DNA of 64,000 bases, taken from positions 64,001-128,000 of the IMG/VR virus record IMGVR_UViG_3300043395_002432; one strand, 5' to 3'. The translations under genes and the position numbers were made by a program. Under the pieces are notes generated by a model. That model had not been told where the DNA came from. It worked only from the letters and a program-made list of their open reading frames with translations, and did not search any database. Within the stretch, counting starts at the first letter, position 1. The number at the start of each line of letters is the position of its first letter. Of the stretch, positions 1 through 64,000 are shown in pieces. The stretch is from a virus.

Positions 1-360
1 GAGCGCATGCAGGTACGCAGAGGACACCGTGAGGATGATCGGGTTCGGCTTGCCCGCAGGCGCGTCGAACCACGAAATCGAATGCACCAAGAGGTCTCGC
101 GGCTCAAGAAGGAGCGCAGGACGAAGGCTCTGGATCGCCTCTCGAAAGGCTTTGGTGTACGCCTCGACGTCCACACCCATGAGCGAATCCTTCGCGTAGT
201 AGAGCGTCACATGCGCCCGCTCCCCGTCACTCTCGAGCGCAGGAAGGTTCCGCCACAACGAAAGCGCCTCCGAACGAAACCGCTCGTCGACGTATGACCC
301 CACGAAGACGCTGTCCTCGGGCGTCAGGCTCGCCTCAAGCAGCTCGCGGAGAAGGCGCAT
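1..360 (-). CDS. 2H-phosphoesterase family protein (Acb1/T4 gp57B-like), truncated at window start
   Basis: Not in the ORF track; translated by hand. The ATG overlaps the tube-gene stop (TGATG) and the frame stays open to base 1: MRLLRELLEAS...ERAHVTLYYAKD...WFDAPAGKPNPIILTVSSAYLHAL. First HxT motif present; the second would lie outside the window. Confidence 0.6.
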   Translation of the reverse strand, partial: MRLLRELLEASLTPEDSVFVGSYVDERFRSEALSLWRNLPALESDGERAHVTLYYAKDSLMGVDVEAYTKAFREAIQSLRPALLLEPRDLLVHSISWFDAPAGKPNPIILTVSSAYLHAL

Positions 361-854
361 CACTCACTCGGAAGGAATTGCTCAATGCTCTCGCAAGCAA
401 TCGTCAACTCCGCCACGGAGACGTCCGCCGAAGTCGCGTCCAGATCCCCACCCGGCTTCATCTCGGTCGGAAACGCCTCGTAGCACACATAGCGACGGGC
501 CTTGTTCCGATCCCACACCCCATTGGTCTTTCCGTCGCGGGGGAACTGGTAGATCGTCACGTCCGCACGATACTCGTCCCCATTCACCACGCGCATCATC
601 CAGTCGTAGAACGCCGAAGAACGCTTGGCGATCCCCTTGTTCAGCGTCACGTCCCCGACCGTGGGCGCACCTGGGTACTTCTTGGTGTACGTGTCCGTAC
701 CCTCCTTGTACTCCACGGGGTCAATCGAGATGTTCGGAATCGAGCAATTCTGAAAGCCCCCCTGAGGCTCAGTCGGCTCCATCCCATAGCCGTTATTGGT
801 GACGACCTGAAACCGATGCCCCTGCATGAGGTCGGTGGCTTGCGCTCGCGGCAT
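360..854 (-). CDS. tail tube protein (gp19-like)
   Basis: 164 aa with GGFQNCS, VEYKEG, KYPG..TVGDVTLNKG, FYDW, AFPT and DLDATS..V.VAELTIACE motifs; downstream of sheath gene. Confidence 0.9.
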   Translation of the reverse strand: MPRAQATDLMQGHRFQVVTNNGYGMEPTEPQGGFQNCSIPNISIDPVEYKEGTDTYTKKYPGAPTVGDVTLNKGIAKRSSAFYDWMMRVVNGDEYRADVTIYQFPRDGKTNGVWDRNKARRYVCYEAFPTEMKPGGDLDATSADVSVAELTIACESIEQFLPSE

Positions 855-901
855 GCGTTTCCCCTTCTCTTAGGGTTGCTTACTCGGGTACGCCAGGAAA
901 A

Positions 902-1492
902 TCACGAACTCACGACAGGGCTTACCGAAATCTCAAGAACGCCAGCACCCGTGAGCGCCACCGCAGTTGCGCCGTCCGAAGCCACCACCTTGAGCTTCCA
1001 GCCAGAAGGAACGTGCATCTCATCCTGATTGTCGAAGATCAGGATCTGATCACTCTCAACCTCCCGAAGAAGGATCTCGACCCCAGATCCCCCCCACTCC
1101 GTCTGCTCGGCGGAAGGGGACACCTCCTTCGAGACGAATCCAGGCGTGGCGTTGGTGCTGTAGAACGGGTCAGTGAAGTCCACCGCATACACACGAATCC
1201 ACGTCGCCCCAGGAAACCTCCCCATGAGGCTCGTAATCTTCCAGTGCGGCCACTTCGTGAGAGGCCAATCCGGTAGGACGTCCTTAGGCTTCACCCCCTC
1301 AAGAAAGCCGTAATTCAAGTCGACCAGCCCCCCGGTGATCGCCCCAGACCCAGCGGCAGGCCGACTCCAGAGTTTCCCACCAACAAGCGTCTGAACCACG
1401 TCGTCAGCCGCTGGGCCATACTCCGTGCCGTCCACCGTGTCGTCGACGCGGAAGCTGTAGCGAAACATGTGCGGAATCTTGCTCAACGCCAT
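902..1492 (-). CDS. hypothetical protein, probably virion structural
   Basis: 196-aa ORF with GAGG RBS, located between sheath and tube genes. Confidence 0.6.
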   Translation of the reverse strand: MALSKIPHMFRYSFRVDDTVDGTEYGPAADDVVQTLVGGKLWSRPAAGSGAITGGLVDLNYGFLEGVKPKDVLPDWPLTKWPHWKITSLMGRFPGATWIRVYAVDFTDPFYSTNATPGFVSKEVSPSAEQTEWGGSGVEILLREVESDQILIFDNQDEMHVPSGWKLKVVASDGATAVALTGAGVLEISVSPVVSS

Positions 1493-1529
1493 GTGTACCT
1501 CTCGCTCCTCATAGCCGCCTTCGCAGACG

Positions 1530-1561
1530 AAGCAAAGAAGGCAGGGTCTGCCCTGCCTCCT
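1530..1561 (-). terminator. hairpin, possible terminator
   Basis: GAAGGCAGGG-TCTG-CCCTGCCTCC, followed on the minus strand by TTCTTTGCTT. Confidence 0.45.
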
Positions 1562-1563
1562 TC

Positions 1564-1602
1564 GTGCCTTCGTGGCGTGCCTTCGTGGCGTGCCTTCGTG
1601 GC
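1564..1602. repeat. 13-bp tandem repeat x3 (GTGCCTTCGTGGC)
   Basis: Three exact copies plus partial flanking copies; intergenic. Confidence 0.9.
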
Positions 1603-1612
1603 GTGCTTGGTG

Positions 1613-1804
1613 CTACTTCTTCAGGCTGTTGATCAGCTCAATCGAGCTGGGATGCAGCAAGTAGAGCGGATCGTTCACCCCGTCGAAACGGGCGTCAATG
1701 TGCCGCGAAAGCTCACCGACCGCAATGGTCGCCGCCTGAATCGCAGCGAGCTGCTCCCGCTTGTGGGCGTCCTGAGCTGCCTTGAGTGCGTCATTGTCTG
1801 CCAT
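1613..1804 (-). CDS. small hypothetical protein
   Basis: 63 aa, GAGGAG RBS. Confidence 0.6.
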   Translation of the reverse strand: MADNDALKAAQDAHKREQLAAIQAATIAVGELSRHIDARFDGVNDPLYLLHPSSIELINSLKK

Positions 1805-1873
1805 TTGATTCTCCTCGATGCTCCTGTGGGTAACTCAGGCACCAAGATCGAGCCAACGACGAAGTCGAATTCG

Positions 1874-4252
1874 TCAGCTCGTCGAGCTGCCCGCTCCCTG
1901 CAGCCCGACGCGAGCCACGATGAACTCAGCCGCCGCATTCGGACGGAACCGAACGTCAGCCGTCAACCGACCCTGCGCCACCTCCGCTGCCGGGTTGTTG
2001 CTGTCGTTGCAGATCACCGAGTAGCCCTCCGCAGCCGACGCCCCGTAGAACCAGCCCAGGTTCCGCAGCCGCTCCATGTACGAGGTGATCTCCAACGTGA
2101 TCTGCGAGCGCAGCGCAGGAGTGTTCGGCTCAAACACCTTCGGCAGCAGGATCTGCCGCATGTTCAGCTTCACCACCGCAAGCATGCGCGCCACATGGAT
2201 CATGCCGTAGTCCCCGTTCCGCTCCATCGTGTTCGCACCAAAGACCACAGGATCTTGGTACTGCGCCAGATACCGAATCACGTTGATCTGGTGCGACCGA
2301 AGCTGCCCAGCCTCCGCGTCCGAGACCTCATACGCAAGCTGCACCACCAAGGACAACCGCCCGTCCGCCACACCGGCAGGAGCCTTCATCGCACCACGCG
2401 CAGAATCCGTCCGCGAGATCACACCAGCCGCATGGAATACCGGAGGGAGCAGCCGAGAGCGATTCGTCGCCGGATCAATCACGTACTTCCAGGGCCAGTA
2501 CATATGGCCCTCAAGCGCCTCAGGGCGGTTCACCTGACGCTTGTACGCAATCGCTTGCGTCGGCGTATACCCCGAAGGCGGGCAGATCACCGCAAACCGA
2601 TCCGTGTTCTCCCGAGCGTGACAGTAGTCCAGCAACGCCTGATCCACCGCCTTCACCCCGGTGAAGTCAGGGAAGATCACCATCAGCACCTCATTCAACC
2701 GCTCCGTCGCGTAGATGCCCTTCCGATCCGCCTGGATCGCCGTCCCGATCACCTCCGCACTGGTGATCGCGCTCCCGTCGTCCCCACCAGAGAGCCGCAA
2801 CGTCCAGGGGCTGGAGGCGTCGTTCACGGGAGCAGCGAAGTAGACCGCGCTGATCGCCCCCCCGTCCTTCACCTCCGCCTCGAACGTCAACGAGAACTCC
2901 CCCGTCGTGTAGTCAATCGTCCCCGTGCCGTCGCCAGTGAACCCACCAAAGCCGTCGTCCGTCAACGTCATGGTGCTGTCGTCCGACTCCTTCAACGCCG
3001 TGAACACCAAGGAGCCAGAGTAGACCGCATTCGAGAGCGTCCCCGCAAACTCCAGCGTCGCCCCGTCTCCAGCCAACGCCGTCCCCGCGTCGCCTGCAGC
3101 ATCCTCCTCCACCGAGACCCCTGAAAGCTCCGAAGGAACCCCAGCGTGGATCTCCGTCACCGAGAAGTACTCAGAGCCGTTCGTGGCGTCATTCAGGACG
3201 TTCACGATGTAGTTCTCGCTGTCCGTGTTGTCGGTCAGCGACACCAAGAACGTCTCCGCCACCGCCCACGAGCCGTTCGCGTCCAACACCTCCACCACCA
3301 AGTTCCACCGCGTGAACGACGCCGAATCCGCATCCTCGTAGCCCTCCAACCCAGAGAGCTTGATCCGGCAGTCATTCCCATACGCACCAACGTGATCCAT
3401 CGTCAGAAGGAAGAGCTTCTTGCGGTACACCACAGAGACCACGTAGTCGTCCGCAGGCGCATTCGAGAACGTCACCGCAAGCGCCCCGGTCGTGTAGTTG
3501 ATCGACCCCGTCGCCCCACTCTGGAGCGCGCCTTCACCGTCGTCCGTCACCGTGATCTCAGGCCCGTAGTACCGATACGTCGCCGTGATCGCCGTCGACG
3601 CCCCAGGAAGATCGCCAGTCAGGTCAATGTAGATCTCACCCGTCGTCCGGTTCAAGGTGGTGTTCTCAGGCGTCCCGTCCCCCTCAACAGAGCCGTCCGC
3701 CGCAATCGTCTGAGACTTCGCAACGCCACCAGACGTCCACTCGATCAGGACGTCCCCCGTCGTCACCCCAGGGTGCGCCAAGGTGCCAGAGAACGCCGCA
3801 TCCCCACCAGCGTCCGAATCCAGAACCTCGTCTGTCACCAAGAGCGCACGCTGGTACACGATCTCAAGACTCCCAGGGAGGATCGGCACGCCAGCCAACG
3901 TCTTGCTCCCCGTCGTGTCCGAACCATCCCCCGTCATGAGCGTCTCCGTCACCTCCGTCGAGATGTACGCAGTCGCCGCCACAGCGTCGTCAGACGCCAC
4001 CCGCACCACCACCAAGCGCGAGCCACCGTTCTGGAAGAAGACATACGCAGCCAGCGGAGCCGTCAACGTGGTGCTGAAGGTGCCAAAGACCCGCTGAAAC
4101 TCCTCCCACGAAGTGATCACCGTAGGAGTATTCAGCGGCCCCTTCGGCGTCGCCCCAATCAAGGCCAACCCCGAAGTCGAAACCGCCGTCGAGACCGCCT
4201 GGGCCAACGGTACTGTCAAGGTGCGAACGCCCGGTGTGTTCGAAGCAGGCAT
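1874..4252 (-). CDS. contractile tail sheath protein (gp18-like)
   Basis: 792 aa; TPGV N-terminus, G.TPKGP.N.P..ITSWEEF.RVFG, FFQNGG..LVVVRV, KAPAG, VFEPNTPAL, Y.VICN.SNN and P..AAEFI C-terminus. Confidence 0.95.
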   Translation of the reverse strand: MPASNTPGVRTLTVPLAQAVSTAVSTSGLALIGATPKGPLNTPTVITSWEEFQRVFGTFSTTLTAPLAAYVFFQNGGSRLVVVRVASDDAVAATAYISTEVTETLMTGDGSDTTGSKTLAGVPILPGSLEIVYQRALLVTDEVLDSDAGGDAAFSGTLAHPGVTTGDVLIEWTSGGVAKSQTIAADGSVEGDGTPENTTLNRTTGEIYIDLTGDLPGASTAITATYRYYGPEITVTDDGEGALQSGATGSINYTTGALAVTFSNAPADDYVVSVVYRKKLFLLTMDHVGAYGNDCRIKLSGLEGYEDADSASFTRWNLVVEVLDANGSWAVAETFLVSLTDNTDSENYIVNVLNDATNGSEYFSVTEIHAGVPSELSGVSVEEDAAGDAGTALAGDGATLEFAGTLSNAVYSGSLVFTALKESDDSTMTLTDDGFGGFTGDGTGTIDYTTGEFSLTFEAEVKDGGAISAVYFAAPVNDASSPWTLRLSGGDDGSAITSAEVIGTAIQADRKGIYATERLNEVLMVIFPDFTGVKAVDQALLDYCHARENTDRFAVICPPSGYTPTQAIAYKRQVNRPEALEGHMYWPWKYVIDPATNRSRLLPPVFHAAGVISRTDSARGAMKAPAGVADGRLSLVVQLAYEVSDAEAGQLRSHQINVIRYLAQYQDPVVFGANTMERNGDYGMIHVARMLAVVKLNMRQILLPKVFEPNTPALRSQITLEITSYMERLRNLGWFYGASAAEGYSVICNDSNNPAAEVAQGRLTADVRFRPNAAAEFIVARVGLQGAGSSTS

Positions 4253-4435
4253 GCTCTTAGATCCTCACGCTAAGATCGCCTTTACCCGACGAGAGCCAAA
4301 AAGCAAACCCAGCCGACGAAGTCGAATTCGCTGCCGCAGGAAATTTTCGAAGAGCTTCGAATGCGGTCTGCACCAAGACCTCGAATGCGGCTGTGGGAGG
4401 GGTTGGGGAGGGTGAGGAGACCACCGCCGCTATAA

Positions 4436-4497
4436 GAGTGTCTTAGTTCGGGAAAACTTTGACCGCGATCAACGCCAGTTTTCAGATCGTACTTTCG
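4436..4497. repeat. 62-bp bipartite element, copy 1
   Basis: GAGTGTCTTAGTTCGGGAA, with TCGTACTTTCG starting 51 bp downstream. Confidence 0.9.
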
Positions 4498-4575
4498 GAC
4501 GACACGCACGGCGAGGAGAGCCGACCGACGCGAGCGGGAGGAGCGGCCCGCCGAAGCCCCGACAGCCCGAGTAAG

Positions 4576-4637
4576 GAGTGTCTTAGTTCGGGAAGACGAA
4601 ACCTGGGAACAAGGCCAGATTTCAGAGCCTACCGATT
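4576..4637. repeat. 62-bp bipartite element, copy 2 (second box degenerate)
   Basis: GAGTGTCTTAGTTCGGGAA exact; GCCAGATTTCAGAGCCTAC at the same offset as in the other copies. Confidence 0.85.
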
Positions 4638-5314
4638 CCCGAGGACGGAGGGGACGACACAGCTCGATGCACTAAGGTCGGAGAGATGTCGTACTCCCCA
4701 CGAATCGAGACCGAGATGCTCCTCTTCACCTCTCGCACGGAGAGGTCTGGGTACTGAAGCTCAATCGGCACCTCATCCACCGACCCGTCATAGGTGCGCT
4801 CCTCGTCCTCCGCGTCGTACACCTTGAGCGAGAAGCCATCGAGCAGGAATCGCTGGAGGAGGTACACCCACAGGAGCTTCGCCTCCCGACGAGCCGACGA
4901 ACCTCGGGCGACGACGTCGATCCGATACGAAAACTTCCTCGGGTGCGAGAGCGGCTGAACCTCCAAGAAGTCCGCCCCAGTCCGCGTGGTGCCGTCAGCG
5001 AATTCGACTTCGGTGAAGCTCGTCTGCGGCGCGGGCCGAATGTCCTGCACCGCTAAGCCCACGAAGCGCTGCTCATCTGGCTCGTCCGAAGTCAGCGTTA
5101 CCGCGACATGCGGGTAGAACTTCGCACCAAAGCTCTGCTCCCCCCCCGAGAAGTAGACAGGGACGTGGCCCTTGTACTCCGCCACACCGCGAACGCCCTC
5201 CACCACGAGCGCGTACTCCTCTCGCGCCTGATCGCCCTCACCAAGCAAAATCAGCACAGGCTCCATATGCTCAATGATGGCCCGATCAAAATGCTCGATC
5301 TCGATTCGACTCAT
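4622..5314 (-). CDS. putative tail completion/terminator protein
   Basis: 230 aa immediately upstream of sheath gene; call based on position only. Confidence 0.4.
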   Translation of the reverse strand: MSRIEIEHFDRAIIEHMEPVLILLGEGDQAREEYALVVEGVRGVAEYKGHVPVYFSGGEQSFGAKFYPHVAVTLTSDEPDEQRFVGLAVQDIRPAPQTSFTEVEFADGTTRTGADFLEVQPLSHPRKFSYRIDVVARGSSARREAKLLWVYLLQRFLLDGFSLKVYDAEDEERTYDGSVDEVPIELQYPDLSVREVKRSISVSIRGEYDISPTLVHRAVSSPPSSGIGRL

Positions 5315-5317
5315 GGC

Positions 5318-6103
5318 TCACCTCTTGCGAAATGCCTTTCGCTCGATCCCCTCCGTGAATCCCTCCATCGTCTCTGGGTTCTCAATGTCGCCCCGAGGAG
5401 GCTTCACAGATCGAATCTTGCTCCCGGTCAGGATCGCTTTTCGCTGCGCTTTCATCTCCTGCACGATGTACGCCTTCATCTCTTTCAGCGCACTTGACCA
5501 GACGTCGACCGCCTTCCCTCCGACGCCGTACTCCTCCCGAAGGGCTTCGAAGGCTAAGTCCGTTGGGGCGTCGACCAGCGCGTATCGCTGAGCAGGCATG
5601 AAGCGAATGGCCCGATCCAGCCTCTTGGGATCAAGCTCATCCGCCTCCGTGATCCAGCCCGCTTGCACCAAGAGGTGCGCTTGCTTCTTCAGCGCCTTCA
5701 CCGCCCCCTCGTACTCGTCAGGAGTGACCCGACGAAGGACGCCCTTCCCAGAGGCGAGGAGCGGGGCCGGGATCGCCTCAAGGGGAATTGGCCCAAGCAC
5801 AGAGAGATCCCGCACCAAGCCTGACGGCCCTTCCAAGAGCATTACCCACATGCCCCGATCCTGATCCGAGAGGACGCGCTTCTCCTCAGGCAGGACGACT
5901 GCATACCAGTCCCTCGTCCAGATCAGCTCAAGCCGGTCGTAGTCCAGGCTGGAGCGCGCTCCAGCAGCCTTCAGCCGCCGAACGAGCCGCCAGAGCGCAT
6001 TCTGCACAATGGAGGCGACCTGCTTCTGAACGAACGCCTCGTCTGCTTGCGCGAGCCGCTTCAGCACCTTCTTGGTGGCCCCAGATGGCTTCGCCCCGAT
6101 CAC
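5318..6103 (-). CDS. hypothetical protein (neck region)
   Basis: 261-aa ORF tightly packed with neighbours. Confidence 0.6.
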   Translation of the reverse strand: MIGAKPSGATKKVLKRLAQADEAFVQKQVASIVQNALWRLVRRLKAAGARSSLDYDRLELIWTRDWYAVVLPEEKRVLSDQDRGMWVMLLEGPSGLVRDLSVLGPIPLEAIPAPLLASGKGVLRRVTPDEYEGAVKALKKQAHLLVQAGWITEADELDPKRLDRAIRFMPAQRYALVDAPTDLAFEALREEYGVGGKAVDVWSSALKEMKAYIVQEMKAQRKAILTGSKIRSVKPPRGDIENPETMEGFTEGIERKAFRKR

Positions 6104-6384
6104 TTCTTGACCAAGAAGGTCTCAGGACGATCCAGCCGTTCGGCACCAAGCGACTGAATCCACTCAAGGTGCTTCGCACAGACCCCGAAGAGGGCGGACG
6201 AGGGGGCTTGCGCTTGGAGCATGGCCACAGGCGGATCGCCGCAGACGAAGCAATGCCGGTGGAGGTCAATGTCGCTCACCCGACATGGGAACGATCCCCC
6301 CCGGACGGGGCCACTACAGGGACGCCCGCAAGGCTTCCCTTCCTCTTGGTGCCAACGACAGGTCTGGCAGGCGAATGCCAACAT
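6100..6384 (-). CDS. Cys-rich putative Zn-binding protein
   Basis: Start MLAFACQTC overlaps upstream stop (TGATG); CxxC, CxxxC, CxxC and CxxH motifs. Confidence 0.6.
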   Translation of the reverse strand: MLAFACQTCRWHQEEGKPCGRPCSGPVRGGSFPCRVSDIDLHRHCFVCGDPPVAMLQAQAPSSALFGVCAKHLEWIQSLGAERLDRPETFLVKK

Positions 6385-7115
6385 CAGGCAACCTTCCCGA
6401 GCGCCTCTACCTGCTCCTTGGTGAAGAAGGTCTGCCCATGCTTCTTCGACCACATGGCCACAGCCTCTCCCAAGCCCCAGGAGCGAATGTCTCCCCACAG
6501 GATCGCCGCCTGATACGGCGTGAGCGACGGCTTGATCTTCAAGATCCGATCCGTCTCGGGGGCGTTGAGCGGACGAATGACCGGGTGAAGCTCGCTCTCC
6601 TGATCCTCAGGACTCCAACGGTCGTCCCCCTCCTCCAGCACGACGCGGGTAGAGATGTCCTCCAGCACGAAGAAGGTCTGGGCATCGTAGGAATACGCCG
6701 TCTCCGTGCGCTCCGTAGCCGTCCTCCGCATGCTCCCACGAACCTCTCGCTCCGTGGGCGAATTCGAATGCACCACACCCTCCGCAAGCACCTTGCCCAT
6801 GAGCGAGCAGACCACGAAGCGATCCCCACTCGCCAGAAGCTCTGGAGCGACCAGCCACGCCCTCGAAGGGTGCGACGCCGCCACCATCTCCAAGAGCGAG
6901 AGCAGCTCCGCGCTCACCTCCGCCTCCGAGACCTCCTTCACTGGCCACCGCTCGTCCCCATGCACCGTTCGCATGCTCTTGTAGACCGTCGTCACCAAGG
7001 CATAGAAGCCGTCCGGGTCAGACTTCTCCTTGTCCGGGTACTCCTGTTGAATGATCTCCTTCGACTGAATCCAATCCTTCTCTTCCTCAGGGGTACGCAC
7101 CAATGCTGAAGGCAT
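6384..7115 (-). CDS. hypothetical protein
   Basis: 243 aa, AGGAGG RBS. Confidence 0.65.
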   Translation of the reverse strand: MPSALVRTPEEEKDWIQSKEIIQQEYPDKEKSDPDGFYALVTTVYKSMRTVHGDERWPVKEVSEAEVSAELLSLLEMVAASHPSRAWLVAPELLASGDRFVVCSLMGKVLAEGVVHSNSPTEREVRGSMRRTATERTETAYSYDAQTFFVLEDISTRVVLEEGDDRWSPEDQESELHPVIRPLNAPETDRILKIKPSLTPYQAAILWGDIRSWGLGEAVAMWSKKHGQTFFTKEQVEALGKVA

Positions 7116-7128
7116 CGCTTTTCTCCTC

Positions 7129-7683
7129 CTACTTCTTTAGCCTGGGAATGGAATCTCGGGGAGCGATGAAGCCCTCCGAGGGAGTAGAGGGACGCAAAGG
7201 AATCGCCTCAGCGGGCTGAACCTCCTCCGTCAGTCCCGACCGAGATTTCAACGCAATCTTCCACTCCGTAAATCCGGGGCCATTCCGAACGATCCCGAAC
7301 TCGTCCACCTTGACGATCCGAAACCAACGCGGACGCTCCGACAGCGGATGCTGACAAATCACGTCCCCGATCTTTGGTGCTTTTGGCCCCTCCGTCAGCT
7401 CCGCCCAGAGCGAATACGGGATCGCAGCCTCAGCGTCGAACTCAGACTCCACCAAGCCCCCCTCGTCCGCGTCAACATTCTGACTCTCCGCCTCCTCGAA
7501 GAGAAAGCTCACGCTCAGCGCGAACGGAGCCATGTACGAAGGCTTCTCGCTCTCCCGATGAACAGGATTCCATTTTCCCGGCTTCAGGACGTAGTAATGC
7601 AGGAAGGTCTCGCCCTGCTCGTCGTCTCCAACAAAGCGTGCGTAGTCCCGGCTCACCTTCTGAAAGAAGTCCCGATCCCTCAT
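7129..7683 (-). CDS. putative head-closure/neck protein (gp14-like)
   Basis: Start MRDRDFF with GGAGG RBS; PKIGDVI...WFRI motif; located near gp13-like gene. Confidence 0.5.
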   Translation of the reverse strand: MRDRDFFQKVSRDYARFVGDDEQGETFLHYYVLKPGKWNPVHRESEKPSYMAPFALSVSFLFEEAESQNVDADEGGLVESEFDAEAAIPYSLWAELTEGPKAPKIGDVICQHPLSERPRWFRIVKVDEFGIVRNGPGFTEWKIALKSRSGLTEEVQPAEAIPLRPSTPSEGFIAPRDSIPRLKK

Positions 7684-7702
7684 ACGCCCTCCGTGAAGCC
7701 AC

Positions 7703-7740
7703 AGAAAAGGGGAGAACGAATTCGACTTCGTTCCCCCCCT
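7703..7740 (-). terminator. intrinsic terminator built around a palindrome copy
   Basis: Minus strand GGGGGGAACGAA-GTCGAA-TTCGTTCTCCCC-TTTTCT. Confidence 0.65.
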
Positions 7741-7761
7741 CTTCACCCCCCCCAGACCCGA

Positions 7762-8538
7762 TCAGCCCACCGAGAGAATGCGCTCAAGGTGCGAGGTCAG
7801 CGACACGCCGTTCTGGATCTCCTCCATGACCTCAGGGTCGGCCACGAAGCCGTGAGAAGCCAGGGCAGCCAGGGCAGCCTTCCCGGCCAGCTCCTTCGCC
7901 GCCGCCAGCGTGTCAGCCTCACCCTCGGCAGAGGGATCGTCGCCCTCGTCCGTGTAGATCGCCCAATACGCCCCACCCTCGTCATCGACGGCCAGCAAGG
8001 TCACCAGACCGTCCTCCGTCTCCGCCATCCACTCACCCTCGTCGCCCTCGATCCACGCCAGGGCGTCCACTGCCGACTGCTCGAGCATCGGGCGGTAGTA
8101 CATGTTCTCGAAGACCTGAAGGCTCTCGTTCTGGTTCGAAGCCTGCTTCCCTGCCCAGTCCATCGCGCCAGCCTTAGCCGCACCAGCGACCGGAGCGAAC
8201 TTGTTCCCCCGTGCCTCGGCAGAGCTGACGCCACCCCCTGAGCGAGACAGCACCTCGCCGTCGTAGCAGCGGACGTTGTCACCCTTCATGCGAGCAAGCC
8301 GACCGCAGACAGGGACGCCCTTCTGGATCGACAAGGTGCCACGCTCCGGGCGATACCGCACGGGAGCGGGCTTCTCGATCTTACGAAAGAGCGGCTTGCC
8401 GTTCTTCCCCTTCCCCACAACCACGTCCTTGGGAGAAGAGAAGTTGAAGGACACCGTCTTCGCCCGCCGCTGCGTGCTGAACTTCCCCTCCGCGTCATGG
8501 TGGGGATTCGGGTTGCCACGCTCTTCGATGTTCGCCAT
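7762..8538 (-). CDS. hypothetical protein, possibly internal head protein
   Basis: 258 aa; N-terminal NPHHDAEGKF motif; basic N-half and acidic C-half separated by QNES. Confidence 0.55.
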   Translation of the reverse strand: MANIEERGNPNPHHDAEGKFSTQRRAKTVSFNFSSPKDVVVGKGKNGKPLFRKIEKPAPVRYRPERGTLSIQKGVPVCGRLARMKGDNVRCYDGEVLSRSGGGVSSAEARGNKFAPVAGAAKAGAMDWAGKQASNQNESLQVFENMYYRPMLEQSAVDALAWIEGDEGEWMAETEDGLVTLLAVDDEGGAYWAIYTDEGDDPSAEGEADTLAAAKELAGKAALAALASHGFVADPEVMEEIQNGVSLTSHLERILSVG

Positions 8539-8604
8539 TTTGATCTCCTACTGAAGAAGCGATAGCGTATTGACGAGAATCGGGCAACGCGAATTCGAAT
8601 TCGT

Positions 8605-9351
8605 TCAGCCAATCACAAACAACACCCCAGGCGAGGCTGCAAGCGCCTCCTCCTGAAGGATCTGAAGCTCAGCCTCCGACTCCGACATGAGGTCGCCGCC
8701 GTCCATCGACGTCTTCGACCCACCCATTGGAACCTCACTGTACTTGCGCCGAACTTGCCCCAACGTGCGCTTACACGTCGCAAGCAAGTAGCGCCGAAAC
8801 CACTGAAGCTCTTGGCTGTCCAGATTCTCGACGTCCACGACGTACTTCACGAACTCTACGAAAGCGGGGCCACTCAAGGTGTCAGGTCGTACCGTCAGCA
8901 CCTTGCTGCGTGGCTCGTACTGCCATGTGGGATCGTTCCCAAATTGCCGCTCTAATCCGCGATTGGCAAGGTACTGAAGAAGATGCGTTGTCCGCGTGAG
9001 GTTGCCAGGGTTCCGAATGAATCCCGTCAAGTCCTCCATAAAGTAGCTGCGGTACTCAGAAGAGACATTCGCTATATCAGGAAGGATTACGTCGACGACC
9101 TCTCGGACGTTCGACGGAAGCCTGTAGTCCGATTGGCCCGCCACCAAGGTGAGCGGGAGACGGCACCGCTCACCTACGGTGGAGGAGAGCCAGAGCTTGG
9201 TGTTCTCGATCCCGTCCGCAATGTCGTCGAGCGTTAGCTCAATGCCGACGTTGTTCCCACCAAGCTGGCGAATGACACGATAGCCCTCCGCCTGCTCCCG
9301 CTCGGTGAGCGCACGAAAGAGAAGCTCATGCTTGGTGGTGTCGCGGGCCAT
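8605..9351 (-). CDS. neck protein (gp13-like)
   Basis: LATCKRTLGQVRRKY..VPMGG...MDG.DL..E...E.Q.L motif resembling the gp13 C-terminus; RQLG..V.IELT N-terminus. Confidence 0.75.
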   Translation of the reverse strand: MARDTTKHELLFRALTEREQAEGYRVIRQLGGNNVGIELTLDDIADGIENTKLWLSSTVGERCRLPLTLVAGQSDYRLPSNVREVVDVILPDIANVSSEYRSYFMEDLTGFIRNPGNLTRTTHLLQYLANRGLERQFGNDPTWQYEPRSKVLTVRPDTLSGPAFVEFVKYVVDVENLDSQELQWFRRYLLATCKRTLGQVRRKYSEVPMGGSKTSMDGGDLMSESEAELQILQEEALAASPGVLFVIG

Positions 9352-9354
9352 TGT

Positions 9355-9813
9355 TCAGCGGACGAGGGAGCGGCGAGGACGAGGGGCAGGCTCGGGCTTG
9401 ACCTCAGTCACCTCGGGAGCGACCTCGGGAACCTCAGCGATCTCGCGGACTTCGGGCTTCGGCTCGGAAGGCTCCTCGACCTTCGGCTCGGGCTGCACCT
9501 CGGGCGGGGCAGACTGCTCGGGCTGCGGATCGGGCTGCTCCTCGAGCTTGACCGGCTCCACCAAGGAGAGGTCGACCAGCGACGGGGTGATCTCGACCGA
9601 CGCCGTCTCCGCCGTCTCGACACGAACCTCCACTACAGGAGCGACGGGAGCGGGAAGCTCCACCAAGTGGGTCTTCAGCCACATGCGCCATTCGACCGAC
9701 CCCTCGAAGACCTCGCCAGCCGCAAGGTGCCTGGACTCAGTGGGGCTGACCTCCAGACGGATCTTCTTGACCCCGGAAGGAACTGCCGAATGCTTCAGAC
9801 GATACAAGGGCAT
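9355..9813 (-). CDS. Pro/Glu-rich protein
   Basis: 152 aa with low-complexity PE-rich C-terminus, downstream of capsid gene. Confidence 0.6.
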   Translation of the reverse strand: MPLYRLKHSAVPSGVKKIRLEVSPTESRHLAAGEVFEGSVEWRMWLKTHLVELPAPVAPVVEVRVETAETASVEITPSLVDLSLVEPVKLEEQPDPQPEQSAPPEVQPEPKVEEPSEPKPEVREIAEVPEVAPEVTEVKPEPAPRPRRSLVR

Positions 9814-9871
9814 CTCTTATCTCCTCTTCCAGAGGTAACTCGACTATAAAGACCGGTCGAGCGCGGTGGGG

Positions 9872-9910
9872 AAAAAGGAAAAGGCGGAACGCATTCGAAT
9901 GCGTCCCGCC
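9872..9910 (-). terminator. intrinsic terminator after major capsid gene (stem includes a palindrome copy)
   Basis: Minus strand GGCGGGACGCATTCGAATGCGTTCCGCC-TTTTCCTTTTT. Confidence 0.8.
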
Positions 9911-9938
9911 CCCGCTCACCTCACGGTGAGGTCACCGA

Positions 9939-11396
9939 TCAGGCCAGGGTCGACAAGCCAGTGATCGAGAGCTTCCCGTAGAACTCGGGACGATGCACCT
10001 TGAGCGCGTTCCGGGTGATCACGCCGAACTTCTTCGTCATGGTCACGGGATCGACCTGCGTCACGACGCGGATCGGCATGTAGGGCGCGAAGATCGTGCC
10101 AGCCTCCTCCCAGGTCGAGCCACGGTAGCCGAGCAGAATGCGCTTGGTGGACGAACCCTCGTCCATGAACAGATCCTCGTAGACGACGTACTTGTTGTTG
10201 TACGTCCCCCACCGCTTGATCTGCGGGTTCTTCGACGCCACCGGCTCGACCCCGTCCGCCATCCCCGCGCCCTCGCGCTTCAGCGTCGCACGGTAGTTCT
10301 CATGCCCAGAGAGCTGGTCGATCAGGGCGATGATCTCCGGCCCAACCACAATGTAGTTGGGCGTGAAGCCGCGAGTGCGCTGCCGCACGCGAGCCGAGAT
10401 CTGATCCAGCTTCTTCAGGATGTTCAGGATGTTGTCCAGCTCCGTCACCGCCGTGGCAGAGTAGGCCAGCGTGTCCGTGGTCGAAGCCGCCGAGAGCTGG
10501 GCGTCGATGATCTGGCGATCCAGCTCGGTGGCGATCTGGATCGTCATCTCGTCGACGATCTCCTGCTCCGCGTCCGCACCAGTGTGCGAGCGGATCTCGT
10601 CCATCGCCTCGAAGGTGAGGCTGGCGCGCAGGCGGCGAGTCTGGGCCGTCATGGTCACAGCCTCGAACGCCAGGGTCGTCTCACCAACAGCGGACGAACC
10701 CTCCATGTTCTGGTAGTAGCTCGCCACGATGGCGTCGCCGTTGGTGGGCGCGGTGTTGAAGGTGACCCGGAAGGCACCCGTGCTGTAGTTGATCGTGCCG
10801 GTGCCGCCGTCGTCACCCACCAAGAGGCCAGAGCCGTCGTCGGTGAAGACCTCGGTGCCGTCCGTGATCACCACAGAGACGCCCGTGGTCGAGTTGTACG
10901 GACGAACCGGGAGCTGGAGCAGGCTGCCCGAGAAGATCTTGGTGGCCCCGTTACCCGTGCCAGCCGCCTCCTCCTCGACGTACTCGCTCGAGTAGTGGCG
11001 GGCGAAGGTCTGGTTCAGCGAGGTCGCCGCCGCGATGTTGCCACGAGCCGAGCCGGTCTTGTACGACCGAATGAAGACCTGAGCGGTCGGCTTGTTGATC
11101 GGTGACACCAAAGCCAGATCGAACGCGATCAGCTGACCCATCGTCTTGCGGATCAGCGGCAGCGTCATGGCCTGCCCGTTGCTGATCACCGAGGTCGTGG
11201 TGTCCTCGTTCAGCGAGTCGCCAGGGTTGTTCCTGAAGTTCTCCATCATGACGGCGAGCGCCTCGTCGCGCTTGGCATTCCAGCCCGCACGCCGATCCCC
11301 ACGCTCGTCCTTGAAGGGGCGATCCAGCGAACGAAGCTCGCCGTTCTTGCCCTCGATCAGGCTCTTCCACTCTTCCACCAAGTTGTTCCGCGCCAT
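9939..11396 (-). CDS. major capsid protein (gp23-like)
   Basis: 485 aa; LPLIRK..LIAFDL..V.P..PT..VF, TAQTRRLRA..T.E...DAEQE, IATELDRQII, LLGYRG...EAG.IFAPYMP, GVITR. Confidence 0.95.
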   Translation of the reverse strand: MARNNLVEEWKSLIEGKNGELRSLDRPFKDERGDRRAGWNAKRDEALAVMMENFRNNPGDSLNEDTTTSVISNGQAMTLPLIRKTMGQLIAFDLALVSPINKPTAQVFIRSYKTGSARGNIAAATSLNQTFARHYSSEYVEEEAAGTGNGATKIFSGSLLQLPVRPYNSTTGVSVVITDGTEVFTDDGSGLLVGDDGGTGTINYSTGAFRVTFNTAPTNGDAIVASYYQNMEGSSAVGETTLAFEAVTMTAQTRRLRASLTFEAMDEIRSHTGADAEQEIVDEMTIQIATELDRQIIDAQLSAASTTDTLAYSATAVTELDNILNILKKLDQISARVRQRTRGFTPNYIVVGPEIIALIDQLSGHENYRATLKREGAGMADGVEPVASKNPQIKRWGTYNNKYVVYEDLFMDEGSSTKRILLGYRGSTWEEAGTIFAPYMPIRVVTQVDPVTMTKKFGVITRNALKVHRPEFYGKLSITGLSTLA

Positions 11397-11504
11397 TGTT
11401 CGTTCTCCTCTGTTCGCTGTAGAATCGGTCTGCTAAAAACGTGCAAGCCTCAGAAGCGAGCTTTTTCAGTCGGGAACGAATTCGAATTCGACGCACCAAC
11501 GAGA

Positions 11505-11531
11505 TGAGGAGAGGGGATCTCCCTCTCCTCA
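11505..11531. other. GC-rich hairpin between protease and capsid genes
   Basis: TGAGGAGAGGG-GATCT-CCCTCTCCTCA; no clear U-tract. Confidence 0.5.
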
Positions 11532-11556
11532 GCGTACTCTGGCTGCTCTTGGTGCC

Positions 11557-13860
11557 TTACTGCTTGGGCGCGACCATGCGTGCGAGGAGATCCTGAGCGT
11601 AGTTCAGGTCAGCCTTGCTCAGCGGCTGCTCTTGCGCGGGGCGAGAGACCTCCTCCTCAATGCGCTCGGCAGGAGCGACTCCCTTGAAGGAAGGCTCGGG
11701 GCTTGGTGCGTTCTGCAACCGAGCCTCCACGCTCTCCTCGAGCCTGCTCTCGCGGGCTGGGGCAAGGCTTTCCATGAGGTGCTTCACCCCCTCAGGCGTG
11801 TCGAGCTTCTGGATTCGAGCCTGGAGCGCGAAGCGATCCGGGCGAGTAGCGACGCTCAGGATCGCGCTCTTCTGCTCCTCCAAGAGCTGGCTCCGCGACT
11901 CCGCTGCCTCGATCCGCTTGGTGGCAGCAGCCTCCACCAACTGGAGCCGCTCCGCATGCGTGGTGCGCGCCTCCTCCATCTGCCGCTTCATCGCGGAGAC
12001 CTCAGCCTGGAAGCGATCCCGATCCGACTTCACCTCGGCAAGCTCGGTCTCGAGCTTCGAGAATGACTCAATCGTCTCGGAGATAGCTCCCCGCATCCGA
12101 GCGAGATCGTCCTGAAGTGTCTTGCGGGCCGCTTCCACAGATGCCTTCTCGACGTTGGCAATGGCGAGGTTCTCGCGGTGCCGCTGGATCTCCTCTCGGG
12201 CCGTGGCCAGATCCGCCTCGACCGCCTCAAGGCGAGCCTGCCAACGCTCGCCAGCACGCGCCTCGATGTCGACCCGCTCTCCAGAGAGGCGCTCCAGCAC
12301 CAGCTTCTTCAGCGCCTCCTCGGGGGTGCCGATCTCGGGAGTGGCGAAGATCTGCTCCAGCCGATCCTTCACCACGGCCTCGGTGAGCTTCGGCCCCATG
12401 AGCGTGCGGATCAGATCCGTCTTCGGGTGCGCCCCCGTCTGGCGCAGCATGAGGTTCTCCGCCCGGAGAGACTCGATCTGCTCCACCAAGCGCCGGTTCC
12501 GATCCTGTGCCTGGAGGTTCTTGAACTCCTCCCGCACCAACGCGTCCGTCAAGGACTCCACCCGATCCCGACTCTCGAGGAGCGCAGCCGCCTGAGGGCT
12601 GTTGACCAGCGGCTCAAGGTGCGGACGAATCGCCTCCACGATCCGAAGGGCAGCCATGACGCGAGGATCTTGGCTCGAGACCTGCGAGAGCGCCTGCTTG
12701 CGCCCAAGCGCATGCGCTTCTGCCGTCGCCTCCTCCATGCGCGTCCGCATCTCCGCGATCACCAGCTCCCGAGCCGACGAGATCGAATTCGCCAACGCGT
12801 CCCGCTCAGCGGTGACCTGCTCCAGGGTCAGCCGCCCCTCCGCCAGCAAGGTGGCCGACTCGTTCTTGGTGGTGGCATTCTCCTCAGTCAGCGTGCGAAT
12901 CCGCTCCTCACGCCCTTGCAGTTCCGTCTCCATCTCAGCGATCTTGGCGACCTTCGCGTCAAGGTCAGCCTGAGCCTCCTCCAAGCGAGCGCGCACCAAA
13001 CGATCCCGCTCCACGTCCCGCTCGTTGAGCTTGGCGATCTCCTCCTGAAGCGCACGAAGCTCTGCCCCCGCGTCCTCCTTCACGTCCTCCCTCACGTCCT
13101 CCTTCGTCTCTCCCAGCGTCTCCTGCGCCTCAGCCTGCGCCTCCGAGACCACTTCAGCGGCCTCAGGCTTAGCTTCGACCGCCTCCGCTACCTCCTCAGC
13201 GTCCTTGGTGCCAATGAGCTTGCGAACCACGTCGTCCGCCTCAAGCAAATCCCCCGCGATCATGTCCTTGGCCGCTTCGAGCAGAAACGGATTGTCGGAG
13301 AGAATTTGCCGCATCTTGACCTCGTCCGCCTCGACTTCGCGGATCGACTCGTTGAGCGACTCCGCAAGCGGATACGCGGTCTTCACCGAAGGGTCGACCA
13401 CGAAGTCGAAGGTCTTGAGGCGCAGATCCTCATTGACGTAGTCGGCGTCCCCCCTGCGCGTCACGCTCCCCGAGGCGCGAGAGGAGATCCCCACGGCAGC
13501 GTTCGCCTCGATCAGCGCCTGCATGATCTTGCCGCCAGGGGTGTTCAGGATCACGCAGGAACCCTCGATCACCCCGTCCTCGCGGATCTTCAGATCCTCG
13601 ATGAGGTGGCTCACGCGCCAGAGCGAGGTCTTCCCCTCGGCAGGATGATCCAGCTCACCAAGCATGCGCCTCTTGGTGAGATCCTCGGAGGCGAGCTTGA
13701 GCGCATTCTCCATGATGCGCCGCTCGTAGATCCGCCCGTTCTGGTTCTTCGCGTCGACCCGACCAAACTCCCCCTTGACGCGAATCAAGCCAGCCGGGGT
13801 GCGCGCCTCCACAATGCTCAGAACCTGATCCGCCACCCGCTCGTAGAGTGTCTCCATCAT
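11557..13860 (-). CDS. prohead protease (gp21-like) fused to a long coiled-coil scaffold
   Basis: KNQNGRIY, LGELDHP, VSH.I, ILNTP.G, VGISSR.SGS, FDFV.DPS..AYP; followed by about 550 aa of Glu-rich coiled coil. Confidence 0.9.
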   Translation of the reverse strand: MMETLYERVADQVLSIVEARTPAGLIRVKGEFGRVDAKNQNGRIYERRIMENALKLASEDLTKRRMLGELDHPAEGKTSLWRVSHLIEDLKIREDGVIEGSCVILNTPGGKIMQALIEANAAVGISSRASGSVTRRGDADYVNEDLRLKTFDFVVDPSVKTAYPLAESLNESIREVEADEVKMRQILSDNPFLLEAAKDMIAGDLLEADDVVRKLIGTKDAEEVAEAVEAKPEAAEVVSEAQAEAQETLGETKEDVREDVKEDAGAELRALQEEIAKLNERDVERDRLVRARLEEAQADLDAKVAKIAEMETELQGREERIRTLTEENATTKNESATLLAEGRLTLEQVTAERDALANSISSARELVIAEMRTRMEEATAEAHALGRKQALSQVSSQDPRVMAALRIVEAIRPHLEPLVNSPQAAALLESRDRVESLTDALVREEFKNLQAQDRNRRLVEQIESLRAENLMLRQTGAHPKTDLIRTLMGPKLTEAVVKDRLEQIFATPEIGTPEEALKKLVLERLSGERVDIEARAGERWQARLEAVEADLATAREEIQRHRENLAIANVEKASVEAARKTLQDDLARMRGAISETIESFSKLETELAEVKSDRDRFQAEVSAMKRQMEEARTTHAERLQLVEAAATKRIEAAESRSQLLEEQKSAILSVATRPDRFALQARIQKLDTPEGVKHLMESLAPARESRLEESVEARLQNAPSPEPSFKGVAPAERIEEEVSRPAQEQPLSKADLNYAQDLLARMVAPKQ

Positions 13861-13902
13861 TCGTTTCCTCTCTCTTGAGCTTAGCTGCTCGAACGTGATC
13901 TG

Positions 13903-13950
13903 CCAAAAGAAGGTAGGGCTGGCGACGAATTCGACTTCGCCACCAGCCCC
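13903..13950 (-). terminator. hairpin/terminator containing a palindrome copy
   Basis: Minus strand GGGCTGGTGGCGAA-GTCGAA-TTCGTCGCCAGCCC-TACCTTCTTTT. Confidence 0.45.
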
Positions 13951-13991
13951 GCCTTCCCTTCCCTTTCCCCCCTTCCCTTGCTCTTCCCTTG

Positions 13992-14171
13992 TCACCGCTT
14001 CTTGCGCCGGAAGGGCAGCCTCCAGAGGAGGCTCCGTCGTCTCTTGGATTCTGGGCTTTCTCTCCGATCCGAGATCCGTTCCTGATCGGGCCTTACCTGC
14101 GCTCTGAGATCCAGAGGGGTGTACCCGATCTTCCGCCGCACCTCAGACCGAGAGAACTCGCTCAGTTTCCC
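13992..14171 (-). CDS. basic C-terminal extension reachable by -1 frameshift (or independent 49-aa ORF from GTG 14141)
   Basis: The -1 frame is open from GGGAAAC (14165-14171) to TGA at 13992: GKLSEFSRSEVRRKIGYTPLDLRAQ...WRLPFRRKKR. Confidence 0.5.
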   Translation of the reverse strand, partial: GKLSEFSRSEVRRKIGYTPLDLRAQVRPDQERISDRRESPESKRRRSLLWRLPFRRKKR

Positions 14172-15145
14172 TCAGGCAGCTCCACCGCCGCCAAGAACGC
14201 AGGCCGGAGCGGCACCACCGTGTCGATCTCCTTCGCCAGCGCCTGAAGCACCGAGAGGCGGTTCAGGATCGGCGCAAGGTGCGCTGCCTTGTTCCACTCG
14301 CCCAGCACCGACTCCTCGAGGGTCTTGTCGCAGCCCGCCACCAAGGACTCCGCGATCTGCCCGTGGCCCTGAAGCTCGGAGAGGTTCGAGGTCTCGATGA
14401 TCGCCTGGATCTTGTCGGCACACTCCGCAATGGCGAGGTTCAAGGTGCCAGCCGCCTCGAACAGCGCGAAGTCGAGAGGGTCGACCGGGGTCGTGGCGGG
14501 AGCCGCAGACTCGTTCAGGAGCGCCCGCAGGGCCGCGACTGACTCGTTCTTCGGAGCAGGAGCCGCAGCCTTCTTGAGGTGCAGCTTCGCCCGCAGCTTC
14601 GCCACCTTCTTCATGTGGCGCTTGGTGGAAGCCTTGCGGCGGTATACCTTCGCATACCGCTTGCGATCCGAGCGGTGCCGACGCCGCAGGAGCTTCGCCT
14701 TCATCTTCTCGGCACCCTTCAGGATGCGCTGCTTCACCTTCTTCAGCGAGCCACCCACCAAGCGCCGGATGAGCTTGAACGCCTCATCGAGGGACGCACC
14801 AGAGGCGACCGCCTGGGCGACCTTCTCGGTGATGTTCGCCTTCACGGCGTTGCGATCCTTGTCCTCGACCGCCTGCTCGGAGAGGATCACGTCGCTGGCA
14901 TACGCGGCGTCCACCATCTCCATGAGCGCGTCCACGACCTCGGCGGAGGTCTTGAAGCGAGACTCGGGCAGGACAATCGGGTCGTCCTGCTTGGTGGCCG
15001 CAGGCTCGGTCGAAGCGGTGGCGGCGGCTGGGGCGTCCGTGGTCTGCCGCTCCTCGGTCAGGGGCTTGGTGGCCACAGGCTCAGCCTGCTTGATCCCCAT
15101 GAAGCGCATGGCGCTCGCGGTCAGCTTGTCCTTGTCGATGCTCAT
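14162..15145 (-). CDS. prohead core protein (gp67/gp68-like)
   Basis: Between portal and protease genes; very basic block (LDEAFKLIRRLVGG...RRRHRSDRKRYAKVYRRK) flanked by many (L/I)xE sites. Confidence 0.6.
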   Translation of the reverse strand: MSIDKDKLTASAMRFMGIKQAEPVATKPLTEERQTTDAPAAATASTEPAATKQDDPIVLPESRFKTSAEVVDALMEMVDAAYASDVILSEQAVEDKDRNAVKANITEKVAQAVASGASLDEAFKLIRRLVGGSLKKVKQRILKGAEKMKAKLLRRRHRSDRKRYAKVYRRKASTKRHMKKVAKLRAKLHLKKAAAPAPKNESVAALRALLNESAAPATTPVDPLDFALFEAAGTLNLAIAECADKIQAIIETSNLSELQGHGQIAESLVAGCDKTLEESVLGEWNKAAHLAPILNRLSVLQALAKEIDTVVPLRPAFLAAVELPEGN

Positions 15146-15155
15146 CTCAACTCCC

Positions 15156-15896
15156 TCATCTAAGGAGATGCTTACCGATATACACAAAATCGGCAAGGCG
15201 AGCGCCCAGGAGATCGTGGATCGCCACCTGCTCGTAGAGACTCAAGGCTCGAATCTCCTCTCGGGATGGCAAGGCGTCGAGCGTGCGGTGCATCGACGCC
15301 ACCAAGCGGTCGAGCGCGGGTCGAAGGGCTGGAGGAGCTTGAGGAGAGATCGGAGGGGAAGATGCTTGATACCGCTCGATCAGCCCCAGGATCTTCGACT
15401 CGACGATCTTCTGGAATCGAGCGGGATTTCGATCCTTCAGAACGAATTCGGCGCTCTCGAATTCCTCACTCTGGAGGTTGATCTCTCCCCAGGCGCTCTT
15501 GGTGAGGACTTCCTCCACACGCTCGAAGCAAGAGGGGATCGGGGTCTTCAGTCCTTCCTCCACAGCCTTCTTGGTGAAGTACCTCAAGGCTTCTTGAACC
15601 CAAGCCGACGCAGCCTCTCCACCCCAAAGCGCGAACGACACCCGAGCCGGATTCGGATAGCCCTCCTCTCCCTCGTGGAATCCCTTCGTCGTCTTCCACC
15701 CCTTGGTGCGAGCCAAGAAGCGATACATCCGATTCGCCTTCTCCTCGGAGAGCGGATCGCCCTTCAGAAGCGCACGCGCCTCGCGGACAGTCTGATCCTC
15801 CAAGCCGTCCCCACTCAGCCCCGCCTCATGCCACCGAAGCCCCTGCTCCAACTCGGCCAGCACCTCCTTTGGTGCAAGCAAGATCGAATCGCTCAT
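15156..15896 (-). CDS. conserved-looking phage head-region protein
   Basis: RMYRFLAR...GYP.P.RVSFALWGG.A...W motif; function unknown. Confidence 0.6.
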   Translation of the reverse strand: MSDSILLAPKEVLAELEQGLRWHEAGLSGDGLEDQTVREARALLKGDPLSEEKANRMYRFLARTKGWKTTKGFHEGEEGYPNPARVSFALWGGEAASAWVQEALRYFTKKAVEEGLKTPIPSCFERVEEVLTKSAWGEINLQSEEFESAEFVLKDRNPARFQKIVESKILGLIERYQASSPPISPQAPPALRPALDRLVASMHRTLDALPSREEIRALSLYEQVAIHDLLGARLADFVYIGKHLLR

Positions 15897-15923
15897 GTTC
15901 TCCTCCAACGAATTCGAATTCGT

Positions 15924-17780
15924 TCACTCCTCGCGCCGACGCGATCTCCGATCCTGCTCATTGCGAATCCCGGTGAGGATCTTGGTGCGCCGGATCTCCT
16001 TTCGAAGCTGGATCAGCTCTCGCTCGAGCTTGAGCAACCGCGCCCGCTCCTGATCTCGACGAAGGCGCTCCGCCTTCTCGTCCGCACCAAGACGCCGAAT
16101 CTCTCGAAGGAGCGTAGAGGACGTCGAAGCGTCGAGCGGATCGCGCTCAGTGAGGATCTTCTTGATCATCGGGTCAAGCACTGACTCTTGCGGTTCCTCG
16201 GGCATAGCTGCCTGCTGTGCCGCCATGATCTGCCCTTGTGCGCTTGCCTCGAGTTCCGCTTGCATGGCAGCAGCAGCACGATCCGCCTTCTCCTTCGCCT
16301 TGGTGACCTCACGCGCCTCCTGTTCAGAGAGACCGAACGCACGACGCAGAATGTCGTCCTTGGGAAAGAAGTCCACCATGCGGCTCGCAAGATCCGCCTT
16401 CGCGCTTAGCGCCTCGATCTGCGCCAGCTCGTTGATCTGCGACGGGGGCGTCATGTGAATGCTCCACTTCACCGCATCCGGGTCAATGCCCTTGGCAGTC
16501 AGGTGGTAGCGGCAGATCATGGACACGCCCGCGAGGATCTCGTTCTGAATTCGCTCCACGGTCGAAGCAAAGCGTGAGTCAAGCTGCGCGAGTGAAGCGC
16601 GAGTGTCGCCCTCTTCGAGCGAAAGATACGCCCGAGGAATCTTGAGCTTCGCCAAGACGTGCTTCAGGAAGTACTCAAGATCCTCGGTGTTCTGCCAATC
16701 CGCACCAGAGAGCATCTCGATCTCGGTGCTACGCTTCCCGTTCGAGGTCGCCACGAAGAAGTTCTCTTCTTGCCCAAGCGGGGAGGCGCGAAAGTCGATC
16801 TTCCCGTCAGGAGTCACAAACCGCTTCTTGGTGAGCATCGTCTTGGCGTTCTGAATGTGCGCCTGCGCCTGCTGCGTCGTCTTGCTGGTGGTGTCGATGT
16901 AAAAGACGAAGCGAGCGGGTGAGCGCGTGAGCTTGTAGACAATGGCCGAGTCCTCGAGCAGGGTCAGCCGACGCCACGCCCAGATCGCGTCATGCAGGAT
17001 TCCGTACCCGTAGACCGAGCTGCTCTCCCGAAGCCTCCAGTGAATGACCTCCCACGGCTCAAATGGCACCAAGCCCGTCGCACGAAGCTGCTCTTGGAGC
17101 TTCTGGTGGAAGAGCAACATGCTCCGAATGTCCTTGCTGTTTGGCTCAGGGATCGGCTTCTTCTTGATCTCCTGATACAGCACGGACGCCTGAACGTAAG
17201 CCTCCAACGAAAGCGTCCGCGAGGACAGTAGCTGTGCGAATCCAAGGTGCTTCCCGAGATCCGTCTCTACGCGGCGCATGCTGGAGGTCGGAAGGGGGCG
17301 AAAGCCCGCCACTCCCTCCTGCGAGTACGCGATCTCCGAGAAGCGATTTCCGTACAGGCAGAGCAGGCGAGCCGTCGAACGGAGGTCGTCCCCGATCTTG
17401 AGCCGATCCAAAAGGTCGTTCAGCTCCTTCTGAATTCCCTCATGCTCAGAGACGCACCAGACCTTGCGGTTCTGGAGGTGATCCTTCTTGGTGCTGTCGT
17501 CAGCGTAAATATCCAACGCCGTCGACAGCACGGGGTACTCGGACATGGCCTCGTAGTCCGCATACCGATTCTGCAGGTCGATCTGCTGGCCAAAGGCGGA
17601 AGACAGGCCACCAAAGGGAGAGGCGGTCTGAAAGGGATGCTCCAGACCGTAAAAGCGGGGGGCGGGTTCCTCAGCACCAAGACCAGCCCCCTTAGGAAGC
17701 TCCTTGGTGGTTTCCTTGACGGAAGCCTTAGGAGCCTCCAGAAGGAGGCTCTGTCCCACGATCTTGCTGAACCAGCTCAT
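15924..17780 (-). CDS. portal protein (gp20-like)
   Basis: YEAM..YP....ALDIYADD, YGYGIL, LLEDSAIVYKLTRSPAR.VFYID, EENFFV, TEIE.L.G, EDLEYF, LKIP..YL, RF...V.RIQ. Confidence 0.95.
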   Translation of the reverse strand: MSWFSKIVGQSLLLEAPKASVKETTKELPKGAGLGAEEPAPRFYGLEHPFQTASPFGGLSSAFGQQIDLQNRYADYEAMSEYPVLSTALDIYADDSTKKDHLQNRKVWCVSEHEGIQKELNDLLDRLKIGDDLRSTARLLCLYGNRFSEIAYSQEGVAGFRPLPTSSMRRVETDLGKHLGFAQLLSSRTLSLEAYVQASVLYQEIKKKPIPEPNSKDIRSMLLFHQKLQEQLRATGLVPFEPWEVIHWRLRESSSVYGYGILHDAIWAWRRLTLLEDSAIVYKLTRSPARFVFYIDTTSKTTQQAQAHIQNAKTMLTKKRFVTPDGKIDFRASPLGQEENFFVATSNGKRSTEIEMLSGADWQNTEDLEYFLKHVLAKLKIPRAYLSLEEGDTRASLAQLDSRFASTVERIQNEILAGVSMICRYHLTAKGIDPDAVKWSIHMTPPSQINELAQIEALSAKADLASRMVDFFPKDDILRRAFGLSEQEAREVTKAKEKADRAAAAMQAELEASAQGQIMAAQQAAMPEEPQESVLDPMIKKILTERDPLDASTSSTLLREIRRLGADEKAERLRRDQERARLLKLERELIQLRKEIRRTKILTGIRNEQDRRSRRREE

Positions 17781-17820
17781 GCCCTGAGCTTACCCCACAC
17801 GGGGCAGTCGAGCGACTACT

Positions 17821-18285
17821 TCAGCTCCCCTGGAAGGGCTGGAGATCCTCGGGGACGTCGAAGAACTCCAGAGACTCATAGGCACGATCCTCGTCCTCAA
17901 GGCGGGTGAGGTCGTCCCGGTCGTCCTCAGCGTCGTCGTCGCCACGCCAGCCGTCGATCCCCATTTGGATCTGGTCGACCGCCTCTTGCAGCGTCGCTGC
18001 GCTGGCGACCGGGCAGGTGAACACCCAGCGATCCGTCGACACCGGATTGACGCGGATCGTGACCGCCTCAATCCAGTGGTCGGGGGAAGACCAGGGGAGA
18101 ATGCCGACCGCGATCACGCCGAGGTCGAATTCGGCGCGCAGGCCGAGCTGGTCGGCGCGCATGAAGTGCCACACGCGCTCACGCTGAGCGCGCTCATGGA
18201 GCGCCTCAGTGGTGAGGTGGATCGGGGCCGCGCTCGTCAGCGCGAGGGTGGCGGGGATCGAGGCGAGGGGGTTGGCGGTCGTCAT
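17821..18285 (-). CDS. hypothetical protein
   Basis: ORF with acidic C-terminus. Confidence 0.55.
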   Translation of the reverse strand: MTTANPLASIPATLALTSAAPIHLTTEALHERAQRERVWHFMRADQLGLRAEFDLGVIAVGILPWSSPDHWIEAVTIRVNPVSTDRWVFTCPVASAATLQEAVDQIQMGIDGWRGDDDAEDDRDDLTRLEDEDRAYESLEFFDVPEDLQPFQGS

Positions 18286-18325
18286 GCCCCTCATGTATCC
18301 CCAGCCTCATGGCTTGCCAGACCCC

Positions 18326-19249
18326 TTAGGCCGTCTTGACTTCTTCTTGACAGGATTCGTCCGCAGGAGGCGGGGGCGGATCTTCTGGTGCCGTATCCTG
18401 CATGAGCGCAGCCGAAGGAACGTACCCATTCAAGAGATCGAGAAGGACGTCCGCAGGCTCGATCCCATTCTCCTTGAATCCCCGCAGCTTCTCATGTAAG
18501 AAGGCGAATCGCTCCTCGGAAGCCACGTTGACGTAAATATGATCCTTGCCCCCGTAGGAGAACACCAAGAAGTGCGAGCCAAGCTCATTGCCGTCCGTCG
18601 TGAACACCTTCGAGATGATGTTGCTCAGATCCTCGGGGGTCTTGGCCCCTGAAGCGGCTTTGTCGAACTCTTGGAGCTTCTTGCTTCGAGTCTGCTTGTC
18701 TACGCTGTCCAGGGCTTGCTTTACGGAGAGCCGAGCAGACGACAGGAGCTTTTCATACGACTTGTCGTCGGTGATGCCCATTGCCTCCTGAAGAAGCTCC
18801 GCCGGGTGGCGAAGGATCAGATCCATGTAGAGCTTCGAGAATTTCTCGGGACTCACCCTGCCGTGGATGAGGTTGAGCCTCATGGTGATCAGGTTGCGAA
18901 GATCCTTGCAGGCTTGGTCGTTGCCCGCGATCTTGGGATCGTGAATGATCATGGCGGGTATGGTCGTGTGGCCAAGCGAAGCGCACGCACGCATGCGATG
19001 CTCGCCACCAATGAGCTGGAACGTCCCATGTGGGGTCGGCCATACCTGAATAGGGGCGATCATCCCAACCTCTTGAATCTCCTTCACCAAGCGAGCGAAC
19101 TCACGCTCGTTCATCGTGTTCGGATTCAGGGGATTCTTCTCGATCTTGGCGATCTCAAGAGCAGGATTGAAGTCGAGCGTATGGTGCGACGAAGTCGACT
19201 TCGCTGCCGTCGTTGCCAGAGCTTCTTGCGGATACATGACGTCGGACAT
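18326..19249 (-). CDS. ParB/Srx-like N-terminal domain protein
   Basis: NPLNPNTM...F..L...I...G...PI.V...FQLIGGEHR.RA...LG. Confidence 0.85.
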   Translation of the reverse strand: MSDVMYPQEALATTAAKSTSSHHTLDFNPALEIAKIEKNPLNPNTMNEREFARLVKEIQEVGMIAPIQVWPTPHGTFQLIGGEHRMRACASLGHTTIPAMIIHDPKIAGNDQACKDLRNLITMRLNLIHGRVSPEKFSKLYMDLILRHPAELLQEAMGITDDKSYEKLLSSARLSVKQALDSVDKQTRSKKLQEFDKAASGAKTPEDLSNIISKVFTTDGNELGSHFLVFSYGGKDHIYVNVASEERFAFLHEKLRGFKENGIEPADVLLDLLNGYVPSAALMQDTAPEDPPPPPADESCQEEVKTA

Positions 19250-19258
19250 GCCTGCTCC

Positions 19259-19615
19259 TTAGCGTTTCTTTCCCTGGTTCTCTTCAAGCCAGAGACGACC
19301 CCGCTCAGTCAGGATCGCCCACTCGATCTTGCGCGGGCCAGAAGACGAAGGACGCTCTTCGATCCGCACCAAGCCACGACGCTCGAGAGAGAAGTACGTC
19401 GACCGATCATTGAACCCGTCGTTGTAGCCAGCCGAGATCAGCGCAACCTCTCCCCGTGAAGCCACGCGCTGAAGCGCCGTCCGCTGATTGTACCCAAGTG
19501 GTTTGGTGGTGACATCCACAAGCCCCCCACGAGCCATGTCGTCAAACAGCGGATCGGTCTCGGAAGAAGCCATGCCATAGTCTAACCGAAGACTTTGCAG
19601 GCTGTTTGCAATCAC
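19259..19615 (-). CDS. hypothetical protein, possibly winged-helix
   Basis: SLERRGLV...LTERG motif. Confidence 0.5.
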   Translation of the reverse strand: MIANSLQSLRLDYGMASSETDPLFDDMARGGLVDVTTKPLGYNQRTALQRVASRGEVALISAGYNDGFNDRSTYFSLERRGLVRIEERPSSSGPRKIEWAILTERGRLWLEENQGKKR

Positions 19616-21048
19616 TCACCAAAGAGTCCGACCTGCGCTTGACGAGGCTTCGGCTTCGTGGCTTCGTCGTAGCGGGGCCGCTGCGGAAGCCCCTGAACCT
19701 CACGGGAGGCGTAGTCGCACCGACCGTAAATGACGGACTCCATCGCGGGATCTCGCTCAATGAGGGTGATCGACTGGCGATTCAGGACGGCAGCCACGCC
19801 CGTGGTGCCAGAGCCTGCAAACGGATCGAGGATCTCGCCACCGGGGGCCGTGATGAGGTTCAGGCACCAACGCATCAGCTCCACAGGCTTCACAGAGACA
19901 TGCGGATTCCAACGCTCGGTCTTGGTGCCGTCCGAATTGTCGAAGACCTTGAGCGGGGGCAGATGCTGCAAACCCAGATCCTTCTCCTCCAGGGTCGGCT
20001 TCGGGCAGTAGACGAAGCCGTCGTGATCCGTCCATTGGTGGTTGTTGAAGCGCATGCTCTCCGCCGAGAGCGGATCAGCGAACGGGTCGACCTGCCCATG
20101 CATCGCAAGCACAGGACAGCCCACGACGCACTTGGTGGAGGTGCATTCGAATGCGTGCGTCATGACCACGTTCGCCGGAAACCGCCCCATGTCGTAGCTC
20201 TGAGCAGGAAGCGAGCGATACTCCCCATGCGCGTTCGAATCGAGCAGCTTGCGCTTCCCTGAAGCCGTCACTCGCGCCCCCTCGGAGCCGATCCGGCAGG
20301 ACTTGATGTTGAAGCCCCCCGTCCCCCACTTCAGCATGTTCTCCGCAATGGTCGCCTCACTGATCGGCTTCTGCACCACTGAGATCGGCTCGGTCGCAGG
20401 CTTCAGCCCTGAATGCCAATCCTCGAAACGCTTGCCCTCCTCAGAAGCGGGGTGAAGGCGACGGAAGACGCGACTCTCCCCGTCCCCGTATCCTACGCTC
20501 GCCGTAGGATTGAGCAGCTTGGTGTGATCCCTTCCAGCCCCCCGATTCGACAGCTCCCCCTCACGGGAGCTGACACCAAGGTGGTCGTCGATGGCAAGCC
20601 CTATATTGAGACCCCGAGGCATCCCGGTCGCGTAGTGCCAAGTGATCATGCCGCGCTGCTGGAATCCCGCAAGACGAAGCGCCATCCCCATGAGGTCGAA
20701 CGTGCGCGTCCCAGAGAAGGTCAGCAGGTAGCCCCCAGGACGAAGGACGCGAAAGCACTCGTACCAGAAATCTGGCCCAGGCACCCAGGCATCCCACTCC
20801 TTCCCCCCGATCCCGCTCTTAGGCTTGGTGCGCGTCGCTGGCCCCGTGTACCGCTCCCCTCGAGCCTCCGCCTCCAGCACCAAGCGAAGCCACTCGCTCC
20901 ACTCCAGAAGCACCTGACGCTGCATCCGCTCCTGCTCCTCCGCAGAGGAGAGACCATACGGAGCATCCGTCACAATGGCGTGGTAGTAGTTGTCGGGGAT
21001 TTGGCGAAGGTACGCGAGGGAATCACCAATGTGTATCCTGGGAATCAT
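19612..21048 (-). CDS. DNA N6A/N4C methyltransferase (beta class)
   Basis: IHIGDSL, IVTDAPY, RVLRPGG, LKPA.EPI, H.SVKP..LM, ILDPFAGSGTTG. Confidence 0.9.
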   Translation of the reverse strand: MIPRIHIGDSLAYLRQIPDNYYHAIVTDAPYGLSSAEEQERMQRQVLLEWSEWLRLVLEAEARGERYTGPATRTKPKSGIGGKEWDAWVPGPDFWYECFRVLRPGGYLLTFSGTRTFDLMGMALRLAGFQQRGMITWHYATGMPRGLNIGLAIDDHLGVSSREGELSNRGAGRDHTKLLNPTASVGYGDGESRVFRRLHPASEEGKRFEDWHSGLKPATEPISVVQKPISEATIAENMLKWGTGGFNIKSCRIGSEGARVTASGKRKLLDSNAHGEYRSLPAQSYDMGRFPANVVMTHAFECTSTKCVVGCPVLAMHGQVDPFADPLSAESMRFNNHQWTDHDGFVYCPKPTLEEKDLGLQHLPPLKVFDNSDGTKTERWNPHVSVKPVELMRWCLNLITAPGGEILDPFAGSGTTGVAAVLNRQSITLIERDPAMESVIYGRCDYASREVQGLPQRPRYDEATKPKPRQAQVGLFGE

Positions 21049-21086
21049 GAACGCTCCGTGATAGGGCGATCTATCACAGGATCGGG

Positions 21087-21626
21087 TCATGTGCCTTCGG
21101 AGGGAGCCACCAAGCCGCGATCCCGAGCGTTCGAGAGCGCGATCCGAATCGCGGAGAGCAGCGTCTTCGGCATCGGATCGTCCGGGGCGAGCGTTAGCCA
21201 CGGGAGGGGGACGTAGCGCGTGTCGAGCGGGTCTTGGTGGATTACCAATTGCCACCCCGCGCACTCGGGGTCGTAGTCCTCGTCCTCGGGAATGAGCGTG
21301 TAGTACTCCAAGCTCAACGAGGTCTCCGCCTCGATCTCGTCGATGTCCGTCTCGCAAAGGATCAACGCGAGAATCCACAAGCCAAGCTGGTAGCCTGCAG
21401 GACGATGCAGGGGAATCCTCCGCTCTTGCTCCCCCGTCTCCTTCGACTTCCAATTCCAGTCAGGAATGAAGTCGGAATTGTTCTGCCAGGGGTGAAAGCC
21501 AAGCACCATGCGCGTGATCGGCGCAAGGACGGTGCGGACGGAGCCAGGAAGGCGGTTGACGCGAATGAAGTAGCTGTCCATCGGGTTCCCTCTCGCTCCC
21601 TTGTTCGATTCCTCCTTGGTGGGCAA
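21087..21626 (-). CDS. hypothetical protein
   Basis: 179-aa ORF; start uncertain. Confidence 0.55.
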   Translation of the reverse strand: MPTKEESNKGARGNPMDSYFIRVNRLPGSVRTVLAPITRMVLGFHPWQNNSDFIPDWNWKSKETGEQERRIPLHRPAGYQLGLWILALILCETDIDEIEAETSLSLEYYTLIPEDEDYDPECAGWQLVIHQDPLDTRYVPLPWLTLAPDDPMPKTLLSAIRIALSNARDRGLVAPSEGT

Positions 21627-21644
21627 ACGAATTCGAATTCGTCT

Positions 21645-23930
21645 TCAGCCCATGATGAAGGGAGGGGCGGGGACGTCCGGGTTCGCGTCGCTCGTCCCCT
21701 TCTTCGTCTCAAGCCCCGCGTCGTTGAGCCGCTCTACAGGGGCGTACTCGCGCCGATCCAGCTCCGTCATGCCGCCCCCGTCCCACTCTCGCCAGTTCTC
21801 GGGGGTCTTCGAAGGGGAAACCCACTCCAACCCGTCCTCCTCTGTGGTGCCATTCGGATACTCCCGAGCAGCCTCAATCGCCTTCTGCGTTAGGATCGGA
21901 TCAGGCTCAGGGGCAGCACCACGAAGGTGACGTAGCTCCACGTTTTGGTGCCGGAACGGCGCTCGAGGATTGATCGAGTCCTGCGTGACCCAATGCGTGT
22001 CCTCGAGATCCGCCCCCCCATGCACCAAGTCCGAATCAATGTACGACGCCTGCCGAAGGGCCATCAATTCAAGGTTCGTCACCACGCCAGCCACAGCGTC
22101 AGACGTGTCCTTCGATCCACCAAGCGGGTGATCCACCTTCCGCGACAGCGGGTCGTACTCGAGCTGCTTCATCTCGGTCAGGAAGGGTTCGTACTCGTAC
22201 ATCCGAACACGCCCCTCCATGAGCGCGTTTCGAAGCGCCTCATACGCCTCCGTCCCGTCGTCCACCGAGAGGAGGTTCGCCGGTATCCCATTGTCACGAA
22301 GGATCTGGATTCCGTCCGCTGACTGATACTTGTCCAACGTCGTCAACGCTATCTCGAAGCCATGATCCCGAAGCGCGTAAATCAACGCCCGAATCTCTTG
22401 AAGCAGGATGTACTCTCCGCTCGGAGGCTTCACCCTCAAGACGAAGTCGATCTCGATCTCAGGCGCTGACTCGAAGTAGGTCTCCGCAAAGTCAGGCGAA
22501 CGCCGCTCGACCTGCACCAAGCGCGTCGTATGCCCCATGCTGATCCCAAGCCCGTCTCGCGCCAACGACTGATCGACATGGATCACACGAACCGAGTCAG
22601 GGTGACGACGCGGAACCCAACGATACTCATGATGCCCCATGCCAACCTTGATCTTCTTTCGCTCACACAAGACGTCCCAAAGCGGGAGTAGCTTGCTCTG
22701 AAGAATCCAAGTCTCGCTCGAGAAGGGATGCTTCAGCTCTGGACGGATCGTAGGACGGTACAAGCACGCTTGAATCGTCAAGAAGGACGCCACAGCGTCC
22801 GTAGCCATGCCAGCAACGTCCTGAATGCTCGACACGAGGTTGATCTGAAACTCCTTGACGTACTCAAACGGGACGTTGATGATCGTACTCCCGTCCCGAA
22901 GTGCCGATGGATGCACCTCCTCCTTCGGGGCCAGAATGCGAGAGCGTGTCGACCCCTGCCCCACCAAGACTCGGAAGTACTTGCCACTGAAGCTCTCGGC
23001 AGGCTTGACGTCCCACGTCGCCTTGTCAACCACGTAGGTGGTCGGATCGTTCTTTCGCTCGTTCACGCGACGCGCCGAGAACGAATTCGAAGTCGTCTTC
23101 GAGGACATCAGTACCGTCTTCATCGGCACCTTGCCCCCAGAGAGGAAACGGCTCTTGATACGATTCGTGAGCGTGACATACACACGCTCCGCAAGATCGA
23201 AATTCGCCGCCGTCATCGTCTGCCCAGGGGACTGAATGACAGGCTTCTTCCGGCGTCCCATGAAGTTCGTCTCGTCCATGAGGAAGCCAACGACGTCAAG
23301 ACCCAGCGCACGCTCAGAGTTGACGGAGCCAATCTCTACAATAATGCTCTTCGGAAAGCGAATCCCGTCCGCCCTCTCCGTCCAGGGAAACTCCTTCTTG
23401 AAGTAGGGCGAGCTGCTGATCTTCTCCATCACCTTGCCAAGCACGACGCTCTTTGCAAGGTGCAAGCTCTTCGACATGCAGAAGAGGTATATGTTGGAAG
23501 TAGGCGCAATCCCAAGCGCAGACTGCGGGGAACGCATACACGAAAGCTCGTAGAGCTGCCGACAGAAGATGATCGACCCAAGGAAGGTCTTTCCCCAACC
23601 CGTCGACCCTGTCAGGATAATGTCAATGTACCGATCCGCCTCGAAGATTCGATCCAGCTCGTCCTTCAGCGGCTCGTAAAGCGACTCGCACGATTTCCCG
23701 AGAAAGTATGGATCTTGCACGAAGGTTCGTATATCTACCGGCTCCCGATCAAAGACCGCACGCGAGATCGCTTGGTAGGTGCTGTTCGAGCCTATCGCCG
23801 CCTCTTGGATCATTCGAAGGAAGAGCCTCCGCTGCTCGGGCTTGAGTGAGGCTATGGAGTCCTCGATGAGCGCAGCCTCCTCCTCCTTGGTGCGAATGTG
23901 ATGCGAACGCCCACCGCGATTCCGTATCAC
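21645..23930 (-). CDS. terminase large subunit
   Basis: Walker A GSTGWGKT, Walker B FLMDE, nuclease motifs IHVD, TLDKYQS and DHP.GGSKDTSDAVAG. Confidence 0.93.
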   Translation of the reverse strand: MIRNRGGRSHHIRTKEEEAALIEDSIASLKPEQRRLFLRMIQEAAIGSNSTYQAISRAVFDREPVDIRTFVQDPYFLGKSCESLYEPLKDELDRIFEADRYIDIILTGSTGWGKTFLGSIIFCRQLYELSCMRSPQSALGIAPTSNIYLFCMSKSLHLAKSVVLGKVMEKISSSPYFKKEFPWTERADGIRFPKSIIVEIGSVNSERALGLDVVGFLMDETNFMGRRKKPVIQSPGQTMTAANFDLAERVYVTLTNRIKSRFLSGGKVPMKTVLMSSKTTSNSFSARRVNERKNDPTTYVVDKATWDVKPAESFSGKYFRVLVGQGSTRSRILAPKEEVHPSALRDGSTIINVPFEYVKEFQINLVSSIQDVAGMATDAVASFLTIQACLYRPTIRPELKHPFSSETWILQSKLLPLWDVLCERKKIKVGMGHHEYRWVPRRHPDSVRVIHVDQSLARDGLGISMGHTTRLVQVERRSPDFAETYFESAPEIEIDFVLRVKPPSGEYILLQEIRALIYALRDHGFEIALTTLDKYQSADGIQILRDNGIPANLLSVDDGTEAYEALRNALMEGRVRMYEYEPFLTEMKQLEYDPLSRKVDHPLGGSKDTSDAVAGVVTNLELMALRQASYIDSDLVHGGADLEDTHWVTQDSINPRAPFRHQNVELRHLRGAAPEPDPILTQKAIEAAREYPNGTTEEDGLEWVSPSKTPENWREWDGGGMTELDRREYAPVERLNDAGLETKKGTSDANPDVPAPPFIMG

Positions 23931-24583
23931 TTGCCCTCCTTCGGCTCTTCCTCTCCCGTCTTCTTGGTGGTCGCAGCCACCACAGCATTGAACGCACGAA
24001 GGACTTGCGAGAGCTGCTGCTGCGAGAGCTGCTTCGTCGTAGGAGGCGGACGGAGAGGAGCGCCCGCACTTGGTGCTGTCGGCTCCGCCACCGTCGACGG
24101 AACGATCTTCTTCGTCATCTCAAAATACGTCGAGATCAACTCCTTCTGAATTCGAAGCTCCATCCCCGTGTAGCGATTCGTCACCGGGAGACGCTCCTCG
24201 AACTCAATCCCCTTCTGAATTCGCTTCTTCTGAATCCGAATTAGCTCCGCCATCTCCTCAATCGCATCGATGCGATTCTCAACGACCTTGGCAGCAGCCT
24301 CCACATGCCCAGGAAGAAATGGCTCCACAATGTCGATCTTCGCAAGCTCCGCACGAAGCGAAGTCACACGCCGAATCACCTCTTGCGGAGGGACGTCCAG
24401 CCAGATCCGATGATCGTCCTGAATGAACGACCGAACGCTATTGATCGCGTAGCCCCCCTTGATCCGGGCAAGGATCTGCTCGTAGCAAGGAAGCCGCTGA
24501 AAAAGCTGGTGATTCATCGAGATCGGATGAATCTCTGGCACCTCTACGGGGACGGGAAGCTCTGTTGGTGCCTTCCTGGGCAT
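23927..24583 (-). CDS. putative terminase small subunit
   Basis: Overlaps terL start; helical/coiled-coil 218 aa; call based on position. Confidence 0.5.
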   Translation of the reverse strand: MPRKAPTELPVPVEVPEIHPISMNHQLFQRLPCYEQILARIKGGYAINSVRSFIQDDHRIWLDVPPQEVIRRVTSLRAELAKIDIVEPFLPGHVEAAAKVVENRIDAIEEMAELIRIQKKRIQKGIEFEERLPVTNRYTGMELRIQKELISTYFEMTKKIVPSTVAEPTAPSAGAPLRPPPTTKQLSQQQLSQVLRAFNAVVAATTKKTGEEEPKEGK

Positions 24584-24587
24584 GGCC

Positions 24588-24842
24588 TCACTTCCTGTCG
24601 AGGATTTCGTAGTGCGCGATAAATTGAATGTCGCTCAAGCGAGCCTCATACGAAGAAACCGCCGTGCCGTTGATACAGAAGGGCGACCCGTCGTCATTCG
24701 CCACCCCGTTGATCCGAATCCAACCCCGCCGAATGTGAATGAGCTGCCCATGCACAATGTGGTGGTCGTACACCCGGTCGTTCACCCGCTTCGCCGCCTG
24801 CTCCGGTCGCTCCACACGGAGCGCCACCAAGGACGCCTTCAT
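24588..24842 (-). CDS. hypothetical protein
   Basis: 84 aa, ATGA overlap with upstream gene. Confidence 0.55.
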   Translation of the reverse strand: MKASLVALRVERPEQAAKRVNDRVYDHHIVHGQLIHIRRGWIRINGVANDDGSPFCINGTAVSSYEARLSDIQFIAHYEILDRK

Positions 24843-25093
24843 GCCGCCTCAACGAATTCGACTTCGTTGGCACATGCGGTGAAGACGACGTCCGCCATTC
24901 GAAGGGTGATGCTGGTCATGGGCAACCCCTCGACAATGATAGGCTCTCCGCTCTTGGTGCGAGGAGAAGAGATCGTCAGCCAGGAGACCCCCTCGTCGAG
25001 GAAGTGCGTGCAGCCTCCACCAAGCATGCACGAACGCCCCGTGATGTTGGCACTCTCGCCCGTGATCCCGACCACCACCAGCTTCTTGCTCAT
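24839..25093 (-). CDS. hypothetical protein
   Basis: 84 aa, GGGAG RBS. Confidence 0.55.
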   Translation of the reverse strand: MSKKLVVVGITGESANITGRSCMLGGGCTHFLDEGVSWLTISSPRTKSGEPIIVEGLPMTSITLRMADVVFTACANEVEFVEAA

Positions 25094-25131
25094 GATTCGC
25101 TCCCGTGAGCGAAGTTCTTAGCCCAGGAACG

Positions 25132-25162
25132 AAAAAAGGGCCACCCCCGCAGGGGTAGCCCT
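25132..25162 (-). terminator. intrinsic terminator
   Basis: AGGGCTACCCC-TGC-GGGGGTGGCCC-TTTTTT. Confidence 0.85.
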
Positions 25163-25177
25163 CACCCTCTCAGCCGA

Positions 25178-26254
25178 TCAGGCGTTGTCCACCGGATGCG
25201 CGATGAACAGGTGCGTGTTCGCAGGCGCGGTCGACCAGTCGCCGTAGATCTTCAGAGAAGACCCCGTGAGCTGGAACTCACCAGCCGCCGCAGGCGTGAT
25301 CGCCACCTGCTTGAAGGCCACGCCATTGAAGTCCGCACGAAGCCCGTCCGTCATGATCTGCACCAAGGAGCCATGACGCTGCATCGCAGCGGAGTTGATC
25401 GAGGTGTTCAGCGTGAAGGTAGAGACACCGCCAGAGACGGAGGCAGAAGCCGCCGCGTCCGTAAACTCCTTCTCCGCCCACTTCCACGACAGCTTCGCCG
25501 GGGTCGTCCCGAGATCCTTCAGCGCGAGCTGGTCGCTCCCGTTGGTGTAGATCGTCGAGTTGTCCACCTTCGCAGAGAACTCACCCCCCGAGAGGGTGAT
25601 ACCCACGCCAGCGGTGTACGACACCCCACCAAAGGCTGAGTAGCTCAGCGAGGTCGTCCCAAGCGTTGAGACTGTTGTTGCCAGATACCACGTCGTGTCC
25701 GCATTGGTGCTGCCAAGCGCCACAGAGATCAGCATCGAGGAGAGATCCGACGCAGAGTCCGCATCCACCGCACGAGTCAGCACGAAGGGGTTCGACCCGT
25801 CCCCAACCGTCGTCACCACGTAGACGCCATTCTGCGCCCCTGTCGTCTGGTTCTTCACCAGAATACGATCCCCCACGGTCGGAGAACCACCGTCCACGGA
25901 GATCGCCCCGTTGCTCGAACCCGTCAACGTCGCACCAACGCCAGAGGAGCCGTTGCTGTAGGTCGCCGCAAGGTTCGCCGTCGTCGCATACAACGCGTCG
26001 TCCTTCTGCGCCAAGCCAGCAATCATGGCCTGGGTCGTGGCAATCAAGCCGTCGACGTAGGTCTTGGTGGCCGCATCGTTGTTCGACGAAGGCGCTCCCA
26101 AGCCCGTCACCTTGAACCCACCAGCCGCAAGATCCGCACCAAGCGTGCCACGCAGATCGCTAAACTCCCAGGTCTGCGTCAGATCGACGTCCAACGCCCC
26201 ACTCGTCGATGTCAGCTTCGCCGTCTTGCGAAGCATGCCCGCATTCACACCCAT
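25178..26254 (-). CDS. fibre/decoration-type virion protein
   Basis: DAATK.YVD, GDRILVKNQT.GAQNGVY...LTRA.DAD and YTAG.GI.LSG motifs typical of phage fibre/head-decoration proteins. Confidence 0.75.
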   Translation of the reverse strand: MGVNAGMLRKTAKLTSTSGALDVDLTQTWEFSDLRGTLGADLAAGGFKVTGLGAPSSNNDAATKTYVDGLIATTQAMIAGLAQKDDALYATTANLAATYSNGSSGVGATLTGSSNGAISVDGGSPTVGDRILVKNQTTGAQNGVYVVTTVGDGSNPFVLTRAVDADSASDLSSMLISVALGSTNADTTWYLATTVSTLGTTSLSYSAFGGVSYTAGVGITLSGGEFSAKVDNSTIYTNGSDQLALKDLGTTPAKLSWKWAEKEFTDAAASASVSGGVSTFTLNTSINSAAMQRHGSLVQIMTDGLRADFNGVAFKQVAITPAAAGEFQLTGSSLKIYGDWSTAPANTHLFIAHPVDNA

Positions 26255-26350
26255 GAAACACCTCCTGCCCTTCTGATAGGAGATCTCTCTCTTTCTGACA
26301 AGAGGAATTTACCCGACCTCGATAGGCTTCACGAATCTAAAATCAACGCA

Positions 26351-27244
26351 TTAATACGGAAAGTGTACGGACACGAAGTGGTCTCCGTCAGCGAAGTTTC
26401 CAGCGATGGAAATCTCACTTTCCTGAATCCGATACTCGCGAAACGTAGTAGCGTCACTGTCTGGTGTATCGTAAACACGCTTCGTGTCTACGACCCCGTC
26501 CACGAAGACGAGCATGCCGCCTCGAAAGGAAGCAGCCTCGGGAGGGGTAACACCAAGGTCGGCGGTACTCAGGCCAGATGCAGCGTCATAGGTGAAGTCG
26601 TCCTGGGTGAGGTGAACGACGCGCCATGAGATCCCAACCTGCTGAAGCCTCGGGTCTTGCGTAGAGTCTATGAAATTGTTGTCGAGCGGAAAGCGCGCCT
26701 CAAGCGCATGGATCGTGACCTCCCCCTCATGCGTGAACGCCACGTCCCCGTCCGTGTAGAGCGTTACCGTCCAGTCCCCTCGCTTGGCAGCAGAAGCCGA
26801 CGCAAGAAAACGCGCCCCACTCTGAAGCGTCAGCGAAGTGTCCGACGAAATCGAATGCACCCGCGCCCATTGATGCTCCGAGCCAGAGGAGATCCGAATC
26901 AAGCAGCCAACCTCAAGCTCTGTGAGGAATGCCGTGCCTGTACCAGTTACCGTCGTGCCACGAAGCGCAACAGAGATCGTCCCCGTCAACGTAGTCTGCT
27001 CTACCGTCAGACGTCCATACACAATGGTGTCGCCGTAAATCCGATTCCCGTCGCTGTCGTAGGGATACACAAAGTTATACGACCCTGATGTCACCATGCC
27101 AGGAATGAGACTCGTCCCACCAGCGTGACGACCCGACATGAGGTCGTTCACCACTACGCTCTCCTGCGTTGAGAACTCCGCCGCACCAAGAGAGACATAC
27201 CGCGCAATCGTCGTCCCACCTACCTGATCTGGAGCCAGCGGCAT
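26351..27244 (-). CDS. fibre-type virion protein
   Basis: GTISV...GTTVTG.GT.F.TEL.VG..I...ISSDT.LTL motif. Confidence 0.65.
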   Translation of the reverse strand: MPLAPDQVGGTTIARYVSLGAAEFSTQESVVVNDLMSGRHAGGTSLIPGMVTSGSYNFVYPYDSDGNRIYGDTIVYGRLTVEQTTLTGTISVALRGTTVTGTGTAFLTELEVGCLIRISSGSEHQWARVHSISSDTSLTLQSGARFLASASAAKRGDWTVTLYTDGDVAFTHEGEVTIHALEARFPLDNNFIDSTQDPRLQQVGISWRVVHLTQDDFTYDAASGLSTADLGVTPPEAASFRGGMLVFVDGVVDTKRVYDTPDSDATTFREYRIQESEISIAGNFADGDHFVSVHFPY

Positions 27245-27280
27245 GCGAAATCCCTCGTTGGTGCTTCTATCGTAAGAAGC

Positions 27281-27312
27281 AAGAAAAGGGGAGGAGCCGA
27301 AGCCCCTCCCCT
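27281..27312 (-). terminator. intrinsic terminator with C(UUCG)G loop
   Basis: AGGGGAGGGGC-TTCG-GCTCCTCCCC-TTTTCTT. Confidence 0.85.
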
Positions 27313-27330
27313 CCCCTCCCCCCCCTCAGA

Positions 27331-28344
27331 TCAGATCTCGTCGGCAGGCTCGTCGTCCTGGCGGGAGGGCAGCTCCTCGCTCGCCTCCTCGCTCGCCTCC
27401 TCGAGGAGCGCGTTCGAGGCGCGGAAGGGCGTCCGATCCGTGACCGGCTTGCCCTCCGAATCCTCGTAGGTGCGCGGATTGCCCCGATCATCGCCCTCCT
27501 GCACGAGGTAGGCCCGACCGCTGGCCTTCCCAATGTCCCCGTTCGTCAGCACGATGAGGGCGCGGATACCGTGCTGCCGCAGACCAGCGACGAGCTGCTC
27601 CTCAGAGAGCTTCGCCACCAGGGCGAGCGCAGCCGCGATCTGCTCAGACGTCGTGCCGTTCAGAGCCGTGTACGAGCGCGCCACCTCAGCGAGCGCCTCC
27701 CCAGGGGAGACCGCCCCGTTGGCCTGCGCCGACGCAATGGCAGCCGTCATGGCCCGACCCTGCGCCTCGTTGTCCAGCGGGACGCGGAAGGCGGGCTTCT
27801 TGCTCCCCTTCTCCTCGCTGGAGGAAAGGTCGCGCCCGTTGCCCTCAGCGAGGTACTCCTTCATCTCCTGAAGGCTCATCTCCCCACCACGACGCCCCCC
27901 GGTCGTGATCGCACGCACCAAGCCCTCCGCCTCCTCAGCCTTGTCGAGGCGACCCACGAGGAGCCGCGCCTTGGTCGGCCCGAGCCGCTGCGCCAGCTCG
28001 CGGTAGGCCGGTGGGAGGCTACCGAAGTAGTTCCCCACCAAAGCGATCTGCTGCGCCTGCCGAATCTGCACGTCCAGCTCGTTCTGGACGTACTGATCGA
28101 AGCTCTCATACCCCCACAGGCGGTAGAGGCTCTCCTTCTGCACCCGCCCCAGCGTAAGGGCGAACTCGAACGCCACCGACTCGCCCTGCCGGTGGAGCTG
28201 CATCAGCCGCAGCCGCGTGCCGTCCTCCACGCTGTTGGTGGAGACGGGGAGATCCCTCGCCTCGATCAAGGCAGGAAGGTCGTCCCCCACGCCCACGACG
28301 TTCATCTCCATCTCGCTCTCGTCCAGCACGATCTCGCTCGGCAT
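27331..28344 (-). CDS. putative DNA-binding protein
   Basis: LY..WGY.SFD.YV..EL.....AQ motif seen in phage DNA-binding proteins; strong GC3; own RBS and terminator. Confidence 0.5.
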   Translation of the reverse strand: MPSEIVLDESEMEMNVVGVGDDLPALIEARDLPVSTNSVEDGTRLRLMQLHRQGESVAFEFALTLGRVQKESLYRLWGYESFDQYVQNELDVQIRQAQQIALVGNYFGSLPPAYRELAQRLGPTKARLLVGRLDKAEEAEGLVRAITTGGRRGGEMSLQEMKEYLAEGNGRDLSSSEEKGSKKPAFRVPLDNEAQGRAMTAAIASAQANGAVSPGEALAEVARSYTALNGTTSEQIAAALALVAKLSEEQLVAGLRQHGIRALIVLTNGDIGKASGRAYLVQEGDDRGNPRTYEDSEGKPVTDRTPFRASNALLEEASEEASEELPSRQDDEPADEI

Positions 28345-28495
28345 TGTTGCTCTCCTGAGGTAGCCCCGGAAGGGGTCGGTTTGACGCCCCCTATATAAGC
28401 CCAACGAGGGGTCGAGGCGAGAACGAATTCGACTTCGTTGGGGCGGTTTGCTCGTTCTTGACAACGAGGCGAAGAAGATGCCTTCGAGCGTGCAG

Positions 28496-29161
28496 TCACG
28501 CTCGCGGCTTCGATCTTGGTGCCTTCTTCTTGATCTCCCCCATGAGCTGCGCCTGGATCGACTCTGGGGGCGGTAACGCAGGAAGCCGAAGGTTCGCCTC
28601 CACCGCACCAGCAAGCGCCGTGATCAACGCGTCAGCCTCATGGTCGTTCGCCGTCGCCGGGATCGGAAGCTGAATCTGACGCAAGCGCCCTAAAACCCAC
28701 GCCTTGACCTGCGCCTGCTTGATCTCCCGAGGAGGAGCGCGCCCCAAGACCAGCTTGCGCGCACGCGGGCTGGCAATCTCCCGAATGCCAGGAAAGGGAA
28801 GCGAAGTCTTGGTGCGCCACGCCTGCGCCACAGCAAGCTGGCACGCCCAATGCGCCCCACCGAGCTGCCCCATGCGCCCACCAGCCATTCCAAACGCCAT
28901 GCCCTCTATCGAGATCGCCACAACCTGCTCAGGCGCGTACTCCTCCAGAAGCACATGCACCAAGTGAGACAACGCGTCGCTTAGGTGCAACAGCCGACGA
29001 AGGTCGTCATTCTCTCCATCCCCCTTCTCGCTCTTGATCGTCAGGAGCCGAACCAACGCCCCCTCGGGCGTGCAGACCGCAACCCCCGTGTTCGAGAGCG
29101 AAGCGTCGATCCCCATCACCAAGCGCGATCTTCTCTCCCCGAGCTTCTCCACCTTGAACAT
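28496..29161 (-). CDS. ruvC: RuvC-like Holliday junction resolvase
   Basis: VMGIDASLSNTGVAV, SIEG, K..VKA, DHEADA. Confidence 0.8.
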   Translation of the reverse strand: MFKVEKLGERRSRLVMGIDASLSNTGVAVCTPEGALVRLLTIKSEKGDGENDDLRRLLHLSDALSHLVHVLLEEYAPEQVVAISIEGMAFGMAGGRMGQLGGAHWACQLAVAQAWRTKTSLPFPGIREIASPRARKLVLGRAPPREIKQAQVKAWVLGRLRQIQLPIPATANDHEADALITALAGAVEANLRLPALPPPESIQAQLMGEIKKKAPRSKPRA

Positions 29162-29214
29162 GCCGCCCCCCAATGGAAAAGCCCCAGAAGGGGCCACCGC
29201 TCTTGGTGTAGAGA

Positions 29215-29634
29215 TCAGCCCATCTGCCGAATCAGATCCGTCACCTCAGTGACCGTCTTGGGCGACAGCGAGATCAGGTACACCACCGAATCCTCCCGAT
29301 TCGCCTGAGGACGATTCCCGTACATGTCCCGCCAATTCCGCCGAAACTTGTCCAGATCAGGCGTCGCAGAACACTCCGACGCACGCTGCTCCGTGAGCTT
29401 CCCGAGCTTCACCTTCTGAACGTGACGAACCGTCCAAGCAGCGGGCGGCGCACCTTGCTCGTCAGACTCGAGGATCACCGAATTGTCGTGCCGACGAAGC
29501 GATACAGGCTTCAGCTCCGTAGGAGCCATTGCCTCCGTCATGTAGTGACGCGCCAGCACCAACGCCGGTCGATTGCCAGCGGACTTCCGCTGCTCGTAGT
29601 AGCTGTCCTCAATCGCACTGAGCTTGATCGACAT
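29215..29634 (-). CDS. hypothetical protein
   Basis: 139 aa, GAGGGG RBS. Confidence 0.55.
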   Translation of the reverse strand: MSIKLSAIEDSYYEQRKSAGNRPALVLARHYMTEAMAPTELKPVSLRRHDNSVILESDEQGAPPAAWTVRHVQKVKLGKLTEQRASECSATPDLDKFRRNWRDMYGNRPQANREDSVVYLISLSPKTVTEVTDLIRQMG

Positions 29635-29687
29635 TCATCCCCTCTTGGTGAACGACGCATTCGAATGCGTCTCAGCTCGAGAGTAAC

Positions 29688-30182
29688 CTACTTCGCCAAG
29701 CCACGCTGCTGACATTCCCAGCGATACCGACGCATTGCCAGATCCGCATTCGTGAGTTCGCACTCGATCTCGAAAGCGTAGAGCGGGTACTTCCGATCCA
29801 CCGTCCGTCGCCCCTCAGGCGAAACAAGCGTCATGGTGCGCGGAATCGGCTTCTGCTGGTGGAACCGATGCTGCTCCAGAAGGAAGTCGCTCTCCTTTAC
29901 CCGGTAGACGAGAAGGGAGATGGCGTAGTGCGACTCAAGCCACCAGTCCTTCTCTCCCTTCGGATCAAACCAATCCGTAAGGTGATTCGCAAAAAGACCC
30001 AGAACCCCAGGAATCGCTTTCGCCTGCGGCCTCATCACCGTCAGAAGCGCCTGATCGATCTTCTTCAGATGCTCCTCCTCCCGAAGGAGCGAAAGCGCGA
30101 AGGGCTTGCGATACGAATCCCACCACTGCAAGATCTGCTCCCTCATCCGCACCAACGTCGCCTCGTGCGGAGCAGGGGTCAC
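29688..30182 (-). CDS. hypothetical protein
   Basis: 164 aa, GTGA overlap. Confidence 0.55.
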   Translation of the reverse strand: MTPAPHEATLVRMREQILQWWDSYRKPFALSLLREEEHLKKIDQALLTVMRPQAKAIPGVLGLFANHLTDWFDPKGEKDWWLESHYAISLLVYRVKESDFLLEQHRFHQQKPIPRTMTLVSPEGRRTVDRKYPLYAFEIECELTNADLAMRRYRWECQQRGLAK

Positions 30183-30658
30183 CGTGAAAGCTCCTCGTTG
30201 AACTCAGCAAAGACCGAAGAAGGCACCAAGACCCACTCAGACTCGCACAGCGGATCGCTCACCTTCAACTTGATCTCCAACGCAGGAAGACGCCCCTCCC
30301 CACGCGCCTCATTCGTGATCTTCTCAAGCCACTCGCCCTTCACACTGATCGAGCCGTGGATCGTTTGCTTCATCTCGATCAGGAAGGCACGCGTTTGCAC
30401 GTCCCCCTTCGATAACGCGCTGCTCCCACTCCCAGGCTTCACACGCCCACCATACCGAGACGCCGAAACCTTCTCCTGAAGCGACGCCCGATCCCGATTC
30501 GAACGCTCCACAGGCGTCGACCGAATCGCCTTCCGCTCCTCGTACCGCGAACGCGCCTCTCGCCTCAATGCCTCTCGCTCCTCAGCCTCAGCACGAAGAC
30601 GAGCCTCGCCCTCCTCCTCTGACTCGAACCGACTCCGAACCCGAAATCCCTTGATCAT
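30179..30658 (-). CDS. Hjc-like PD-(D/E)XK nuclease/resolvase
   Basis: QE.......GG...PGSG.....KGDV....FLIEMKQT...SISVK..WLEKI..EA. Confidence 0.8.
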   Translation of the reverse strand: MIKGFRVRSRFESEEEGEARLRAEAEEREALRREARSRYEERKAIRSTPVERSNRDRASLQEKVSASRYGGRVKPGSGSSALSKGDVQTRAFLIEMKQTIHGSISVKGEWLEKITNEARGEGRLPALEIKLKVSDPLCESEWVLVPSSVFAEFNEELSR

Positions 30659-30695
30659 GTCTCACCCCGATGAACGAATTCGAATTCGCCACACC

Positions 30696-30730
30696 AAGAA
30701 GGGGGAGCGAAGTCTCCCTCGCTCCCCCCT
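30696..30730 (-). terminator. intrinsic terminator after recA
   Basis: AGGGGGAGCGAG-GGAGA-CTTCGCTCCCCC-TTCTT. Confidence 0.6.
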
Positions 30731-30750
30731 CGCGCCCCCTCAGTGAGAGG

Positions 30751-32196
30751 TCACTTCTTCTTCGCCGCCTTCGCAGCAGCACGCGACTCAGCCTCCGTAC
30801 TCACCAAGTCCATGCCCGCAAAGCGAACCTTGAACGCACGCTCCGCCAACTTGCGATTCGAAGGATCAGCACGAAGCCATACCTTCGCCTCGTCCTGATT
30901 GCGGAACGTCACGTCCTCCATGCCAATCCCGTCAAGATGCAGAACCAACTTGCCAGGAAGGGACTCCATCACCGCACACGACGACTTCAAGATCAACTTG
31001 AAGAAATTGTCGAAGTCCTCAATCTCCCCAGCACGCCACCCATCCATGTCCACCAACCGCTGAGCGTACCGTGCCTTCCGATTCGCAGGAGCGAACTTGT
31101 TCTTGGTGACCGTTACCCCAACCTCAATACGATACGCAATCTCCGCCACGTCCGCATCCCTGATCCCAGATCCAGCCCACCTCGGATCTTCCATCCGCTC
31201 CACCTTCGAAGCAGACAAATCCACAATCAACGCAGCCGCGAACAACTGCCCCTTCCCCCCACTCATCGTCCGAGGATCGCCAAACGCAATCCCAATCTTG
31301 TCACGCCACTGCTGAATCCAGATCGACGTCACAGGACGACCACGAAGCGATGCCATGTTGGTGCATTGCCCAACCACACGGAACATGCGGTTGAGGAGAC
31401 GCGCATGCACGCCCATCATCGACTTGTCCGCAGACTCCTGAACCTCAATGTCAGGCGACATGGCAGCAAGCGAATCCACAATCACCATGTCCACCAAGCC
31501 ACTGTTGATCAGCTCAGTGTAGATGTTCGTCACTTGCTCAGCCGAAGGCGGAATCACACGGTACATCGTCCTCGCATACGCAAAACGATTCACCCACGCC
31601 GCGTCGAACGTCCCCTCCACGTCGATCACCGCCACATTGAACGGACGATACGAATTCGCCAGCAGCTCCTCATGCAGCGCCTGCCACTCCGCAAAGCCCT
31701 TCGCCTTCGGATCAGGACGAGGCCCAAGCGGATGCCGAATCACCTTCTGCGCGTAACAGTCGCACGACCCCACCAACGCCCACGTCGCCTCCTCCTCAGG
31801 ATCGTCCGCAGGAATGTCCACCTCCTGCACGTCCACAGCAGGCCGATAGCACCGCGAACACAGAAGCTGACCCTGCCCAGCAGTCCGCCAAGCCGTCAAC
31901 GACTTGCCACTCGACTGCGTCCCCACCAAGATCGTCCCATGCCCAACAGGGATGCCAGCCGTCCCATCCCCATTCACACCAACCGCCAGATCCAGCTCGA
32001 AACACCCCGTCGAGATCCGACGAACATTCATCGACGTCGGCTGGTGGATCGTCGCAACCCCCGTCTGCCCATTGATCCGACTCGTCAACTTCCGAAGCTC
32101 ACCAGCCGACGATAGAGCCGCAGATCGCAACGCCTGGATCGACGGCTCCACCAACGAAGTCGAATTCGTTTCCTCTTGAGCCTGCTTGAATGCCAT
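30751..32196 (-). CDS. recA: RecA/UvsX recombinase with Cys-rich insertion
   Basis: ISTG..ELDLA.G..GIP.G, GTQSSGKS, IDVEG.FD, VIVDSLAAM, MG..ARL, Q.RDKIG..FGDP....GG, KNKFAP. Confidence 0.93.
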   Translation of the reverse strand: MAFKQAQEETNSTSLVEPSIQALRSAALSSAGELRKLTSRINGQTGVATIHQPTSMNVRRISTGCFELDLAVGVNGDGTAGIPVGHGTILVGTQSSGKSLTAWRTAGQGQLLCSRCYRPAVDVQEVDIPADDPEEEATWALVGSCDCYAQKVIRHPLGPRPDPKAKGFAEWQALHEELLANSYRPFNVAVIDVEGTFDAAWVNRFAYARTMYRVIPPSAEQVTNIYTELINSGLVDMVIVDSLAAMSPDIEVQESADKSMMGVHARLLNRMFRVVGQCTNMASLRGRPVTSIWIQQWRDKIGIAFGDPRTMSGGKGQLFAAALIVDLSASKVERMEDPRWAGSGIRDADVAEIAYRIEVGVTVTKNKFAPANRKARYAQRLVDMDGWRAGEIEDFDNFFKLILKSSCAVMESLPGKLVLHLDGIGMEDVTFRNQDEAKVWLRADPSNRKLAERAFKVRFAGMDLVSTEAESRAAAKAAKKK

Positions 32197-32255
32197 CGCT
32201 TCCCTCTCTTGGTGCCTCTTATCCCGAAAAGAGGAAGGAAGCAGCGGCGAGCGCC

Positions 32256-32819
32256 TTAGCGAGGAAGCGTAGAAGCCCTCGAAGAGAGATCCCGCAGCCG
32301 CTGCGTCAGCCGTACCTCAAGCTCCCGATACGCCTGCAGGAACTCCACGTTCGAGGGGCCAAAGGAACGCTCCGAAGTGACCTGCGGCTTCAGGTACTCA
32401 GAACGCCCCCCAGCCAACTGACTCTCAGCCCCCTTGAAGGTACGCCCGTACACCAAGCGCAACGTCCCCATGACCGCAGGAGGCATCACCGGAAGCTCCT
32501 GAACCTCAGGCTTCCCCCGAAGGATCGAAGCCCGCTCCAACGAGAGGACGTAGAACACCAACGCGTCCGCATGCCCCACCAAGACCTCGTCCGTCACCTC
32601 CTTCCGAGATCCCACCAAGGTCACCCCAACCCCAATCGAGAGGAATTCGAATTCGGGGAACGGGATCGTGATCTCCAGCGAAGTCCCAGCACTGATCCGA
32701 TCCTCCTCAGCGACGTCCCGAACACGAACCGAACGTGATGAGACGAATGAGGTCGACAACGCGGGCTGCTCCCGGTCGCGGTCGAAGGCTACAGTGGGCG
32801 ACTGAGGGGAAATGAGCAT
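32256..32819 (-). CDS. hypothetical protein
   Basis: Likely start MLISPQ with GGAG RBS; internal duplication (G.SLEITI..P.FEFL vs GRTFK......GGRSEYL). Confidence 0.55.
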   Translation of the reverse strand: MLISPQSPTVAFDRDREQPALSTSFVSSRSVRVRDVAEEDRISAGTSLEITIPFPEFEFLSIGVGVTLVGSRKEVTDEVLVGHADALVFYVLSLERASILRGKPEVQELPVMPPAVMGTLRLVYGRTFKGAESQLAGGRSEYLKPQVTSERSFGPSNVEFLQAYRELEVRLTQRLRDLSSRASTLPR

Positions 32820-32990
32820 GCTTGACTCTCCGACCCCTAAGCTAAGCCCAACAGAGCCGAGGAGAAGCCATGAACAGCCCCCTTGACAGATCCTTAGCGG
32901 AAGCTGCGAGGGCTTCCCTGCCGGGGGCTTCGCCGTCGACTCGCATGCGAGCGACGGCGAGGGGCCTGTCGGTGCGAACCCTCTGTATAA

Positions 32991-33362
32991 GAGTGTCTTA
33001 GTTCGGGAAGAAGAGATCCGCATGAAAGGCAGCGAATCCACTCGTACTTTCGACGAGTCTCAGACCCCGGAGGTACGGACAGCGCAGCCCCGTGGAGCCG
33101 AGACGTCGAAGCCAGGAGCCGTGACACCAAGAGCGACGAGGGCGACATCCCCAGCCCCATGAGAGTGTCTTAGTTCGGGAAAAGGTTGTAGGCGTAGATC
33201 GCTGCGAATTCGACCGTACTTCGAAGGGCCATGACGCTCGGAACGCTCTGACAACGACGCCACGGGACGGCGCACCAAGTCGCGGTCACCCCGCCTATCA
33301 GAGTGTCTTAGTTCGGGATCACGAAGTTATGGATCTACGCCAGCTTTCAGATCGTACTTTCG
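32991..33362. repeat. 62-bp bipartite element, copies 3-5 (starts 32991, 33163, 33301)
   Basis: GAGTGTCTTAGTTCGGGA in each copy, with [TC]CGTACTT exactly 51 bp downstream; lies in a ~600-bp gene-free gap. Confidence 0.92.
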
Positions 33363-33451
33363 GCTCCACGAAGCACCAAAGCCCCAGGGTCGCTGGGGCT
33401 TCGCGCACCCCATGTCGCTGGGGCTTCGCGCATTCGAATTCGTCGACGAGG

Positions 33452-35122
33452 TCAGCCCCCGGATCGCACCACAGGAGGACGCTTGACGTAGCGCGCCAGC
33501 TCCGAGAGCGATCCATCCTGCGGTAAGCTCTGACGCGCACCAATGGAGTTGTAGAACTCGATCCGCCGAACCGCCTTCCGCATGAAGCGCGTGTTCGTCT
33601 GCACCATGTCCACGACGACCGGATCAGGCTTGCCCGTACACGTCCCAGCCCGCCACGGACACCGCTCGCCACACTTCTTGGTGGGAGGACAGTGACGACG
33701 AATCCGCCCCACCATCTGCTCCACGTCGCTGAACGGCATGCAGAGGATCATGGTGTCAAGCGACTGGTTGTTATACCCCTCCTCGATCATCTGCTTGGTA
33801 GACAAGATGATCTGACAGTTATTGAACACCTCCAGCTCTTGCTCCGTCACCGCACGCTTCTTGAGCGTCTCCTCCTTGTAGATCGGCTGCTTGGTGTCAG
33901 GATCGAACTCAGGCCGCTGCCCCGTCGCCCAGCCCACCGTGATCTGCGAGAGCCACCGACGTGAAGCGTCCCCCTGCTCCAGCGCCTTCGTCGCCCACTC
34001 CTTCTCCTCCTGAAGGTAGCCCCAGAAAAGCGTAAGCTGCTCGATCCGCGTCGACAGCAGCATGACCTTCCGCCCCAACGCAGCCGCCTTCAATGCCTCA
34101 GCCACACAGCTCCGGTTGTGATGCTCGTTCTGCGCGATGATGTTGTCCACTTCCGCCGAATTTGCGTTCTCAGGGTCAATCCACTTGCCCCACTTCCGAA
34201 AGAAGGGAATCTCCCCCGCGTTCACGAATTTCACAATGGGCCGTCGACTCTCGGTCTTAGCCGCGTACCCAATCTCCCCGAAGTTATCCAAGAAGGCCCG
34301 CTCGCAGCCGTCCTTCCGCCGAGGGGTAGCTGTCAACGCCAGCCGGTAGGCTGCGCTGAATTTCGGAACCACGATGCTGAACGTGTCAGATCCCGTCCGG
34401 TGTGCCTCGTCCACGACGACCGTACCGAAGTACGAATACACTTCCTCTGGATATTGTCTCTGCGAAAGGGAATGGATCATCCCGATCACAATGTCCTTCC
34501 CCTTGTAGTCACAGACCGGCCCCTGAATCTTGCCGATCTTCGCCCCCGGAAGGAAGGTCTGAATCTCCTCCTTCCACTGCTTCATGAAGAACTCCTTGTT
34601 GACGACCACCAAAGCGGTACGCCCAAGTCGATAGATCGCACGAAGCGACGAGGCGGTCTTGCCGAAGGCGCAGGAGGCTTTCAGGATCGACCCGCCCCAA
34701 GGCTTGTCCTCCAAACCCTGACATTCCGCAGGCAAATGCCCCTCGCGCACCTTGCTGTACTGCCCCATCTTGACGAGGATCTGATCAATGGCCCTCGGCT
34801 GCTCCTCGTAAGGAGCCTGATCCGACCCACGAAAGCCCCCCGCAATGCATTCGGCGCTTAGCGCCTCTCCCCGAGAGACCTCGAGGATCTCTTGGTGCGG
34901 AGCCGTCTTGTTCCGAGCGTACCACATGCGCGGGACGTAGATCGCCTCGTCGTCCTCCCGGTAGAGCTTCAGCGGCCCTCGCGCCTCCCCTATGTCGCTC
35001 GTCGACTGAGGCTGGATCGTGAGGTTGCCCCGAATCACCAAGAGCGCGTCCTCTTTCAATCCGTCAGCAGCCCCAGCCCCATGCTTCGGGAGCCGCACCA
35101 TAGAACCGATCCTGACCTGCAT
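33452..35122 (-). CDS. superfamily 2 helicase (UvsW/ResIII-like)
   Basis: CAFGKT, VVDEAH, LTATP.RKDG, EG...LDT, EQMVGRI.R. Confidence 0.9.
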   Translation of the reverse strand: MQVRIGSMVRLPKHGAGAADGLKEDALLVIRGNLTIQPQSTSDIGEARGPLKLYREDDEAIYVPRMWYARNKTAPHQEILEVSRGEALSAECIAGGFRGSDQAPYEEQPRAIDQILVKMGQYSKVREGHLPAECQGLEDKPWGGSILKASCAFGKTASSLRAIYRLGRTALVVVNKEFFMKQWKEEIQTFLPGAKIGKIQGPVCDYKGKDIVIGMIHSLSQRQYPEEVYSYFGTVVVDEAHRTGSDTFSIVVPKFSAAYRLALTATPRRKDGCERAFLDNFGEIGYAAKTESRRPIVKFVNAGEIPFFRKWGKWIDPENANSAEVDNIIAQNEHHNRSCVAEALKAAALGRKVMLLSTRIEQLTLFWGYLQEEKEWATKALEQGDASRRWLSQITVGWATGQRPEFDPDTKQPIYKEETLKKRAVTEQELEVFNNCQIILSTKQMIEEGYNNQSLDTMILCMPFSDVEQMVGRIRRHCPPTKKCGERCPWRAGTCTGKPDPVVVDMVQTNTRFMRKAVRRIEFYNSIGARQSLPQDGSLSELARYVKRPPVVRSGG

Positions 35123-35216
35123 CCGATCCCCCAACGAGCGAGAGGCTTGAGAAACGCATTCGAATGCGTTCCCCAAGCCCCTTTATCCCGAACTCACCAA
35201 GAGGCGAGTTTCGCCC

Positions 35217-36245
35217 TTAGAACGGGACGTCGTCGTCGCCGTCGAACGAGCCGCCATCCGCCGCGCCCGTCGCCTGCTTGATCTTGTCCTTCAGCGACCC
35301 CACACCAAGAACCTCCGCCAGCCGCTGCGCCATCCCGTACCGCTGCTCCAGCTCCAGCCCCGAGTAGATCGGCAGCTCGGCAGCGGTGAACGGCGCGAGG
35401 CTGGTGTACTTCATGCGCGCCTCGCACTTCGAGAAGTCCCCGAAGATCTGGGGGTTGTCCGCCACCAGCTTCTTCAGCGCCACCAAGCCGTCCTCGGGCG
35501 AGGAGTAGCGCAGCCGGTAGTTGGTGGACTTGTCGATCCCCTTCAGCCAGGGAGCCACACCCTCCTCCTGAATCGAGAGGAGATCCTTCACCGACCACTC
35601 CGTCCCGCAAGAGGAGGTCTGCTTCCCAGACCGCTTGGCCACGAAGATCCCACCAAGGGCCGAACCACCCCACTTCTCGGCGCGGGCGTTCATGAAGAGC
35701 TTGAAGTCGCCGCCCGGAACCCAATTGCCCTTAGCGTCCTTGCTGGTGATGCTCATGAGCGCCAGCCGCTTCCCGAACTGGTACTCCTTCCCGTTCGAGA
35801 CGTCGGGCAGGACGCCCCGACCGAGATCGTCGGCCTTGGCAAGCGTTCCCAGCACCAAGACCGGGACGATCATCTTGGTCTGCGGACGCCGAGGAGCGCC
35901 GTCAGGATCGAGCTTCCCGTCCTTGTTGATCCGGGTCTCGCAGATCGGGCAGTAGTCGTCCACCTTGTCCTTCCCAGCGGGCGGGATCACCTTGGGGCAG
36001 ACCACGAAGTTGTCAGTCGCCCCAGAGAAGCCGAGCTTCTGGAAGGCGAAGCCGATGTTGTGGATCGGCATACGGATCGGGCTGTCGGTGAGGCACATGA
36101 CGAGCTGGGCCGTGTCGGGCTTCACCGAGAAGGGGAAGGGAACCCGCGTGGCACCACCGCCAGCACCACCACCAGGGGAGGCACGCCGGAAGGGATCGGC
36201 GTAGGGATCGGTAGGATCGAAGTCGAAGCTTGGGATCTGGGACAT
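35217..36245 (-). CDS. single-stranded DNA-binding protein (gp32-like)
   Basis: H...C...CPICE Zn ligands, KRSG..TS motif, acidic C-terminal DGDDDVPF; lies between primase and helicase genes. Confidence 0.75.
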   Translation of the reverse strand: MSQIPSFDFDPTDPYADPFRRASPGGGAGGGATRVPFPFSVKPDTAQLVMCLTDSPIRMPIHNIGFAFQKLGFSGATDNFVVCPKVIPPAGKDKVDDYCPICETRINKDGKLDPDGAPRRPQTKMIVPVLVLGTLAKADDLGRGVLPDVSNGKEYQFGKRLALMSITSKDAKGNWVPGGDFKLFMNARAEKWGGSALGGIFVAKRSGKQTSSCGTEWSVKDLLSIQEEGVAPWLKGIDKSTNYRLRYSSPEDGLVALKKLVADNPQIFGDFSKCEARMKYTSLAPFTAAELPIYSGLELEQRYGMAQRLAEVLGVGSLKDKIKQATGAADGGSFDGDDDVPF

Positions 36246-36410
36246 GGTCTTGGTGCCTTGTTGCCTTACGGCTGTTGTTGGCTTTGCTTGCGCCGCTTGC
36301 GATCCTGATTGATCGCTGCCCGCCCCTTCTATATACCCTGGGCGACCAAAGAGGTCGAGGAATCCCGTGTAAGCCAATCGTCAAGTGGGCAGGAACGAAT
36401 TCGAATTCGC

Positions 36411-37565
36411 TCAGAGCTGGATCGTCGCCCGACGCACCCCAGCCTCCAGCGGAAACTCCGAATCGCGCACCAAGCGGAGACGCTCGTTCAGCACGTCCAC
36501 ATGCTCTTGGTGCATCTCCCCTGGATCTTTCACCCCCGGCGGGAGCAGGATCGTGATCAGCGCACGCCCAGGCTCATTGAATCGAAGGAAGTTGTCCACC
36601 TCCCGGTTCATCCCCCGACCCGCGTCGTCCTGATCCCCCATTGTCGCAAGCGGCATCGTTGGTGCAATCCGAGCCGAGATCTTCCGAATCTGACTCCACG
36701 CAGGGTGCGCCCCCATGATCGCCAACGGGGAAGCCTCCAGCCCCAAGCTCAGCGGTCGAAGGACGTCGAGGAAGCCCTCCACGAAGATCGGGATCGCATT
36801 CGCCTTGTAGTAACGCTCCCCGTACAGAAGGATCGACTTCTCCATCCCAGGAGTATGGTAGTACTTCGGATGATTGTGACCGCAACGCTTACACACGCTA
36901 AGCGGCTTCTCAAGCGTAGCGTCGCACCGCTCACAGATGCATGACGTCCTGTAGCTCCGCGCCGAAATCCCATGCACGACCCCAAGCTGATCTCGAATCG
37001 GGAAGATCGCACGCTGACGACGACGATCCGTCATCACCCCAAACCACGCAAGAACGTCAGGAGAGATCCCCCGATCCACCAAGTACTGCGGCACCTCATC
37101 GTCATACGACTGAAGCTCGTCCATTGAGAACGACGAATTCGACTTCGGTCGATACGACGTCTCCGTTGGTGCCACATGCGGTCGAACCACCGGCTCGAAC
37201 TTCACACGCTCCAGCGCATGATTCGACGACACCCACCGCAACGAACTCAGCCGCGAGAGGTTGAAGGGATCTTCCTCTCCCCGATCCTCCTGCCGCTCTT
37301 GCACATGCGAAAGGAGATCCCAAAAACGCTCGCCAAGCTGGTGCGCGAAGTACATCACCAGCCCTTCGAGCTTCCCCGTATGCCCGCAGCCAAGGCAGCA
37401 ATAACCAGGGATCGTCCCCGGAGGAGACTCCAAGACCGCAAACGAAGGCGACCGGTCGTCATGGAACGGACAGCAAGCCAACACCTTCTTCGCTTTGACC
37501 TTCACCTCCTTCAGGCCGAGCTGGTGCAGGACGAGCGCAATCGCCTCCGGGCTGGTGTTCATCAT
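36411..37565 (-). CDS. dnaG: DnaG-type primase
   Basis: CPFHDD.SPSF...C.GC Zn finger, YL.DRGI, R.IFPI, KY, IFVEG.LD, GDQDDAG TOPRIM, KDP. Confidence 0.9.
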   Translation of the reverse strand: MMNTSPEAIALVLHQLGLKEVKVKAKKVLACCPFHDDRSPSFAVLESPPGTIPGYCCLGCGHTGKLEGLVMYFAHQLGERFWDLLSHVQERQEDRGEEDPFNLSRLSSLRWVSSNHALERVKFEPVVRPHVAPTETSYRPKSNSSFSMDELQSYDDEVPQYLVDRGISPDVLAWFGVMTDRRRQRAIFPIRDQLGVVHGISARSYRTSCICERCDATLEKPLSVCKRCGHNHPKYYHTPGMEKSILLYGERYYKANAIPIFVEGFLDVLRPLSLGLEASPLAIMGAHPAWSQIRKISARIAPTMPLATMGDQDDAGRGMNREVDNFLRFNEPGRALITILLPPGVKDPGEMHQEHVDVLNERLRLVRDSEFPLEAGVRRATIQL

Positions 37566-38083
37566 GAGAGAAGCCACATGAGCGAACCCTGCACCAAGCT
37601 CCACAGGAGGCTCGAGAGGACGATAAAGCCAGCCCGCTGCATCTGCGTCCGCCCCTCCACCGAGACGAACTCCACGATGAAGGTCGAGAACTCGATCTGC
37701 CGCGCCTGAAGCCGAAGCCAGAGCGAGATCGGCCCCTCTTGCCCGTTCAGACGGAAGACCCGGTGCGAGAGCGTCCGCTCCCAGAAGAAGCCAAGCGCCA
37801 CCTGAAGCGGGATCGTCGCCAGCGTAGGAGCGATGGCAATCCCCCCGAGGAGGAGGGCAAGGAGCCGAACGAGCGCCACCTTGGTGTGGTAGCCGTACAG
37901 CACAGAGGGCCGATCCTCGATCTTGTCAGGATTGACCTCGGCCTCCCCCTCGGGAACCAGATCCGGTAGAAGGAATGCTTGAACATTCACCTCCTCAGGA
38001 CGGTAGAGAAGGTAGACCCCGATCTGCACCAAGGTCACAACGAGCATGAGAAGGATCGTTTCCATGCCCCAATGATAGCGCAC
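37562..38083 (-). CDS. membrane protein
   Basis: Three to four hydrophobic segments; start uncertain. Confidence 0.55.
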   Translation of the reverse strand: MRYHWGMETILLMLVVTLVQIGVYLLYRPEEVNVQAFLLPDLVPEGEAEVNPDKIEDRPSVLYGYHTKVALVRLLALLLGGIAIAPTLATIPLQVALGFFWERTLSHRVFRLNGQEGPISLWLRLQARQIEFSTFIVEFVSVEGRTQMQRAGFIVLSSLLWSLVQGSLMWLLS

Positions 38084-38086
38084 TCC

Positions 38087-38533
38087 TCAGGGAAGCGACT
38101 GCGCCTCGAACCCTGAAGGCGTCAACGAGATCGAACGCACCCCAAGCCTCCTCATCTCCCGCGCCAAGATCGAGAGTTGCAAGCTTGGTGCTGGGGCCGA
38201 CGATGCCAGCCGCATCTGCTCCTCAAGCGAGGCATGCGCGACCACCTTGCGCGCCTCTCGCATGTACGCCGTCCGAACCTTCTTCCCAAGAAGCTCCCGA
38301 CACCGCTTGTTCGTCAAATGCGGATCTTCCAGAAGCATCAGCACCAACGGGATCATGTACCGCGAACGAAGCGTCAGATCCGACGCAATCCGCTGATCGT
38401 CCTGAATCCGCTTCGGATCGTACCGATACACCGTCGCCACGAAGGGGGTCTGCGGAAGCTCATGCGTCGGCTCCGCCGGAGGCGGAGGCGGAGGCAACGT
38501 CAGCCCAAGTAACTCCTTCACTTTTTCCCACAT
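38087..38533 (-). CDS. hypothetical protein
   Basis: 148 aa, AGGAG RBS. Confidence 0.55.
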   Translation of the reverse strand: MWEKVKELLGLTLPPPPPPAEPTHELPQTPFVATVYRYDPKRIQDDQRIASDLTLRSRYMIPLVLMLLEDPHLTNKRCRELLGKKVRTAYMREARKVVAHASLEEQMRLASSAPAPSLQLSILAREMRRLGVRSISLTPSGFEAQSLP

Positions 38534-39195
38534 TTCCTACTCCTTACGCGCTGAACGATCCCGAAGTGCGTCCGTCTCCCGTGCGCCGGGGCAACCCCGA
38601 TCCCCTCCCCCTCCGTCGCTAACGGGATCGGAAAGAACCTAAGCCACGGTCGGCTCCCGAAAGAGATAGGATCGAGGACGTCCTCCGTCCGTAAAAAGCT
38701 CGCAAAGCCCCACCTCGGCTTATCGCCGTCTAACGTGTAGATTTGATAAATCGCCCCAGGGTACAAAACCGTTGGAAGCGGACTTACCCAACAGAACTTG
38801 AACTCGTTGACCGCATACGCCGTCTGCCCAAGCGAATGCTGTATCCAGAACCGCTCCTCGTCTTGCGGCTTGTACATCTTGGTGCGACGAGGACGACCAG
38901 CCGCAGGATCTCGAATCGGAAGGTACGGAGCCGTTGGATTCTCCGCGATCAGCTCTGCCTGCATTCGCACCAACGCCTGAAGGAGCGCACGCCCTTCCGG
39001 CCCCTCGGGAACAACAAGCTCTACCTTCTCGGGAGGCGCACCCTCGATCTCGTCGACATGCCCCCTCCGCTTCTTCTCTCTCTTTTCCGCACGCTGTTCT
39101 GCGAGTTTCCGATGTTGCTCCGCAATCCTCCGCGACCGCGCCCCTTCCCTCGTCGCTTCCTTCTCGGTCGCTTCCTTCTCGACCCTGCGCCTCAC
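38518..39195 (-). CDS. hypothetical protein
   Basis: ORF; start uncertain, near the upstream MTase stop. Confidence 0.45.
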   Translation of the reverse strand: MRRRVEKEATEKEATREGARSRRIAEQHRKLAEQRAEKREKKRRGHVDEIEGAPPEKVELVVPEGPEGRALLQALVRMQAELIAENPTAPYLPIRDPAAGRPRRTKMYKPQDEERFWIQHSLGQTAYAVNEFKFCWVSPLPTVLYPGAIYQIYTLDGDKPRWGFASFLRTEDVLDPISFGSRPWLRFFPIPLATEGEGIGVAPAHGRRTHFGIVQRVRSRKCGKK

Positions 39196-39899
39196 TCCAC
39201 ACCCCCCATGAATGCCCGCAGCAGATCCTCTGCCTTCTCGATGCGGGACGCGTCCGAATCGAACCCAATGTAGCGACGCTTGGTGCGGTGACACGCACGA
39301 GCCAACGGCCCAAGCCCAGAAAAGATGTCCACCACCAAGTCCCCTGGCTCCGTCCACCGCTCGATCCACTGAGCCATCCAATCCGTGGGCTTCTCGGAAT
39401 GCTGCCGCCGCTGCGAAGCATGACCATTGCGAAGCGCACCAAAGTGGTTCGTGAGATGCACCCCCTTGGTGTAGAGCAACACAAGCTCAGCCGCACCAAG
39501 CCAATGATGCCCAACGCCGCCACCGTCCTTCACCCACGCACCTCCAGAGACGTAGCGCCACTTCAGGTCGTGTGACTCATGGAACCACCGCTCGAGAAGC
39601 GGAAACGTCGCCCACATGGCCAGCCGAACCCCACGCTCCTTGGTGCGCTCCTCAGGAAAAGCAGCATGCACGCGATTCAACGCACGCACGATGTCGCCCA
39701 TGCTCATGTTCGCGTAGTGCTTCTCGATCTCCGCCACGTCGGCCCGACCGTAGAGACCCCCCTCATACGTCCACGGCGGATCAGCCACCACCAAAGAGGC
39801 GTCCGCGATGCAAGCGAAGTCGACTTCGTTGACGTCCCCCTGGACGAAGCGAATCTCAGGGGGAAGGGCTGTGGGCTTCAGATCAGGGAAGAGCTGCAT
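39192..39899 (-). CDS. adenine methyltransferase (MT-A70-like/beta class)
   Basis: VVADPPW.Y, HY..M, L.MWAT.P.L, W.K, E..L...KG, HSEKP, VVDIFSG.G. Confidence 0.85.
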   Translation of the reverse strand: MQLFPDLKPTALPPEIRFVQGDVNEVDFACIADASLVVADPPWTYEGGLYGRADVAEIEKHYANMSMGDIVRALNRVHAAFPEERTKERGVRLAMWATFPLLERWFHESHDLKWRYVSGGAWVKDGGGVGHHWLGAAELVLLYTKGVHLTNHFGALRNGHASQRRQHSEKPTDWMAQWIERWTEPGDLVVDIFSGLGPLARACHRTKRRYIGFDSDASRIEKAEDLLRAFMGGVE

Positions 39900-39917
39900 T
39901 CCCCGATCCTATCCCGC

Positions 39918-40346
39918 TCAGAGGAGCCAGGGCATCGCCGGAACCCGCGCCCGATCCCGCTCAGCGCGCAGCCGCTCAAGGATCGTGAGCAGGTCGAACG
40001 CCCCTTCCCATGTCCAGGGATCATGCGGCTCAACCCGCAGGCAGCGGGTGGCCATGCCCCCAGAGACCCACTCGAACTCGAACCGGAACCGCCCCTCACC
40101 GTTCGGGGGGGCCACGATCTGGGCCATTGCGAAGCACACCGACCCCGTGCCGTTCCAGGCCGCGCCGAGGAAGATACAGGGACGCGCCCAATCCCGACGA
40201 CGACCCCAGCCAGCCGTGGGGGCGCGACCCGCCTGCTGCGTGCTGCGGGGCAGATCGCCCCCGCGCAAGAGAGCGCGGATCGAAGCCTCGGTGGCGGGGT
40301 CGAGGGGGGGGCGCTGGATCGGGGGAAGCGTGATCGTGGTCGTCAT
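39918..40346 (-). CDS. hypothetical protein, probably leaderless
   Basis: ATG lies 6 nt after the TATCTT -10 box. Confidence 0.55.
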   Translation of the reverse strand: MTTTITLPPIQRPPLDPATEASIRALLRGGDLPRSTQQAGRAPTAGWGRRRDWARPCIFLGAAWNGTGSVCFAMAQIVAPPNGEGRFRFEFEWVSGGMATRCLRVEPHDPWTWEGAFDLLTILERLRAERDRARVPAMPWLL

Positions 40347-40352
40347 GCCAGC

Positions 40353-40397
40353 AAGATACGCACCCTCTCGCTCAGTGTTGTCAGGATTGCGTCAAGA
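40353..40397 (-). promoter_or_regulatory. tandem-TGAC promoter
   Basis: TTGACG-N5-CTGACA-N20-TATCTT. Confidence 0.6.
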
Positions 40398-40872
40398 GCA
40401 TACTCGCCCGCTCTAACGCCGTGAAGAGAAGAATGCCGATCCCTTGCTCGTAGCTCTCGCTTGGTGCGGGGACGTGAAGGCAGAAGGTCAGCCGCGTCAG
40501 GAACTGGCCGTCTGGCACCATGTAGCTCAGCCGGTGATGCCCCTCGCAGGTCGGATCGTAGAACGGCCCATGATGGAGCTTGGTGTGCTTCCCGATCCCC
40601 TGAATGATCTGCGCCACCGTTCCCGCATGCGACAGATCCGGCACCAAGAGATCCCCACGACGAGCGGGCTTCATGTGCTGCTTGGTGCCAGGACGAAACC
40701 GCAAGAGCCGAAGCCCCTCAGGATCGTAGAGCGAATGCCGCGAGATCAGAAGCGCGAACGCCTCAGGACGAATCTCTGGCTCTGTTAGCCATTCCCCCCA
40801 ATCTGGAAGGAGGGAACGAATTCGACTTCGGTTCAACACCCCAGAGGGGGCCACGAGAGGTACTCGACTCAT
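40381..40872 (-). CDS. hypothetical protein
   Basis: 163-aa ORF. Confidence 0.55.
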   Translation of the reverse strand: MSRVPLVAPSGVLNRSRIRSLLPDWGEWLTEPEIRPEAFALLISRHSLYDPEGLRLLRFRPGTKQHMKPARRGDLLVPDLSHAGTVAQIIQGIGKHTKLHHGPFYDPTCEGHHRLSYMVPDGQFLTRLTFCLHVPAPSESYEQGIGILLFTALERASMLLTQS

Positions 40873-40908
40873 GGCGAGAGACGTAGCCTCCTCTGCGGGT
40901 TCGAGCGA

Positions 40909-41184
40909 TCAGACCGGGTGGTGGTACGCCTCGATCACGACGCTGGCCGGGATGTCGAACTTGTTGCGGAAGTCCGCAATCATGGCGTCGGGGGTAAAGC
41001 GACCGTAGCGCATGACGGGGGTTTCGAGGTCGAAGGTGGAGCCATGCCCCACGCCCTCAGGGAGGTGGGGGTAGTTGTGGCTCTCGATGCGGTAGGCCCA
41101 CTTCGAGATCACGCGAAGGCGGATCTTGCGGGGGGCGGGAGCGGGGCAGGAGACCTTGAAGGCGATGCGAGCGACGTTGGTCAT
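40909..41184 (-). CDS. hypothetical protein
   Basis: Start MTNVAR with AAGGAG RBS. Confidence 0.6.
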   Translation of the reverse strand: MTNVARIAFKVSCPAPAPRKIRLRVISKWAYRIESHNYPHLPEGVGHGSTFDLETPVMRYGRFTPDAMIADFRNKFDIPASVVIEAYHHPV

Positions 41185-41203
41185 TTTGTGACTCCTTGAG
41201 GGG

Positions 41204-41800
41204 TTAGAGGCGACCATGCCAGGAACGGCGGCTATCTTCGCCCGAGAATGCCCGAGCGTCCATGTCCGCCTCTTGCTGCCGCCAAGCGCGCAGGGCTTCG
41301 GCTTGAGCAAGGCGCTGAGCCTCAGCAGCAGCCGCTTCCCGCCGGATCTGCTCAGCAAAGCTGGCGCGGCGCTCGGCGCGGTCGGGCGAGGCGAGGGTGA
41401 GGGCGATCTGCGCCTCCTCGAAAGCGAGGGCTTGGGGGCGAGGGGGGCGATCAGAGAGGCTCGCGTCGTAGAGTTCGCTGAACGCCTCAAAGGAGGCGAG
41501 AAGGCGCTGAATGAGCGCCTCATTCTCAGGCGTGGGGTTGCTCAGCCCGACGAGCCAGTGAATCCATGCCCATGTGAGGTTCGTCTCACCCTCGGGCCAT
41601 TCGGCTGGGGTGAGCGCCATGCTCTCGAGGGCGCGGCGATCCGCCTCGTCGACGGCATGCGTGGCCGCCCGATCCGCCAGCCGGTAAATCCACCGGCTCC
41701 ACTCCCCCATGTAGATGTTCTGGTTGAAGAACATGGCTCGCAGCTCGTTGGCGATCTGCGCTGGGGTAGGGGTCACGCTCTCTCCGGTTACCCCCTTCAT
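41204..41800 (-). CDS. hypothetical protein
   Basis: Trp-rich N-half and coiled-coil C-half; start uncertain. Confidence 0.55.
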   Translation of the reverse strand: MKGVTGESVTPTPAQIANELRAMFFNQNIYMGEWSRWIYRLADRAATHAVDEADRRALESMALTPAEWPEGETNLTWAWIHWLVGLSNPTPENEALIQRLLASFEAFSELYDASLSDRPPRPQALAFEEAQIALTLASPDRAERRASFAEQIRREAAAAEAQRLAQAEALRAWRQQEADMDARAFSGEDSRRSWHGRL

Positions 41801-41840
41801 AGGATCGGCTCACCGCTGCGTATGTCAAGATTGTGTCAAG
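41796..41840 (-). promoter_or_regulatory. tandem-TGAC promoter
   Basis: TTGACA-N5-TTGACA-N21-TATGAA. Confidence 0.6.
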
Positions 41841-42658
41841 CGGTATCTCCGAATGAGGCTCTGGAGATCAGGGGCGGCGAACGCGGACAATGAGAGCAAT
41901 CCCTGGGCGCGCTCGAAGTGCGGTCGCATGAAGTCCTCGGTGATATGCTGCTCAAAGACGAATGAGGCACGCAGGAAGGCATTTTGCGCCTCTCTTGGTG
42001 CCGACTCGAAGGCCATGTCGAGGAGCGCATGCGTAGCTCTCACAGGCTCGGTGCGTGCGAGCGCATGGAGGATCTCGACTCGCCACTCGCCCCTGTAGTC
42101 GTAGATCCAGCCCGTCGAGGCGAGCGAAGGGGCAATGGCCGCACCAAGCATGGAGCGAGCTGGCTCCTGAAGCGAGGGAAGGATCTCCTTGGCGAATTCG
42201 AATGCGTCGGCTCGAGGGGAGATCATCCAGGCATGCGCCAGATGCAGGTTCTGCTGAAGCGCGGGGAGCGTTCTCTTGGCGGCTTCGAGGGGAAGCTCCT
42301 CGATCCAGGGCTGGCGAGCGACGGAGAGTGCATGCCAGCAAGCCTCCTGCACCGTAGCGAAAGGAAGCAAGCCCCGACTCGATTCGAAAGGAGCCGACGC
42401 GACCGAGAGCAGGAAAGGGTAGAGCTTCAGGGGGCGAGGGCGACGAGGGAACGCCCAGATCGCACCAAGCGTGACCCAGAAGCGATCCTCGTCCGTGAAG
42501 CGGTCAAGGAACGAGAGGACGAGGAGAAGGTGCGGCTCCGCCTCAGGATCGCTTGCAAGCCAGCCAAAGGCGCTCCCACGCTCCTCTGGGCTGGTTGGGT
42601 AGTAGAGCGCGTAAAGGGCTTCGCTTGCGCCACCCCGTGGCTCCCAGCGGGGATTCAT
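41825..42658 (-). CDS. hypothetical helical protein
   Basis: 277 aa, ATGA overlap. Confidence 0.55.
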   Translation of the reverse strand: MNPRWEPRGGASEALYALYYPTSPEERGSAFGWLASDPEAEPHLLLVLSFLDRFTDEDRFWVTLGAIWAFPRRPRPLKLYPFLLSVASAPFESSRGLLPFATVQEACWHALSVARQPWIEELPLEAAKRTLPALQQNLHLAHAWMISPRADAFEFAKEILPSLQEPARSMLGAAIAPSLASTGWIYDYRGEWRVEILHALARTEPVRATHALLDMAFESAPREAQNAFLRASFVFEQHITEDFMRPHFERAQGLLSLSAFAAPDLQSLIRRYRLTQS

Positions 42659-43080
42659 TCGGAAAAGAGACCGTAGCCGATCTCCTCGAAAGCTGGGGCC
42701 ACACCACGCTCGACGTGCATGCGAATCAGGGGAGCGTCGACGAGGGTCACTTCGAGACCACCAAGACGCAAGAAGGCTGCCGTCGCACTCGCAAGCTCAC
42801 ACGCAGCGACCTCCTCAGAGAGCATGACCCCAAGTGCGGCGTACTTGGTGCGTACCTCCTCAGAGACACGACACTCCCCGTATCGAGCGCACAAGGTGCC
42901 GGGAGCGAGGGAAGGCTCAAGAAGACGGGCCTTCTCCGCCGCCAAGCGAATCTCCTCCTGCGCCCCCTCCTCCGTCTCGGATTGCACCATGAGGTGCAGG
43001 ACGTAGCACTCGTATCGCGCATGGTGCCGCGAAGAGGCGTTCCCGATCTTGAGCGTGAAGTGACGAGAATGGCTCATCAT
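42655..43080 (-). CDS. hypothetical protein
   Basis: 141 aa, overlaps at both ends. Confidence 0.55.
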   Translation of the reverse strand: MMSHSRHFTLKIGNASSRHHARYECYVLHLMVQSETEEGAQEEIRLAAEKARLLEPSLAPGTLCARYGECRVSEEVRTKYAALGVMLSEEVAACELASATAAFLRLGGLEVTLVDAPLIRMHVERGVAPAFEEIGYGLFSE

Positions 43081-43442
43081 TTCACCTGAAAGAAGGACGC
43101 GATCCCCTCGAGGCCGATTCGGGTCTCTTCGATCTCGTCCTCATTGCGCTTGACCCAGATTTGGGCTGCCTCGAGCGCATGCATGGCCACCTCCTTCTCG
43201 TCGAGAGCTTGCCAACGCCGCTCCTCGAGGCACTCGTAGAGATACTTGAGCGCGTAGCGTGCCACCTCCTCTCTGGTGGCGCGATCAGGATCGAGATCGC
43301 ACCCCCTCATTGGGGTTAAGAGGAATTCTTGGTCTCGATAAAAATAAAGGCACCAACATGGTGGCTTATCACAATCCGGCTTGTGATACTCCACAACCGC
43401 CTCTTCACCGAGAATCTTCTTGAGAAGCTCTACCGCTGTCAC
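43077..43442 (-). CDS. hypothetical protein, paralog family member
   Basis: VTAVELL...WCLYF...ATREEVAR followed by coiled coil. Confidence 0.55.
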   Translation of the reverse strand: MTAVELLKKILGEEAVVEYHKPDCDKPPCWCLYFYRDQEFLLTPMRGCDLDPDRATREEVARYALKYLYECLEERRWQALDEKEVAMHALEAAQIWVKRNEDEIEETRIGLEGIASFFQVK

Positions 43443-43800
43443 CGATTCCTCGCACATTGTCCCGAATGAAGGGGCCGAGCTTGGCGGGCGGGACGTACCG
43501 CTCGTCGACCGTGAACGGCGCGGAGAGGTGGCCGCGCTGCATGCGTACCCTGTAACGAGGGTCACCGTCCCGTGCCGTCACGCGAACCCATGTCCCCTGC
43601 TTCTCTCCGCGAGCGAAGAAGGTCAGGGTGACCTCGCGCATGGAGTAGTCCCCCTCCCAGCGAGGGTCGAAGTACCGAATCTCGGAGAGGACGCGTTCTC
43701 CGATCACCCGGCGGATCGTCTCCGCCTTCGCGTACACCTCCTTCGCCCAGAGATCCTTCTTGAGTTGCGGGAAGCCCTGGCGAAAGTCGAACATGCTCAC
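43405..43800 (-). CDS. hypothetical protein
   Basis: 131 aa, downstream of promoter. Confidence 0.55.
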   Translation of the reverse strand: MSMFDFRQGFPQLKKDLWAKEVYAKAETIRRVIGERVLSEIRYFDPRWEGDYSMREVTLTFFARGEKQGTWVRVTARDGDPRYRVRMQRGHLSAPFTVDERYVPPAKLGPFIRDNVRGIGDSGRASQEDSR

Positions 43801-43809
43801 CTCGGGAGA

Positions 43810-43852
43810 AGGATACGCGCCCTGCTACCGCGTTGCGTCAAGAAGGTGTCAG
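43810..43852 (-). promoter_or_regulatory. tandem-TGAC promoter abutting a palindrome copy
   Basis: CTGACA-N5-TTGACG-N20-TATCCT. Confidence 0.6.
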
Positions 43853-43866
43853 CGAATTCGACTTCG

Positions 43867-44154
43867 TCAGTAGACTCGCTGCCGCCCCCTGAGGACTCGC
43901 TCGTCCTCCTCGGCACCAAAGATGGTCTCGAACTCGACGTCGAGCGAACCCACGGAGCCTTGGCAGCGCGTGCAAGCAGCGGGGGAGGATGCCCCGTAGT
44001 CCGTGGTGCGCGTCTTTCCCTTGATGCCAGCGACCTGAAGATCCTCGGGGGAACACTCGCAATGCAGCCCCTCCACCAAGACGAACGGCGCTCCCTCGTA
44101 GGGCAGTCGAGCCGACGCCTCGCGCCCGTCGTGAAGCCTGAGCGTGATCTTCAT
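43867..44154 (-). CDS. small putative Zn-ribbon protein
   Basis: CEC...CTRC. Confidence 0.55.
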   Translation of the reverse strand: MKITLRLHDGREASARLPYEGAPFVLVEGLHCECSPEDLQVAGIKGKTRTTDYGASSPAACTRCQGSVGSLDVEFETIFGAEEDERVLRGRQRVY

Positions 44155-44396
44155 GACTGATCCTTGAGGTACGCCTCGAGCCGAGCAAAGCCCCGCTCCT
44201 CGCTCTCCCGAGAGAAGCCACGCTCCTTGGTGCGCTCAGGGTAAGCGTTCGTCACGCGAACGATACGACCTCGCTCGTCCAGATCCACGTCGAGCGCAAT
44301 CGTCCAGCCAAAGAGGTGCAAAGATCGGTTGATCCACCAAAGAAGGCCAGTCGCCTGAAAGGTCTTCCACGCCTCGGCAGCTTCGGGGGTGATCAT
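44151..44396 (-). CDS. hypothetical protein
   Basis: W..F..TGLLWWINR.LH.FGW.I...AYP.R...RGF. Confidence 0.6.
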   Translation of the reverse strand: MITPEAAEAWKTFQATGLLWWINRSLHLFGWTIALDVDLDERGRIVRVTNAYPERTKERGFSRESEERGFARLEAYLKDQS

Positions 44397-44605
44397 AGAT
44401 TCAACTTGTTCGGATCGGGGTTTTGTGAGATGAAGACCACAGCCTCAGCCTCAGCCTCCTCTCGCGTAGGTTCGGTGAGGTAGGTAGAGATGCTGGTGAG
44501 GATCTTGCCATCGGGGGTCTTCACCTGAAGGGTGGCGCACCAACCCCTCGGGCTTGGAAGGATCGAAGTGACTACCCAGACAGATCCAGGCGGGTAGGTG
44601 TTCAT
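44393..44605 (-). CDS. hypothetical protein
   Basis: 70 aa, ATGA overlaps. Confidence 0.55.
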   Translation of the reverse strand: MNTYPPGSVWVVTSILPSPRGWCATLQVKTPDGKILTSISTYLTEPTREEAEAEAVVFISQNPDPNKLNL

Positions 44606-45153
44606 TTGCGGCTCCTGCGATGGCGCGGAGGTGGTGGGGTGAAGGGAGTGGGCTTCGATGGGGGCTTCTCCGCGCTCTTCTCCGCTCTATTCGTACTCGT
44701 CGTCGTCGACGCCCTAACGAAGTCGTCGAAGGATCGAGCGCCTTGCTTGAGCTGGAGGTTGAGCGAGGGAATGGCCAGCGTGTGGACGGCTTCGGGCAGA
44801 GCAGGCTCGAGGATCAGCCTAAGCTGCCGCTCCTTCTCCTCGTGCTTGAGCGCATCTTCGTCCCAGGTGGCGGCAGAGCGACGGGCCTGCTCGGCACCAA
44901 CCCGAGCGAGCTGAGCGAGTTTGGCCGCTGTCTCTATCGCCGCCACCAACTCCGCACGGGCCAATTCCTCGGGCGTGCTGCTCTTGGGGAGATTGCGGCA
45001 GGCGTACAGGAACGCCTCCTGCGCTGCGCCTTCAGCGTCGACGTAGCGCATGCGCCACGGCTCCCCTTGGTGCGAGGCAGCTTCCGCGTCGTAGCGGAAG
45101 GAGACCGCACCAACCGCCCCGTGCTTCTCCTCGAGCCAACGAAGCACCATCAT
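44602..45153 (-). CDS. hypothetical protein, paralog family member
   Basis: VSFRYD...W.M...STPEELAR followed by coiled coil. Confidence 0.6.
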   Translation of the reverse strand: MMVLRWLEEKHGAVGAVSFRYDAEAASHQGEPWRMRYVDAEGAAQEAFLYACRNLPKSSTPEELARAELVAAIETAAKLAQLARVGAEQARRSAATWDEDALKHEEKERQLRLILEPALPEAVHTLAIPSLNLQLKQGARSFDDFVRASTTTSTNRAEKSAEKPPSKPTPFTPPPPRHRRSRK

Positions 45154-45605
45154 TCGTTCCTCCGTTCAAGCGCCAGCTTGGCGTAGTAGATGTAGTCCTT
45201 CCGAACCGCCTCAATGTCTGCGTAATCCTCAAAGGAAACGAATTCGAATTCGACGCCTGCACCTTGTGCGTAGATCAGGACTCGGCGCAGTGTGGGGTCT
45301 CGAGGCACATGCTTCGGATGGAGTTCGGGAATGAACCGCAAGACGACGGCCCGATCCCCAAGCTCGACCCGCACCTCCCACGGGAGCGGGGAGAGATACT
45401 CCGTCACGCCCGACGCCCGCTCGAAGGACTCTCGGGAATCAGGTCGCCAGCTCGGTCTTGGTGCAGGACAAGATCCGACTCGCTCGCTCACGACGGCGAG
45501 CTGAGCGCGAGTACGCTCAAGGGTCTCCTTCAGGAGGTCGAACTCCTCCCGAGAGACCTGGGAGGGCCGAGAGAGGACGCGCCGAAGGCGAGAGAGGAGG
45601 CTCAT
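45150..45605 (-). CDS. hypothetical protein
   Basis: 151 aa, ATGA overlaps. Confidence 0.55.
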   Translation of the reverse strand: MSLLSRLRRVLSRPSQVSREEFDLLKETLERTRAQLAVVSERVGSCPAPRPSWRPDSRESFERASGVTEYLSPLPWEVRVELGDRAVVLRFIPELHPKHVPRDPTLRRVLIYAQGAGVEFEFVSFEDYADIEAVRKDYIYYAKLALERRNE

Positions 45606-45976
45606 GCCGACTCCAGAGAAGCGAGGAGGAGGGCAGCGTAGTCAGCCCGATCTTGCACCTCAGAGATCGCCGCCTCGACCTCCTCATTGGTGCCAATGTC
45701 GAGCAGAGGGTAGAGGCTCAGGTCGGGAGGATCGGCCTGAATCTCCCTCATGGCCCGAACGCGAGTCTCGGCTCGCGCCCGGAAACCTTCAAGGGCTTGC
45801 CGCGCCACCTCCTCATGCGAGAGGGTCTCCTCCGTTGCGGCGGTCGGACGACGCTCCTCACGACCGCGCTCGTCCTCCCAGACCACGAACCAGCACCAAC
45901 CCTCGAAGCGCAAGCGAGGAGAGGTGACCTGCTGGAAGCGGCCCAGGTACGCACCAAGCGCCTCGAGCGCAGTCAC
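45602..45976 (-). CDS. hypothetical protein, paralog family member
   Basis: VTALEAL...WCWFV...LSHEEVAR followed by coiled coil. Confidence 0.6.
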   Translation of the reverse strand: MTALEALGAYLGRFQQVTSPRLRFEGWCWFVVWEDERGREERRPTAATEETLSHEEVARQALEGFRARAETRVRAMREIQADPPDLSLYPLLDIGTNEEVEAAISEVQDRADYAALLLASLESA

Positions 45977-46716
45977 TTCAGCACCCAGCGCATGCCTGGG
46001 AAGGCAGAGATGCACTTCAACACCGAGCGCATGTCAGGGAAGGCAGAGATACGCTGAGCATTCTTGGTGTGAATCGCCAGACGCTCCTCGGCCCGAAGAA
46101 GATCGGCGCGCAGCCCCTCGATTCGCTCGGTCTCCGTGCGGATGGCGTCTTGGATCTGACCGTGCAGGTACAGCAGGGAAGCCCTCGAAAGATCCTCGGG
46201 GGTGGCCGTGGAGAGCATCTGGCGACATGACTGCGCGGGAGAAAATCCGAGATCGCCCCCTTTTCGAGCGTGCCAGATCGGCGGGCCAAAGGGCTTCCCT
46301 GAGAGGTCAGTCTCCTGCTGGTAAGCGAATTCGACTTCGCTCACGCCGAGGATCAAGGCAAGCAGCGCCTGCCCCGACACAGCCTCCATCGTGTCCGCTT
46401 CAGCCTCGAGCTTAGAAGCCTCATGGGCGTGACTTCTGGCTGACCGAGCTTGCTGCTCCGAGCTTGCCCGCAGACTCGCGGAGGTGGCACGCAGCGGGGC
46501 TGCACCAAGACGGAGAGGTTCGGCGCGACAGAGAAGCTCGAAGCGAGCGACCGACTCGGGATCGGCCCCTTCAAGGTCGTTCCGAGCGTCGCAGGGAACG
46601 TGCTGAGGGCCAAATACCGTCTCCAGATCCATGATCCAGCGTGACGTAGAGCCGTCGTACCGAAACGAGATCCGCTTCGCTCCCTCGAGGGAGCAGAGGA
46701 ATTCGAGCGCGGTCAC
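45973..46716 (-). CDS. hypothetical protein with two paralog-family domains
   Basis: VTALEFL..ISFRYD..W..ADPESVAR; ALLALILG..VEFAY..W..ATPEDLSR. Confidence 0.6.
   Translation of the reverse strand: MTALEFLCSLEGAKRISFRYDGSTSRWIMDLETVFGPQHVPCDARNDLEGADPESVARFELLCRAEPLRLGAAPLRATSASLRASSEQQARSARSHAHEASKLEAEADTMEAVSGQALLALILGVSEVEFAYQQETDLSGKPFGPPIWHARKGGDLGFSPAQSCRQMLSTATPEDLSRASLLYLHGQIQDAIRTETERIEGLRADLLRAEERLAIHTKNAQRISAFPDMRSVLKCISAFPGMRWVLK
45974..46051. repeat. 39-bp imperfect tandem duplication
   Basis: Encodes ISAFPDMRSVLK and ISAFPGMRWVLK. Confidence 0.85.
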
Positions 46717-46925
46717 TCGGTCTCCAGGGCGCGAAAACCGCCAGTCGAGGCGAGGACAATCGCTGCCACCACCAAGAGCATGTCGGGAGACGTGGGGCCA
46801 AAGCCGAGGTAGGTCGCCATGCCCCCTATCGCTTTGGCGATCATGACCAGCGCGAAGAGGTTGCACAGCGCCGTCAGGGTGAGCGCCCCCAATGCGAACA
46901 AGATGGAACCGATCTTCTTACTCAT
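46713..46925 (-). CDS. small membrane protein
   Basis: Start MSKKIG with AAGGAG RBS; two hydrophobic segments. Confidence 0.6.
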   Translation of the reverse strand: MSKKIGSILFALGALTLTALCNLFALVMIAKAIGGMATYLGFGPTSPDMLLVVAAIVLASTGGFRALETE

Positions 46926-47299
46926 GTGGACTCCTTGGTGGGATTCAGAATGCGAAGGCGAAATTTGAGTGCCTGAGCCATGAGCGCGTGGTACTCCGCC
47001 AAGAGGTGCCACGGGCCAGGGTGCTGGAGCGCGCTTTCCTCGGCGGCAGCGGCCTGATCGAGGTGGTAGCCAGCCTCGTTGGCGTCGAATGCCTCCTGCA
47101 CCTCAAGCGCAATCTCAGCAGCCCGCTCGGGGCTGGTGTTCGGATCGTGCCAGTCAAGACTGACAGGAACGCTCCTGAACCCGTCAGACGTGGAGCCGCG
47201 CAAGAACCAGCTATCTCCGCTCCGCCGCATGCTGGCCGTCTGCGGCGGAATGCCGTGATACAGCGCGAGGCGCTCAAGGGCGGTTGGGGTGAGGCTCAC
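46922..47299 (-). CDS. hypothetical protein, paralog family member
   Basis: TALERL...SWFL...TSPERAA followed by helix. Confidence 0.55.
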   Translation of the reverse strand: MSLTPTALERLALYHGIPPQTASMRRSGDSWFLRGSTSDGFRSVPVSLDWHDPNTSPERAAEIALEVQEAFDANEAGYHLDQAAAAEESALQHPGPWHLLAEYHALMAQALKFRLRILNPTKEST

Positions 47300-47700
47300 G
47301 TCGTCCTCCACGTCCATTCAACGCACCGCGTCATGATCGGGCCGCGCCGAAAGGAGCGGGCGTATTCGGTACACTCATCGGCCCAGGCGGGGCTGGCGAG
47401 CTGGACGCACACCTCGGTCAGCGCACGGATCGCGTCAGCGGTGGGGATGCGAATGTCGCCGCTCCAGATGTTGACCGACACCAGCCCCAACCGGGCAGGG
47501 GCGTCGTCGGAAGGGGTGCGGATCAGCAGCGACCACGAAGGCGGCATGTCCAGCCACGCCGATACGCGGAGATGCCCGGACAGAATGGGGTGGACGATGC
47601 GGTGGATCGTGAGCGTGCCGCTTTCGTCGGAGAGTTGCCGGGGTGGCCCGAGGTCAACACCGGCAGCGGAGAGGGCGGCGCGCACGTCGTCGGCGGTCAT
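47296..47700 (-). CDS. hypothetical protein
   Basis: 134 aa, overlaps at both ends. Confidence 0.5.
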   Translation of the reverse strand: MTADDVRAALSAAGVDLGPPRQLSDESGTLTIHRIVHPILSGHLRVSAWLDMPPSWSLLIRTPSDDAPARLGLVSVNIWSGDIRIPTADAIRALTEVCVQLASPAWADECTEYARSFRRGPIMTRCVEWTWRTT

Positions 47701-48038
47701 TGGCGCTCCAGGGCTTCGGCCCGCTCGATCAGGCGCTCAGCGGCGTATTGGTGCGCCTCAGCCTCATGACGCAGGACGAGGGCTTCCTCAGCCCGCTGGA
47801 GGCGCTGTCGCTGCTCGGGCGTGATCGCCCTGAGGGCGAGGATCATGGAGGCGACCTGATCCTCGTCAACCCCGTCACAGTACCCCTCGGGGCGGGGAAG
47901 GAGCGGGCGTCGGTGCGCTCGGGCGGAGTGGACGACGAACCGAAGCCCTCCCTCCTCCTCTTCAAAGTACGCCCCGCTGTCGGCCTTGAACCCCAGGACG
48001 ACAGAGAGCTTCTGCATCTCGCTAAGCGTGGGCTTCAT
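47697..48038 (-). CDS. hypothetical protein, possible paralog family member
   Basis: VDEDQVAS followed by coiled coil. Confidence 0.55.
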   Translation of the reverse strand: MKPTLSEMQKLSVVLGFKADSGAYFEEEEGGLRFVVHSARAHRRPLLPRPEGYCDGVDEDQVASMILALRAITPEQRQRLQRAEEALVLRHEAEAHQYAAERLIERAEALERQ

Positions 48039-48054
48039 CTTCTCTCCGCAGCCA

Positions 48055-48098
48055 TTCATAGGATCGAGGAGGCTCGGGGAGCGTCAAGAAGGTGTCAA
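48055..48098 (-). promoter_or_regulatory. tandem-TGAC promoter
   Basis: TTGACA-N5-TTGACG-N21-TATGAA. Confidence 0.6.
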
Positions 48099-48160
48099 GC
48101 GAGCAAGTAGGGTCACGACCTTGTCGTGCCGACGACGCTCAGCGTAGTACTGAAGCGCGG

Positions 48161-48367
48161 TCATGTCTCCTCCGAAGTCGAATTCGCACCAAGAGCGTGG
48201 AGGTACTCCACTTCCTCGCTGGTGAGATCAAGCGTGAGCGTAGCGCCACCAAGAAGGGCGTCCGTCGCCTCCAGCGCAGCCTTCAGCCCGAAGTGCTGGG
48301 TCTCTATGAGGAATTGGGTGAACGGAATCTTCTTGAAGCCCGGTCGAAAGCCTGTGATTCGTGTCAT
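48161..48367 (-). CDS. ribosomal bL12 C-terminal-domain-like protein
   Basis: GFKKI.....L.....FGLKAA...TD.LL.G...L.ALGA resembles bL12 KI.VIK..R...GLGLKEAK..VD...LE.AGA. Confidence 0.45.
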   Translation of the reverse strand: MTRITGFRPGFKKIPFTQFLIETQHFGLKAALEATDALLGGATLTLDLTSEEVEYLHALGANSTSEET

Positions 48368-48606
48368 GGCAGGAACCCCTGAAGCTCGTGGATCTCTACA
48401 GAAGGGCCGAGGTCGTCAAGCTCCGAGAGCGCAACGCGGTTGACCTCGAGCGAGTGGGAAGCGAGAGTCGCCGTCCGCCCGCGAAGGAGCCGATCCAGCA
48501 CCAATGAAACCGCGACCTCGTTGCAGCCAAGCTGCCGCAGAAGGCGCATGACCTCCTGGCTCTTGGTGGGATCGAGGATCGGGTTCGGCGTGATCAAGAT
48601 AAGCAT
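48364..48606 (-). CDS. hypothetical protein, possibly bL12-CTD-like
   Basis: VMRLLRQLG......LDRLLRG....EL..LG..VEI; similar layout to its neighbour. Confidence 0.4.
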   Translation of the reverse strand: MLILITPNPILDPTKSQEVMRLLRQLGCNEVAVSLVLDRLLRGRTATLASHSLEVNRVALSELDDLGPSVEIHELQGFLP

Positions 48607-48935
48607 TCGCCCCTCTGGAACCGCTCAATGATCCCAATCCGCTCCTGGGCGTCGAGGAGGTCTTGCGCGAGATCCTCGCGGTGGTCTTGATCCTCGACAG
48701 GGACGGCCTGATACCGTTCGACCTGCCGAAGCCACAACTGCCGGTGCGCCTCAAGGTGGCGACCCGCCACCTCCTCAAGCGTGAGAGAAGGATCGTCGAT
48801 CCCGTCGAAGGGAATCGACGGGAGTCGACGAGGAAGCTCCCCCCAGCTCACCAAGACCTCCCACGCGGAGGTGAAGCGGATCTCGACAGTGTCGGCGGAG
48901 TAGAGCCACAGAAGGTACGCCTCGAAGGGGGTCAC
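48594..48935 (-). CDS. hypothetical protein, paralog family member
   Basis: TPFEAYL...VEIRF..W...LTLEEVAG followed by coiled coil. Confidence 0.55.
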   Translation of the reverse strand: MTPFEAYLLWLYSADTVEIRFTSAWEVLVSWGELPRRLPSIPFDGIDDPSLTLEEVAGRHLEAHRQLWLRQVERYQAVPVEDQDHREDLAQDLLDAQERIGIIERFQRGECLS

Positions 48936-49174
48936 GCGACAACCAAGAGCGGGGACTCTTGGGCAGAGACCCCAAGTGAGGCGAAGCTGAGCCGCCGCTC
49001 AAGGCTCTCCTCCTTGCGATGCGCGAGGTTGACCCACTCGCCACGCGAAAGGGTCAGTGCCGCCATGTGGGCGTCGAACGCGTGGAAGCCGAGTTCGAGC
49101 AGAAGCTGCTCGACCGCAGCCTCCTTCTCGACTTCGCTCTCGAGACCAGCGGGCTTCAGGGTGAGGAGGGTCAT
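48932..49174 (-). CDS. hypothetical protein
   Basis: GGAGGAG RBS. Confidence 0.5.
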   Translation of the reverse strand: MTLLTLKPAGLESEVEKEAAVEQLLLELGFHAFDAHMAALTLSRGEWVNLAHRKEESLERRLSFASLGVSAQESPLLVVA

Positions 49175-49190
49175 GGCGTTCTCCTCCCCC

Positions 49191-49235
49191 AAGCTAAGCG
49201 CAGTAACGCGAGAGGGGCGTCAAGAACGTGTCAAG
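49191..49235 (-). promoter_or_regulatory. tandem-TGAC promoter
   Basis: TTGACA-N5-TTGACG-N21-TAGCTT. Confidence 0.6.
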
Positions 49236-49692
49236 CAGGCCATGCGTCAAGGAAGAGGCTGGGGGCGTCCGAATTCGACTCCGCAAGCTCTTCAAGCGCG
49301 ATCTCGGCGTAGCTGTCCTCAGGGTCGTCCGCAAGCGTACAGGCGAACGCGATCCCGTTGATCGTCGTATCCTGAGGATCGGGGAGCGTCTGGTTCAGGC
49401 GGGAGATAGCGTGCGTATCATACGCACGAAACACTAAAGCAGCGCGAGCCACCAAGGGATCGTTCGGCTCGATCTTCAGAAGAACCTCTGCGAATGCAGC
49501 GAACCACTTCCGACGATCCAGACAAAAGGCGAAGAGCGCCGTCTCCTCAGGCGACTCCCTCATGAGGGAACCCCACTCTCGCAGGGTCAGCCCGTCCTCC
49601 ATGCTGACGGGCCGCCCAAGGTGCTGGCTGAGGCGTACCACTCGCTCGACTTCGTTCGAACGAGAGCGAGAAAGATGCTCGACCGTGATCAT
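49231..49692 (-). CDS. hypothetical protein
   Basis: 153 aa, GAGGT RBS. Confidence 0.55.
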   Translation of the reverse strand: MITVEHLSRSRSNEVERVVRLSQHLGRPVSMEDGLTLREWGSLMRESPEETALFAFCLDRRKWFAAFAEVLLKIEPNDPLVARAALVFRAYDTHAISRLNQTLPDPQDTTINGIAFACTLADDPEDSYAEIALEELAESNSDAPSLFLDAWPA

Positions 49693-49707
49693 GTGAACCT
49701 CACCCCC

Positions 49708-49740
49708 AGCATAGGATCAGGAGAGGGGTGAGGTGTCAAG
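49708..49740 (-). promoter_or_regulatory. promoter with single TGAC box, palindrome immediately upstream
   Basis: TTGACA-N20-TATGCT. Confidence 0.55.
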
Positions 49741-49761
49741 AACCAGCGAATTCGAATTCGC

Positions 49762-52671
49762 TCAGCCCCGCTGCGGGATCTCGCATTTGTCGGTGGTGCA
49801 GTACTTCTCCCCAGAGGCTTCCGCGCCCCCCTGGTAGAAGATCCCCATGTCCTCAATCGGGCGCAGACGAGCCACATGCTCGTCGTAGACCTCCTTGGTG
49901 ACCGGAATGAACGGAGCCTGCGGGTAGATCTCCGCATCCGCGTCGTAAGGCTGGAAGGAAACCGACTTCAACTTCCCGTCGTAGAAGGCGAGAATGCGCG
50001 AAATCTGCGGCCCCTCCGTCTTGCGATCAAAGGAGAGCGAGACCGAGACGCTGTTGTCAGACCAGTCATGCTGCATCTGCGCCGCCAACGCCGCCTTCTC
50101 CCACACAGAGACCTGCTGCTCCGTGCGCTGCCAAGGCCGAAGCGCGAGCGGGAAGTACACCACCACCGTCGTGTCAGGTGACGTTACGTCAGGCTCCACC
50201 TTGTAGCCGTGAGCGCGCAAGACCTCTACCTGGGGGTTGAGGACGCTGAGCCGAATCGTCCGCAAGGTGTACGTGCTGCCAGGAAGCCAATGCACCCCTG
50301 GCGTCACACCAAAGACCAAGCCCGTCGTCCCACCCGGCTTCTCCGTCGTCACCCGAATCGACTCTCGAACGCAGAGCCACTCGGAGTAGAGCCGATCATA
50401 CCGACGAATCGCATCGTACCCATGCCGCGTCCACTCCCGAAGCTGAAGCGCACGCCCCGGAGCCTCGTCCAAGAAGTCCGCCACCCCAGAAAGCGACAGC
50501 CCAATCCGCCGATTCCGCTGCATGATCGCATTCGTCTCCCGCCAATGCGTCGACAGAAGCGTCACCGTCTTCGCATACAGGAACGCCACCTTCAAGGTGC
50601 GCTCAAGCTCCTCCTTCGAGGAATGCCGATTCAAGAACACGTCCACCAACGTGCAACACTCACCAGACTCCAGCGGCTGCTCCCCACAAGGGTTGAAGCC
50701 CTCCACACGCCAATCCCGATTGTCAGGCGGATCAGACAGGCGACCGTACTTCCGCGCCACGTCGATCCAGATCACCCCAGGCTCCCCACGCTCAATGATC
50801 TGCGGCACCAAGCCAGAGAGATCCGAACCAGACACCACCGCAGGCGAATTGTTCGACATGTAGCCCCAGCCACGACGAGGATCGTCAGGATCGGAACTCC
50901 AGAAATTCCGCTCAGGGAACCGCGAAGGATCTTTCAAATGCACGAACTCGTCCGTCATCGGCCCAATGAAGATCTCAGCGCTCCGACGCACATTCCCAGA
51001 GACGACGCACACCCCGATCAAATTCCCAATGTCCGCAATCGTCACCAAGTCCAGCAGCGTCCCAGATCGCTCAGACAAGATCTTCCGCAATTGCGCGTGC
51101 AGCCGCTGCAACGGTGCTGGCCCAGCAGCCGTCCCACCAAAGGTCTTGATCGGCTCGCCAGCAGGACGAATCAACGTGTAGTCGAACGACACCTCAGGCT
51201 GGTGCGAGATCAGGTACGAATTCAACAACAGCCGAACCGACTGAACCCACCCCTCACGGGTGTCAGGAACGACGTAGACCTCAGAAGAAGGCTGCGGCTC
51301 ATGCACCAAAAACCGACCAGCCCCCTGCGCGTCGAAGCCACAGCCAATCCCAAGCATCGACGCCTCCATGAGGAAGCAGAACGGATACGCAGGATCGTCA
51401 TGCCGCATGTCCTTGGTGCTGATGAAGGCGCAATTCGAAGTGTAGATGCCGCTGGCCAGCGTGAACCGCTCCACCCCCGGAACCACCGCACAGTACACCT
51501 CTTCCTCTTCGTCAAGCACCTCAATGGAACGCACCCTCATGAAAGAAGGCGTCTCCACGAGTGAGATCTTCCGAAGAGGGGCCGAACGAGGCCCATACTG
51601 CGTGTCGCCGCTCTGGGTGTTGATCCCAGTGACGGAGAAGCCAGCCTCAGCCGCATGCAAGATCAGCCAGTCCGCTGCCTCCTGATTCTGGGTGCTGAGG
51701 ATGAACCCACCGCAAGCAGACCTGCTGCCGTCAAGCGCAACCCAGCCACGAATGAAGGCTGCGTTGTATTCGGGAGATCGGCCCTGGGGAAGCTCCTTCA
51801 TGTTGGTGCTGCTGCGATGATAGGCGACCGGATCGCCATCACAATTCGGCTGGTAGTGATACTTGCTGAAGTAGCTCTTGTACTTCTCCTTTGCACCACA
51901 CAACCGCATGCTGTGCGAGAAATCGCCATTCTTGTACCGATAGCCGACCGATCCATCCGCAAAGATCAGCCCGTGCCGATACGCCTCCTCGTCGAACTCA
52001 AGCGAGGTCACAGGCGTGCAGGGAACAACGTCACCAACAGAGAGGCTGGTCGTCGTCGTCCCGTCTGCAAGCTCCCAACGATGATTGGGCGTCGCCACCT
52101 CAACCACTCGGTGGTTGCTCCGCACGTTGTACGGCGCGAAGCTGATCCGCTGGACAGGCTGACGCCCGAACGAACGAACCGTCGCTGGCGTCCAGCCCGA
52201 GCGCGTCCAGACCTCCACCTCCTGATCCACCAAGTCCACAAGCTCGCGGACGCCCTCTCGCGTCAGGATCGACGTGTCGCCCACGAAGCAATTCTGCAAC
52301 GCAGCGCTGTTCCGCTGCGTCATCACCAAAGGCGTCCCCATCATCCACAGCCCACGCCCAGGCGGACTCCACTTCATCGTGAAGAGCAGATCGAACGCCT
52401 CCCGAGCCGAAGTCTGCGCCTTCTTCCCATTGAACGGAATCCGGTTCTGCTTACAGTGATCCTTCTGAATGCTGTACATCCCATTGATCACACGAACACA
52501 GACGTCCAACCACGACTCCTTGGTGCCGTCCCCCTTCAAACGCGAGTACTTGTCAAGGAACGTCAACTCACCAAGCGATAATCCCGCAGGCGTGCGATAC
52601 CCAAACTCAGGCACACGCCCACGATACTGATCCACGAAGTCCTTGCTTAGCTCGAAGCTGAAGACGCTCAT
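49762..52671 (-). CDS. nrdJ: class II (adenosylcobalamin) ribonucleotide reductase with intein
   Basis: TF...YSR.K.DG.KE.W, W.PPGRGLW.MGT, L.NC, M.G.G.GF, I.D.REGW, IRP.G..IK.FGG.A.GP, CVV.GNVRRSAEI, NPCGEQ.L, RNRRIG, KP.GT, C...KC. Confidence 0.93.
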   Translation of the reverse strand: MSVFSFELSKDFVDQYRGRVPEFGYRTPAGLSLGELTFLDKYSRLKGDGTKESWLDVCVRVINGMYSIQKDHCKQNRIPFNGKKAQTSAREAFDLLFTMKWSPPGRGLWMMGTPLVMTQRNSAALQNCFVGDTSILTREGVRELVDLVDQEVEVWTRSGWTPATVRSFGRQPVQRISFAPYNVRSNHRVVEVATPNHRWELADGTTTTSLSVGDVVPCTPVTSLEFDEEAYRHGLIFADGSVGYRYKNGDFSHSMRLCGAKEKYKSYFSKYHYQPNCDGDPVAYHRSSTNMKELPQGRSPEYNAAFIRGWVALDGSRSACGGFILSTQNQEAADWLILHAAEAGFSVTGINTQSGDTQYGPRSAPLRKISLVETPSFMRVRSIEVLDEEEEVYCAVVPGVERFTLASGIYTSNCAFISTKDMRHDDPAYPFCFLMEASMLGIGCGFDAQGAGRFLVHEPQPSSEVYVVPDTREGWVQSVRLLLNSYLISHQPEVSFDYTLIRPAGEPIKTFGGTAAGPAPLQRLHAQLRKILSERSGTLLDLVTIADIGNLIGVCVVSGNVRRSAEIFIGPMTDEFVHLKDPSRFPERNFWSSDPDDPRRGWGYMSNNSPAVVSGSDLSGLVPQIIERGEPGVIWIDVARKYGRLSDPPDNRDWRVEGFNPCGEQPLESGECCTLVDVFLNRHSSKEELERTLKVAFLYAKTVTLLSTHWRETNAIMQRNRRIGLSLSGVADFLDEAPGRALQLREWTRHGYDAIRRYDRLYSEWLCVRESIRVTTEKPGGTTGLVFGVTPGVHWLPGSTYTLRTIRLSVLNPQVEVLRAHGYKVEPDVTSPDTTVVVYFPLALRPWQRTEQQVSVWEKAALAAQMQHDWSDNSVSVSLSFDRKTEGPQISRILAFYDGKLKSVSFQPYDADAEIYPQAPFIPVTKEVYDEHVARLRPIEDMGIFYQGGAEASGEKYCTTDKCEIPQRG
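51433..52290 (-). mobile_element. intein (286 aa) with LAGLIDADG-type homing endonuclease
   Basis: N|CFVGDTSILTREG, block B ATPNHRW, HGLIFADG and FIRGWVALDG, VYC..VP...F.L.SGIYTSN|C. Confidence 0.92.
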
Positions 52672-52704
52672 CCCTCTCTCCTCCAGAACTCAACCTGTAT
52701 CCCG

Positions 52705-52896
52705 TCAGATGCCTTTTTGCCCAAACGCAGAGAGCGTCACGATCCGCTCAGTGACGCCCTCCACGAACCACAAAGGAAGCTCGCATTCCACCAAGTAGAC
52801 CTCAGGGGTAGCGACCTCCACCACGAAGACCACAGAATCAGGGGAACGCTCCACACGATCCACCACCAAGAACAGGAACGCCAAGCCCTCAAGCAT
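52705..52896 (-). CDS. hypothetical protein
   Basis: 63 aa, GGAGG RBS. Confidence 0.5.
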   Translation of the reverse strand: MLEGLAFLFLVVDRVERSPDSVVFVVEVATPEVYLVECELPLWFVEGVTERIVTLSAFGQKGI

Positions 52897-52947
52897 CGAT
52901 GCCTCCCAAGGAACCCTTAGCGCCCACAGCGAACGAATTCGAATTCG

Positions 52948-53139
52948 TTACGCCAACAACGCAGCTCGCGCACCACGAAGGCGTAGCGCAGCCTGGAAGA
53001 GAAGATCAGAGGCAGCCTGCGCCTCAGCACGGAAACGCGCCGAAGTCTCCTCCTCCAACGCCTCGTCCACAGATGCCTGCGCCTCCTCCACCGACTCCAA
53101 CACCTCGCTCAACGAATCCACCAAGAAGTCAACGTCCAC
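52948..53139 (-). CDS. small acidic helical protein
   Basis: 63 aa, AGGAGGT RBS. Confidence 0.6.
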   Translation of the reverse strand: MDVDFLVDSLSEVLESVEEAQASVDEALEEETSARFRAEAQAASDLLFQAALRLRGARAALLA

Positions 53140-53152
53140 TTCTCACCTCCTT

Positions 53153-53189
53153 GAAAAAGGAAACCCCTCTCAAGCTGGAGAGGGGTTTC
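53153..53189 (-). terminator. intrinsic terminator
   Basis: GAAACCCCTCTC-CAGCTT-GAGAGGGGTTTC-CTTTTT. Confidence 0.85.
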
Positions 53190-53266
53190 GTGGCGGATCA
53201 CTCCGCGACCCGAACTTTGTTTGCTGGACAGGATTCGAGTCAGCTCTGCGAGCCACCAAGAACCTA

Positions 53267-54979
53267 TCACGAATCGCGCCGAGACGCACGCGGATCGCTC
53301 ACCAAGAGCCGCGCAATGAAGAAGTTCCCATCCTTGTCCACACGCGCCCCAGGAAGACGCCCATTCGCACCAGCAGCAAAGACCGCAGGATCAAGCGAAC
53401 CCCCACGCCCAACCACAGAGAGAAACCCTGAACCCACCAACGTCAACACAGATCGAACCTCCTCAGAAGCGTAGAACGAATCCAACGCCGAACGATCCAC
53501 AAGCGGCACCTCAAGCCCAAGCAAGATCTGAAAACCACGCTTCGACGTCTCAACCACATTCATTCGACCACTGAACAACGGATGCCCCTTCACCACCTCT
53601 CGAAACCCAGCCAAGACACGCGCCTCCTCCTCACGCCCCTCACGCGACAAAGGCGAGTAGGAACGACGCTCAAGCTGGTCAAGGTCGAACAATACATACT
53701 CCCCAGCAACCGCCTCAAACCCTGAAGGACTCAACGTCGACCACGAACCATCCCCAAGCGTGACCTCAACCTCCTCCCGATGCGTCATCTCATGTATCGA
53801 AATGTACTGATCCGGGTAGACCTGCTTTGGTGCCTCATGCGCGGCACGAGCCTCAAGACGAGCCGCCATGCTCAGATACCGATCACTCGTCTCATTCGCC
53901 GCAAACGAACGCGTCGAACGGGCCGATACAACCATCTGATCCATCACGTCCACACGCGAAGCATACCGACGACGCGCATACCGACCACCACGAGAAGACC
54001 CCTCATACACCGTCGTCCGAACCGCACCAAAACGCCTCACACGCGAACGCCAAGCCTCAATCGCCCCCTCACGCCGAATCAATCCAGACGCCCGATACCG
54101 ACCAGCACGAACCTTCCGAGCCTCGTACCAAGAAACCACAGAAGCGTCGCCAGTAGAAGGAAAGTCGAACGGTAGCTCATCCTCCATCATGACGCTTCGC
54201 TCGGGAAGATCCTCGAACGGCTCCTCTGAAGGAAGCGAAGAAGGAAGCGAGGAACGCGACGACGGAAGCACCTCCACAGGAGCGCGTGAAGGATCGAGCA
54301 GACGCACCAAGAGCTGCCCCCCCTCCTCCTTCCAGCCACCTATGGCACGACCACACGCGAAGCAGAACACCGCACGAGAACCAACCTCCAGCAACGTAGC
54401 CGAAGGCGTCCGCTCCATGCCCCCCTTGTGGATCGGACACCGAACCATGATCCCACGACCACGACGACCAGCCACGTCCTCAGGAGCAAGCACGCGCCAC
54501 TCAGAGAACCGAGAGGAACGAAGCACGGAAAGATCCAAGCCGTACCGAGTAGCACCAACACGAAGCTCCTCTCGAACCCCCCGAAGTACCTCAACCCCAA
54601 GATCCGAGAGCTGATACAACGAGCCACGATACCCAAGCAGCCGCGCATTCGAATTCGTTTCCACCAAGACCTCAGGCCCAAGCACTACGACAAGGCGCTC
54701 CAAGATCTCCCGAGCCAGCCCCTCAGAGATCCGATCTGAGCCGTCAGCCAATGCCAGAGGAAAACGACCGCTCGCGTAGTAGCGGCGACACCGATCAATG
54801 GGCTTCCCAGCCTCATGCAAGCGACAGAAGTCTGAGACCACATGGAGGAGGGCTGCAGCAACAAGGGGGCGGCGAGAAGGTCGAAGCTCGACGAAGGAGA
54901 GAAGCTCCAGAACGCAACGTCGAACGAATCGAGCGGTTCGCGTTTTTTTCGCTTGTTGAGGTGGTCTGCTAACGCTCAT
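53267..54979 (-). CDS. Zn-finger plus AEP primase-polymerase (Rep-like)
   Basis: Central CPIH...ERTPS...CFAC (CHC2-type); C-terminal LFDLD, ETSKRGFQ and D.AV......RLPG AEP motifs; N-terminal wHTH-like region. Confidence 0.7.
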   Translation of the reverse strand: MSVSRPPQQAKKTRTARFVRRCVLELLSFVELRPSRRPLVAAALLHVVSDFCRLHEAGKPIDRCRRYYASGRFPLALADGSDRISEGLAREILERLVVVLGPEVLVETNSNARLLGYRGSLYQLSDLGVEVLRGVREELRVGATRYGLDLSVLRSSRFSEWRVLAPEDVAGRRGRGIMVRCPIHKGGMERTPSATLLEVGSRAVFCFACGRAIGGWKEEGGQLLVRLLDPSRAPVEVLPSSRSSLPSSLPSEEPFEDLPERSVMMEDELPFDFPSTGDASVVSWYEARKVRAGRYRASGLIRREGAIEAWRSRVRRFGAVRTTVYEGSSRGGRYARRRYASRVDVMDQMVVSARSTRSFAANETSDRYLSMAARLEARAAHEAPKQVYPDQYISIHEMTHREEVEVTLGDGSWSTLSPSGFEAVAGEYVLFDLDQLERRSYSPLSREGREEEARVLAGFREVVKGHPLFSGRMNVVETSKRGFQILLGLEVPLVDRSALDSFYASEEVRSVLTLVGSGFLSVVGRGGSLDPAVFAAGANGRLPGARVDKDGNFFIARLLVSDPRASRRDS

Positions 54980-55103
54980 GACTCCCGTCCAGCACCTTGA
55001 AGATAGCACGGCATGGGCTTTGGTGCTGAGAAGAGGAATGAGATGAGAGACCCCCCCAGACCCCCCCCCCACCGCGAGATCAGCACCTCTACCTCCGACA
55101 TAG

Positions 55104-55165
55104 AAGTGTCTTAGTTCGGGAAGACGAAGACCCCAACGAAGGCGACTTTTCAGATCGTACTTTCG
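55104..55165. repeat. 62-bp bipartite element, copy 6
   Basis: AAGTGTCTTAGTTCGGGAA...TTTTCAGATCGTACTTTCG with the same 51-bp offset. Confidence 0.92.
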
Positions 55166-55205
55166 ACGACCACGAGGACGACTGCACCAAGCCCTGTCCA
55201 CGAAC

Positions 55206-55232
55206 GAAAAGAGGCACCCCAGGGGATGCCTC
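55206..55232 (-). terminator. intrinsic terminator
   Basis: GAGGCATCCCC-T-GGGGTGCCTC-TTTTC. Confidence 0.7.
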
Positions 55233-55249
55233 AGCGAAGTCGAATTCGC

Positions 55250-56071
55250 TCAGAACGCGGAGATCGAAGGGATCGCCTCCCGCGACCGGGCCAACGTGAT
55301 CGAGTAGCTCTGACCAGAATGCTCCCGAGCCAGCTCCGCGTACTTCCGAGCCAGCTCATGGGTATTGGTGCTGTTCGAGATATGCCCCACCACCAAGTGC
55401 CGAAGCGAGGGCGTATTCCCAACGAGAAGCCTGTAAGCCTGCTCATTGCTCAGATGCCCGTAGTCCCCGCGAATTCGCGTTCGCACCGACGACGGGTACT
55501 CTGAATTCAGGAGCATCTCAGGGTCGTGATTGAATTCCATCACCAAGATCTCGACCTCTTTCAGCCGCTCCCGAATCACCGAGGTCGCCCGACCCAGATC
55601 CGTACAGACCATTGCCGTCGAATGGCTGTTGGACACCAAGAAGCACACAGGCTCCCGAGTGTCATGCGGAACAGGGATCGCCTCAATCTTTAGGTGCTTG
55701 ACGAAGAAGACCGAACGCTCGATCACCTCTTGGCACCGAATCTTGCCCCGCTCCAGATTCTTCGACCCCTCCCACGTCCCCCGCGTAGCCCACACGTCAG
55801 GCATGCAGCCCCGGCCAGCCAACGCCCGCTGCACAACGCCAACGCCACCAACATGGTCGATATGCTCATGCGTAATGAGGATCGAATCAATCGGGTGGCG
55901 CTCTAAACCCCCAGCAGCCTCTAAGCCTTGCTGAAGCCTCATGTTCGACCCACCGCAGTCGATCAGAACGCCAGCATGATCGTCCCCTACCCAGGTGCAA
56001 TTGCCTTGCGACCCCGAGGTGAGGGAAAGAAGCCGAAGAGGCTTTGCCAGCCGAACCCCCCTCAGGCGCAT
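55250..56071 (-). CDS. MBL-fold metallo-hydrolase (YycJ/WalJ-like exonuclease)
   Basis: SGSQGN, LIDCG, THEHIDH, VPHD..EP, TDLG, EFNHD..ML...YP...RI...GHLSN, GHIS..N. Confidence 0.88.
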   Translation of the reverse strand: MRLRGVRLAKPLRLLSLTSGSQGNCTWVGDDHAGVLIDCGGSNMRLQQGLEAAGGLERHPIDSILITHEHIDHVGGVGVVQRALAGRGCMPDVWATRGTWEGSKNLERGKIRCQEVIERSVFFVKHLKIEAIPVPHDTREPVCFLVSNSHSTAMVCTDLGRATSVIRERLKEVEILVMEFNHDPEMLLNSEYPSSVRTRIRGDYGHLSNEQAYRLLVGNTPSLRHLVVGHISNSTNTHELARKYAELAREHSGQSYSITLARSREAIPSISAF

Positions 56072-56075
56072 GACG

Positions 56076-56249
56076 CTACCAGACGATCCATGCGATCACC
56101 CCCCCGATCACGAAATTCCAGAACGCCAGCCCAAGCCCCGAGAGGACGCGCCCCAGGACGCCCCGCGTCAAGAAGTTGAGGAGGCTCGCCTCCTCCGCAC
56201 TCAGCTCGCCCGCCCCGTAGTCCACCCCAGCCCGAAATTCCTGACACAT
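56076..56249 (-). CDS. small membrane protein (57 aa)
   Basis: Translated by hand: MCQEFRAG...LGLAFWNFVIGGVIAWIVW; GGAGG RBS. Confidence 0.5.
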   Translation of the reverse strand: MCQEFRAGVDYGAGELSAEEASLLNFLTRGVLGRVLSGLGLAFWNFVIGGVIAWIVW

Positions 56250-56270
56250 GAAGACCTCCGTCGCCCCCTG

Positions 56271-56314
56271 AAGCTAACCCCAACCCCTCAGAGATCTTGT
56301 CAAGAACGTGTCAG
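56271..56314 (-). promoter_or_regulatory. tandem-TGAC promoter abutting a palindrome copy
   Basis: CTGACA-N5-TTGACA-N21-TAGCTT. Confidence 0.6.
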
Positions 56315-56335
56315 CGAAGTCGAATTCGTTCCTGC

Positions 56336-57679
56336 TTACACCAAGCCAAGGACGAGCAACCACGACGGTGAGCCGTCCGGGCCGAATCCTTCCGGCTCGA
56401 CCTTCTTGCCGGTCACCGACTTCGCAATGCCATCGCCCATTTTCTCAATGGCCGACCATGTCGGCATCTTCATGAAGGGCTTTCCGAAGATGCCCTCCAA
56501 GTACTTGGTGCTGATGCGGGTGTTCGGGCGCGAGGCGAAGTCGACGATGGCCATTGCCGGATTGGCCTCGTCAAAGCGAACGGTCGCTTTCTCCCCTGCC
56601 TGAAGGACGGTGCCGTCCTTCAGCTTCAGCGAGTCCTTCTTCAGGGTCACGGGAATGCCCGTATTCGGCTTACCAGCAGCTTCCTTCAGCGGCTTCCGCA
56701 CCACGGTCTTGTACTTCCAGGGGTAGGCCGCGACGGCAGCCTTCAGCTCTGCCATTGCTGCCTCTACCTTGCGAGGAGATTGGCTCACCCCCATCGCATG
56801 AAAGACGTCCTGAGCCTTCGCAAGCATGGCACCAACGGTCGGGCCTGTCCTCGGAGCATACCCGTTCACCTTGCGCCACGCATCGCCCAGCTTCTCGAGC
56901 GCGAGAACCAGCTCCTCGGAGTCGTCAGCGAACTCGTACCGATCCACCTCGGCTGTCGTCCAAGTGTCCTTCACCCGGTCGTAGGTCGCATAAAGCTGGC
57001 GAATGAGCGACATCAGCTCCCGCTCCTCCTCCTCGGACGGCTCCCCATTGGCACCAATCGCCTCCCAGACCTCTCCGCCATCCTTCAGCGCCGAGTGAAG
57101 CTCGTCCTCCATGTCGTTCTTGAACGCCTGAAGGTTCCCGTCGAAGCCCTGGAACTCCTTCCAGAATTCCCGAGCCATTGCGGGAAGCACGTCCTCCGCC
57201 TCGGAGCCAAAGAATGCCTTGGTGAAGGAATCCAGCGTGTAGCCCTTCGCGTGCGGATTGACCTTCTGCTCACCAAAGGACGCCGTGGAGTCCTTCAGGA
57301 AGGAACGCGCTGCCGTCTCCCCCTTCTTGGTGAGCGAGTAGAGGTCAGGGGCGTTGTCGACCTCGACCCCGTAACGGCCCATGCGATCCCCCGAGCCAGA
57401 GGCGACCTGCTGGGCGTAGCCCTTGTCCTCGAGCGCCCCCAATGCCTGCTCGATCTCAGCGAGGCTCGTCTTCCTCTTGGTGCCACGGTTCATCTCCGCC
57501 TCAATGTCCTCGGGAGAGACCTGCATGCCGCCGCTGTAATCCTGAATGTCCGCCATGATCGCCAGGACGAACATCCACGTCTCAATCCCCTTCCCCTTCG
57601 TGGCCCGGATCAAGCCCTTCAGGGTCGTGTACTGAGGAACCCCCTCCACCAACGCCAACGTCTCAACCAGCCACTTCAT
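56336..57679 (-). CDS. putative internal virion multidomain protein
   Basis: Leader MKWLVETLALVE; wHTH-like first domain; C-terminal VEP.G.GPDG.PSWL..LGLV domain. Confidence 0.6.
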   Translation of the reverse strand: MKWLVETLALVEGVPQYTTLKGLIRATKGKGIETWMFVLAIMADIQDYSGGMQVSPEDIEAEMNRGTKRKTSLAEIEQALGALEDKGYAQQVASGSGDRMGRYGVEVDNAPDLYSLTKKGETAARSFLKDSTASFGEQKVNPHAKGYTLDSFTKAFFGSEAEDVLPAMAREFWKEFQGFDGNLQAFKNDMEDELHSALKDGGEVWEAIGANGEPSEEEERELMSLIRQLYATYDRVKDTWTTAEVDRYEFADDSEELVLALEKLGDAWRKVNGYAPRTGPTVGAMLAKAQDVFHAMGVSQSPRKVEAAMAELKAAVAAYPWKYKTVVRKPLKEAAGKPNTGIPVTLKKDSLKLKDGTVLQAGEKATVRFDEANPAMAIVDFASRPNTRISTKYLEGIFGKPFMKMPTWSAIEKMGDGIAKSVTGKKVEPEGFGPDGSPSWLLVLGLV

Positions 57680-57765
57680 CGCTCACCTCAAGGTGGCGAT
57701 AACACCCACGTTACAGAAGTGACAAGGGACACCACTTGGTGTCCCCGTCGAAGTCGAATTCGTCC

Positions 57766-58500
57766 TCAGTCCCTCAGACCGCCCACCAAGCTCCCCATCT
57801 CCAGAGAGATCCCGAGCTTTGCAAGAAGCCCATGAGCCTTGTCGAGCCGCGTCTCCGCCTCAACAAATTGGATACGGACGTCGTCCAGAGACGTGGCGAA
57901 CCGCGAGACCTCTTGGCGAACCGCCTTGACCCCGTTGGTGAAATTCGCCTCCTCCTCTGTCGCCAGCTTGACAGCCGCATCCGGCTTGCCATTGGCCAGA
58001 CTGTACAGCCTCGGCACGAAATTGAGGGGCTTTACCGTGATGCGTTGCCCGAGCTTCTTCTCGCAGAGGATCTCCAGCCGCGTGTGGGCATCCATGAAGG
58101 CGAGCAGGGTCTTGCGGCTGTCCGCCATGAATTTCTCCGTGTAAGAGGCCGCATCCTTCAATGCGGGGAGGATTCGCTGAACCTCTCGAGCCGCAGCCGA
58201 GAATTGCTCCCGAGCCTCGTTCAACGCCTCGATCTCTTTCGCCAGAACCTCGCTCGCCGCAGGAGAGGAGGATTCCTCGACCCGCCCCTCCACGACCCCC
58301 TCGATCCGCTTCACCGAGTACTTCACGCCGGGGACGTTCTTCTTGGCCCAGGCATGCGCCTCGGCCTCGGTGGCGTAAGCCCCACGCGTCAGCGTCTTGG
58401 TGGCGTGCTGCCACTCCGTCTTGCCGGGAGGGAGAACCACCGTGAAGTAGGCTTCCCCCTCCAGGGCGGTTTCTGCGATCAGTTGTGCGAGCGTCTTCAT
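57766..58500 (-). CDS. putative internal virion protein
   Basis: Leader MKTLAQLIAE. Confidence 0.6.
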   Translation of the reverse strand: MKTLAQLIAETALEGEAYFTVVLPPGKTEWQHATKTLTRGAYATEAEAHAWAKKNVPGVKYSVKRIEGVVEGRVEESSSPAASEVLAKEIEALNEAREQFSAAAREVQRILPALKDAASYTEKFMADSRKTLLAFMDAHTRLEILCEKKLGQRITVKPLNFVPRLYSLANGKPDAAVKLATEEEANFTNGVKAVRQEVSRFATSLDDVRIQFVEAETRLDKAHGLLAKLGISLEMGSLVGGLRD

Positions 58501-58509
58501 GTTGTCTCC

Positions 58510-59052
58510 TTAGGAATCCTTCAGCCTTGCGAGCAAACCGTTCAACACCTCAAGGTGCGCCACGACCTTCGAGAAGGGAACCCGGATTTCCACCAGCCTG
58601 CGCGAGAGCGAGTCCAGCGGCTTCGTCAGCAGCTTCGTTACCGTACCGACACGCTCCGCATCCCCAAGAGCTTCCGAGACCTTCTCGACGTCCGCCCCCT
58701 GAAGGAGTAACTCCATCGCCCGGACGAGATGCTCGAAGGGCTTGGTCGAGATCTCCACCCCATAGGGCTTGCACGCCATGATCGCCTCGTCACGGACGTC
58801 CAGAAACGCCTGGATCGTACTCTTCGCGTTGCGAGCGAAGGCAGGATTCCGAGTCGAAGGCGCAGTCCGAATTTCCAAGATCAGATCGCGGAGCGTCTTC
58901 GACTTGGCCCACGCCTCCTCGTAGAGGCTCTCAAACAGCTTGACCTCCCCCTCCAAGAACGCACTCGCATCCTCGATCTTCTTAGGGCTTAGCGGGGTCA
59001 ACAGATCGTCAAGGGGCGTCGACTCCACCAAGACTTGCGCGAGCTTCTTCAT
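58510..59052 (-). CDS. putative internal virion protein
   Basis: Leader MKKLAQVLVE. Confidence 0.6.
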   Translation of the reverse strand: MKKLAQVLVESTPLDDLLTPLSPKKIEDASAFLEGEVKLFESLYEEAWAKSKTLRDLILEIRTAPSTRNPAFARNAKSTIQAFLDVRDEAIMACKPYGVEISTKPFEHLVRAMELLLQGADVEKVSEALGDAERVGTVTKLLTKPLDSLSRRLVEIRVPFSKVVAHLEVLNGLLARLKDS

Positions 59053-59099
59053 GTCGGGTTCTCCTCGGGTGGAACTCAAAGCGATACTCTCGCTTTGAG

Positions 59100-59384
59100 T
59101 CAAGCGTATCTGCTCTCGGGCCAAATGTCATTGGTGCTGACCTTGACATCCTCACCCGTCACCGTGGCAAGGACACCACCCCTCCGAAGAAGGGAAGCGA
59201 TCCGCTTCGCGTCCGCATTCGAATTCGTTTGCAAGACGACCTCCCCAGGGGCGTCCACCCAGGTGAACCTGATCCCCGAGACCTCGATCTCAGCACCAAA
59301 TCTGCCGAACTCGAACCCGAGGACGGCACCAATGGCCTTGTAGGCGTCAGCGGGCGTATGCAAGACCTTCAGCAGTGCGCGCAT
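59100..59384 (-). CDS. hypothetical protein
   Basis: 94 aa, GGAGG RBS. Confidence 0.55.
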   Translation of the reverse strand: MRALLKVLHTPADAYKAIGAVLGFEFGRFGAEIEVSGIRFTWVDAPGEVVLQTNSNADAKRIASLLRRGGVLATVTGEDVKVSTNDIWPESRYA

Positions 59385-59410
59385 TCGAATCCTCCCATAA
59401 CGATGTCGAA

Positions 59411-60169
59411 TTAAAGAGGAGTCACGTCCACGTGACCCTTCTCACCAACGCTAACCTCGAATTTACCACGACCGAATTTGGCATCGATGGCACCCTGCAC
59501 CTCCTTGGTGATCGGATTGACGTAGTCCGCACGCCAGCCATCCTCGTCCCAATCGCCGCCATCTTGGCCCTTCTCCCAAAAGTGATCGAGCCGCTTGCGC
59601 CATTCGTATGCGATCCGCCAATTCCCCCATTCGGCGTCCCAACGCACCTCTTCCACTCGCCCCCCGGTCTTGGTGGTCAAGCCTCGAAGGAATGGGGCAA
59701 CCGAAGCAGGCTCCTTCCCCTCATGGATCTCATCTTCCTCTACGACCTTGAGGGCGCGCAGGACGGAGGGGCGCAGGATCTTGAGCGCTGCCGAGACCTC
59801 CTCCGCTGCGAGCTTCTCAGCCGACGCTGTGGGAATTCCCTTGCGCTTGAGCTTCGTCACCTCCAAGAGGGTCGACCGCAGGCGCACCAAGAAGGCAAAT
59901 TCCCTCCGCACGTCAGGAAACTCCGAGACGAGCGATCCCGCGACCTTCGGCAAGCTCCCCATGCCAGAGAATTCCCACTCACCCTGGAGCTTCAGGAGCG
60001 CGTCACCAAGATCCGTGATCGCAATGGCCGCTTCCGAGTGACGAACGCCACTCCTCAACGCCCGCTCCGCTTCCGAAAGCAGATCCAGAATCCTCCTCGA
60101 CATCTTCCGCAGAGAAGCCGAAGAAGAGCCGTACCCCTGCTCATTCAGTGCCGCTACGAGACCACGCAT
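59411..60169 (-). CDS. putative internal virion protein
   Basis: Leader MRGLVAALNE; C-terminal domain paralogous to that of the next gene. Confidence 0.6.
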   Translation of the reverse strand: MRGLVAALNEQGYGSSSASLRKMSRRILDLLSEAERALRSGVRHSEAAIAITDLGDALLKLQGEWEFSGMGSLPKVAGSLVSEFPDVRREFAFLVRLRSTLLEVTKLKRKGIPTASAEKLAAEEVSAALKILRPSVLRALKVVEEDEIHEGKEPASVAPFLRGLTTKTGGRVEEVRWDAEWGNWRIAYEWRKRLDHFWEKGQDGGDWDEDGWRADYVNPITKEVQGAIDAKFGRGKFEVSVGEKGHVDVTPL

Positions 60170-60179
60170 GTCACCCTCC

Positions 60180-61298
60180 TTAGCTCAAAAGGGCCGCGAG
60201 AGACTTCACCCGCGACTCCACGATCTTCTGTAAACCCTTGTTGGTGCGGTAGACCCCGACGTAGCCCTTGTCGTCGATCTCGACATCGAACAAGTCAGCA
60301 CCAAACTCACCCTCGAGGCGAGCAACGATCTCGTCCCGAAGGGGAGAGGCGTAGTCCTCATCCCACCCCTCAGAGTCCCACCCATCTTCGTCGTCTTCGC
60401 TCGAACCGTAGTGATCCAGACGCTCCCGATTCTCTGGCTCCGCAAGCCATTCAGCACCAGTCCATTCTGGACGCTTGAGTCGACCTGCCGTCTTGGTGCG
60501 AAGGCCCGAGAGGAATCGAGTGACCTCGTCCACGCTGAAGTTCCCGGCAGCCTTCTTCTCCGCCTCCGCCTTCTCGGCAGCAGCCTTCTCGGCCCTGATC
60601 CGCTCCTCGCGCTCCCTTGCCGCCGCCATATCTTTGTCGTAGGAGGACAAGCGCCGCGTGAGTTCGGCTGCCTTCGCCTTGATGTCGTCTGAACTTAATC
60701 CGGCGACGAACCTGCGTTTACGGTCGTAGACCTTGAGTAGCCCTTCCTCTTCGACGGAAAGATCGTCTCCATTAATGGAGCTGTCCACGTCACGAAATTT
60801 CAGGAGGCTTTCTACACCAAGCCTCGCTGTGACCAAGTTGGTGTCTCCCGTCCCCAGATCGCTTCCACTCGATAAACGCCCAGAATTAAGCAATGTCAAG
60901 GATGCTGTCTTGATCCCGACTTTCTTCTGTGTCTTGGTGATGTGCTTCGCTAAGTCAGGGATACGAGCAGTCCTCCTTCCGTTCGAGAGCTTGCCTGCAT
61001 CGAGCAGCGCGCATATCACCTCAAAGTCGGCATCAATGGCGAAGATGTTGGATTTATCCAACCCCTTGGTGACGAGCTTGTAGCAGTCCGTCAAGAAGCC
61101 CGACTTTGGACGCAACTCCACGTCCCTCTTCTCGAGGCTCGCATCCCGCAGAGTCTTCAAGCGCAGCATTTCCTTGAAGCCCACCTTCTGCGCCCAAGCC
61201 GAGGTATCGAAGTATGCAACCGCCAGAGCTTGCTTCTCGTAAGCACGACGCTGGGCATCCGATAACTTGGCTTCCAGTAGTTCACCGATGGTCCTCAT
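60180..61298 (-). CDS. putative internal virion protein
   Basis: Leader MRTIGELLE; shared C-terminal domain. Confidence 0.6.
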   Translation of the reverse strand: MRTIGELLEAKLSDAQRRAYEKQALAVAYFDTSAWAQKVGFKEMLRLKTLRDASLEKRDVELRPKSGFLTDCYKLVTKGLDKSNIFAIDADFEVICALLDAGKLSNGRRTARIPDLAKHITKTQKKVGIKTASLTLLNSGRLSSGSDLGTGDTNLVTARLGVESLLKFRDVDSSINGDDLSVEEEGLLKVYDRKRRFVAGLSSDDIKAKAAELTRRLSSYDKDMAAAREREERIRAEKAAAEKAEAEKKAAGNFSVDEVTRFLSGLRTKTAGRLKRPEWTGAEWLAEPENRERLDHYGSSEDDEDGWDSEGWDEDYASPLRDEIVARLEGEFGADLFDVEIDDKGYVGVYRTNKGLQKIVESRVKSLAALLS

Positions 61299-61360
61299 GG
61301 CTCTCTCCCTCTTGGTGGCTTTAGTCGAGGATGTCGGCGCGGGCAACGAATTCGAATTCG

Positions 61361-61831
61361 TCAAACGAGATCAGCGTAGAGAGCTTCTCGCTGCTCTTTG
61401 GTGCCGTACATGTGGACGAACTCGTCAATGGTCAGATCTGACCTACGTCCGAGACCCTCGACCCGCATGCGGTACGTCATGGGGTCGATCTTCCTTGCCT
61501 TCGGGCAGCGAATGACCATGTCGACCGCCGTAGCGATCTGCGCCTCTGTTGGATTCCGACCGAAGCGAATGTTGTAGGCGTTGGTGACACGCGCCCACCC
61601 CTGAAGGTAGAGGAAGGCATCTGCTGGCCCTCCATGCTTGCGGTACGCCTCTCCGTCCGCATGCTTCCCGCGTAGGTACCGCTCGGCCCACTCGTTATGC
61701 ACCTCCCCACCAAGAGAGACCCACTCCCCAGACGGCTTGAGCCAAGCCGCCGAGGTGTAGTGAGGCGTGCAAGCATGAGCGATCTCCCACTCCGCGAAGG
61801 CTTCGCTCAAGACTTGGTGCAAGAGGCGCAT
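61361..61831 (-). CDS. putative internal virion protein
   Basis: Leader MRLLHQVLSE; WL.P.G.....H...A...L..GW.RV motif. Confidence 0.6.
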   Translation of the reverse strand: MRLLHQVLSEAFAEWEIAHACTPHYTSAAWLKPSGEWVSLGGEVHNEWAERYLRGKHADGEAYRKHGGPADAFLYLQGWARVTNAYNIRFGRNPTEAQIATAVDMVIRCPKARKIDPMTYRMRVEGLGRRSDLTIDEFVHMYGTKEQREALYADLV

Positions 61832-61835
61832 GGGA

Positions 61836-62816
61836 TCAGTGGGTACGGACTTCGTACTTGCCGATCTTGAGGTAGACGCTCAGGCTCAGCCCCTTGATCT
61901 GCTCGTCCATGTAAATCACATACCCATCGGGCCGAGGATCAACAGACGAGATCGTGACGTCCATCTCGTCCTTCGCGCCATACCCGAGCTTGCTCTTGAG
62001 GTGCTTCTCAGCCAGCGTCATGGCCATGTCCTGCATGGCCTTCATGAAGGGGGCGTCAATCGGGATCGTGCCAGAGCTGACCTCGTCCGACCCCTCCTGC
62101 ATCTGCGACGCAGGCGTCCCGCGCTTCTCAGGCTCGGAGGGATCGCGGTACTGATACTGGTTGCCGACCGCAACGCGCTTCAGCCCGGTCAGGATCTTCA
62201 CCTTGCCATCTTCACCAGCGATCAGGTGGGCAACGACATGCTCGTCAGCGCCCCGCTCTGACGCCTCGAACGTGGCGACCGCGTCGTAGATGAGCTGGGT
62301 GACCTTAGACACCACGCCGCTCCCGAGATCGATCTTCTTCCCGAGCTTCTTGTACGCATCGCGGATCGCCTTCTCAACATTGGGCCAGCTTTCCGACGCC
62401 TTATCCTTCGGGAAGAGGGTCACCTCTCCGTAAAGGTTCTTCTTGGCGTCGCTCACTACGATGAGCTTGGCGTTGTACGCCTTGCCGTCCTCGAGATCGA
62501 AGTTCAGCATGACGTTCAGATCCGGCCCCTGGCCCGGAGCGAGCTTCGCCTCATTCAAGCCCTCGCGGATCGTGCGCCGGTCGACGACCTTGGGCTTCCC
62601 GCCGTTGGAGGGATGCTTCAAGGTGCGAGCGGCTGCCAGGGGAGCGCCCCCGTCGTCGGGGAAGAAGGCTCGGTCGCCGTTGCTCAAGGTGCGCCACACC
62701 CCGACCTTGCCTTCGTACTCCCACTTGCCGTCCCCAAGCTCCTTCGAGCGGGCCTCATCCACCACCTTGCAGCCACAGTCGCTCTCTGACAGCAAGGACG
62801 CAATCGACTTCGCCAT
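61836..62816 (-). CDS. putative internal virion multidomain protein
   Basis: Leader MAKSIASLLSE; internal LNE, FE and MQE junctions. Confidence 0.6.
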   Translation of the reverse strand: MAKSIASLLSESDCGCKVVDEARSKELGDGKWEYEGKVGVWRTLSNGDRAFFPDDGGAPLAAARTLKHPSNGGKPKVVDRRTIREGLNEAKLAPGQGPDLNVMLNFDLEDGKAYNAKLIVVSDAKKNLYGEVTLFPKDKASESWPNVEKAIRDAYKKLGKKIDLGSGVVSKVTQLIYDAVATFEASERGADEHVVAHLIAGEDGKVKILTGLKRVAVGNQYQYRDPSEPEKRGTPASQMQEGSDEVSSGTIPIDAPFMKAMQDMAMTLAEKHLKSKLGYGAKDEMDVTISSVDPRPDGYVIYMDEQIKGLSLSVYLKIGKYEVRTH

Positions 62817-62839
62817 TGTCTACTCCTTCTCTGGGAGCC

Positions 62840-63064
62840 TTAGACTGGAGAAGGCTTTGCAGCAACCCTTCGAAAGAAGTCCGTCAATTCACGCATGCGA
62901 TGAATCCCTTTCAGCTCTGTGAGTGAGGGGATCTTGCATTCCGCGTGTGCCAAGATGCCAGAAGCACCAAGGATCATGTACTCAAGCCCGCTTTGGTGCA
63001 GGTAGAGCTTCATGGGGACGACGGCGGCGTCCTCAGAGTGAAAGCGCCACGCCTCAAGGCTCAC
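62840..63064 (-). CDS. hypothetical protein
   Basis: 74 aa, GTGA overlap. Confidence 0.5.
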   Translation of the reverse strand: MSLEAWRFHSEDAAVVPMKLYLHQSGLEYMILGASGILAHAECKIPSLTELKGIHRMRELTDFFRRVAAKPSPV

Positions 63065-63330
63065 TTCAACGCCTCTTGCATGACTTGCTCGACGTTCGGA
63101 AAGATCCCCAGGCAGCCCGGAGTGGAAGCGAGGATCTTGGCGAGCGTATCAGAGAACGTGTAGCGTGCGCTTAGCTCCGGGCTAAGCACCAGAATCCGAG
63201 AGCGCAGGGGGTCGTAGCGCACGACGCCCCCAGCACGAACCTTCTCGCGGATCTTCTCAACGACGGCAGCCGAATCACGCATGTCTTTTCCCTCCGCAGC
63301 TAAAGTAGCGTGTCCGACCGCCCCTTGCAT
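63061..63330 (-). CDS. hypothetical protein
   Basis: 89 aa; start uncertain. Confidence 0.5.
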   Translation of the reverse strand: MQGAVGHATLAAEGKDMRDSAAVVEKIREKVRAGGVVRYDPLRSRILVLSPELSARYTFSDTLAKILASTPGCLGIFPNVEQVMQEALK

Positions 63331-64000
63331 CAGAGACGAGGATCGAGGCTTCCGTCGTCAAGCGAGTGCAGCCGCAGACACGCCTCGGCGCAAGCGTACC
63401 GATCCCCCTCGTACCAAGCCTTGAGCGCCTTCTCGGCCATCCGGGTCTCGTTCGACGCCTGAGCCATCTTGCGGCCCACGGAGCGGTTCTGAAGCCGCCC
63501 CAGGTAGTCAGGGTACTCGGGGCCGTAGATCAGCCTGAGGTACTCAGGACGCCGCACCTTGATCGCTGGCGCAATCGAATTCGTTTCCAGCCCCTGCATG
63601 ACCTTGAGATCCGCCTCCGCCGTAGAGCGACGCTGCCTCATCGAGGGCATGGGCTTGACGACGAAGCCCTCCAGATCGGGGGCAGCGGAGAGGAGGAAAC
63701 GCCCCTCAACGAAGCTGCGGGCGACCAATTTCCGCCCAAAGGGTTGATCCAGCCACACCGTGTAGTCGGAGATCCCTCGAATCGCTCCTTCGTCTCCCAA
63801 GAGGCACGCAAGCTCCTCTCGGAAGGTGCGATCAGGATCTCCGATCATGAGGCTCTTTCGGGCCTTATCGAGCGCCGGAGTGCGGACGTTCCACACCCTG
63901 TAGTGAACCTCCGAGGAAGCCCCGAAGATGTTGAGCTGGTTGCGGTAGGCTACAAGGTGCTTCAAGCGCCGCTCCTCGTAGAGATCGGGCCGATGCTTCT
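63330..64000 (-). CDS. Pnkp-like RNA ligase C-terminal domain, truncated at window end
   Basis: EGFVVKP, PAIKVR..EYLRLIYGPEY, RL..R....K...A..E and terminal DPRL match the bacterial Pnkp C-terminus; frame open to 64000. Confidence 0.85.
   Translation of the reverse strand, partial: KHRPDLYEERRLKHLVAYRNQLNIFGASSEVHYRVWNVRTPALDKARKSLMIGDPDRTFREELACLLGDEGAIRGISDYTVWLDQPFGRKLVARSFVEGRFLLSAAPDLEGFVVKPMPSMRQRRSTAEADLKVMQGLETNSIAPAIKVRRPEYLRLIYGPEYPDYLGRLQNRSVGRKMAQASNETRMAEKALKAWYEGDRYACAEACLRLHSLDDGSLDPRL

Follow-up and report, generated by a model that had tools for sequence, protein, structure and literature searches.

A dense asymmetric heptamer in an uncultured T4-like phage is a selected DNA-level signal and a possible primase start site

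The genome of an uncultured freshwater T4-like phage, represented by a single 139,496-bp virus record of approximately 68% completeness, is filled with the heptamer CACCAAG and its reverse complement CTTGGTG, which together form a positively selected DNA-level signal that is independent of coding. We tentatively propose that this word may be where the phage's own DnaG-type primase preferentially starts. The window, i.e., the whole stretch of 64,000 nucleotides that was analyzed, corresponds to bases 64001-128000 of the record. Genes were delimited across the whole record with our own heuristic based on GC3 and codon scores, which is not an annotation; it yielded 183 genes, 177 of them on the - strand, and left 14,936 bases of the record as intergenic. 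Domains were called from Pfam scans of the record.

The first-pass annotation had described the heptamer as strongly over-represented on both strands, and the enrichment proved to be stronger than was claimed. The + strand letters of the window contain 105 CACCAAG and 81 CTTGGTG (n = 186, an exact count), whereas dinucleotide-preserving shuffles of the window gave 6.40 ± 2.33 copies, with a maximum of 13, and none of 100 shuffles reached 186. The first 7 kb held 19 copies (14 on + and 5 on -), in exact agreement with the earlier count. Over the whole record, the two orientations number 246 and 167, i.e., 413 copies or one per 338 bp, making CACCAAG/CTTGGTG the commonest heptamer of the record. 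The copies are evenly spread at 21-35 per 10 kb throughout, and the longest stretch without the heptamer in either orientation measures 1,692 bp, such that there is no motif-free island in the record.

Within genes, 370 copies were found, compared with 46.8 ± 6.2 (maximum 63) in 300 codon-preserving shuffles, in which synonymous codons were exchanged gene by gene, and with 24.0 ± 5.1 predicted by shuffling of codon order. The heptamer occurs in all reading frames, some of which are preferred. As had been noted in the first pass, the genic copies draw on the TTG Leu codon: TTG-GTG is used in 196 of the 342 Leu-Val dipeptides, against 24.4 predicted from codon use, and ACC-AAG in 115 of the 166 Thr-Lys dipeptides, against 54.0. 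The Thr-Lys dipeptide is itself 1.7-fold more frequent than expected from amino-acid composition (166 vs. 96.2). The enrichment also persists once Leu-Val and Thr-Lys dicodon use is controlled for. With the dicodon fixed, the preceding codon ends in C at 150 of the 196 TTG-GTG pairs, and C precedes 109 of the 115 ACC-AAG pairs; these proportions of 77-95%, against a background of 34% (third-position C overall, 33.6%), mean that the heptamer is still enriched 2.3-2.8-fold.

In intergenic DNA, the record holds 40 copies, 20 per strand, compared with 1.45 ± 1.19 under a first-order Markov model (maximum 6 in 200 replicates), which amounts to a 28-fold enrichment. All 12 positions that had been named as intergenic are intergenic in the heuristic gene model (Table 1). 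The earlier proposal of a separate, asymmetric motif system is thereby upheld, given that the enrichment survives codon, dicodon and composition controls. Since the word is dense on both strands and is kept up where it requires unusual codons, some enzyme must read it, most likely in the course of DNA replication or in the protection of DNA ends.

The word is exact and sharply bounded, with tolerance at one end only. Its flanks are nearly uninformative (at most 0.25 bit), showing no conservation apart from a slight preference for G at -1 and for A at +1; the intergenic copies read gCACCAAGa, with G at -1 in 22 of 40 and A at +1 in 25 of 40. CACCAA alone is enriched (5.7-fold) among the 64 CACNNN hexamers, while A-, G- and T-ACCAA are depleted (0.3-0.5-fold) and changes at inner positions give values of 0.2-1.1-fold. 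Longer words were enriched 8.2-fold (CACCAAG), 12.8-fold (CACCAAAG) and 3.3-fold (both CACCAAC and CACCAAT). CACCAC and CACCAG were not enriched (1.2- and 1.0-fold, respectively). Because CACCA followed by just any base is not enriched, the reader has to check all six to seven bases, which is beyond known primases. The word is not palindromic, and the CTTGGTG strand comprises three G, three T and one C, i.e., six of seven G+T, with no A.

Spacing depends on orientation. Pairs in the same orientation lie within 50 bp of one another in 7 cases vs. 27.1 expected and within 100 bp in 28 vs. 58.7, whereas the corresponding figures for opposite orientations are 16 vs. 25.3 and 45 vs. 54.8. When the orientation labels were permuted, 37.8 of the 73 close pairs were expected to be like-oriented, and 28 were observed (P = 0.013). 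Copies on the same strand thus repel one another and those on opposite strands barely do so, which, at P values of approximately 0.01-0.03 for orientation-specific spacing, points to a reader that works on one strand. The commoner orientation (246 of 413), in which CTTGGTG lies on the - (sense) strand, is regularly spaced, with a gap CV of 0.80 (first percentile of random placement, 0.873) and a largest gap of 2,033 bp; the rarer orientation looks random, with a gap CV of 0.97 and a largest gap of 4,465 bp. Per strand, there are 1.2-1.8 sites per kb, or approximately one site per 0.6-0.8 kb, and no orientation switch is visible along the record. If forks run with transcription, a direction that we assume, CTTGGTG on the - strand would be the lagging-strand template.

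Enrichment of this order was sought in other genomes. Among 161 loci, of which 160 came from major capsid protein (MCP) relatives and one was the initial 50 kb of phage DSL-LC01, the maximum was 0.96 copies/kb. Similarly, 80 viral loci (952.5 kb) with homologues 28-37% identical to the large methylase reached at most 0.95 copies/kb and contained no comparable word. In bacteria, the maximum was 0.41 copies/kb among 401 Actinomycetota genomes and 0.67 copies/kb among 101 genomes from the family of a Limnohabitans genome. In five genomes of the latter family (298.5 kb coding), the heptamer occurred 156 times, compared with approximately 105 in synonymous shuffles (1.49-fold), and ranked 203 of 8,067 heptamers. 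It follows that the enrichment goes with the phage and not with any sampled host.

Several genes of the record bear on the candidate readings of the word (Table 1). Residues 42-369 of the primase align with Aquifex aeolicus DnaG (2au3, E 1.8e-7) and with catalytic cores of E. coli DnaG, and a DnaB-like helicase is also encoded; no archaeo-eukaryotic primase domain was found in the record. Amongst the genes named in the first pass, the RecA gene was recovered and both methylases of the window are real, with the record adding two more, while the resolvases and the exonuclease were not found in the Pfam scans. By analogy with T4, the ResIII/DEAD helicase may be labelled "UvsW-like". The third of the genome that the record lacks may encode further candidate readers.

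Table 1. Positions of the heptamer and of genes that bear on its candidate readings (window coordinates unless marked as record; intergenic status according to the heuristic gene model).
Feature	Position	Strand	Product	Remarks
Heptamer CACCAAG/CTTGGTG, dispersed	85..62971	both		186 copies vs. 6.4 expected
Example intergenic CACCAAG	1840..1846	+		intergenic
Further intergenic copies (starts)	1606(-), 4371, 11548(-), 30692, 32208(-), 33125			intergenic
Further intergenic copies (starts)	33273, 35195, 53254, 55185, 57735(-)			intergenic
ParB N-terminal domain protein	18326..19249	-	307 aa	ParB_N E 9.3e-12; two genes from large methylase
Large beta-class N6/N4 DNA methyltransferase	19612..21048	-	478 aa	N6_N4_Mtase E 3e-20
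RecA/UvsX-like recombinase	30751..32196	-	481 aa	Pfam RecA E 1.5e-27
ResIII/DEAD helicase	33452..35134	-	560 aa	ResIII E 2.5e-18; SNF2-related and DEAD domains
DnaG-type primase, putative reader of the word	36411..37604	-	397 aa	CHC2 zinc finger E 2.4e-8
Small beta-class N6/N4 DNA methyltransferase	39192..39899	-	235 aa	N6_N4_Mtase E 7.8e-12
Third methyltransferase	record 8747-9832			N6_N4 class
Fourth methyltransferase	record 131837-132799			Dam class

We infer the primase as the reader, and with it all details of the primer, from the form and placement of the word. An enzyme moving along the DNA would read the word on one strand. The lagging-strand template would be 5'-CTTGGTG-3', with its 3' G as the "cryptic" base that is recognized but left uncopied; the next template bases, T and G, would start pppAC, the G/T run would extend this to pppACCAA, and a last G would complete the primer pppACCAAG. 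The strict end of the word would then comprise the cryptic base and the 5' part of the primer, and the loose end would be the primer 3' end. This cryptic-base grammar follows the rules for the T7, T4 and E. coli primases. Chance would supply a site of six to seven bases only about once per 15-20 kb per strand, too sparsely for lagging-strand synthesis, and for this reason the genome would have been rewritten in its synonymous codons, at some amino-acid positions and in its spacers until each strand offered a site every 0.6-0.8 kb.

In the part of the literature drawn on here, DnaG-type primases are described as recognizing a trinucleotide site with a cryptic 3' base; T7 5'-GTC-3' gives pppAC, and GGGTC, TGGTC and GTGTC give pppACCC, pppACCA and pppACAC, respectively, from templates that are mostly G/T (PMC2910064). 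Read as CT + TGGT + G, CTTGGTG contains the four copied bases of T7 TGGTC next to another cryptic base, and its core TTGGTG is all G/T; on the letters alone, its 3' GTG is compatible with a cryptic G followed by pppAC, as in T7 GTC. The word resembles the sites of the T7 gene 4 protein in its G/T-rich template, possible cryptic 3' base and predicted pppACCA start, as well as in lying on both strands about a kilobase apart. The cryptic base differs, however, in that the phage word's would be G, with which T7 primase is described as working approximately 100-fold worse (PMC2910064). T7 and other DnaG sites also differ in being frequent by chance and unenriched in T7, whereas the phage word is enriched 8- to 28-fold: the known T7 words, at 161 and 159 copies, stand close to the Markov-3 expectation, i.e., at chance level. 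Usable primase words in T7 amount to approximately 4 per kb per strand, and the density of the heptamer is of the same order. To our knowledge, no primase of the DnaG family requires a template site longer than four to five bases, nor is any such enzyme known to have shaped a genome. Should the primase reading be true, the word would not be an ordinary member of the class of DnaG-type recognition sites, with six to seven fixed bases instead of three to five and genome-wide enrichment. A phage primase that reads a long G/T-rich word is nevertheless described for NrS-1, whose primase-polymerase reads 5'-TTTGGTTA-3' and 5'-GTG-3' (PMC8718748). Common to NrS-1 and our phage are TTTGGT, present in the variant CTTTGGTG, and GTG, with which CTTGGTG ends on its 3' side. 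The NrS-1 enzyme differs in being a primase of the archaeo-eukaryotic family, and its long word is considered to mark an origin and not to fill the genome (PMC8718748).

Judged by its grammar, the word would fit a primase start site at least as well as it fits the candidates offered in the first pass, namely a Chi-like signal and a methylase target. The same arguments, i.e., a strand rich in G and T, a 5' end of CTTGGTG that tolerates change, and the shared TGGTG, suit a Chi-like signal nearly as well. CTTGGTG would then be recognized on the 3'-ended strand by a host RecBCD/AddAB-type or phage helicase-nuclease, a reading that we regard as a serious contender, only slightly less likely than a primase start site. 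Recognition would switch the helicase-nuclease from degradation to recombination, and broken or unpackaged ends would be spared within approximately 1 kb and fed into recombination-dependent replication. In favor of the earlier suggestion, the word shares TGGTG with E. coli Chi (GCTGGTGG) and shows same-strand repulsion. In its six of seven G+T and its strand-specific spacing, by which each orientation would be a separate signal, CTTGGTG is a short, asymmetric, G-rich word of one orientation, as Chi is. T4-like phages package by headful, and a headful-packaged genome would need both orientations. Survival of restriction breaks would also fit the extreme anti-restriction tuning of this genome. 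Candidate Proteobacterial Chi variants include GCTGGCGG and GGTGGTGG, according to part of a preprint (bioRxiv 10.1101/2020.08.13.249359). Chi-rich phages are documented as well, with 23 Chi sites in E. coli phage LLS (one per 1.86 kb), 50 in P1 (one per 1.9 kb) and 32 in Pseudomonas phage MD8; as far as that account describes them, they likewise have an asymmetric G/T-rich word as top k-mer, far above codon expectation and read directionally (Zheng et al., 2025, PMC12315714). However, our heptamer is approximately 5.5-fold denser than Chi in any of the phages described there, and Chi in those phages is nearly one-way and clustered near one end, whereas the heptamer is uniform and split 60:40 (PMC12315714). 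Phages with their own recombination genes are also described as mostly without Chi (PMC12315714), and here genes for a RecA/UvsX-like protein and a ResIII helicase are both present. In the approximately 68% of the genome covered, the word thus departs from the Chi-rich class, which is defined by mostly one-way sites clustered near the end at which the nuclease enters and by no recombination module of the phage's own. Furthermore, no bacterial genome among those sampled gives the word special status.

A mark on duplex DNA, i.e., the target of one of the four methyltransferases or the site of a phage protein that coats or organizes the genome, is unlikely. The four encoded enzymes themselves favor such a mark, as do the adenines on one strand only, which are typical of one-strand-methylated sites; Type III sites, for instance, carry adenines on one strand and are methylated there. 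Two of the methylases resemble short-site enzymes: the 361-aa methylase matches M.MboIIA weakly (E 3.3e-6), and both large methylases match M.RsrI and CcrM weakly. In the 478-aa methylase, whose full-length homologues are at most 43% identical, DAPY near the N-terminus and FxGxG near residue 410 are separated by approximately 300 residues, leaving room for a long asymmetric site. Protective methylation, however, gives no cause for multiplying its target, and an extra benefit would have to be invented. With a duplex mark, copies should also repel one another to the same degree whatever their relative orientation, whereas the observed repulsion is unequal, and an exact seven-bp reader should not tolerate the inserted A of CACCAAAG. 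The 80 loci with methylase homologues were unenriched, although at 28-37% identity their specificity may well differ. The earlier suggestion of a methylase target analogous to HIP1 accordingly found no support, the word being non-palindromic, with no A on its G/T strand and no enrichment in those loci. HIP1 (GCGATCGC), a palindrome of cellular genomes, is alike as a hyper-abundant short word of comparable density, present in the genes and spacers of cyanobacteria alongside orphan methylases, but the phage word is asymmetric and strand-specific. The HIP1 core CGATCG has 0 copies in the phage vs. 59 expected.

It is very improbable that the word serves, in the manner of DNA uptake sequences, as a tag for self-recognition by which a packaging motor or a sparing nuclease would tell phage from host DNA. 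The uptake sequences of Haemophilus (USS) and Neisseria (DUS) occur on both strands, in coding and non-coding DNA, in preferred frames and at even spacing of about one per kilobase, and the heptamer is similar in all these respects, being more evenly placed than random and leaving no island free of it. However, uptake sequences belong to competent bacteria, combine a 9-12-base core with structured flanks and function either way round, whereas the phage word has seven bases, nearly uninformative flanks and orientation-specific spacing. We know of no sequence-directed packaging of this kind for T4-like terminases. Least credible is a word without function of its own, arising as a by-product of word avoidance (34 of 64 hexamer palindromes have two or fewer copies in the genome, which distorts codon-pair choice) or of biased mutation or repair converting near-matches: the 0.3-0.5-fold levels of the one-step neighbors A-, G- and T-ACCAA are what conversion predicts, but selection predicts them equally, and neither process can yield the 28-fold non-coding enrichment, the exact seven-base boundary or the even, strand-specific spacing, which a conversion drive would leave random.

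Strains with 90-97% identity were seen in other metagenomes.

We counted the heptamer CACCAAG, together with its reverse complement CTTGGTG, throughout the window and the whole 139,496-bp virus record, in which the window occupies bases 64001-128000. The window contained 186 exact copies, when compared with 6.40 ± 2.33 in 100 dinucleotide-preserving shuffles, none of which exceeded 13, and the record contained 413 (246 on the + strand and 167 on the - strand), i.e., one per 338 bp. The first-pass annotation had counted 14 copies on + and five on - in the first 7 kb, a count that we reproduced, and its impression of a similar density throughout was borne out, with each 10-kb bin of the record holding 21-35 copies. 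The finding is real and striking: this is among the densest asymmetric DNA words known to us, in a phage without a cultured relative.

The enrichment does not arise from coding bias. A simple codon-score model defined 183 genes, of which 177 lie on the - strand; together they cover 89% of the record. These genes contained 370 copies, against 46.8 ± 6.2 (maximum 63) in 300 synonymous-codon shuffles within each gene, which preserve all proteins and each gene's codon usage, and 24.0 ± 5.1 when codon order was permuted. All six frame and strand combinations were used, most often xxC-TTG-GTG (150), xxC-ACC-AAG (109) and CTT-GGT-G (68). Leu-Val was written as TTG-GTG in 196 of 342 cases (57%; 24.4 expected from codon use), and Thr-Lys as ACC-AAG in 115 of 166 (54.0 expected). 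The first-pass annotation had considered that the enrichment might disappear once Leu-Val and Thr-Lys dicodon use was controlled for, and it persisted: the preceding codon ended in C for 150 of the 196 TTG-GTG pairs and C preceded 109 of the 115 ACC-AAG pairs, against 33.6% of codons overall, so that a 2.3-2.8-fold excess of the heptamer remains with dicodon use fixed. Thr-Lys itself exceeded the expectation from amino-acid frequencies 1.7-fold, indicating that some protein sequence has been bent too. Outside genes, all 12 of the copies previously listed as intergenic were intergenic in our gene model. Altogether, 40 copies, 20 per strand, were present in 14.9 kb of intergenic DNA, where 1.45 ± 1.19 were expected (28-fold), and the intergenic density (2.68 per kb) matched that of coding DNA (2.99 per kb).

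The word itself has a strict core, CACCAA, and one tolerant end. Single changes at positions 1-6 were without enrichment (e.g., CACCGAG, 1.1-fold; CACCAGG, 0.2-fold), A/G/T-ACCAA was depleted (0.3-0.5-fold), and CACCAA alone stood out among the 64 CACNNN hexamers (5.7-fold). Position 7 was looser, with 8.2-fold enrichment for G and 3.3-fold for either C or T. A variant carrying an extra A, CACCAAAG, was enriched 12.8-fold, and 57 of 73 CACCAAA occurrences were followed by G. The flanks carried almost no information (maximum 0.25 bit, at +1), and the copies in spacers had G just before in 22 of 40 cases and A just after in 25 of 40. On the opposite strand CACCAA reads TTGGTG, which is composed of G and T only.

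Copies were spaced more evenly than chance: the gaps had a CV (coefficient of variation) of 0.86, under the first percentile of random placement (0.891). Gaps shorter than 50 bp numbered 23 (56.8 expected), and with a largest gap of 1,692 bp the record had no motif-free island. Pairs in the same orientation were scarce (7 within 50 bp and 28 within 100 bp, against 27.1 and 58.7 expected), as to a smaller extent were pairs in opposite orientation (16 and 45, against 25.3 and 54.8). Permuting the orientation labels with positions fixed gave an expectation of 37.8 same-orientation pairs among the 73 within 100 bp, where 28 were observed (P = 0.013), and of 11.8 among the 23 within 50 bp, where 7 were observed (P = 0.035). 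The 246 CACCAAG copies on the + strand were regular (CV 0.80, largest gap 2,033 bp) and the 167 in the other orientation random-looking (CV 0.97, largest gap 4,465 bp); no large orientation domains were seen along the record. We interpret the copies as two signal sets, each belonging to one strand and largely independent of the other, with moderate statistical support for the strand-specific part. Repulsion mainly between copies that share an orientation is unlike the behavior of a symmetric duplex mark.

The record (61.0% G+C, classed as linear, CheckV completeness ~68%) encodes, by Pfam, a T4-type virion module (Gp23 major capsid protein (MCP), Gp20 portal, tail sheath, prohead protease, baseplate protein and tail tube) and a replication and repair set comprising a DnaG-type primase, a ResIII helicase, a RecA-like protein, a beta clamp, ThyX and a DnaB-like helicase. 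Most large proteins stayed unnamed after comparison with Pfam and PHROGs. WhiB, Mre11-like, Rad50-like, family-B polymerase and Prim-Pol domains were not found, which means little in a record that is ~68% complete. The best MCP matches in the phage collection were ~25% identical, with no close relative there, and the lineage is therefore distant from cultured phages. A search of IMG/VR by exact peptide words found no close MCP relatives, and a protein search found relatives at 87%, 44%, 42% and roughly 33% identity only, the closest on a 3.3-kb contig. A class II ribonucleotide reductase is the only feature that Actinomycetia phage DSL-LC01 has in common with our phage. Alignment of this reductase with its actinophage homologues broke into two segments, together 71% of the protein (57.6% identity to DSL-LC01), a pattern suggestive of an insertion, for instance an intein. 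The tRNA cluster includes a tRNA-Leu(CAA), which reads TTG, the codon forced by the heptamer into 196 Leu-Val pairs, and a tRNA-Lys(CTT) for AAG. The RNA repair genes suggest a defense against host tRNA-cleaving nucleases.

Coordinates of features of the phage, counted along the 64-kb window or along the whole virus record
Feature	Coordinates	Strand	Remark
DnaG-type primase	window 36411-37604		
DnaB-like helicase	record 134391-135728		Pfam
N6_N4-class methyltransferase	window 19612-21048	-	
N6_N4-class methyltransferase	window 39192-39899	-	
N6_N4-class methyltransferase	record 8747-9832	-	
Dam-like methyltransferase	record 131837-132799	-	E 1e-22 to DpnM and E. coli Dam
Class II ribonucleotide reductase	window 49762-52671	-	969 aa
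tRNA cluster	record 10468-17113		outside window; 25 genes (ARAGORN), two with odd anticodon loops
RNA repair, fused Hen1-like/Pnkp-ligase-like protein	record 127330-129945	-	871 aa
RNA repair, separate RNA ligase	record 1132-2271	-	
Palindrome CGAATTCG (among other copies)	window 1866, 4323, 8590/8596, 11477/11483, 15909/15915, 21628/21634, 30675/30681		

Near-identical DNA was present in 24 freshwater or riverine metagenome runs from 20 studies, among the matches listed, and strains 90-97% identical to window 9000-28999 occurred in other such metagenomes (four runs compared). In two of the runs, 559 and 484 substitutions were counted, and short stretches had been replaced at 13101-13192 and 17784-17860. 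None of 40 strain differences (of 941 in total) fell inside copies of the word, a comparison without power since only ~0.9 was expected.

We examined 161 related loci, i.e., 160 loci with MCP relatives from profile-based scans (23-54% best-segment identity to the MCP, often partial, the nearest full-length relative being 42% identical) and 50 kb of DSL-LC01. In none of them was the word enriched (maximum 0.96 per kb, in a 5-kb locus; DSL-LC01 had 7 copies in its 50 kb), and none had a comparable word of its own. A weaker, related word may exist in one sister lineage, the 12.4-kb metagenome contig L006 (MCP 30% identical), where both strands carry scattered copies of GCACCAA, 15 in all when 2.1 were expected; CACCAA was enriched 2.8-fold there, inside the tail of the control loci. 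The same contig has a 16-base palindrome, GCGAACACGTGTTCGC, in four places. A scan for trios of same-strand copies spaced 100-130 bp apart matched at least 120 loci in bacterial genomes and at least 120 in IMG/VR; among the matches listed, the denser ones were one-strand arrays or tandem repeats and the others sparse, with no two-strand genome-wide enrichment. Since less than one hit was expected per enriched 140-kb genome, the negative is a weak one.

In none of the host candidates sampled did the word have a special status. Among five genomes counted via the pattern hits, a Limnohabitans genome had the word 4.5 times as often as the reversed control word. Across 101 genomes of its family, in which TTG is a major Leu codon, this ratio reached ~8, at a maximum of 0.67 per kb. 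A special word in this family was rejected, the excess over synonymous shuffles being 1.49-fold (156 vs ~105; rank 203 of 8,067 heptamers). In 401 Actinomycetota genomes the word did not exceed 0.41 per kb. These included 15 unpublished genomes (G225, G106, G279, G496, G331, G153, G344, G123, G441, G253, G187, G373, G423, G448 and G193); the genome with the maximum, G343, lies outside these 15. An ESM Atlas search with the phage beta clamp gave no host clue, and a whole-word full-text literature search for CACCAAG/CTTGGTG returned unrelated papers only.

The best class of explanation is a function read on one strand. Some enzyme would read the word, and this reader is testable. We tentatively place first a start site of the phage's DnaG-type primase, an enzyme that the phage encodes along with a DnaB-like helicase. 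In E. coli, T4 and T7, DnaG-type primases recognize three template bases, of which the 3' one is needed but not copied. The T7 enzyme is described as reading 5'-GTC-3' and making pppAC, and as needing G or T at the next template positions, with the full sites GGGTC, TGGTC and GTGTC giving the primers pppACCC, pppACCA and pppACAC (PMC2910064). On the T7 pattern, 5'-CTTGGTG-3' would be parsed as CT + TGGT + G, yielding the primer pppACCAAG; the recognition end would be the strict end of the word, and the primer 3' end its loose end. The four copied bases TGGT would be the same as for T7 primase, whereas the cryptic base would differ and two more template bases would be added. If forks are assumed to move with transcription, the - strand (177/183 genes) would be the lagging-strand template, and it is on this strand that the abundant, regular orientation places CTTGGTG. 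A site of 6-7 bases would arise too seldom by chance, and this would account for the need to enrich the genome; the five-base words of T7, at ~4 per kb per strand, stand at chance level, whereas the word of our phage is enriched across the genome. The NrS-1 phage primase is described with an 8-base G/T-rich word, TTTGGTTA, and GTG (PMC8718748), but it belongs to another enzyme family, of which our ~68%-complete record has no such domain. In site length, a defining feature of ordinary primase words, the heptamer departs from them. We know of no DnaG-type enzyme that checks 6-7 bases and, since enrichment is absent where CACCA precedes other bases, simple copying rules leave the specificity unexplained. 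Should the primase reading hold, the three-base view of DnaG-type primases would change, and replication direction would become predictable from sequence.

A Chi-like signal, already a candidate in the first-pass annotation, is placed second, as a possibility to be held with some doubt. In the account of Chi-rich phages LLS, P1 and MD8, the octamer that occurs most often is Chi, with 23-50 sites at about one per 1.9 kb, and compensates for a missing recombination module (PMC12315714). The heptamer is likewise G/T-rich and shares TGGTG with GCTGGTGG, but it is ~5.5-fold denser than the sites of those phages, is oriented 60:40 where theirs point nearly all one way, and is spread uniformly where theirs are clustered at an end; moreover, our phage has a RecA-like gene. 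The defining features of the Chi-rich class are thus lacking, although by its statistics the word works like a Chi or primase word. A Chi reading, if right, would disclose which Chi a freshwater host uses and would make our phage an extreme case of the strategy of Chi-rich phages.

Doubtful, in our estimation, is a private replication code, under which the primase, or some other phage enzyme that reads one strand in replication or repair, would act only at the 6-7-base word, itself rare in any other DNA. Phage enzymes would then serve phage DNA and ignore that of the host, and hundreds of places would have been rewritten to set the word on each strand at Okazaki-fragment spacing. If this is true, no DnaG-family primase with so long a recognition word would have been known before, nor any primase that shapes codon choice genome-wide.

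A methylase target or other duplex mark is unlikely. The record does encode four DNA methyltransferases (three N6_N4-class enzymes and a Dam-like one), but multiplying a protective target gives no obvious gain, and a family profile search yielded 80 loci with homologues of the 478-aa methylase, none of them enriched. Neither large methylase had a close relative in IMG/VR and, to our knowledge, methylase specificity cannot be inferred from sequence. We consider a self-tag very improbable and a word with no function more improbable still; the remaining probability belongs to readers not yet thought of.

Restriction-type words were avoided to an extreme degree in both the window and the record. 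Of the 64 hexamer palindromes, 34 had two or fewer copies in 139.5 kb, where synonymous shuffles gave 20-90 (observed/expected: CGCGCG 0/93, GAGCTC 0/78, GGCGCC 1/70, CGATCG 0/59, GGATCC 0/51), and 32 were missing from the window. CTAG, GRGCYC and GWGCWC had no copies, and GGWCC one (378 expected). All four NTCGAN palindromes, TGATCA, AGATCT, GCATGC and GAATTC were spared, which suggests that the phage's own methylases protect them; GATC, with 1,693 copies or one every 82 bp, was enriched 1.6-fold, and GAATTC, with 157 copies, 3.5-fold. Codon use was odd for 61% G+C, with GGG the commonest Gly codon (1,289/2,990) and CTC and CTT common for Leu, probably as a side effect of GGCC, CCGG and CGCG avoidance.

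A separate palindrome, CGAATTCG, is probably what the first-pass annotation had counted as a first motif system. It had 118 copies in the record and 51 in the window, with 56 in the intergenic 11% of the record, and often occurred as overlapping pairs (CGAATTCGAATTCG) adjoining gene ends; it has the look of an element that is regulatory or terminator-like.

Follow-up and report, generated by a model that had tools for sequence, protein, structure and literature searches.

The closest printed parallel to the system considered here comes from Cluster O mycobacteriophages, whose 17-bp dyad repeat is likewise without known function. T4-type PeSLs, in the part of their description drawn on here (PMC4122927), occupy intergenic positions in hyperplastic regions, with stems that are loosely conserved. 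Our analysis concerns a large uncultured freshwater phage, T4-like, in which a 14-letter palindrome recurs roughly every 1,500 letters of the chromosome. Its contig comprises 139,496 bases and is estimated to be 68% complete; the window, by which we mean the whole 64,000-nucleotide stretch that was analyzed, corresponds to contig positions 64001-128000.

The number of copies is beyond chance. In the window, the strict pattern CGMAKTCGAMTKCG occurs 35 times, against a mean of 0.02 and a maximum of 1 in dinucleotide shuffles (0/100 reach 35), and 43 sites lie within two mismatches of CGAATTCGAATTCG, a recount that agrees with the 35 consensus copies and 8 or more near-matches of the original prediction. 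Over the whole contig there are 20, 46 and 25 sites with zero, one and two mismatches, compared with 0.015, 0.21 and 1.9 expected under a third-order Markov model, or 91 in total against about 2; a Markov null, which would have told against the prediction, does not account for the counts, nor does the shuffle null. Substitutions cluster at two position pairs, 3/12 (A>C, T>G) and 5/10 (T>G/A, A>C/T), the same ones at which they had originally been described. The palindrome reaches 16-18 bp, with R at -1 in 62/69 sites and Y at +14 in 63/69. The 43 sites of the window are as follows (window positions, no strand assigned).

1860-1873: site CGAAGTCGAATTCG, 1 mismatch; intergenic, 0 nt past tail-sheath gene stop
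4317-4330: site, 1 mismatch; intergenic, sheath start 64 nt downstream
4999-5012: site, 1 mismatch; coding
6759-6772: near-site CGAATTCGAATGCA, 2 mismatches; coding
7717-7730: site, 1 mismatch; intergenic, within G-rich stem and T-run; run X3 contig diverges at 7715
8590-8603: perfect site; intergenic, 1 nt past stop; run X3 contig diverges at 8589
9890-9903: site CGCATTCGAATGCG; intergenic, 35 nt past major-capsid stop, top of terminator-like hairpin
11477-11490: perfect site; intergenic, prohead protease/major capsid gene junction
12778-12791: near-site CGAGATCGAATTCG, 2 mismatches; within protease gene
13926-13939: site, 1 mismatch; intergenic, upstream of protease gene; run X4 contig diverges at 13923
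15909-15922: perfect site; 1 nt past portal stop, next start 12 nt on
18120-18133: near-site CGAGGTCGAATTCG, 2 mismatches; coding; run X4 contig diverges at 18124
19190-19203: site CGAAGTCGACTTCG; 5' end of ParB_N gene
21628-21641: perfect site; 3 nt past stop of 761-aa gene; in L034 the same junction has a site of the other spelling
23082-23095: near-site CGAATTCGAAGTCG, 1 mismatch; within 761-aa gene
24853-24866: site, 1 mismatch; coding, gene end
28424-28437: site, 1 mismatch; intergenic, 79 nt upstream of 27331-28344 gene
29656-29669: site CGCATTCGAATGCG; intergenic, next start 21 nt on
30675-30688: perfect site; intergenic, resolvase-like gene start 16 nt on
32155-32168: site, 1 mismatch; first codons of UvsX/RecA-like gene
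32642-32655: near-site GGAATTCGAATTCG, 1 mismatch; coding
33429-33442: site, 1 mismatch; intergenic, 9 nt past helicase stop
35155-35168: site CGCATTCGAATGCG; intergenic, upstream of helicase
36396-36409: perfect site; 1 nt past DnaG-type primase stop
37134-37147: site, 1 mismatch; within DnaG-type primase gene
39815-39828: site CGAAGTCGACTTCG; 5' part of 235-aa N6_N4 methylase gene
40817-40830: site, 1 mismatch; coding
42193-42206: site, 1 mismatch; coding
43853-43866: site, 1 mismatch; 0 nt past stop, then TTGAC-type promoter-like boxes
45239-45252: perfect site; coding
46326-46339: site, 1 mismatch; coding
48173-48186: site, 1 mismatch; coding
49270-49283: near-site CGAATTCGACTCCG, 2 mismatches; coding
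49747-49760: perfect site; 1 nt past ribonucleotide reductase stop
52934-52947: perfect site; 0 nt past stop
54644-54657: site, 1 mismatch; within Zn-ribbon/AEP primase-like gene, read as T-N-S-N-A
55235-55248: site, 1 mismatch; 1 nt past stop, just upstream of Zn-ribbon/AEP primase-like gene
55470-55483: near-site CGAATTCGCGTTCG, 2 mismatches; coding; with 55235 the closest pair of the contig (235 bp)
56315-56328: site, 1 mismatch; intergenic, 7 nt past stop
57749-57762: site, 1 mismatch; intergenic, 3 nt past stop, then a separate hairpin
59214-59227: site, 1 mismatch; coding
61347-61360: perfect site; 0 nt past stop
63570-63583: near-site CGCAATCGAATTCG, 2 mismatches; coding

The sites are evenly spaced, also when gene boundaries are kept. 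Gaps between the 91 sites average 1508 bp (minimum 235, maximum 3714) with a CV of 0.489, whereas a uniform null gives 0.985 +/- 0.10 and a null keeping the 45 gene-end and 46 coding sites gives 0.964 +/- 0.099, with 0/5000 simulations as low as observed in either case. The gap distribution is not exponential, in keeping with the even spacing originally described; two gaps fall below 400 bp where about 19-21 are expected, and adding the two-mismatch sites closes the largest gaps (maximum 6766 to 3714). Close to half of the sites (45/91) are intergenic, compared with 12% non-coding DNA, and 46/91 are coding, although single assignments may be wrong because the gene calls are crude ORF and codon-score calls; perfect copies are intergenic in 15/20. 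About 21 intergenic sites lie 0-9 nt past a stop codon, and each of the 11 stop-adjacent copies reported earlier follows a minus-strand ORF's stop by 0-3 nt in our own ORF calls.

Such placement at gene ends would suit RNA-level or promoter-terminator cassettes like the PeSLs, serving as transcript-ending or stabilizing hairpins and as recombination points. A few sites top G+C-rich stems followed by T-runs, several precede TTGAC-type boxes, and 4 of the 18 loose contig ends listed (73 in all) are no more than 4 nt from a site (7715, 8589, 13923 and 18124), against about 0.25 expected, with gene boundaries confounding 3 of the 4. However, the 46 coding sites, a spacing more even than gene boundaries produce, a distance to the -35-like box that ranges from 2 to 25 nt, and a perfect stem extension of at least 4 bp at only 2/91 sites all make cassettes a quite improbable explanation. 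The same is indicated by the symmetry of the sites, which is a dyad symmetry that comes with neither hairpin covariation nor orientation. No covariation between half-sites, and hence no compensatory change, was found in this phage (91 sites) or in its relative G004 (41 sites): positions 5/10 are Watson-Crick symmetric in only 44/91 sites, half-site types pair much as if independent (for example CGAAGTC twice, 4 observed vs 4.4 expected), and position 3/12 in G004 is A/A in 11, mixed in 21 and C/C in 9 (n=41). Asymmetric variants show no strand preference, and no orientation relative to the coding strand was seen (17 vs 13 and 5 vs 5). Independent, unoriented halves do not fit an RNA hairpin, terminator or promoter; they fit duplex DNA read by a symmetric dimer.

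Counts, gaps and symmetry together support the selected genome-wide lattice with dimer-type symmetry that had been proposed. One of the roles suggested for it, stoperator-like silencing, is not supported. There, an immunity repressor on the sites would halt transcription throughout a prophage, and the many dispersed sites, some near promoter-like boxes, are what such a system could look like; but the symmetric sites have no orientation relative to transcription, a search of the 68%-complete contig turned up neither a tyrosine integrase nor an HTH_3 repressor family, and the gene content matches a T4-like lytic myovirus, so that we regard this role as extremely improbable. Nucleoid organization and self-marking, also named originally, may be candidate roles.

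Among relatives, the lattice is conserved at orthologous positions and is re-spelled. Five further spellings were found within the same T4-like clade: CGMACACGTGTKCG in G004-G008 and L034, GAAATYRATTTC in G009 (the sister of the studied phage, G000), GGACCGTACGGTCC in G010, CGAACTnnAGTTCG in G011 and CGAACGCGCGTTCG in G029. Spacing is even in G009 (CV 0.31, P 0.00025), G010 (0.55, P 0.002) and G004 (0.71, P 0.01). In family 2, orthologous sites are retained in 24/32 comparisons with flanks 42-88% identical, against a background in which 36% of ordinary 14-column windows show at least 12 identities; in 6 of the 8 comparisons lacking the site, the motif is not substituted but falls in an alignment gap. 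These gaps, and the divergence of contigs of other strains at sites, could point to a selfish or enzyme-made insertion, the footprint or target of a motif-spreading nuclease or recombinase, that brings the phage no benefit. Against this, sites persist at orthologous positions across ~70% nucleotide identity, spacing is even and close pairs are very rare, and at least one coding copy, in the primase of the phage contig G001 discussed below, arose in the alignment by substitution with no indel; we find an insertion improbable.

Our preferred reading, to which we give somewhat better than even confidence, is that the copies are predicted duplex-DNA docking sites of a symmetric dimeric protein, probably phage-encoded. 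Selection would keep about one site per 1.5 kb over the whole chromosome, and sites would be placed where they cost least: flush with stop codons, atop terminator hairpins and in gene stretches that tolerate them. A reader that is most likely phage-encoded would co-evolve with its sites, and sister lineages would for that reason be re-spelled at the same gene junctions. The best partner candidate may be an N6/N4 DNA methyltransferase module, fused or adjacent to a ParB-fold domain; the sites could then be recognition or loading points of the methylase, by which the genome would be marked or protected at regular intervals. That this module is itself the site-reading protein is a tentative proposal, which we rate as less likely than not. 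Protein binding at the sites, the phage-encoded origin of the reader and the purpose of the marking are inferences too. The genes concerned are these.

19612-21453, minus strand: N6_N4 DNA methyltransferase gene, longest ORF 613 aa; family co-occurring with lattices in relatives
18326-19249, minus strand: ParB_N-domain protein, 307 aa, two genes downstream of the methylase; binder candidate of the original prediction
27331-28344, minus strand: helical protein, 337 aa, no family; the other candidate of that prediction
53267-54979, minus strand: Zn-ribbon/AEP primase-like protein, 570 aa; one of only two proteins in common with the unrelated, lattice-bearing contig G001

In the studied phage we count three methylases of the N6_N4 family and one of the D12 family, and among relatives the lattice co-occurs with N6_N4 methylases. 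PF01555 is above cut-off in 5/24 related records, all five of which bear a lattice, and in 0/17 lattice-less records, among them ones of 174, 133, 126, 109 and 104 kb (Fisher 0.0005); the 24 records represent only ~4-5 independent lineages, a threshold of 3-4 exact copies on 21-kb loci underlies most lattice-less calls, G015, a piece of a G029-like phage, entered as lattice-negative, and G012, counted as lattice-less, has a weak candidate motif (9 vs 0.37 expected). On the capsid tree G010, positive for both lattice and methylase, is nested among G012 and G013, negative for both. Methylases of lattice lineages beyond G009 match that of the studied phage only over a ~70-residue catalytic core and may not be orthologs. 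The methylase could also be a consequence of the lattice, shielding restriction-like palindrome cores, rather than its reader, and the reader gene may lie in the part of the genome that the 68%-complete contig does not cover. The two binders named originally do not follow the lattice: both have homologs in lattice-less G012 and G013, and for the ParB_N protein, whose domain is confirmed, no homolog turned up in either the second lattice family or same-motif G001.

G001 (27.1 kb) is an unrelated, siphovirus-like contig that encodes a terminase, a portal and a capsid of its own, yet it bears 13 sites spelled identically to those of the studied phage, with which it has only two proteins in common. 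Its site grammar is the same (stop codon, motif, ribosome site; motif in terminator stem), and one gene segment common to both shows 91% identity across 760 nt, which makes it probable that the two encounter each other in a single host. Since no N6_N4 methylase, ParB_N or 27331-28344 protein homolog was found in G001, the reader must differ there or be borrowed from another phage or the host. A host-encoded dimeric protein (nucleoid-associated, partition-type or regulatory) that sets the spelling, so that phages sharing a host converge while those of other hosts are spelled otherwise, would account for the identical spelling and grammar in a probable co-resident that is without every phage-encoded candidate except the primase-like protein. 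We nevertheless consider a host reader unlikely: the lattice follows a phage gene family, the sister pair G000/G009 is spelled quite differently, and a 16-mer scan of one genome per prokaryote species returned at least 120 stretches with one site each in scattered taxa. Of these, 80 were inspected, one with two sites (up to 1 mismatch) and none phage-like; no bacterial genome of similar density, which in the host would speak against the original prediction, was seen among the matches listed.

The primase-like protein is the only DNA-metabolism protein common to the studied phage and G001 (41-43% identity), and the sites might be its recognition or priming points, for single-strand initiation or origin-like, at Okazaki-like spacing. 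Its language-model neighbors carry the Zn_ribbon_DnaG, RepB_primase and Prim-Pol families (a lead only); Pfam itself assigns it no family. The gene is closely preceded by three sites in G001, 209 and 246 bp apart, and by the closest pair in the studied phage (55235 and 55470), with one more site within it there. However, G004 (161 kb, 87% complete) has a lattice and no homolog (profile, E up to 1), none appears in the other relatives in the BLAST table, and the lack of half-site covariation means that a single-stranded-DNA hairpin is not what is conserved. We thus judge priming to be improbable.

In print, the lattice thus comes nearest to the Cluster O dyad repeat. From the T4-type PeSLs, described as intergenic in the part drawn on here, it differs in that half of the sites of the studied phage lie in coding DNA (46/91).

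The original prediction described 35 consensus copies of a degenerate 14-bp palindrome, evenly spaced through the window and thought to be under selection, and the observation as a whole proves stronger than it was claimed to be, with 91 sites along the contig and a spacing CV of 0.489. Of the 69 matches to the degenerate 14-mer in the contig, 35 lie in the window, where shuffled sequence has 0.02 on average; a Markov null fails too. Counting relative to CGAATTCGAATTCG, independently of the originally proposed consensus, we find 20, 46 and 25 contig sites at 0, 1 and 2 mismatches, against third-order Markov expectations of 0.015, 0.21 and 1.9. This sums to 91 sites over 139.5 kb, 43 of them in the window, when up to 2 mismatches are allowed. 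These shuffle and Markov counts rule out chance or composition as the source of the copies; the contig carries at least 30 copies of one short dyad-symmetric sequence genome-wide. Variation is tolerated at positions 3/12 and 5/10, the outer CG and central TCGA being nearly invariant, and the flanks carry the dyad to 16–18 bp (purine at −1 in 62 of 69 copies, pyrimidine at +14 in 63 of 69). The motif can also be parsed as C + GAATTC + GAATTC + G; off the lattice, GAATTC is not depleted, at 53 occurrences against 18.6 expected from base composition. Our literature search did not find the exact 14-mer in any paper, and on dispersed or iterated phage palindromes it returned nothing closer than the works on Cluster O, PeSLs and ParB fusions.

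The palindromes lie on a single virus contig of 139,496 bases (61% G+C; the window is 64001–128000), 68% complete by CheckV, with the gene set of a distant T4-like myovirus: a gp23-type major capsid protein, a gp20-type portal, an S77 prohead protease and a tail sheath, together with large genes for a UvsX/RecA-like recombinase, a class II ribonucleotide reductase and helicases. The contig also encodes an RNA-repair pair (PNKP ligase domain, Hen1 region), ThyX, a radical-SAM protein and a bacterial-type beta clamp. By our own ORF and codon-score calls the minus strand holds 155 of 159 genes, or 173 of 180 after refinement. Megablast against an annotated phage collection gave no match to the contig, with a best capsid identity of ~25%, and a single-protein capsid scan of IMG/VR gave no match; the source runs with phage sequence are freshwater and riverine metagenomes.

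The sites are spaced far more evenly than chance would give. Gaps between the 91 sites average 1508 bp (range 235–3714), and their CV of 0.489 compares with 0.985 ± 0.10 under uniform placement and 0.964 ± 0.099 under a null that keeps gene boundaries, with 45 sites at random gene ends and 46 in coding DNA; under each null, 0 of 5000 simulations were equally even, so that the predicted regularity stands once gap variance is checked against chance. Gaps shorter than 400 bp number 2, against ~19–21 expected. The boundary-keeping null rules out even spacing as a by-product of gene length or gene-boundary placement, and since both nulls failed, the lattice is real and not a gene-length artefact. 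When 2-mismatch sites are included, the CV falls from 0.64 to 0.49 and the maximum gap from 6766 to 3714 bp, and thus weaker copies occupy the holes left by strong ones.

With gene boundaries taken from our own ORF and codon-score calls, 45 of the 91 sites are intergenic and 46 coding, on a contig with only 12% non-coding DNA. Among the 20 perfect copies, 15 fall between genes. About 21 sites begin 0–9 nt past the stop of the upstream gene, which often supplies the purine flank (TGA then CG), and all 11 of the stop-adjacent copies originally named were verified in our ORF calls. On the 3' side of stop-adjacent sites, a ribosome site and start follow within 8–21 nt, or else there is a stretch of 46–80 nt, which sometimes carries TTGAC-type boxes at a variable distance. 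The 46 coding sites use all three frames. By eye, promoter-like boxes (~TGACAcgTTC, then TTGACA, with a TAtCCT-like box ~17 nt on) can be seen between several sites and the next gene, at 43800–43852, 49690–49746, 56250–56314 and elsewhere, on the coding strand downstream of the sites; also by eye, two palindromes at contig 10621 and 12007, outside the window, lie between tRNA-like genes of a large cluster.

A few sites cap G+C-rich stems followed by T-runs, as after the capsid gene; a role in RNA, or of the PeSL type, is nonetheless very improbable in our estimation. A perfect stem extension of at least 4 bp is found at only 2 of the 91 sites, Watson–Crick complementarity holds at positions 5/10 in only 44 of 91 and at 3/12 in 71 of 91, and none of the common variants produces a G-U pair. 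Half-sites combine approximately as independent halves (CGAAGTC with CGAATTC 30 times against 22.4, CGAAGTC with itself 4 against 4.4), and asymmetric variants face the coding strand in either orientation about equally (17 against 13, and 5 against 5). Uncompensated arms and the use of both orientations are the signature of a symmetric dimer as the predicted reader of duplex DNA, and they speak against the sites being terminators, promoters, places of RNA processing or hairpins for single-strand initiation. Our best reading of the lattice is as a set of putative docking sites on duplex DNA, kept by selection, for a symmetric protein.

A second abundant signal in the contig is separate. The heptamer CACCAAG/CTTGGTG has 246 + 167 = 413 copies in 139.5 kb, where base composition predicts ~18; it is rare in the T4-clade relative G004 (15 + 15), and has 0 copies in G001, an unrelated 27.1-kb phage contig which has the palindrome. 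We therefore set it aside as a part of the lattice system and regard it as a separate phage-specific signal.

Relatives of the phage, collected from metagenomes and IMG/VR by capsid alignment, carry lattices of their own with other spellings. In what we call family 2 (the relatives G004–G008 and L034), the spelling is G-CGMACACGTGTKCG-C, with 32, 17, 5, 6 and 9 copies at up to 1 mismatch in G004 to G008 respectively and 5 copies in L034. Here the TAG stop provides the G flank, the strict 16-mer shows G at −1 in 75 of 76 and C at +14 in 73 of 76, and position 3/12 in G004 again behaves as independent halves (A/A 11, mixed 21, C/C 9). G009 (28.8 kb), the sister of the phage in the capsid tree, has 13 copies of GAAATYRATTTC with a CV of 0.31 (P 0.00025); G010 (92 kb) has GGACCGTACGGTCC, its 10-bp core present in 24 copies of which 23 fit G[GA]ACCGTACGGT[CT]C (CV 0.55–0.59); G011 has 6 copies of CGAACTnnAGTTCG; and G029 (63 kb) has CGAACGCGCGTTCG, with 9 copies of its 12-bp core. 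A CGAA-type outer half-site is common to four of the six spellings. The whole records G013, G023 and G028 show no comparable lattice; G012 (126 kb, scored lattice-less) has a weak inverted repeat, CGAGC-N4-GCTCG, in 9 copies against 0.37 expected. Location can persist where spelling does not: the junctions after the 761-aa gene and before the protease gene bear sites in both the phage and L034, spelled differently, and the site in the post-capsid terminator is present in the phage and G009.

Within family 2, conservation can be followed in aligned DNA averaging 71–75% identity to G004. Of 40 site-versus-genome comparisons, 8 between the near-identical G005 and G006 were excluded, and in 24 of the remaining 32 the orthologous position is again a site, with changes only at tolerated positions. 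The flanking 40 bp on each side of these sites are 42–88% identical, and at least 12 identities are reached by only 36% of the ordinary 14-column windows of these alignments. Six of the eight losses are gaps across the motif.

Strain variation in the phage itself was followed by aligning contigs of four runs to 4000–23999. Contigs of a near-identical strain in run X3 span several sites unchanged. Among the 18 loose ends listed (of 73), those at 7715, 8589, 13923 and 18124 come to within 4 nt of a site, each with unlike sequence on the low-coordinate side. This is a hint that sites, like PeSLs, may mark some mosaic junctions, but at three of these four sites a gene boundary coincides. One RNA run, which covered 8 of 30 bins, has no bearing on the sites.

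Scanning IMG/VR for the exact 16-mer turned up a single contig, G001, in which the spelling of our phage is repeated several times. It holds 13 sites at up to 1 mismatch in 27.1 kb (spacing CV 0.58, P 0.045), with the same grammar of stop, motif, ribosome site and start; one site lies in a stem that resembles a terminator. The genes for packaging and the head differ (a phrog_2 terminase, a portal fused to a head-morphogenesis domain and a weak phrog_10 head protein), and only two proteins are common to the two phages. One is a minor tail protein, 87–88% identical, whose gene includes the following segment:

Phage contig 136943–137690 (outside the window) and G001 18541–19296: shared tail segment, 760 nt at 91% DNA identity.

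This segment points to recent exchange and, judged from the DNA, probably to a common host. The other is a 570-aa protein (53267–54979), 41–43% identical between the two, in which Pfam finds no family and whose language-model neighbours belong to the Zn_ribbon_DnaG, RepB_primase and Prim-Pol families.

Sites cluster most densely, in both phages, on the 5' side of this primase-like gene. In G001 (L110), repeated units shortly upstream of the gene, at 3280–3748, carry a perfect palindrome three times, at intervals of 209 and 246 bp; a fourth lies within the gene and a fifth directly after; the cluster at 3280–3748 could be an origin or an autoregulatory region. A function of the sites as primase sites would draw on this association and is improbable. 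A scan of IMG/VR for relatives of the primase-like protein returned G001 only. The case for that protein as the common reader is weakened by G004, which has a lattice and lacks a homolog even by profile. At least one coding site, that in the G001 primase gene, was gained by substitution, with no indel (N-E-F-E-F-V against E-P-F-E-D-L). Selfish spread of the palindrome has in our judgement little probability.

G001 is also the chief argument for a reader encoded by the host. We consider such a reader unlikely, though less so than the primase and selfish accounts. A 16-mer scan of one genome per prokaryote species found at least 120 stretches, in scattered taxa and with one site each; the 80 of them that were examined show ordinary coding contexts without kinship to the phage. 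A host-wide motif is without support among the bacterial matches listed, which look like ordinary coding occurrences.

The reader is probably encoded by the phage. Neither of the two binders originally proposed appears to fit the distribution of the lattice. The 307-aa ParB_N protein (18326–19249) has a ParB_N domain (E 9e-12) with no HTH family detected, and a homolog search gave only five. Among the related records, G009 and G010 have a homolog, but so do G012 and G013, which are lattice-less, and G004, G005 and G001 have none; on this distribution the protein does not seem to follow the lattice. The protein at 27331–28344 does no better: G004, G005 and G010 have a homolog, and so do lattice-less G012 and G013. 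It has no Pfam or PHROG family, one homolog in a large protein search and one insignificant match in a PDB profile search; its AlphaFold model (mean pLDDT 46) is too poor to use, and Atlas hints of DUF3102 and partition-protein N-terminal domains have scores <0.9 or TM <0.5.

The N6_N4 DNA methyltransferase family, PF01555, does follow the lattice. Among 24 related records it is above cut-off in five (G009, G010, G004, G005 and G029), all lattice-bearing, which gives 5 of 7 lattice-bearing against 0 of 17 lattice-less records (Fisher 0.0005), with only ~4–5 lineages represented and most lattice-less calls based on 21-kb loci. The lattice-less records without PF01555 include ones of 174, 133 (complete), 126, 109, 104, 92 and 89 kb. 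Two lattice-bearing records lack it, G011 (a 20% fragment) and G001. In a quick capsid tree, G010, which has both lattice and methylase, falls with 97% support inside a group of records that have neither (G012, G013 and G016). Our phage has three N6_N4 methylases and one of the D12 class. The N6_N4 methylase in the window (19612–21453, minus strand) lies two genes from the ParB_N gene, the pair is adjacent in G009, and the methylase of G004 and G005 carries a fused ParB_N domain. Outside G009, methylase similarity is limited to the catalytic core, and sequence matches in the PDB do not indicate specificity; the enzyme might do no more than protect the palindromes, whose cores are restriction-like. 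A 2025 survey describes fusions of ParB-CTPase folds to N6_N4 methyltransferases as frequent in phages and without a known role, and makes no mention of palindromes (PMC12704722). In run X4, a low-depth contig passes directly from 13955 to 23863, omitting 9907 bases that include the portal, the ParB_N gene and the methylase; its left end is 16 nt from the 13926 site, and as one side has only 21 letters the join may be spurious.

The N6/N4 methylase/ParB-fold module is the leading candidate partner of the sites. The most likely role for the lattice, which we propose tentatively, would be to mark or protect the whole genome by way of recognition or loading points set at even intervals. More speculatively, and rather doubtfully as a whole, the lattice may supply the cis half of a genome-marking system that is portable. 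In it, a methyltransferase linked with a ParB-fold nucleotide switch would recognise, or load at, a lineage-specific palindrome of 14–18 bp, and from ~90 evenly spaced entry points the whole phage chromosome would be marked or shielded; as lineages split, enzyme specificity and sites would be re-spelled together, and satellites or unrelated phages that use the same host could copy the spelling and share the protection. Four things are added here: six spellings within the T4-like clade, two of them in a sister pair, which are natural specificity swaps; an unrelated phage with an identical spelling; clean evidence against RNA hairpins and for selection on even spacing; and a candidate partner family, the N6/N4 methylases with ParB-fold domains, which have no known role in phages. 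With these the question becomes testable. If the methylase link is true, it would give a function to the common ParB–methylase fusions and reveal a new phage route to label or protect DNA.

Several known systems share parts of this architecture. HIP1 of cyanobacteria is an over-represented palindrome in coding and non-coding DNA for which a link to DNA methyltransferases has been proposed; it is an 8-mer found across the whole host chromosome, whereas the lattice 14–18-mers are confined to phage genomes among the matches listed. The parS/ParB and NBS/Noc systems consist of 16-bp palindromes read by ParB-family dimers, with Noc reading dozens of dispersed sites. They resemble the lattice in palindrome length (14–18 bp), in the central CG and in that the phage encodes ParB_N-fold proteins; they differ in that no ParB-type helix–turn–helix was found in the 307-aa protein and no ParB-type reader was seen to track the lattice. 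Cluster A stoperators (L5, Bxb1) belong to temperate phages with an immunity repressor and, like the lattice, comprise dozens of copies of one short dispersed site, many in short intergenic gaps. Lattice sites are palindromic with no orientation bias, unlike stoperators, which are described as asymmetric and oriented with transcription (PMC4351075), and PF00589 and PF01381 have no match in the 68%-complete contig. With symmetric, unoriented sites and no integrase or repressor family found in the contig as it stands, we consider stoperator-like silencing extremely unlikely.

The PeSLs of T4-type phages are described as intergenic units of a stem-loop, a sigma-70-like promoter and a ribosome site, with loosely conserved stems, in hyperplastic regions (PMC4122927). 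Our lattice likewise belongs to a T4-type phage, with a repeated element that follows a gene, precedes the next promoter or ribosome site and is linked to exchange points. Unlike PeSLs, it is a strict 14–18-bp palindrome, half coding, evenly spaced throughout core genes and lacking hairpin covariation, and TTGAC-type boxes follow only some sites, at variable distance.

The closest counterpart is the dispersed dyad repeat reported in 2015 for Cluster O mycobacteriophages (Corndog and its relatives), whose function was left unassigned (PMC4351075). As described there, a 17-bp repeat, TGTTCGG-N3-CCGAACA, occurs in >30 copies (34 in Corndog), between and within genes, with no meaningful orientation and mostly with no promoter nearby; the authors predicted dimeric DNA-binding proteins acting in a process other than transcription initiation, and noted that few if any repeats take part in rearrangements (PMC4351075). 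Our lattice shares the dyad form, the copy number of at least 30, the inter- and intragenic, unoriented placement mostly off promoters, and a phage that, as in Cluster O (PMC4351075), encodes a ParB-like domain protein and a beta clamp. It differs in sequence and half-site arrangement, in belonging to a T4-like freshwater myovirus and not to siphoviruses of Mycobacterium, and in that some strain contigs diverge at sites; the passages of the Cluster O paper considered here report no re-spelling, even-spacing statistics or methylase association (PMC4351075). Given the different sequence and the T4-like capsid, portal and sheath genes, the lattice is an analogue of the Cluster O repeat and not a member of that phage cluster.
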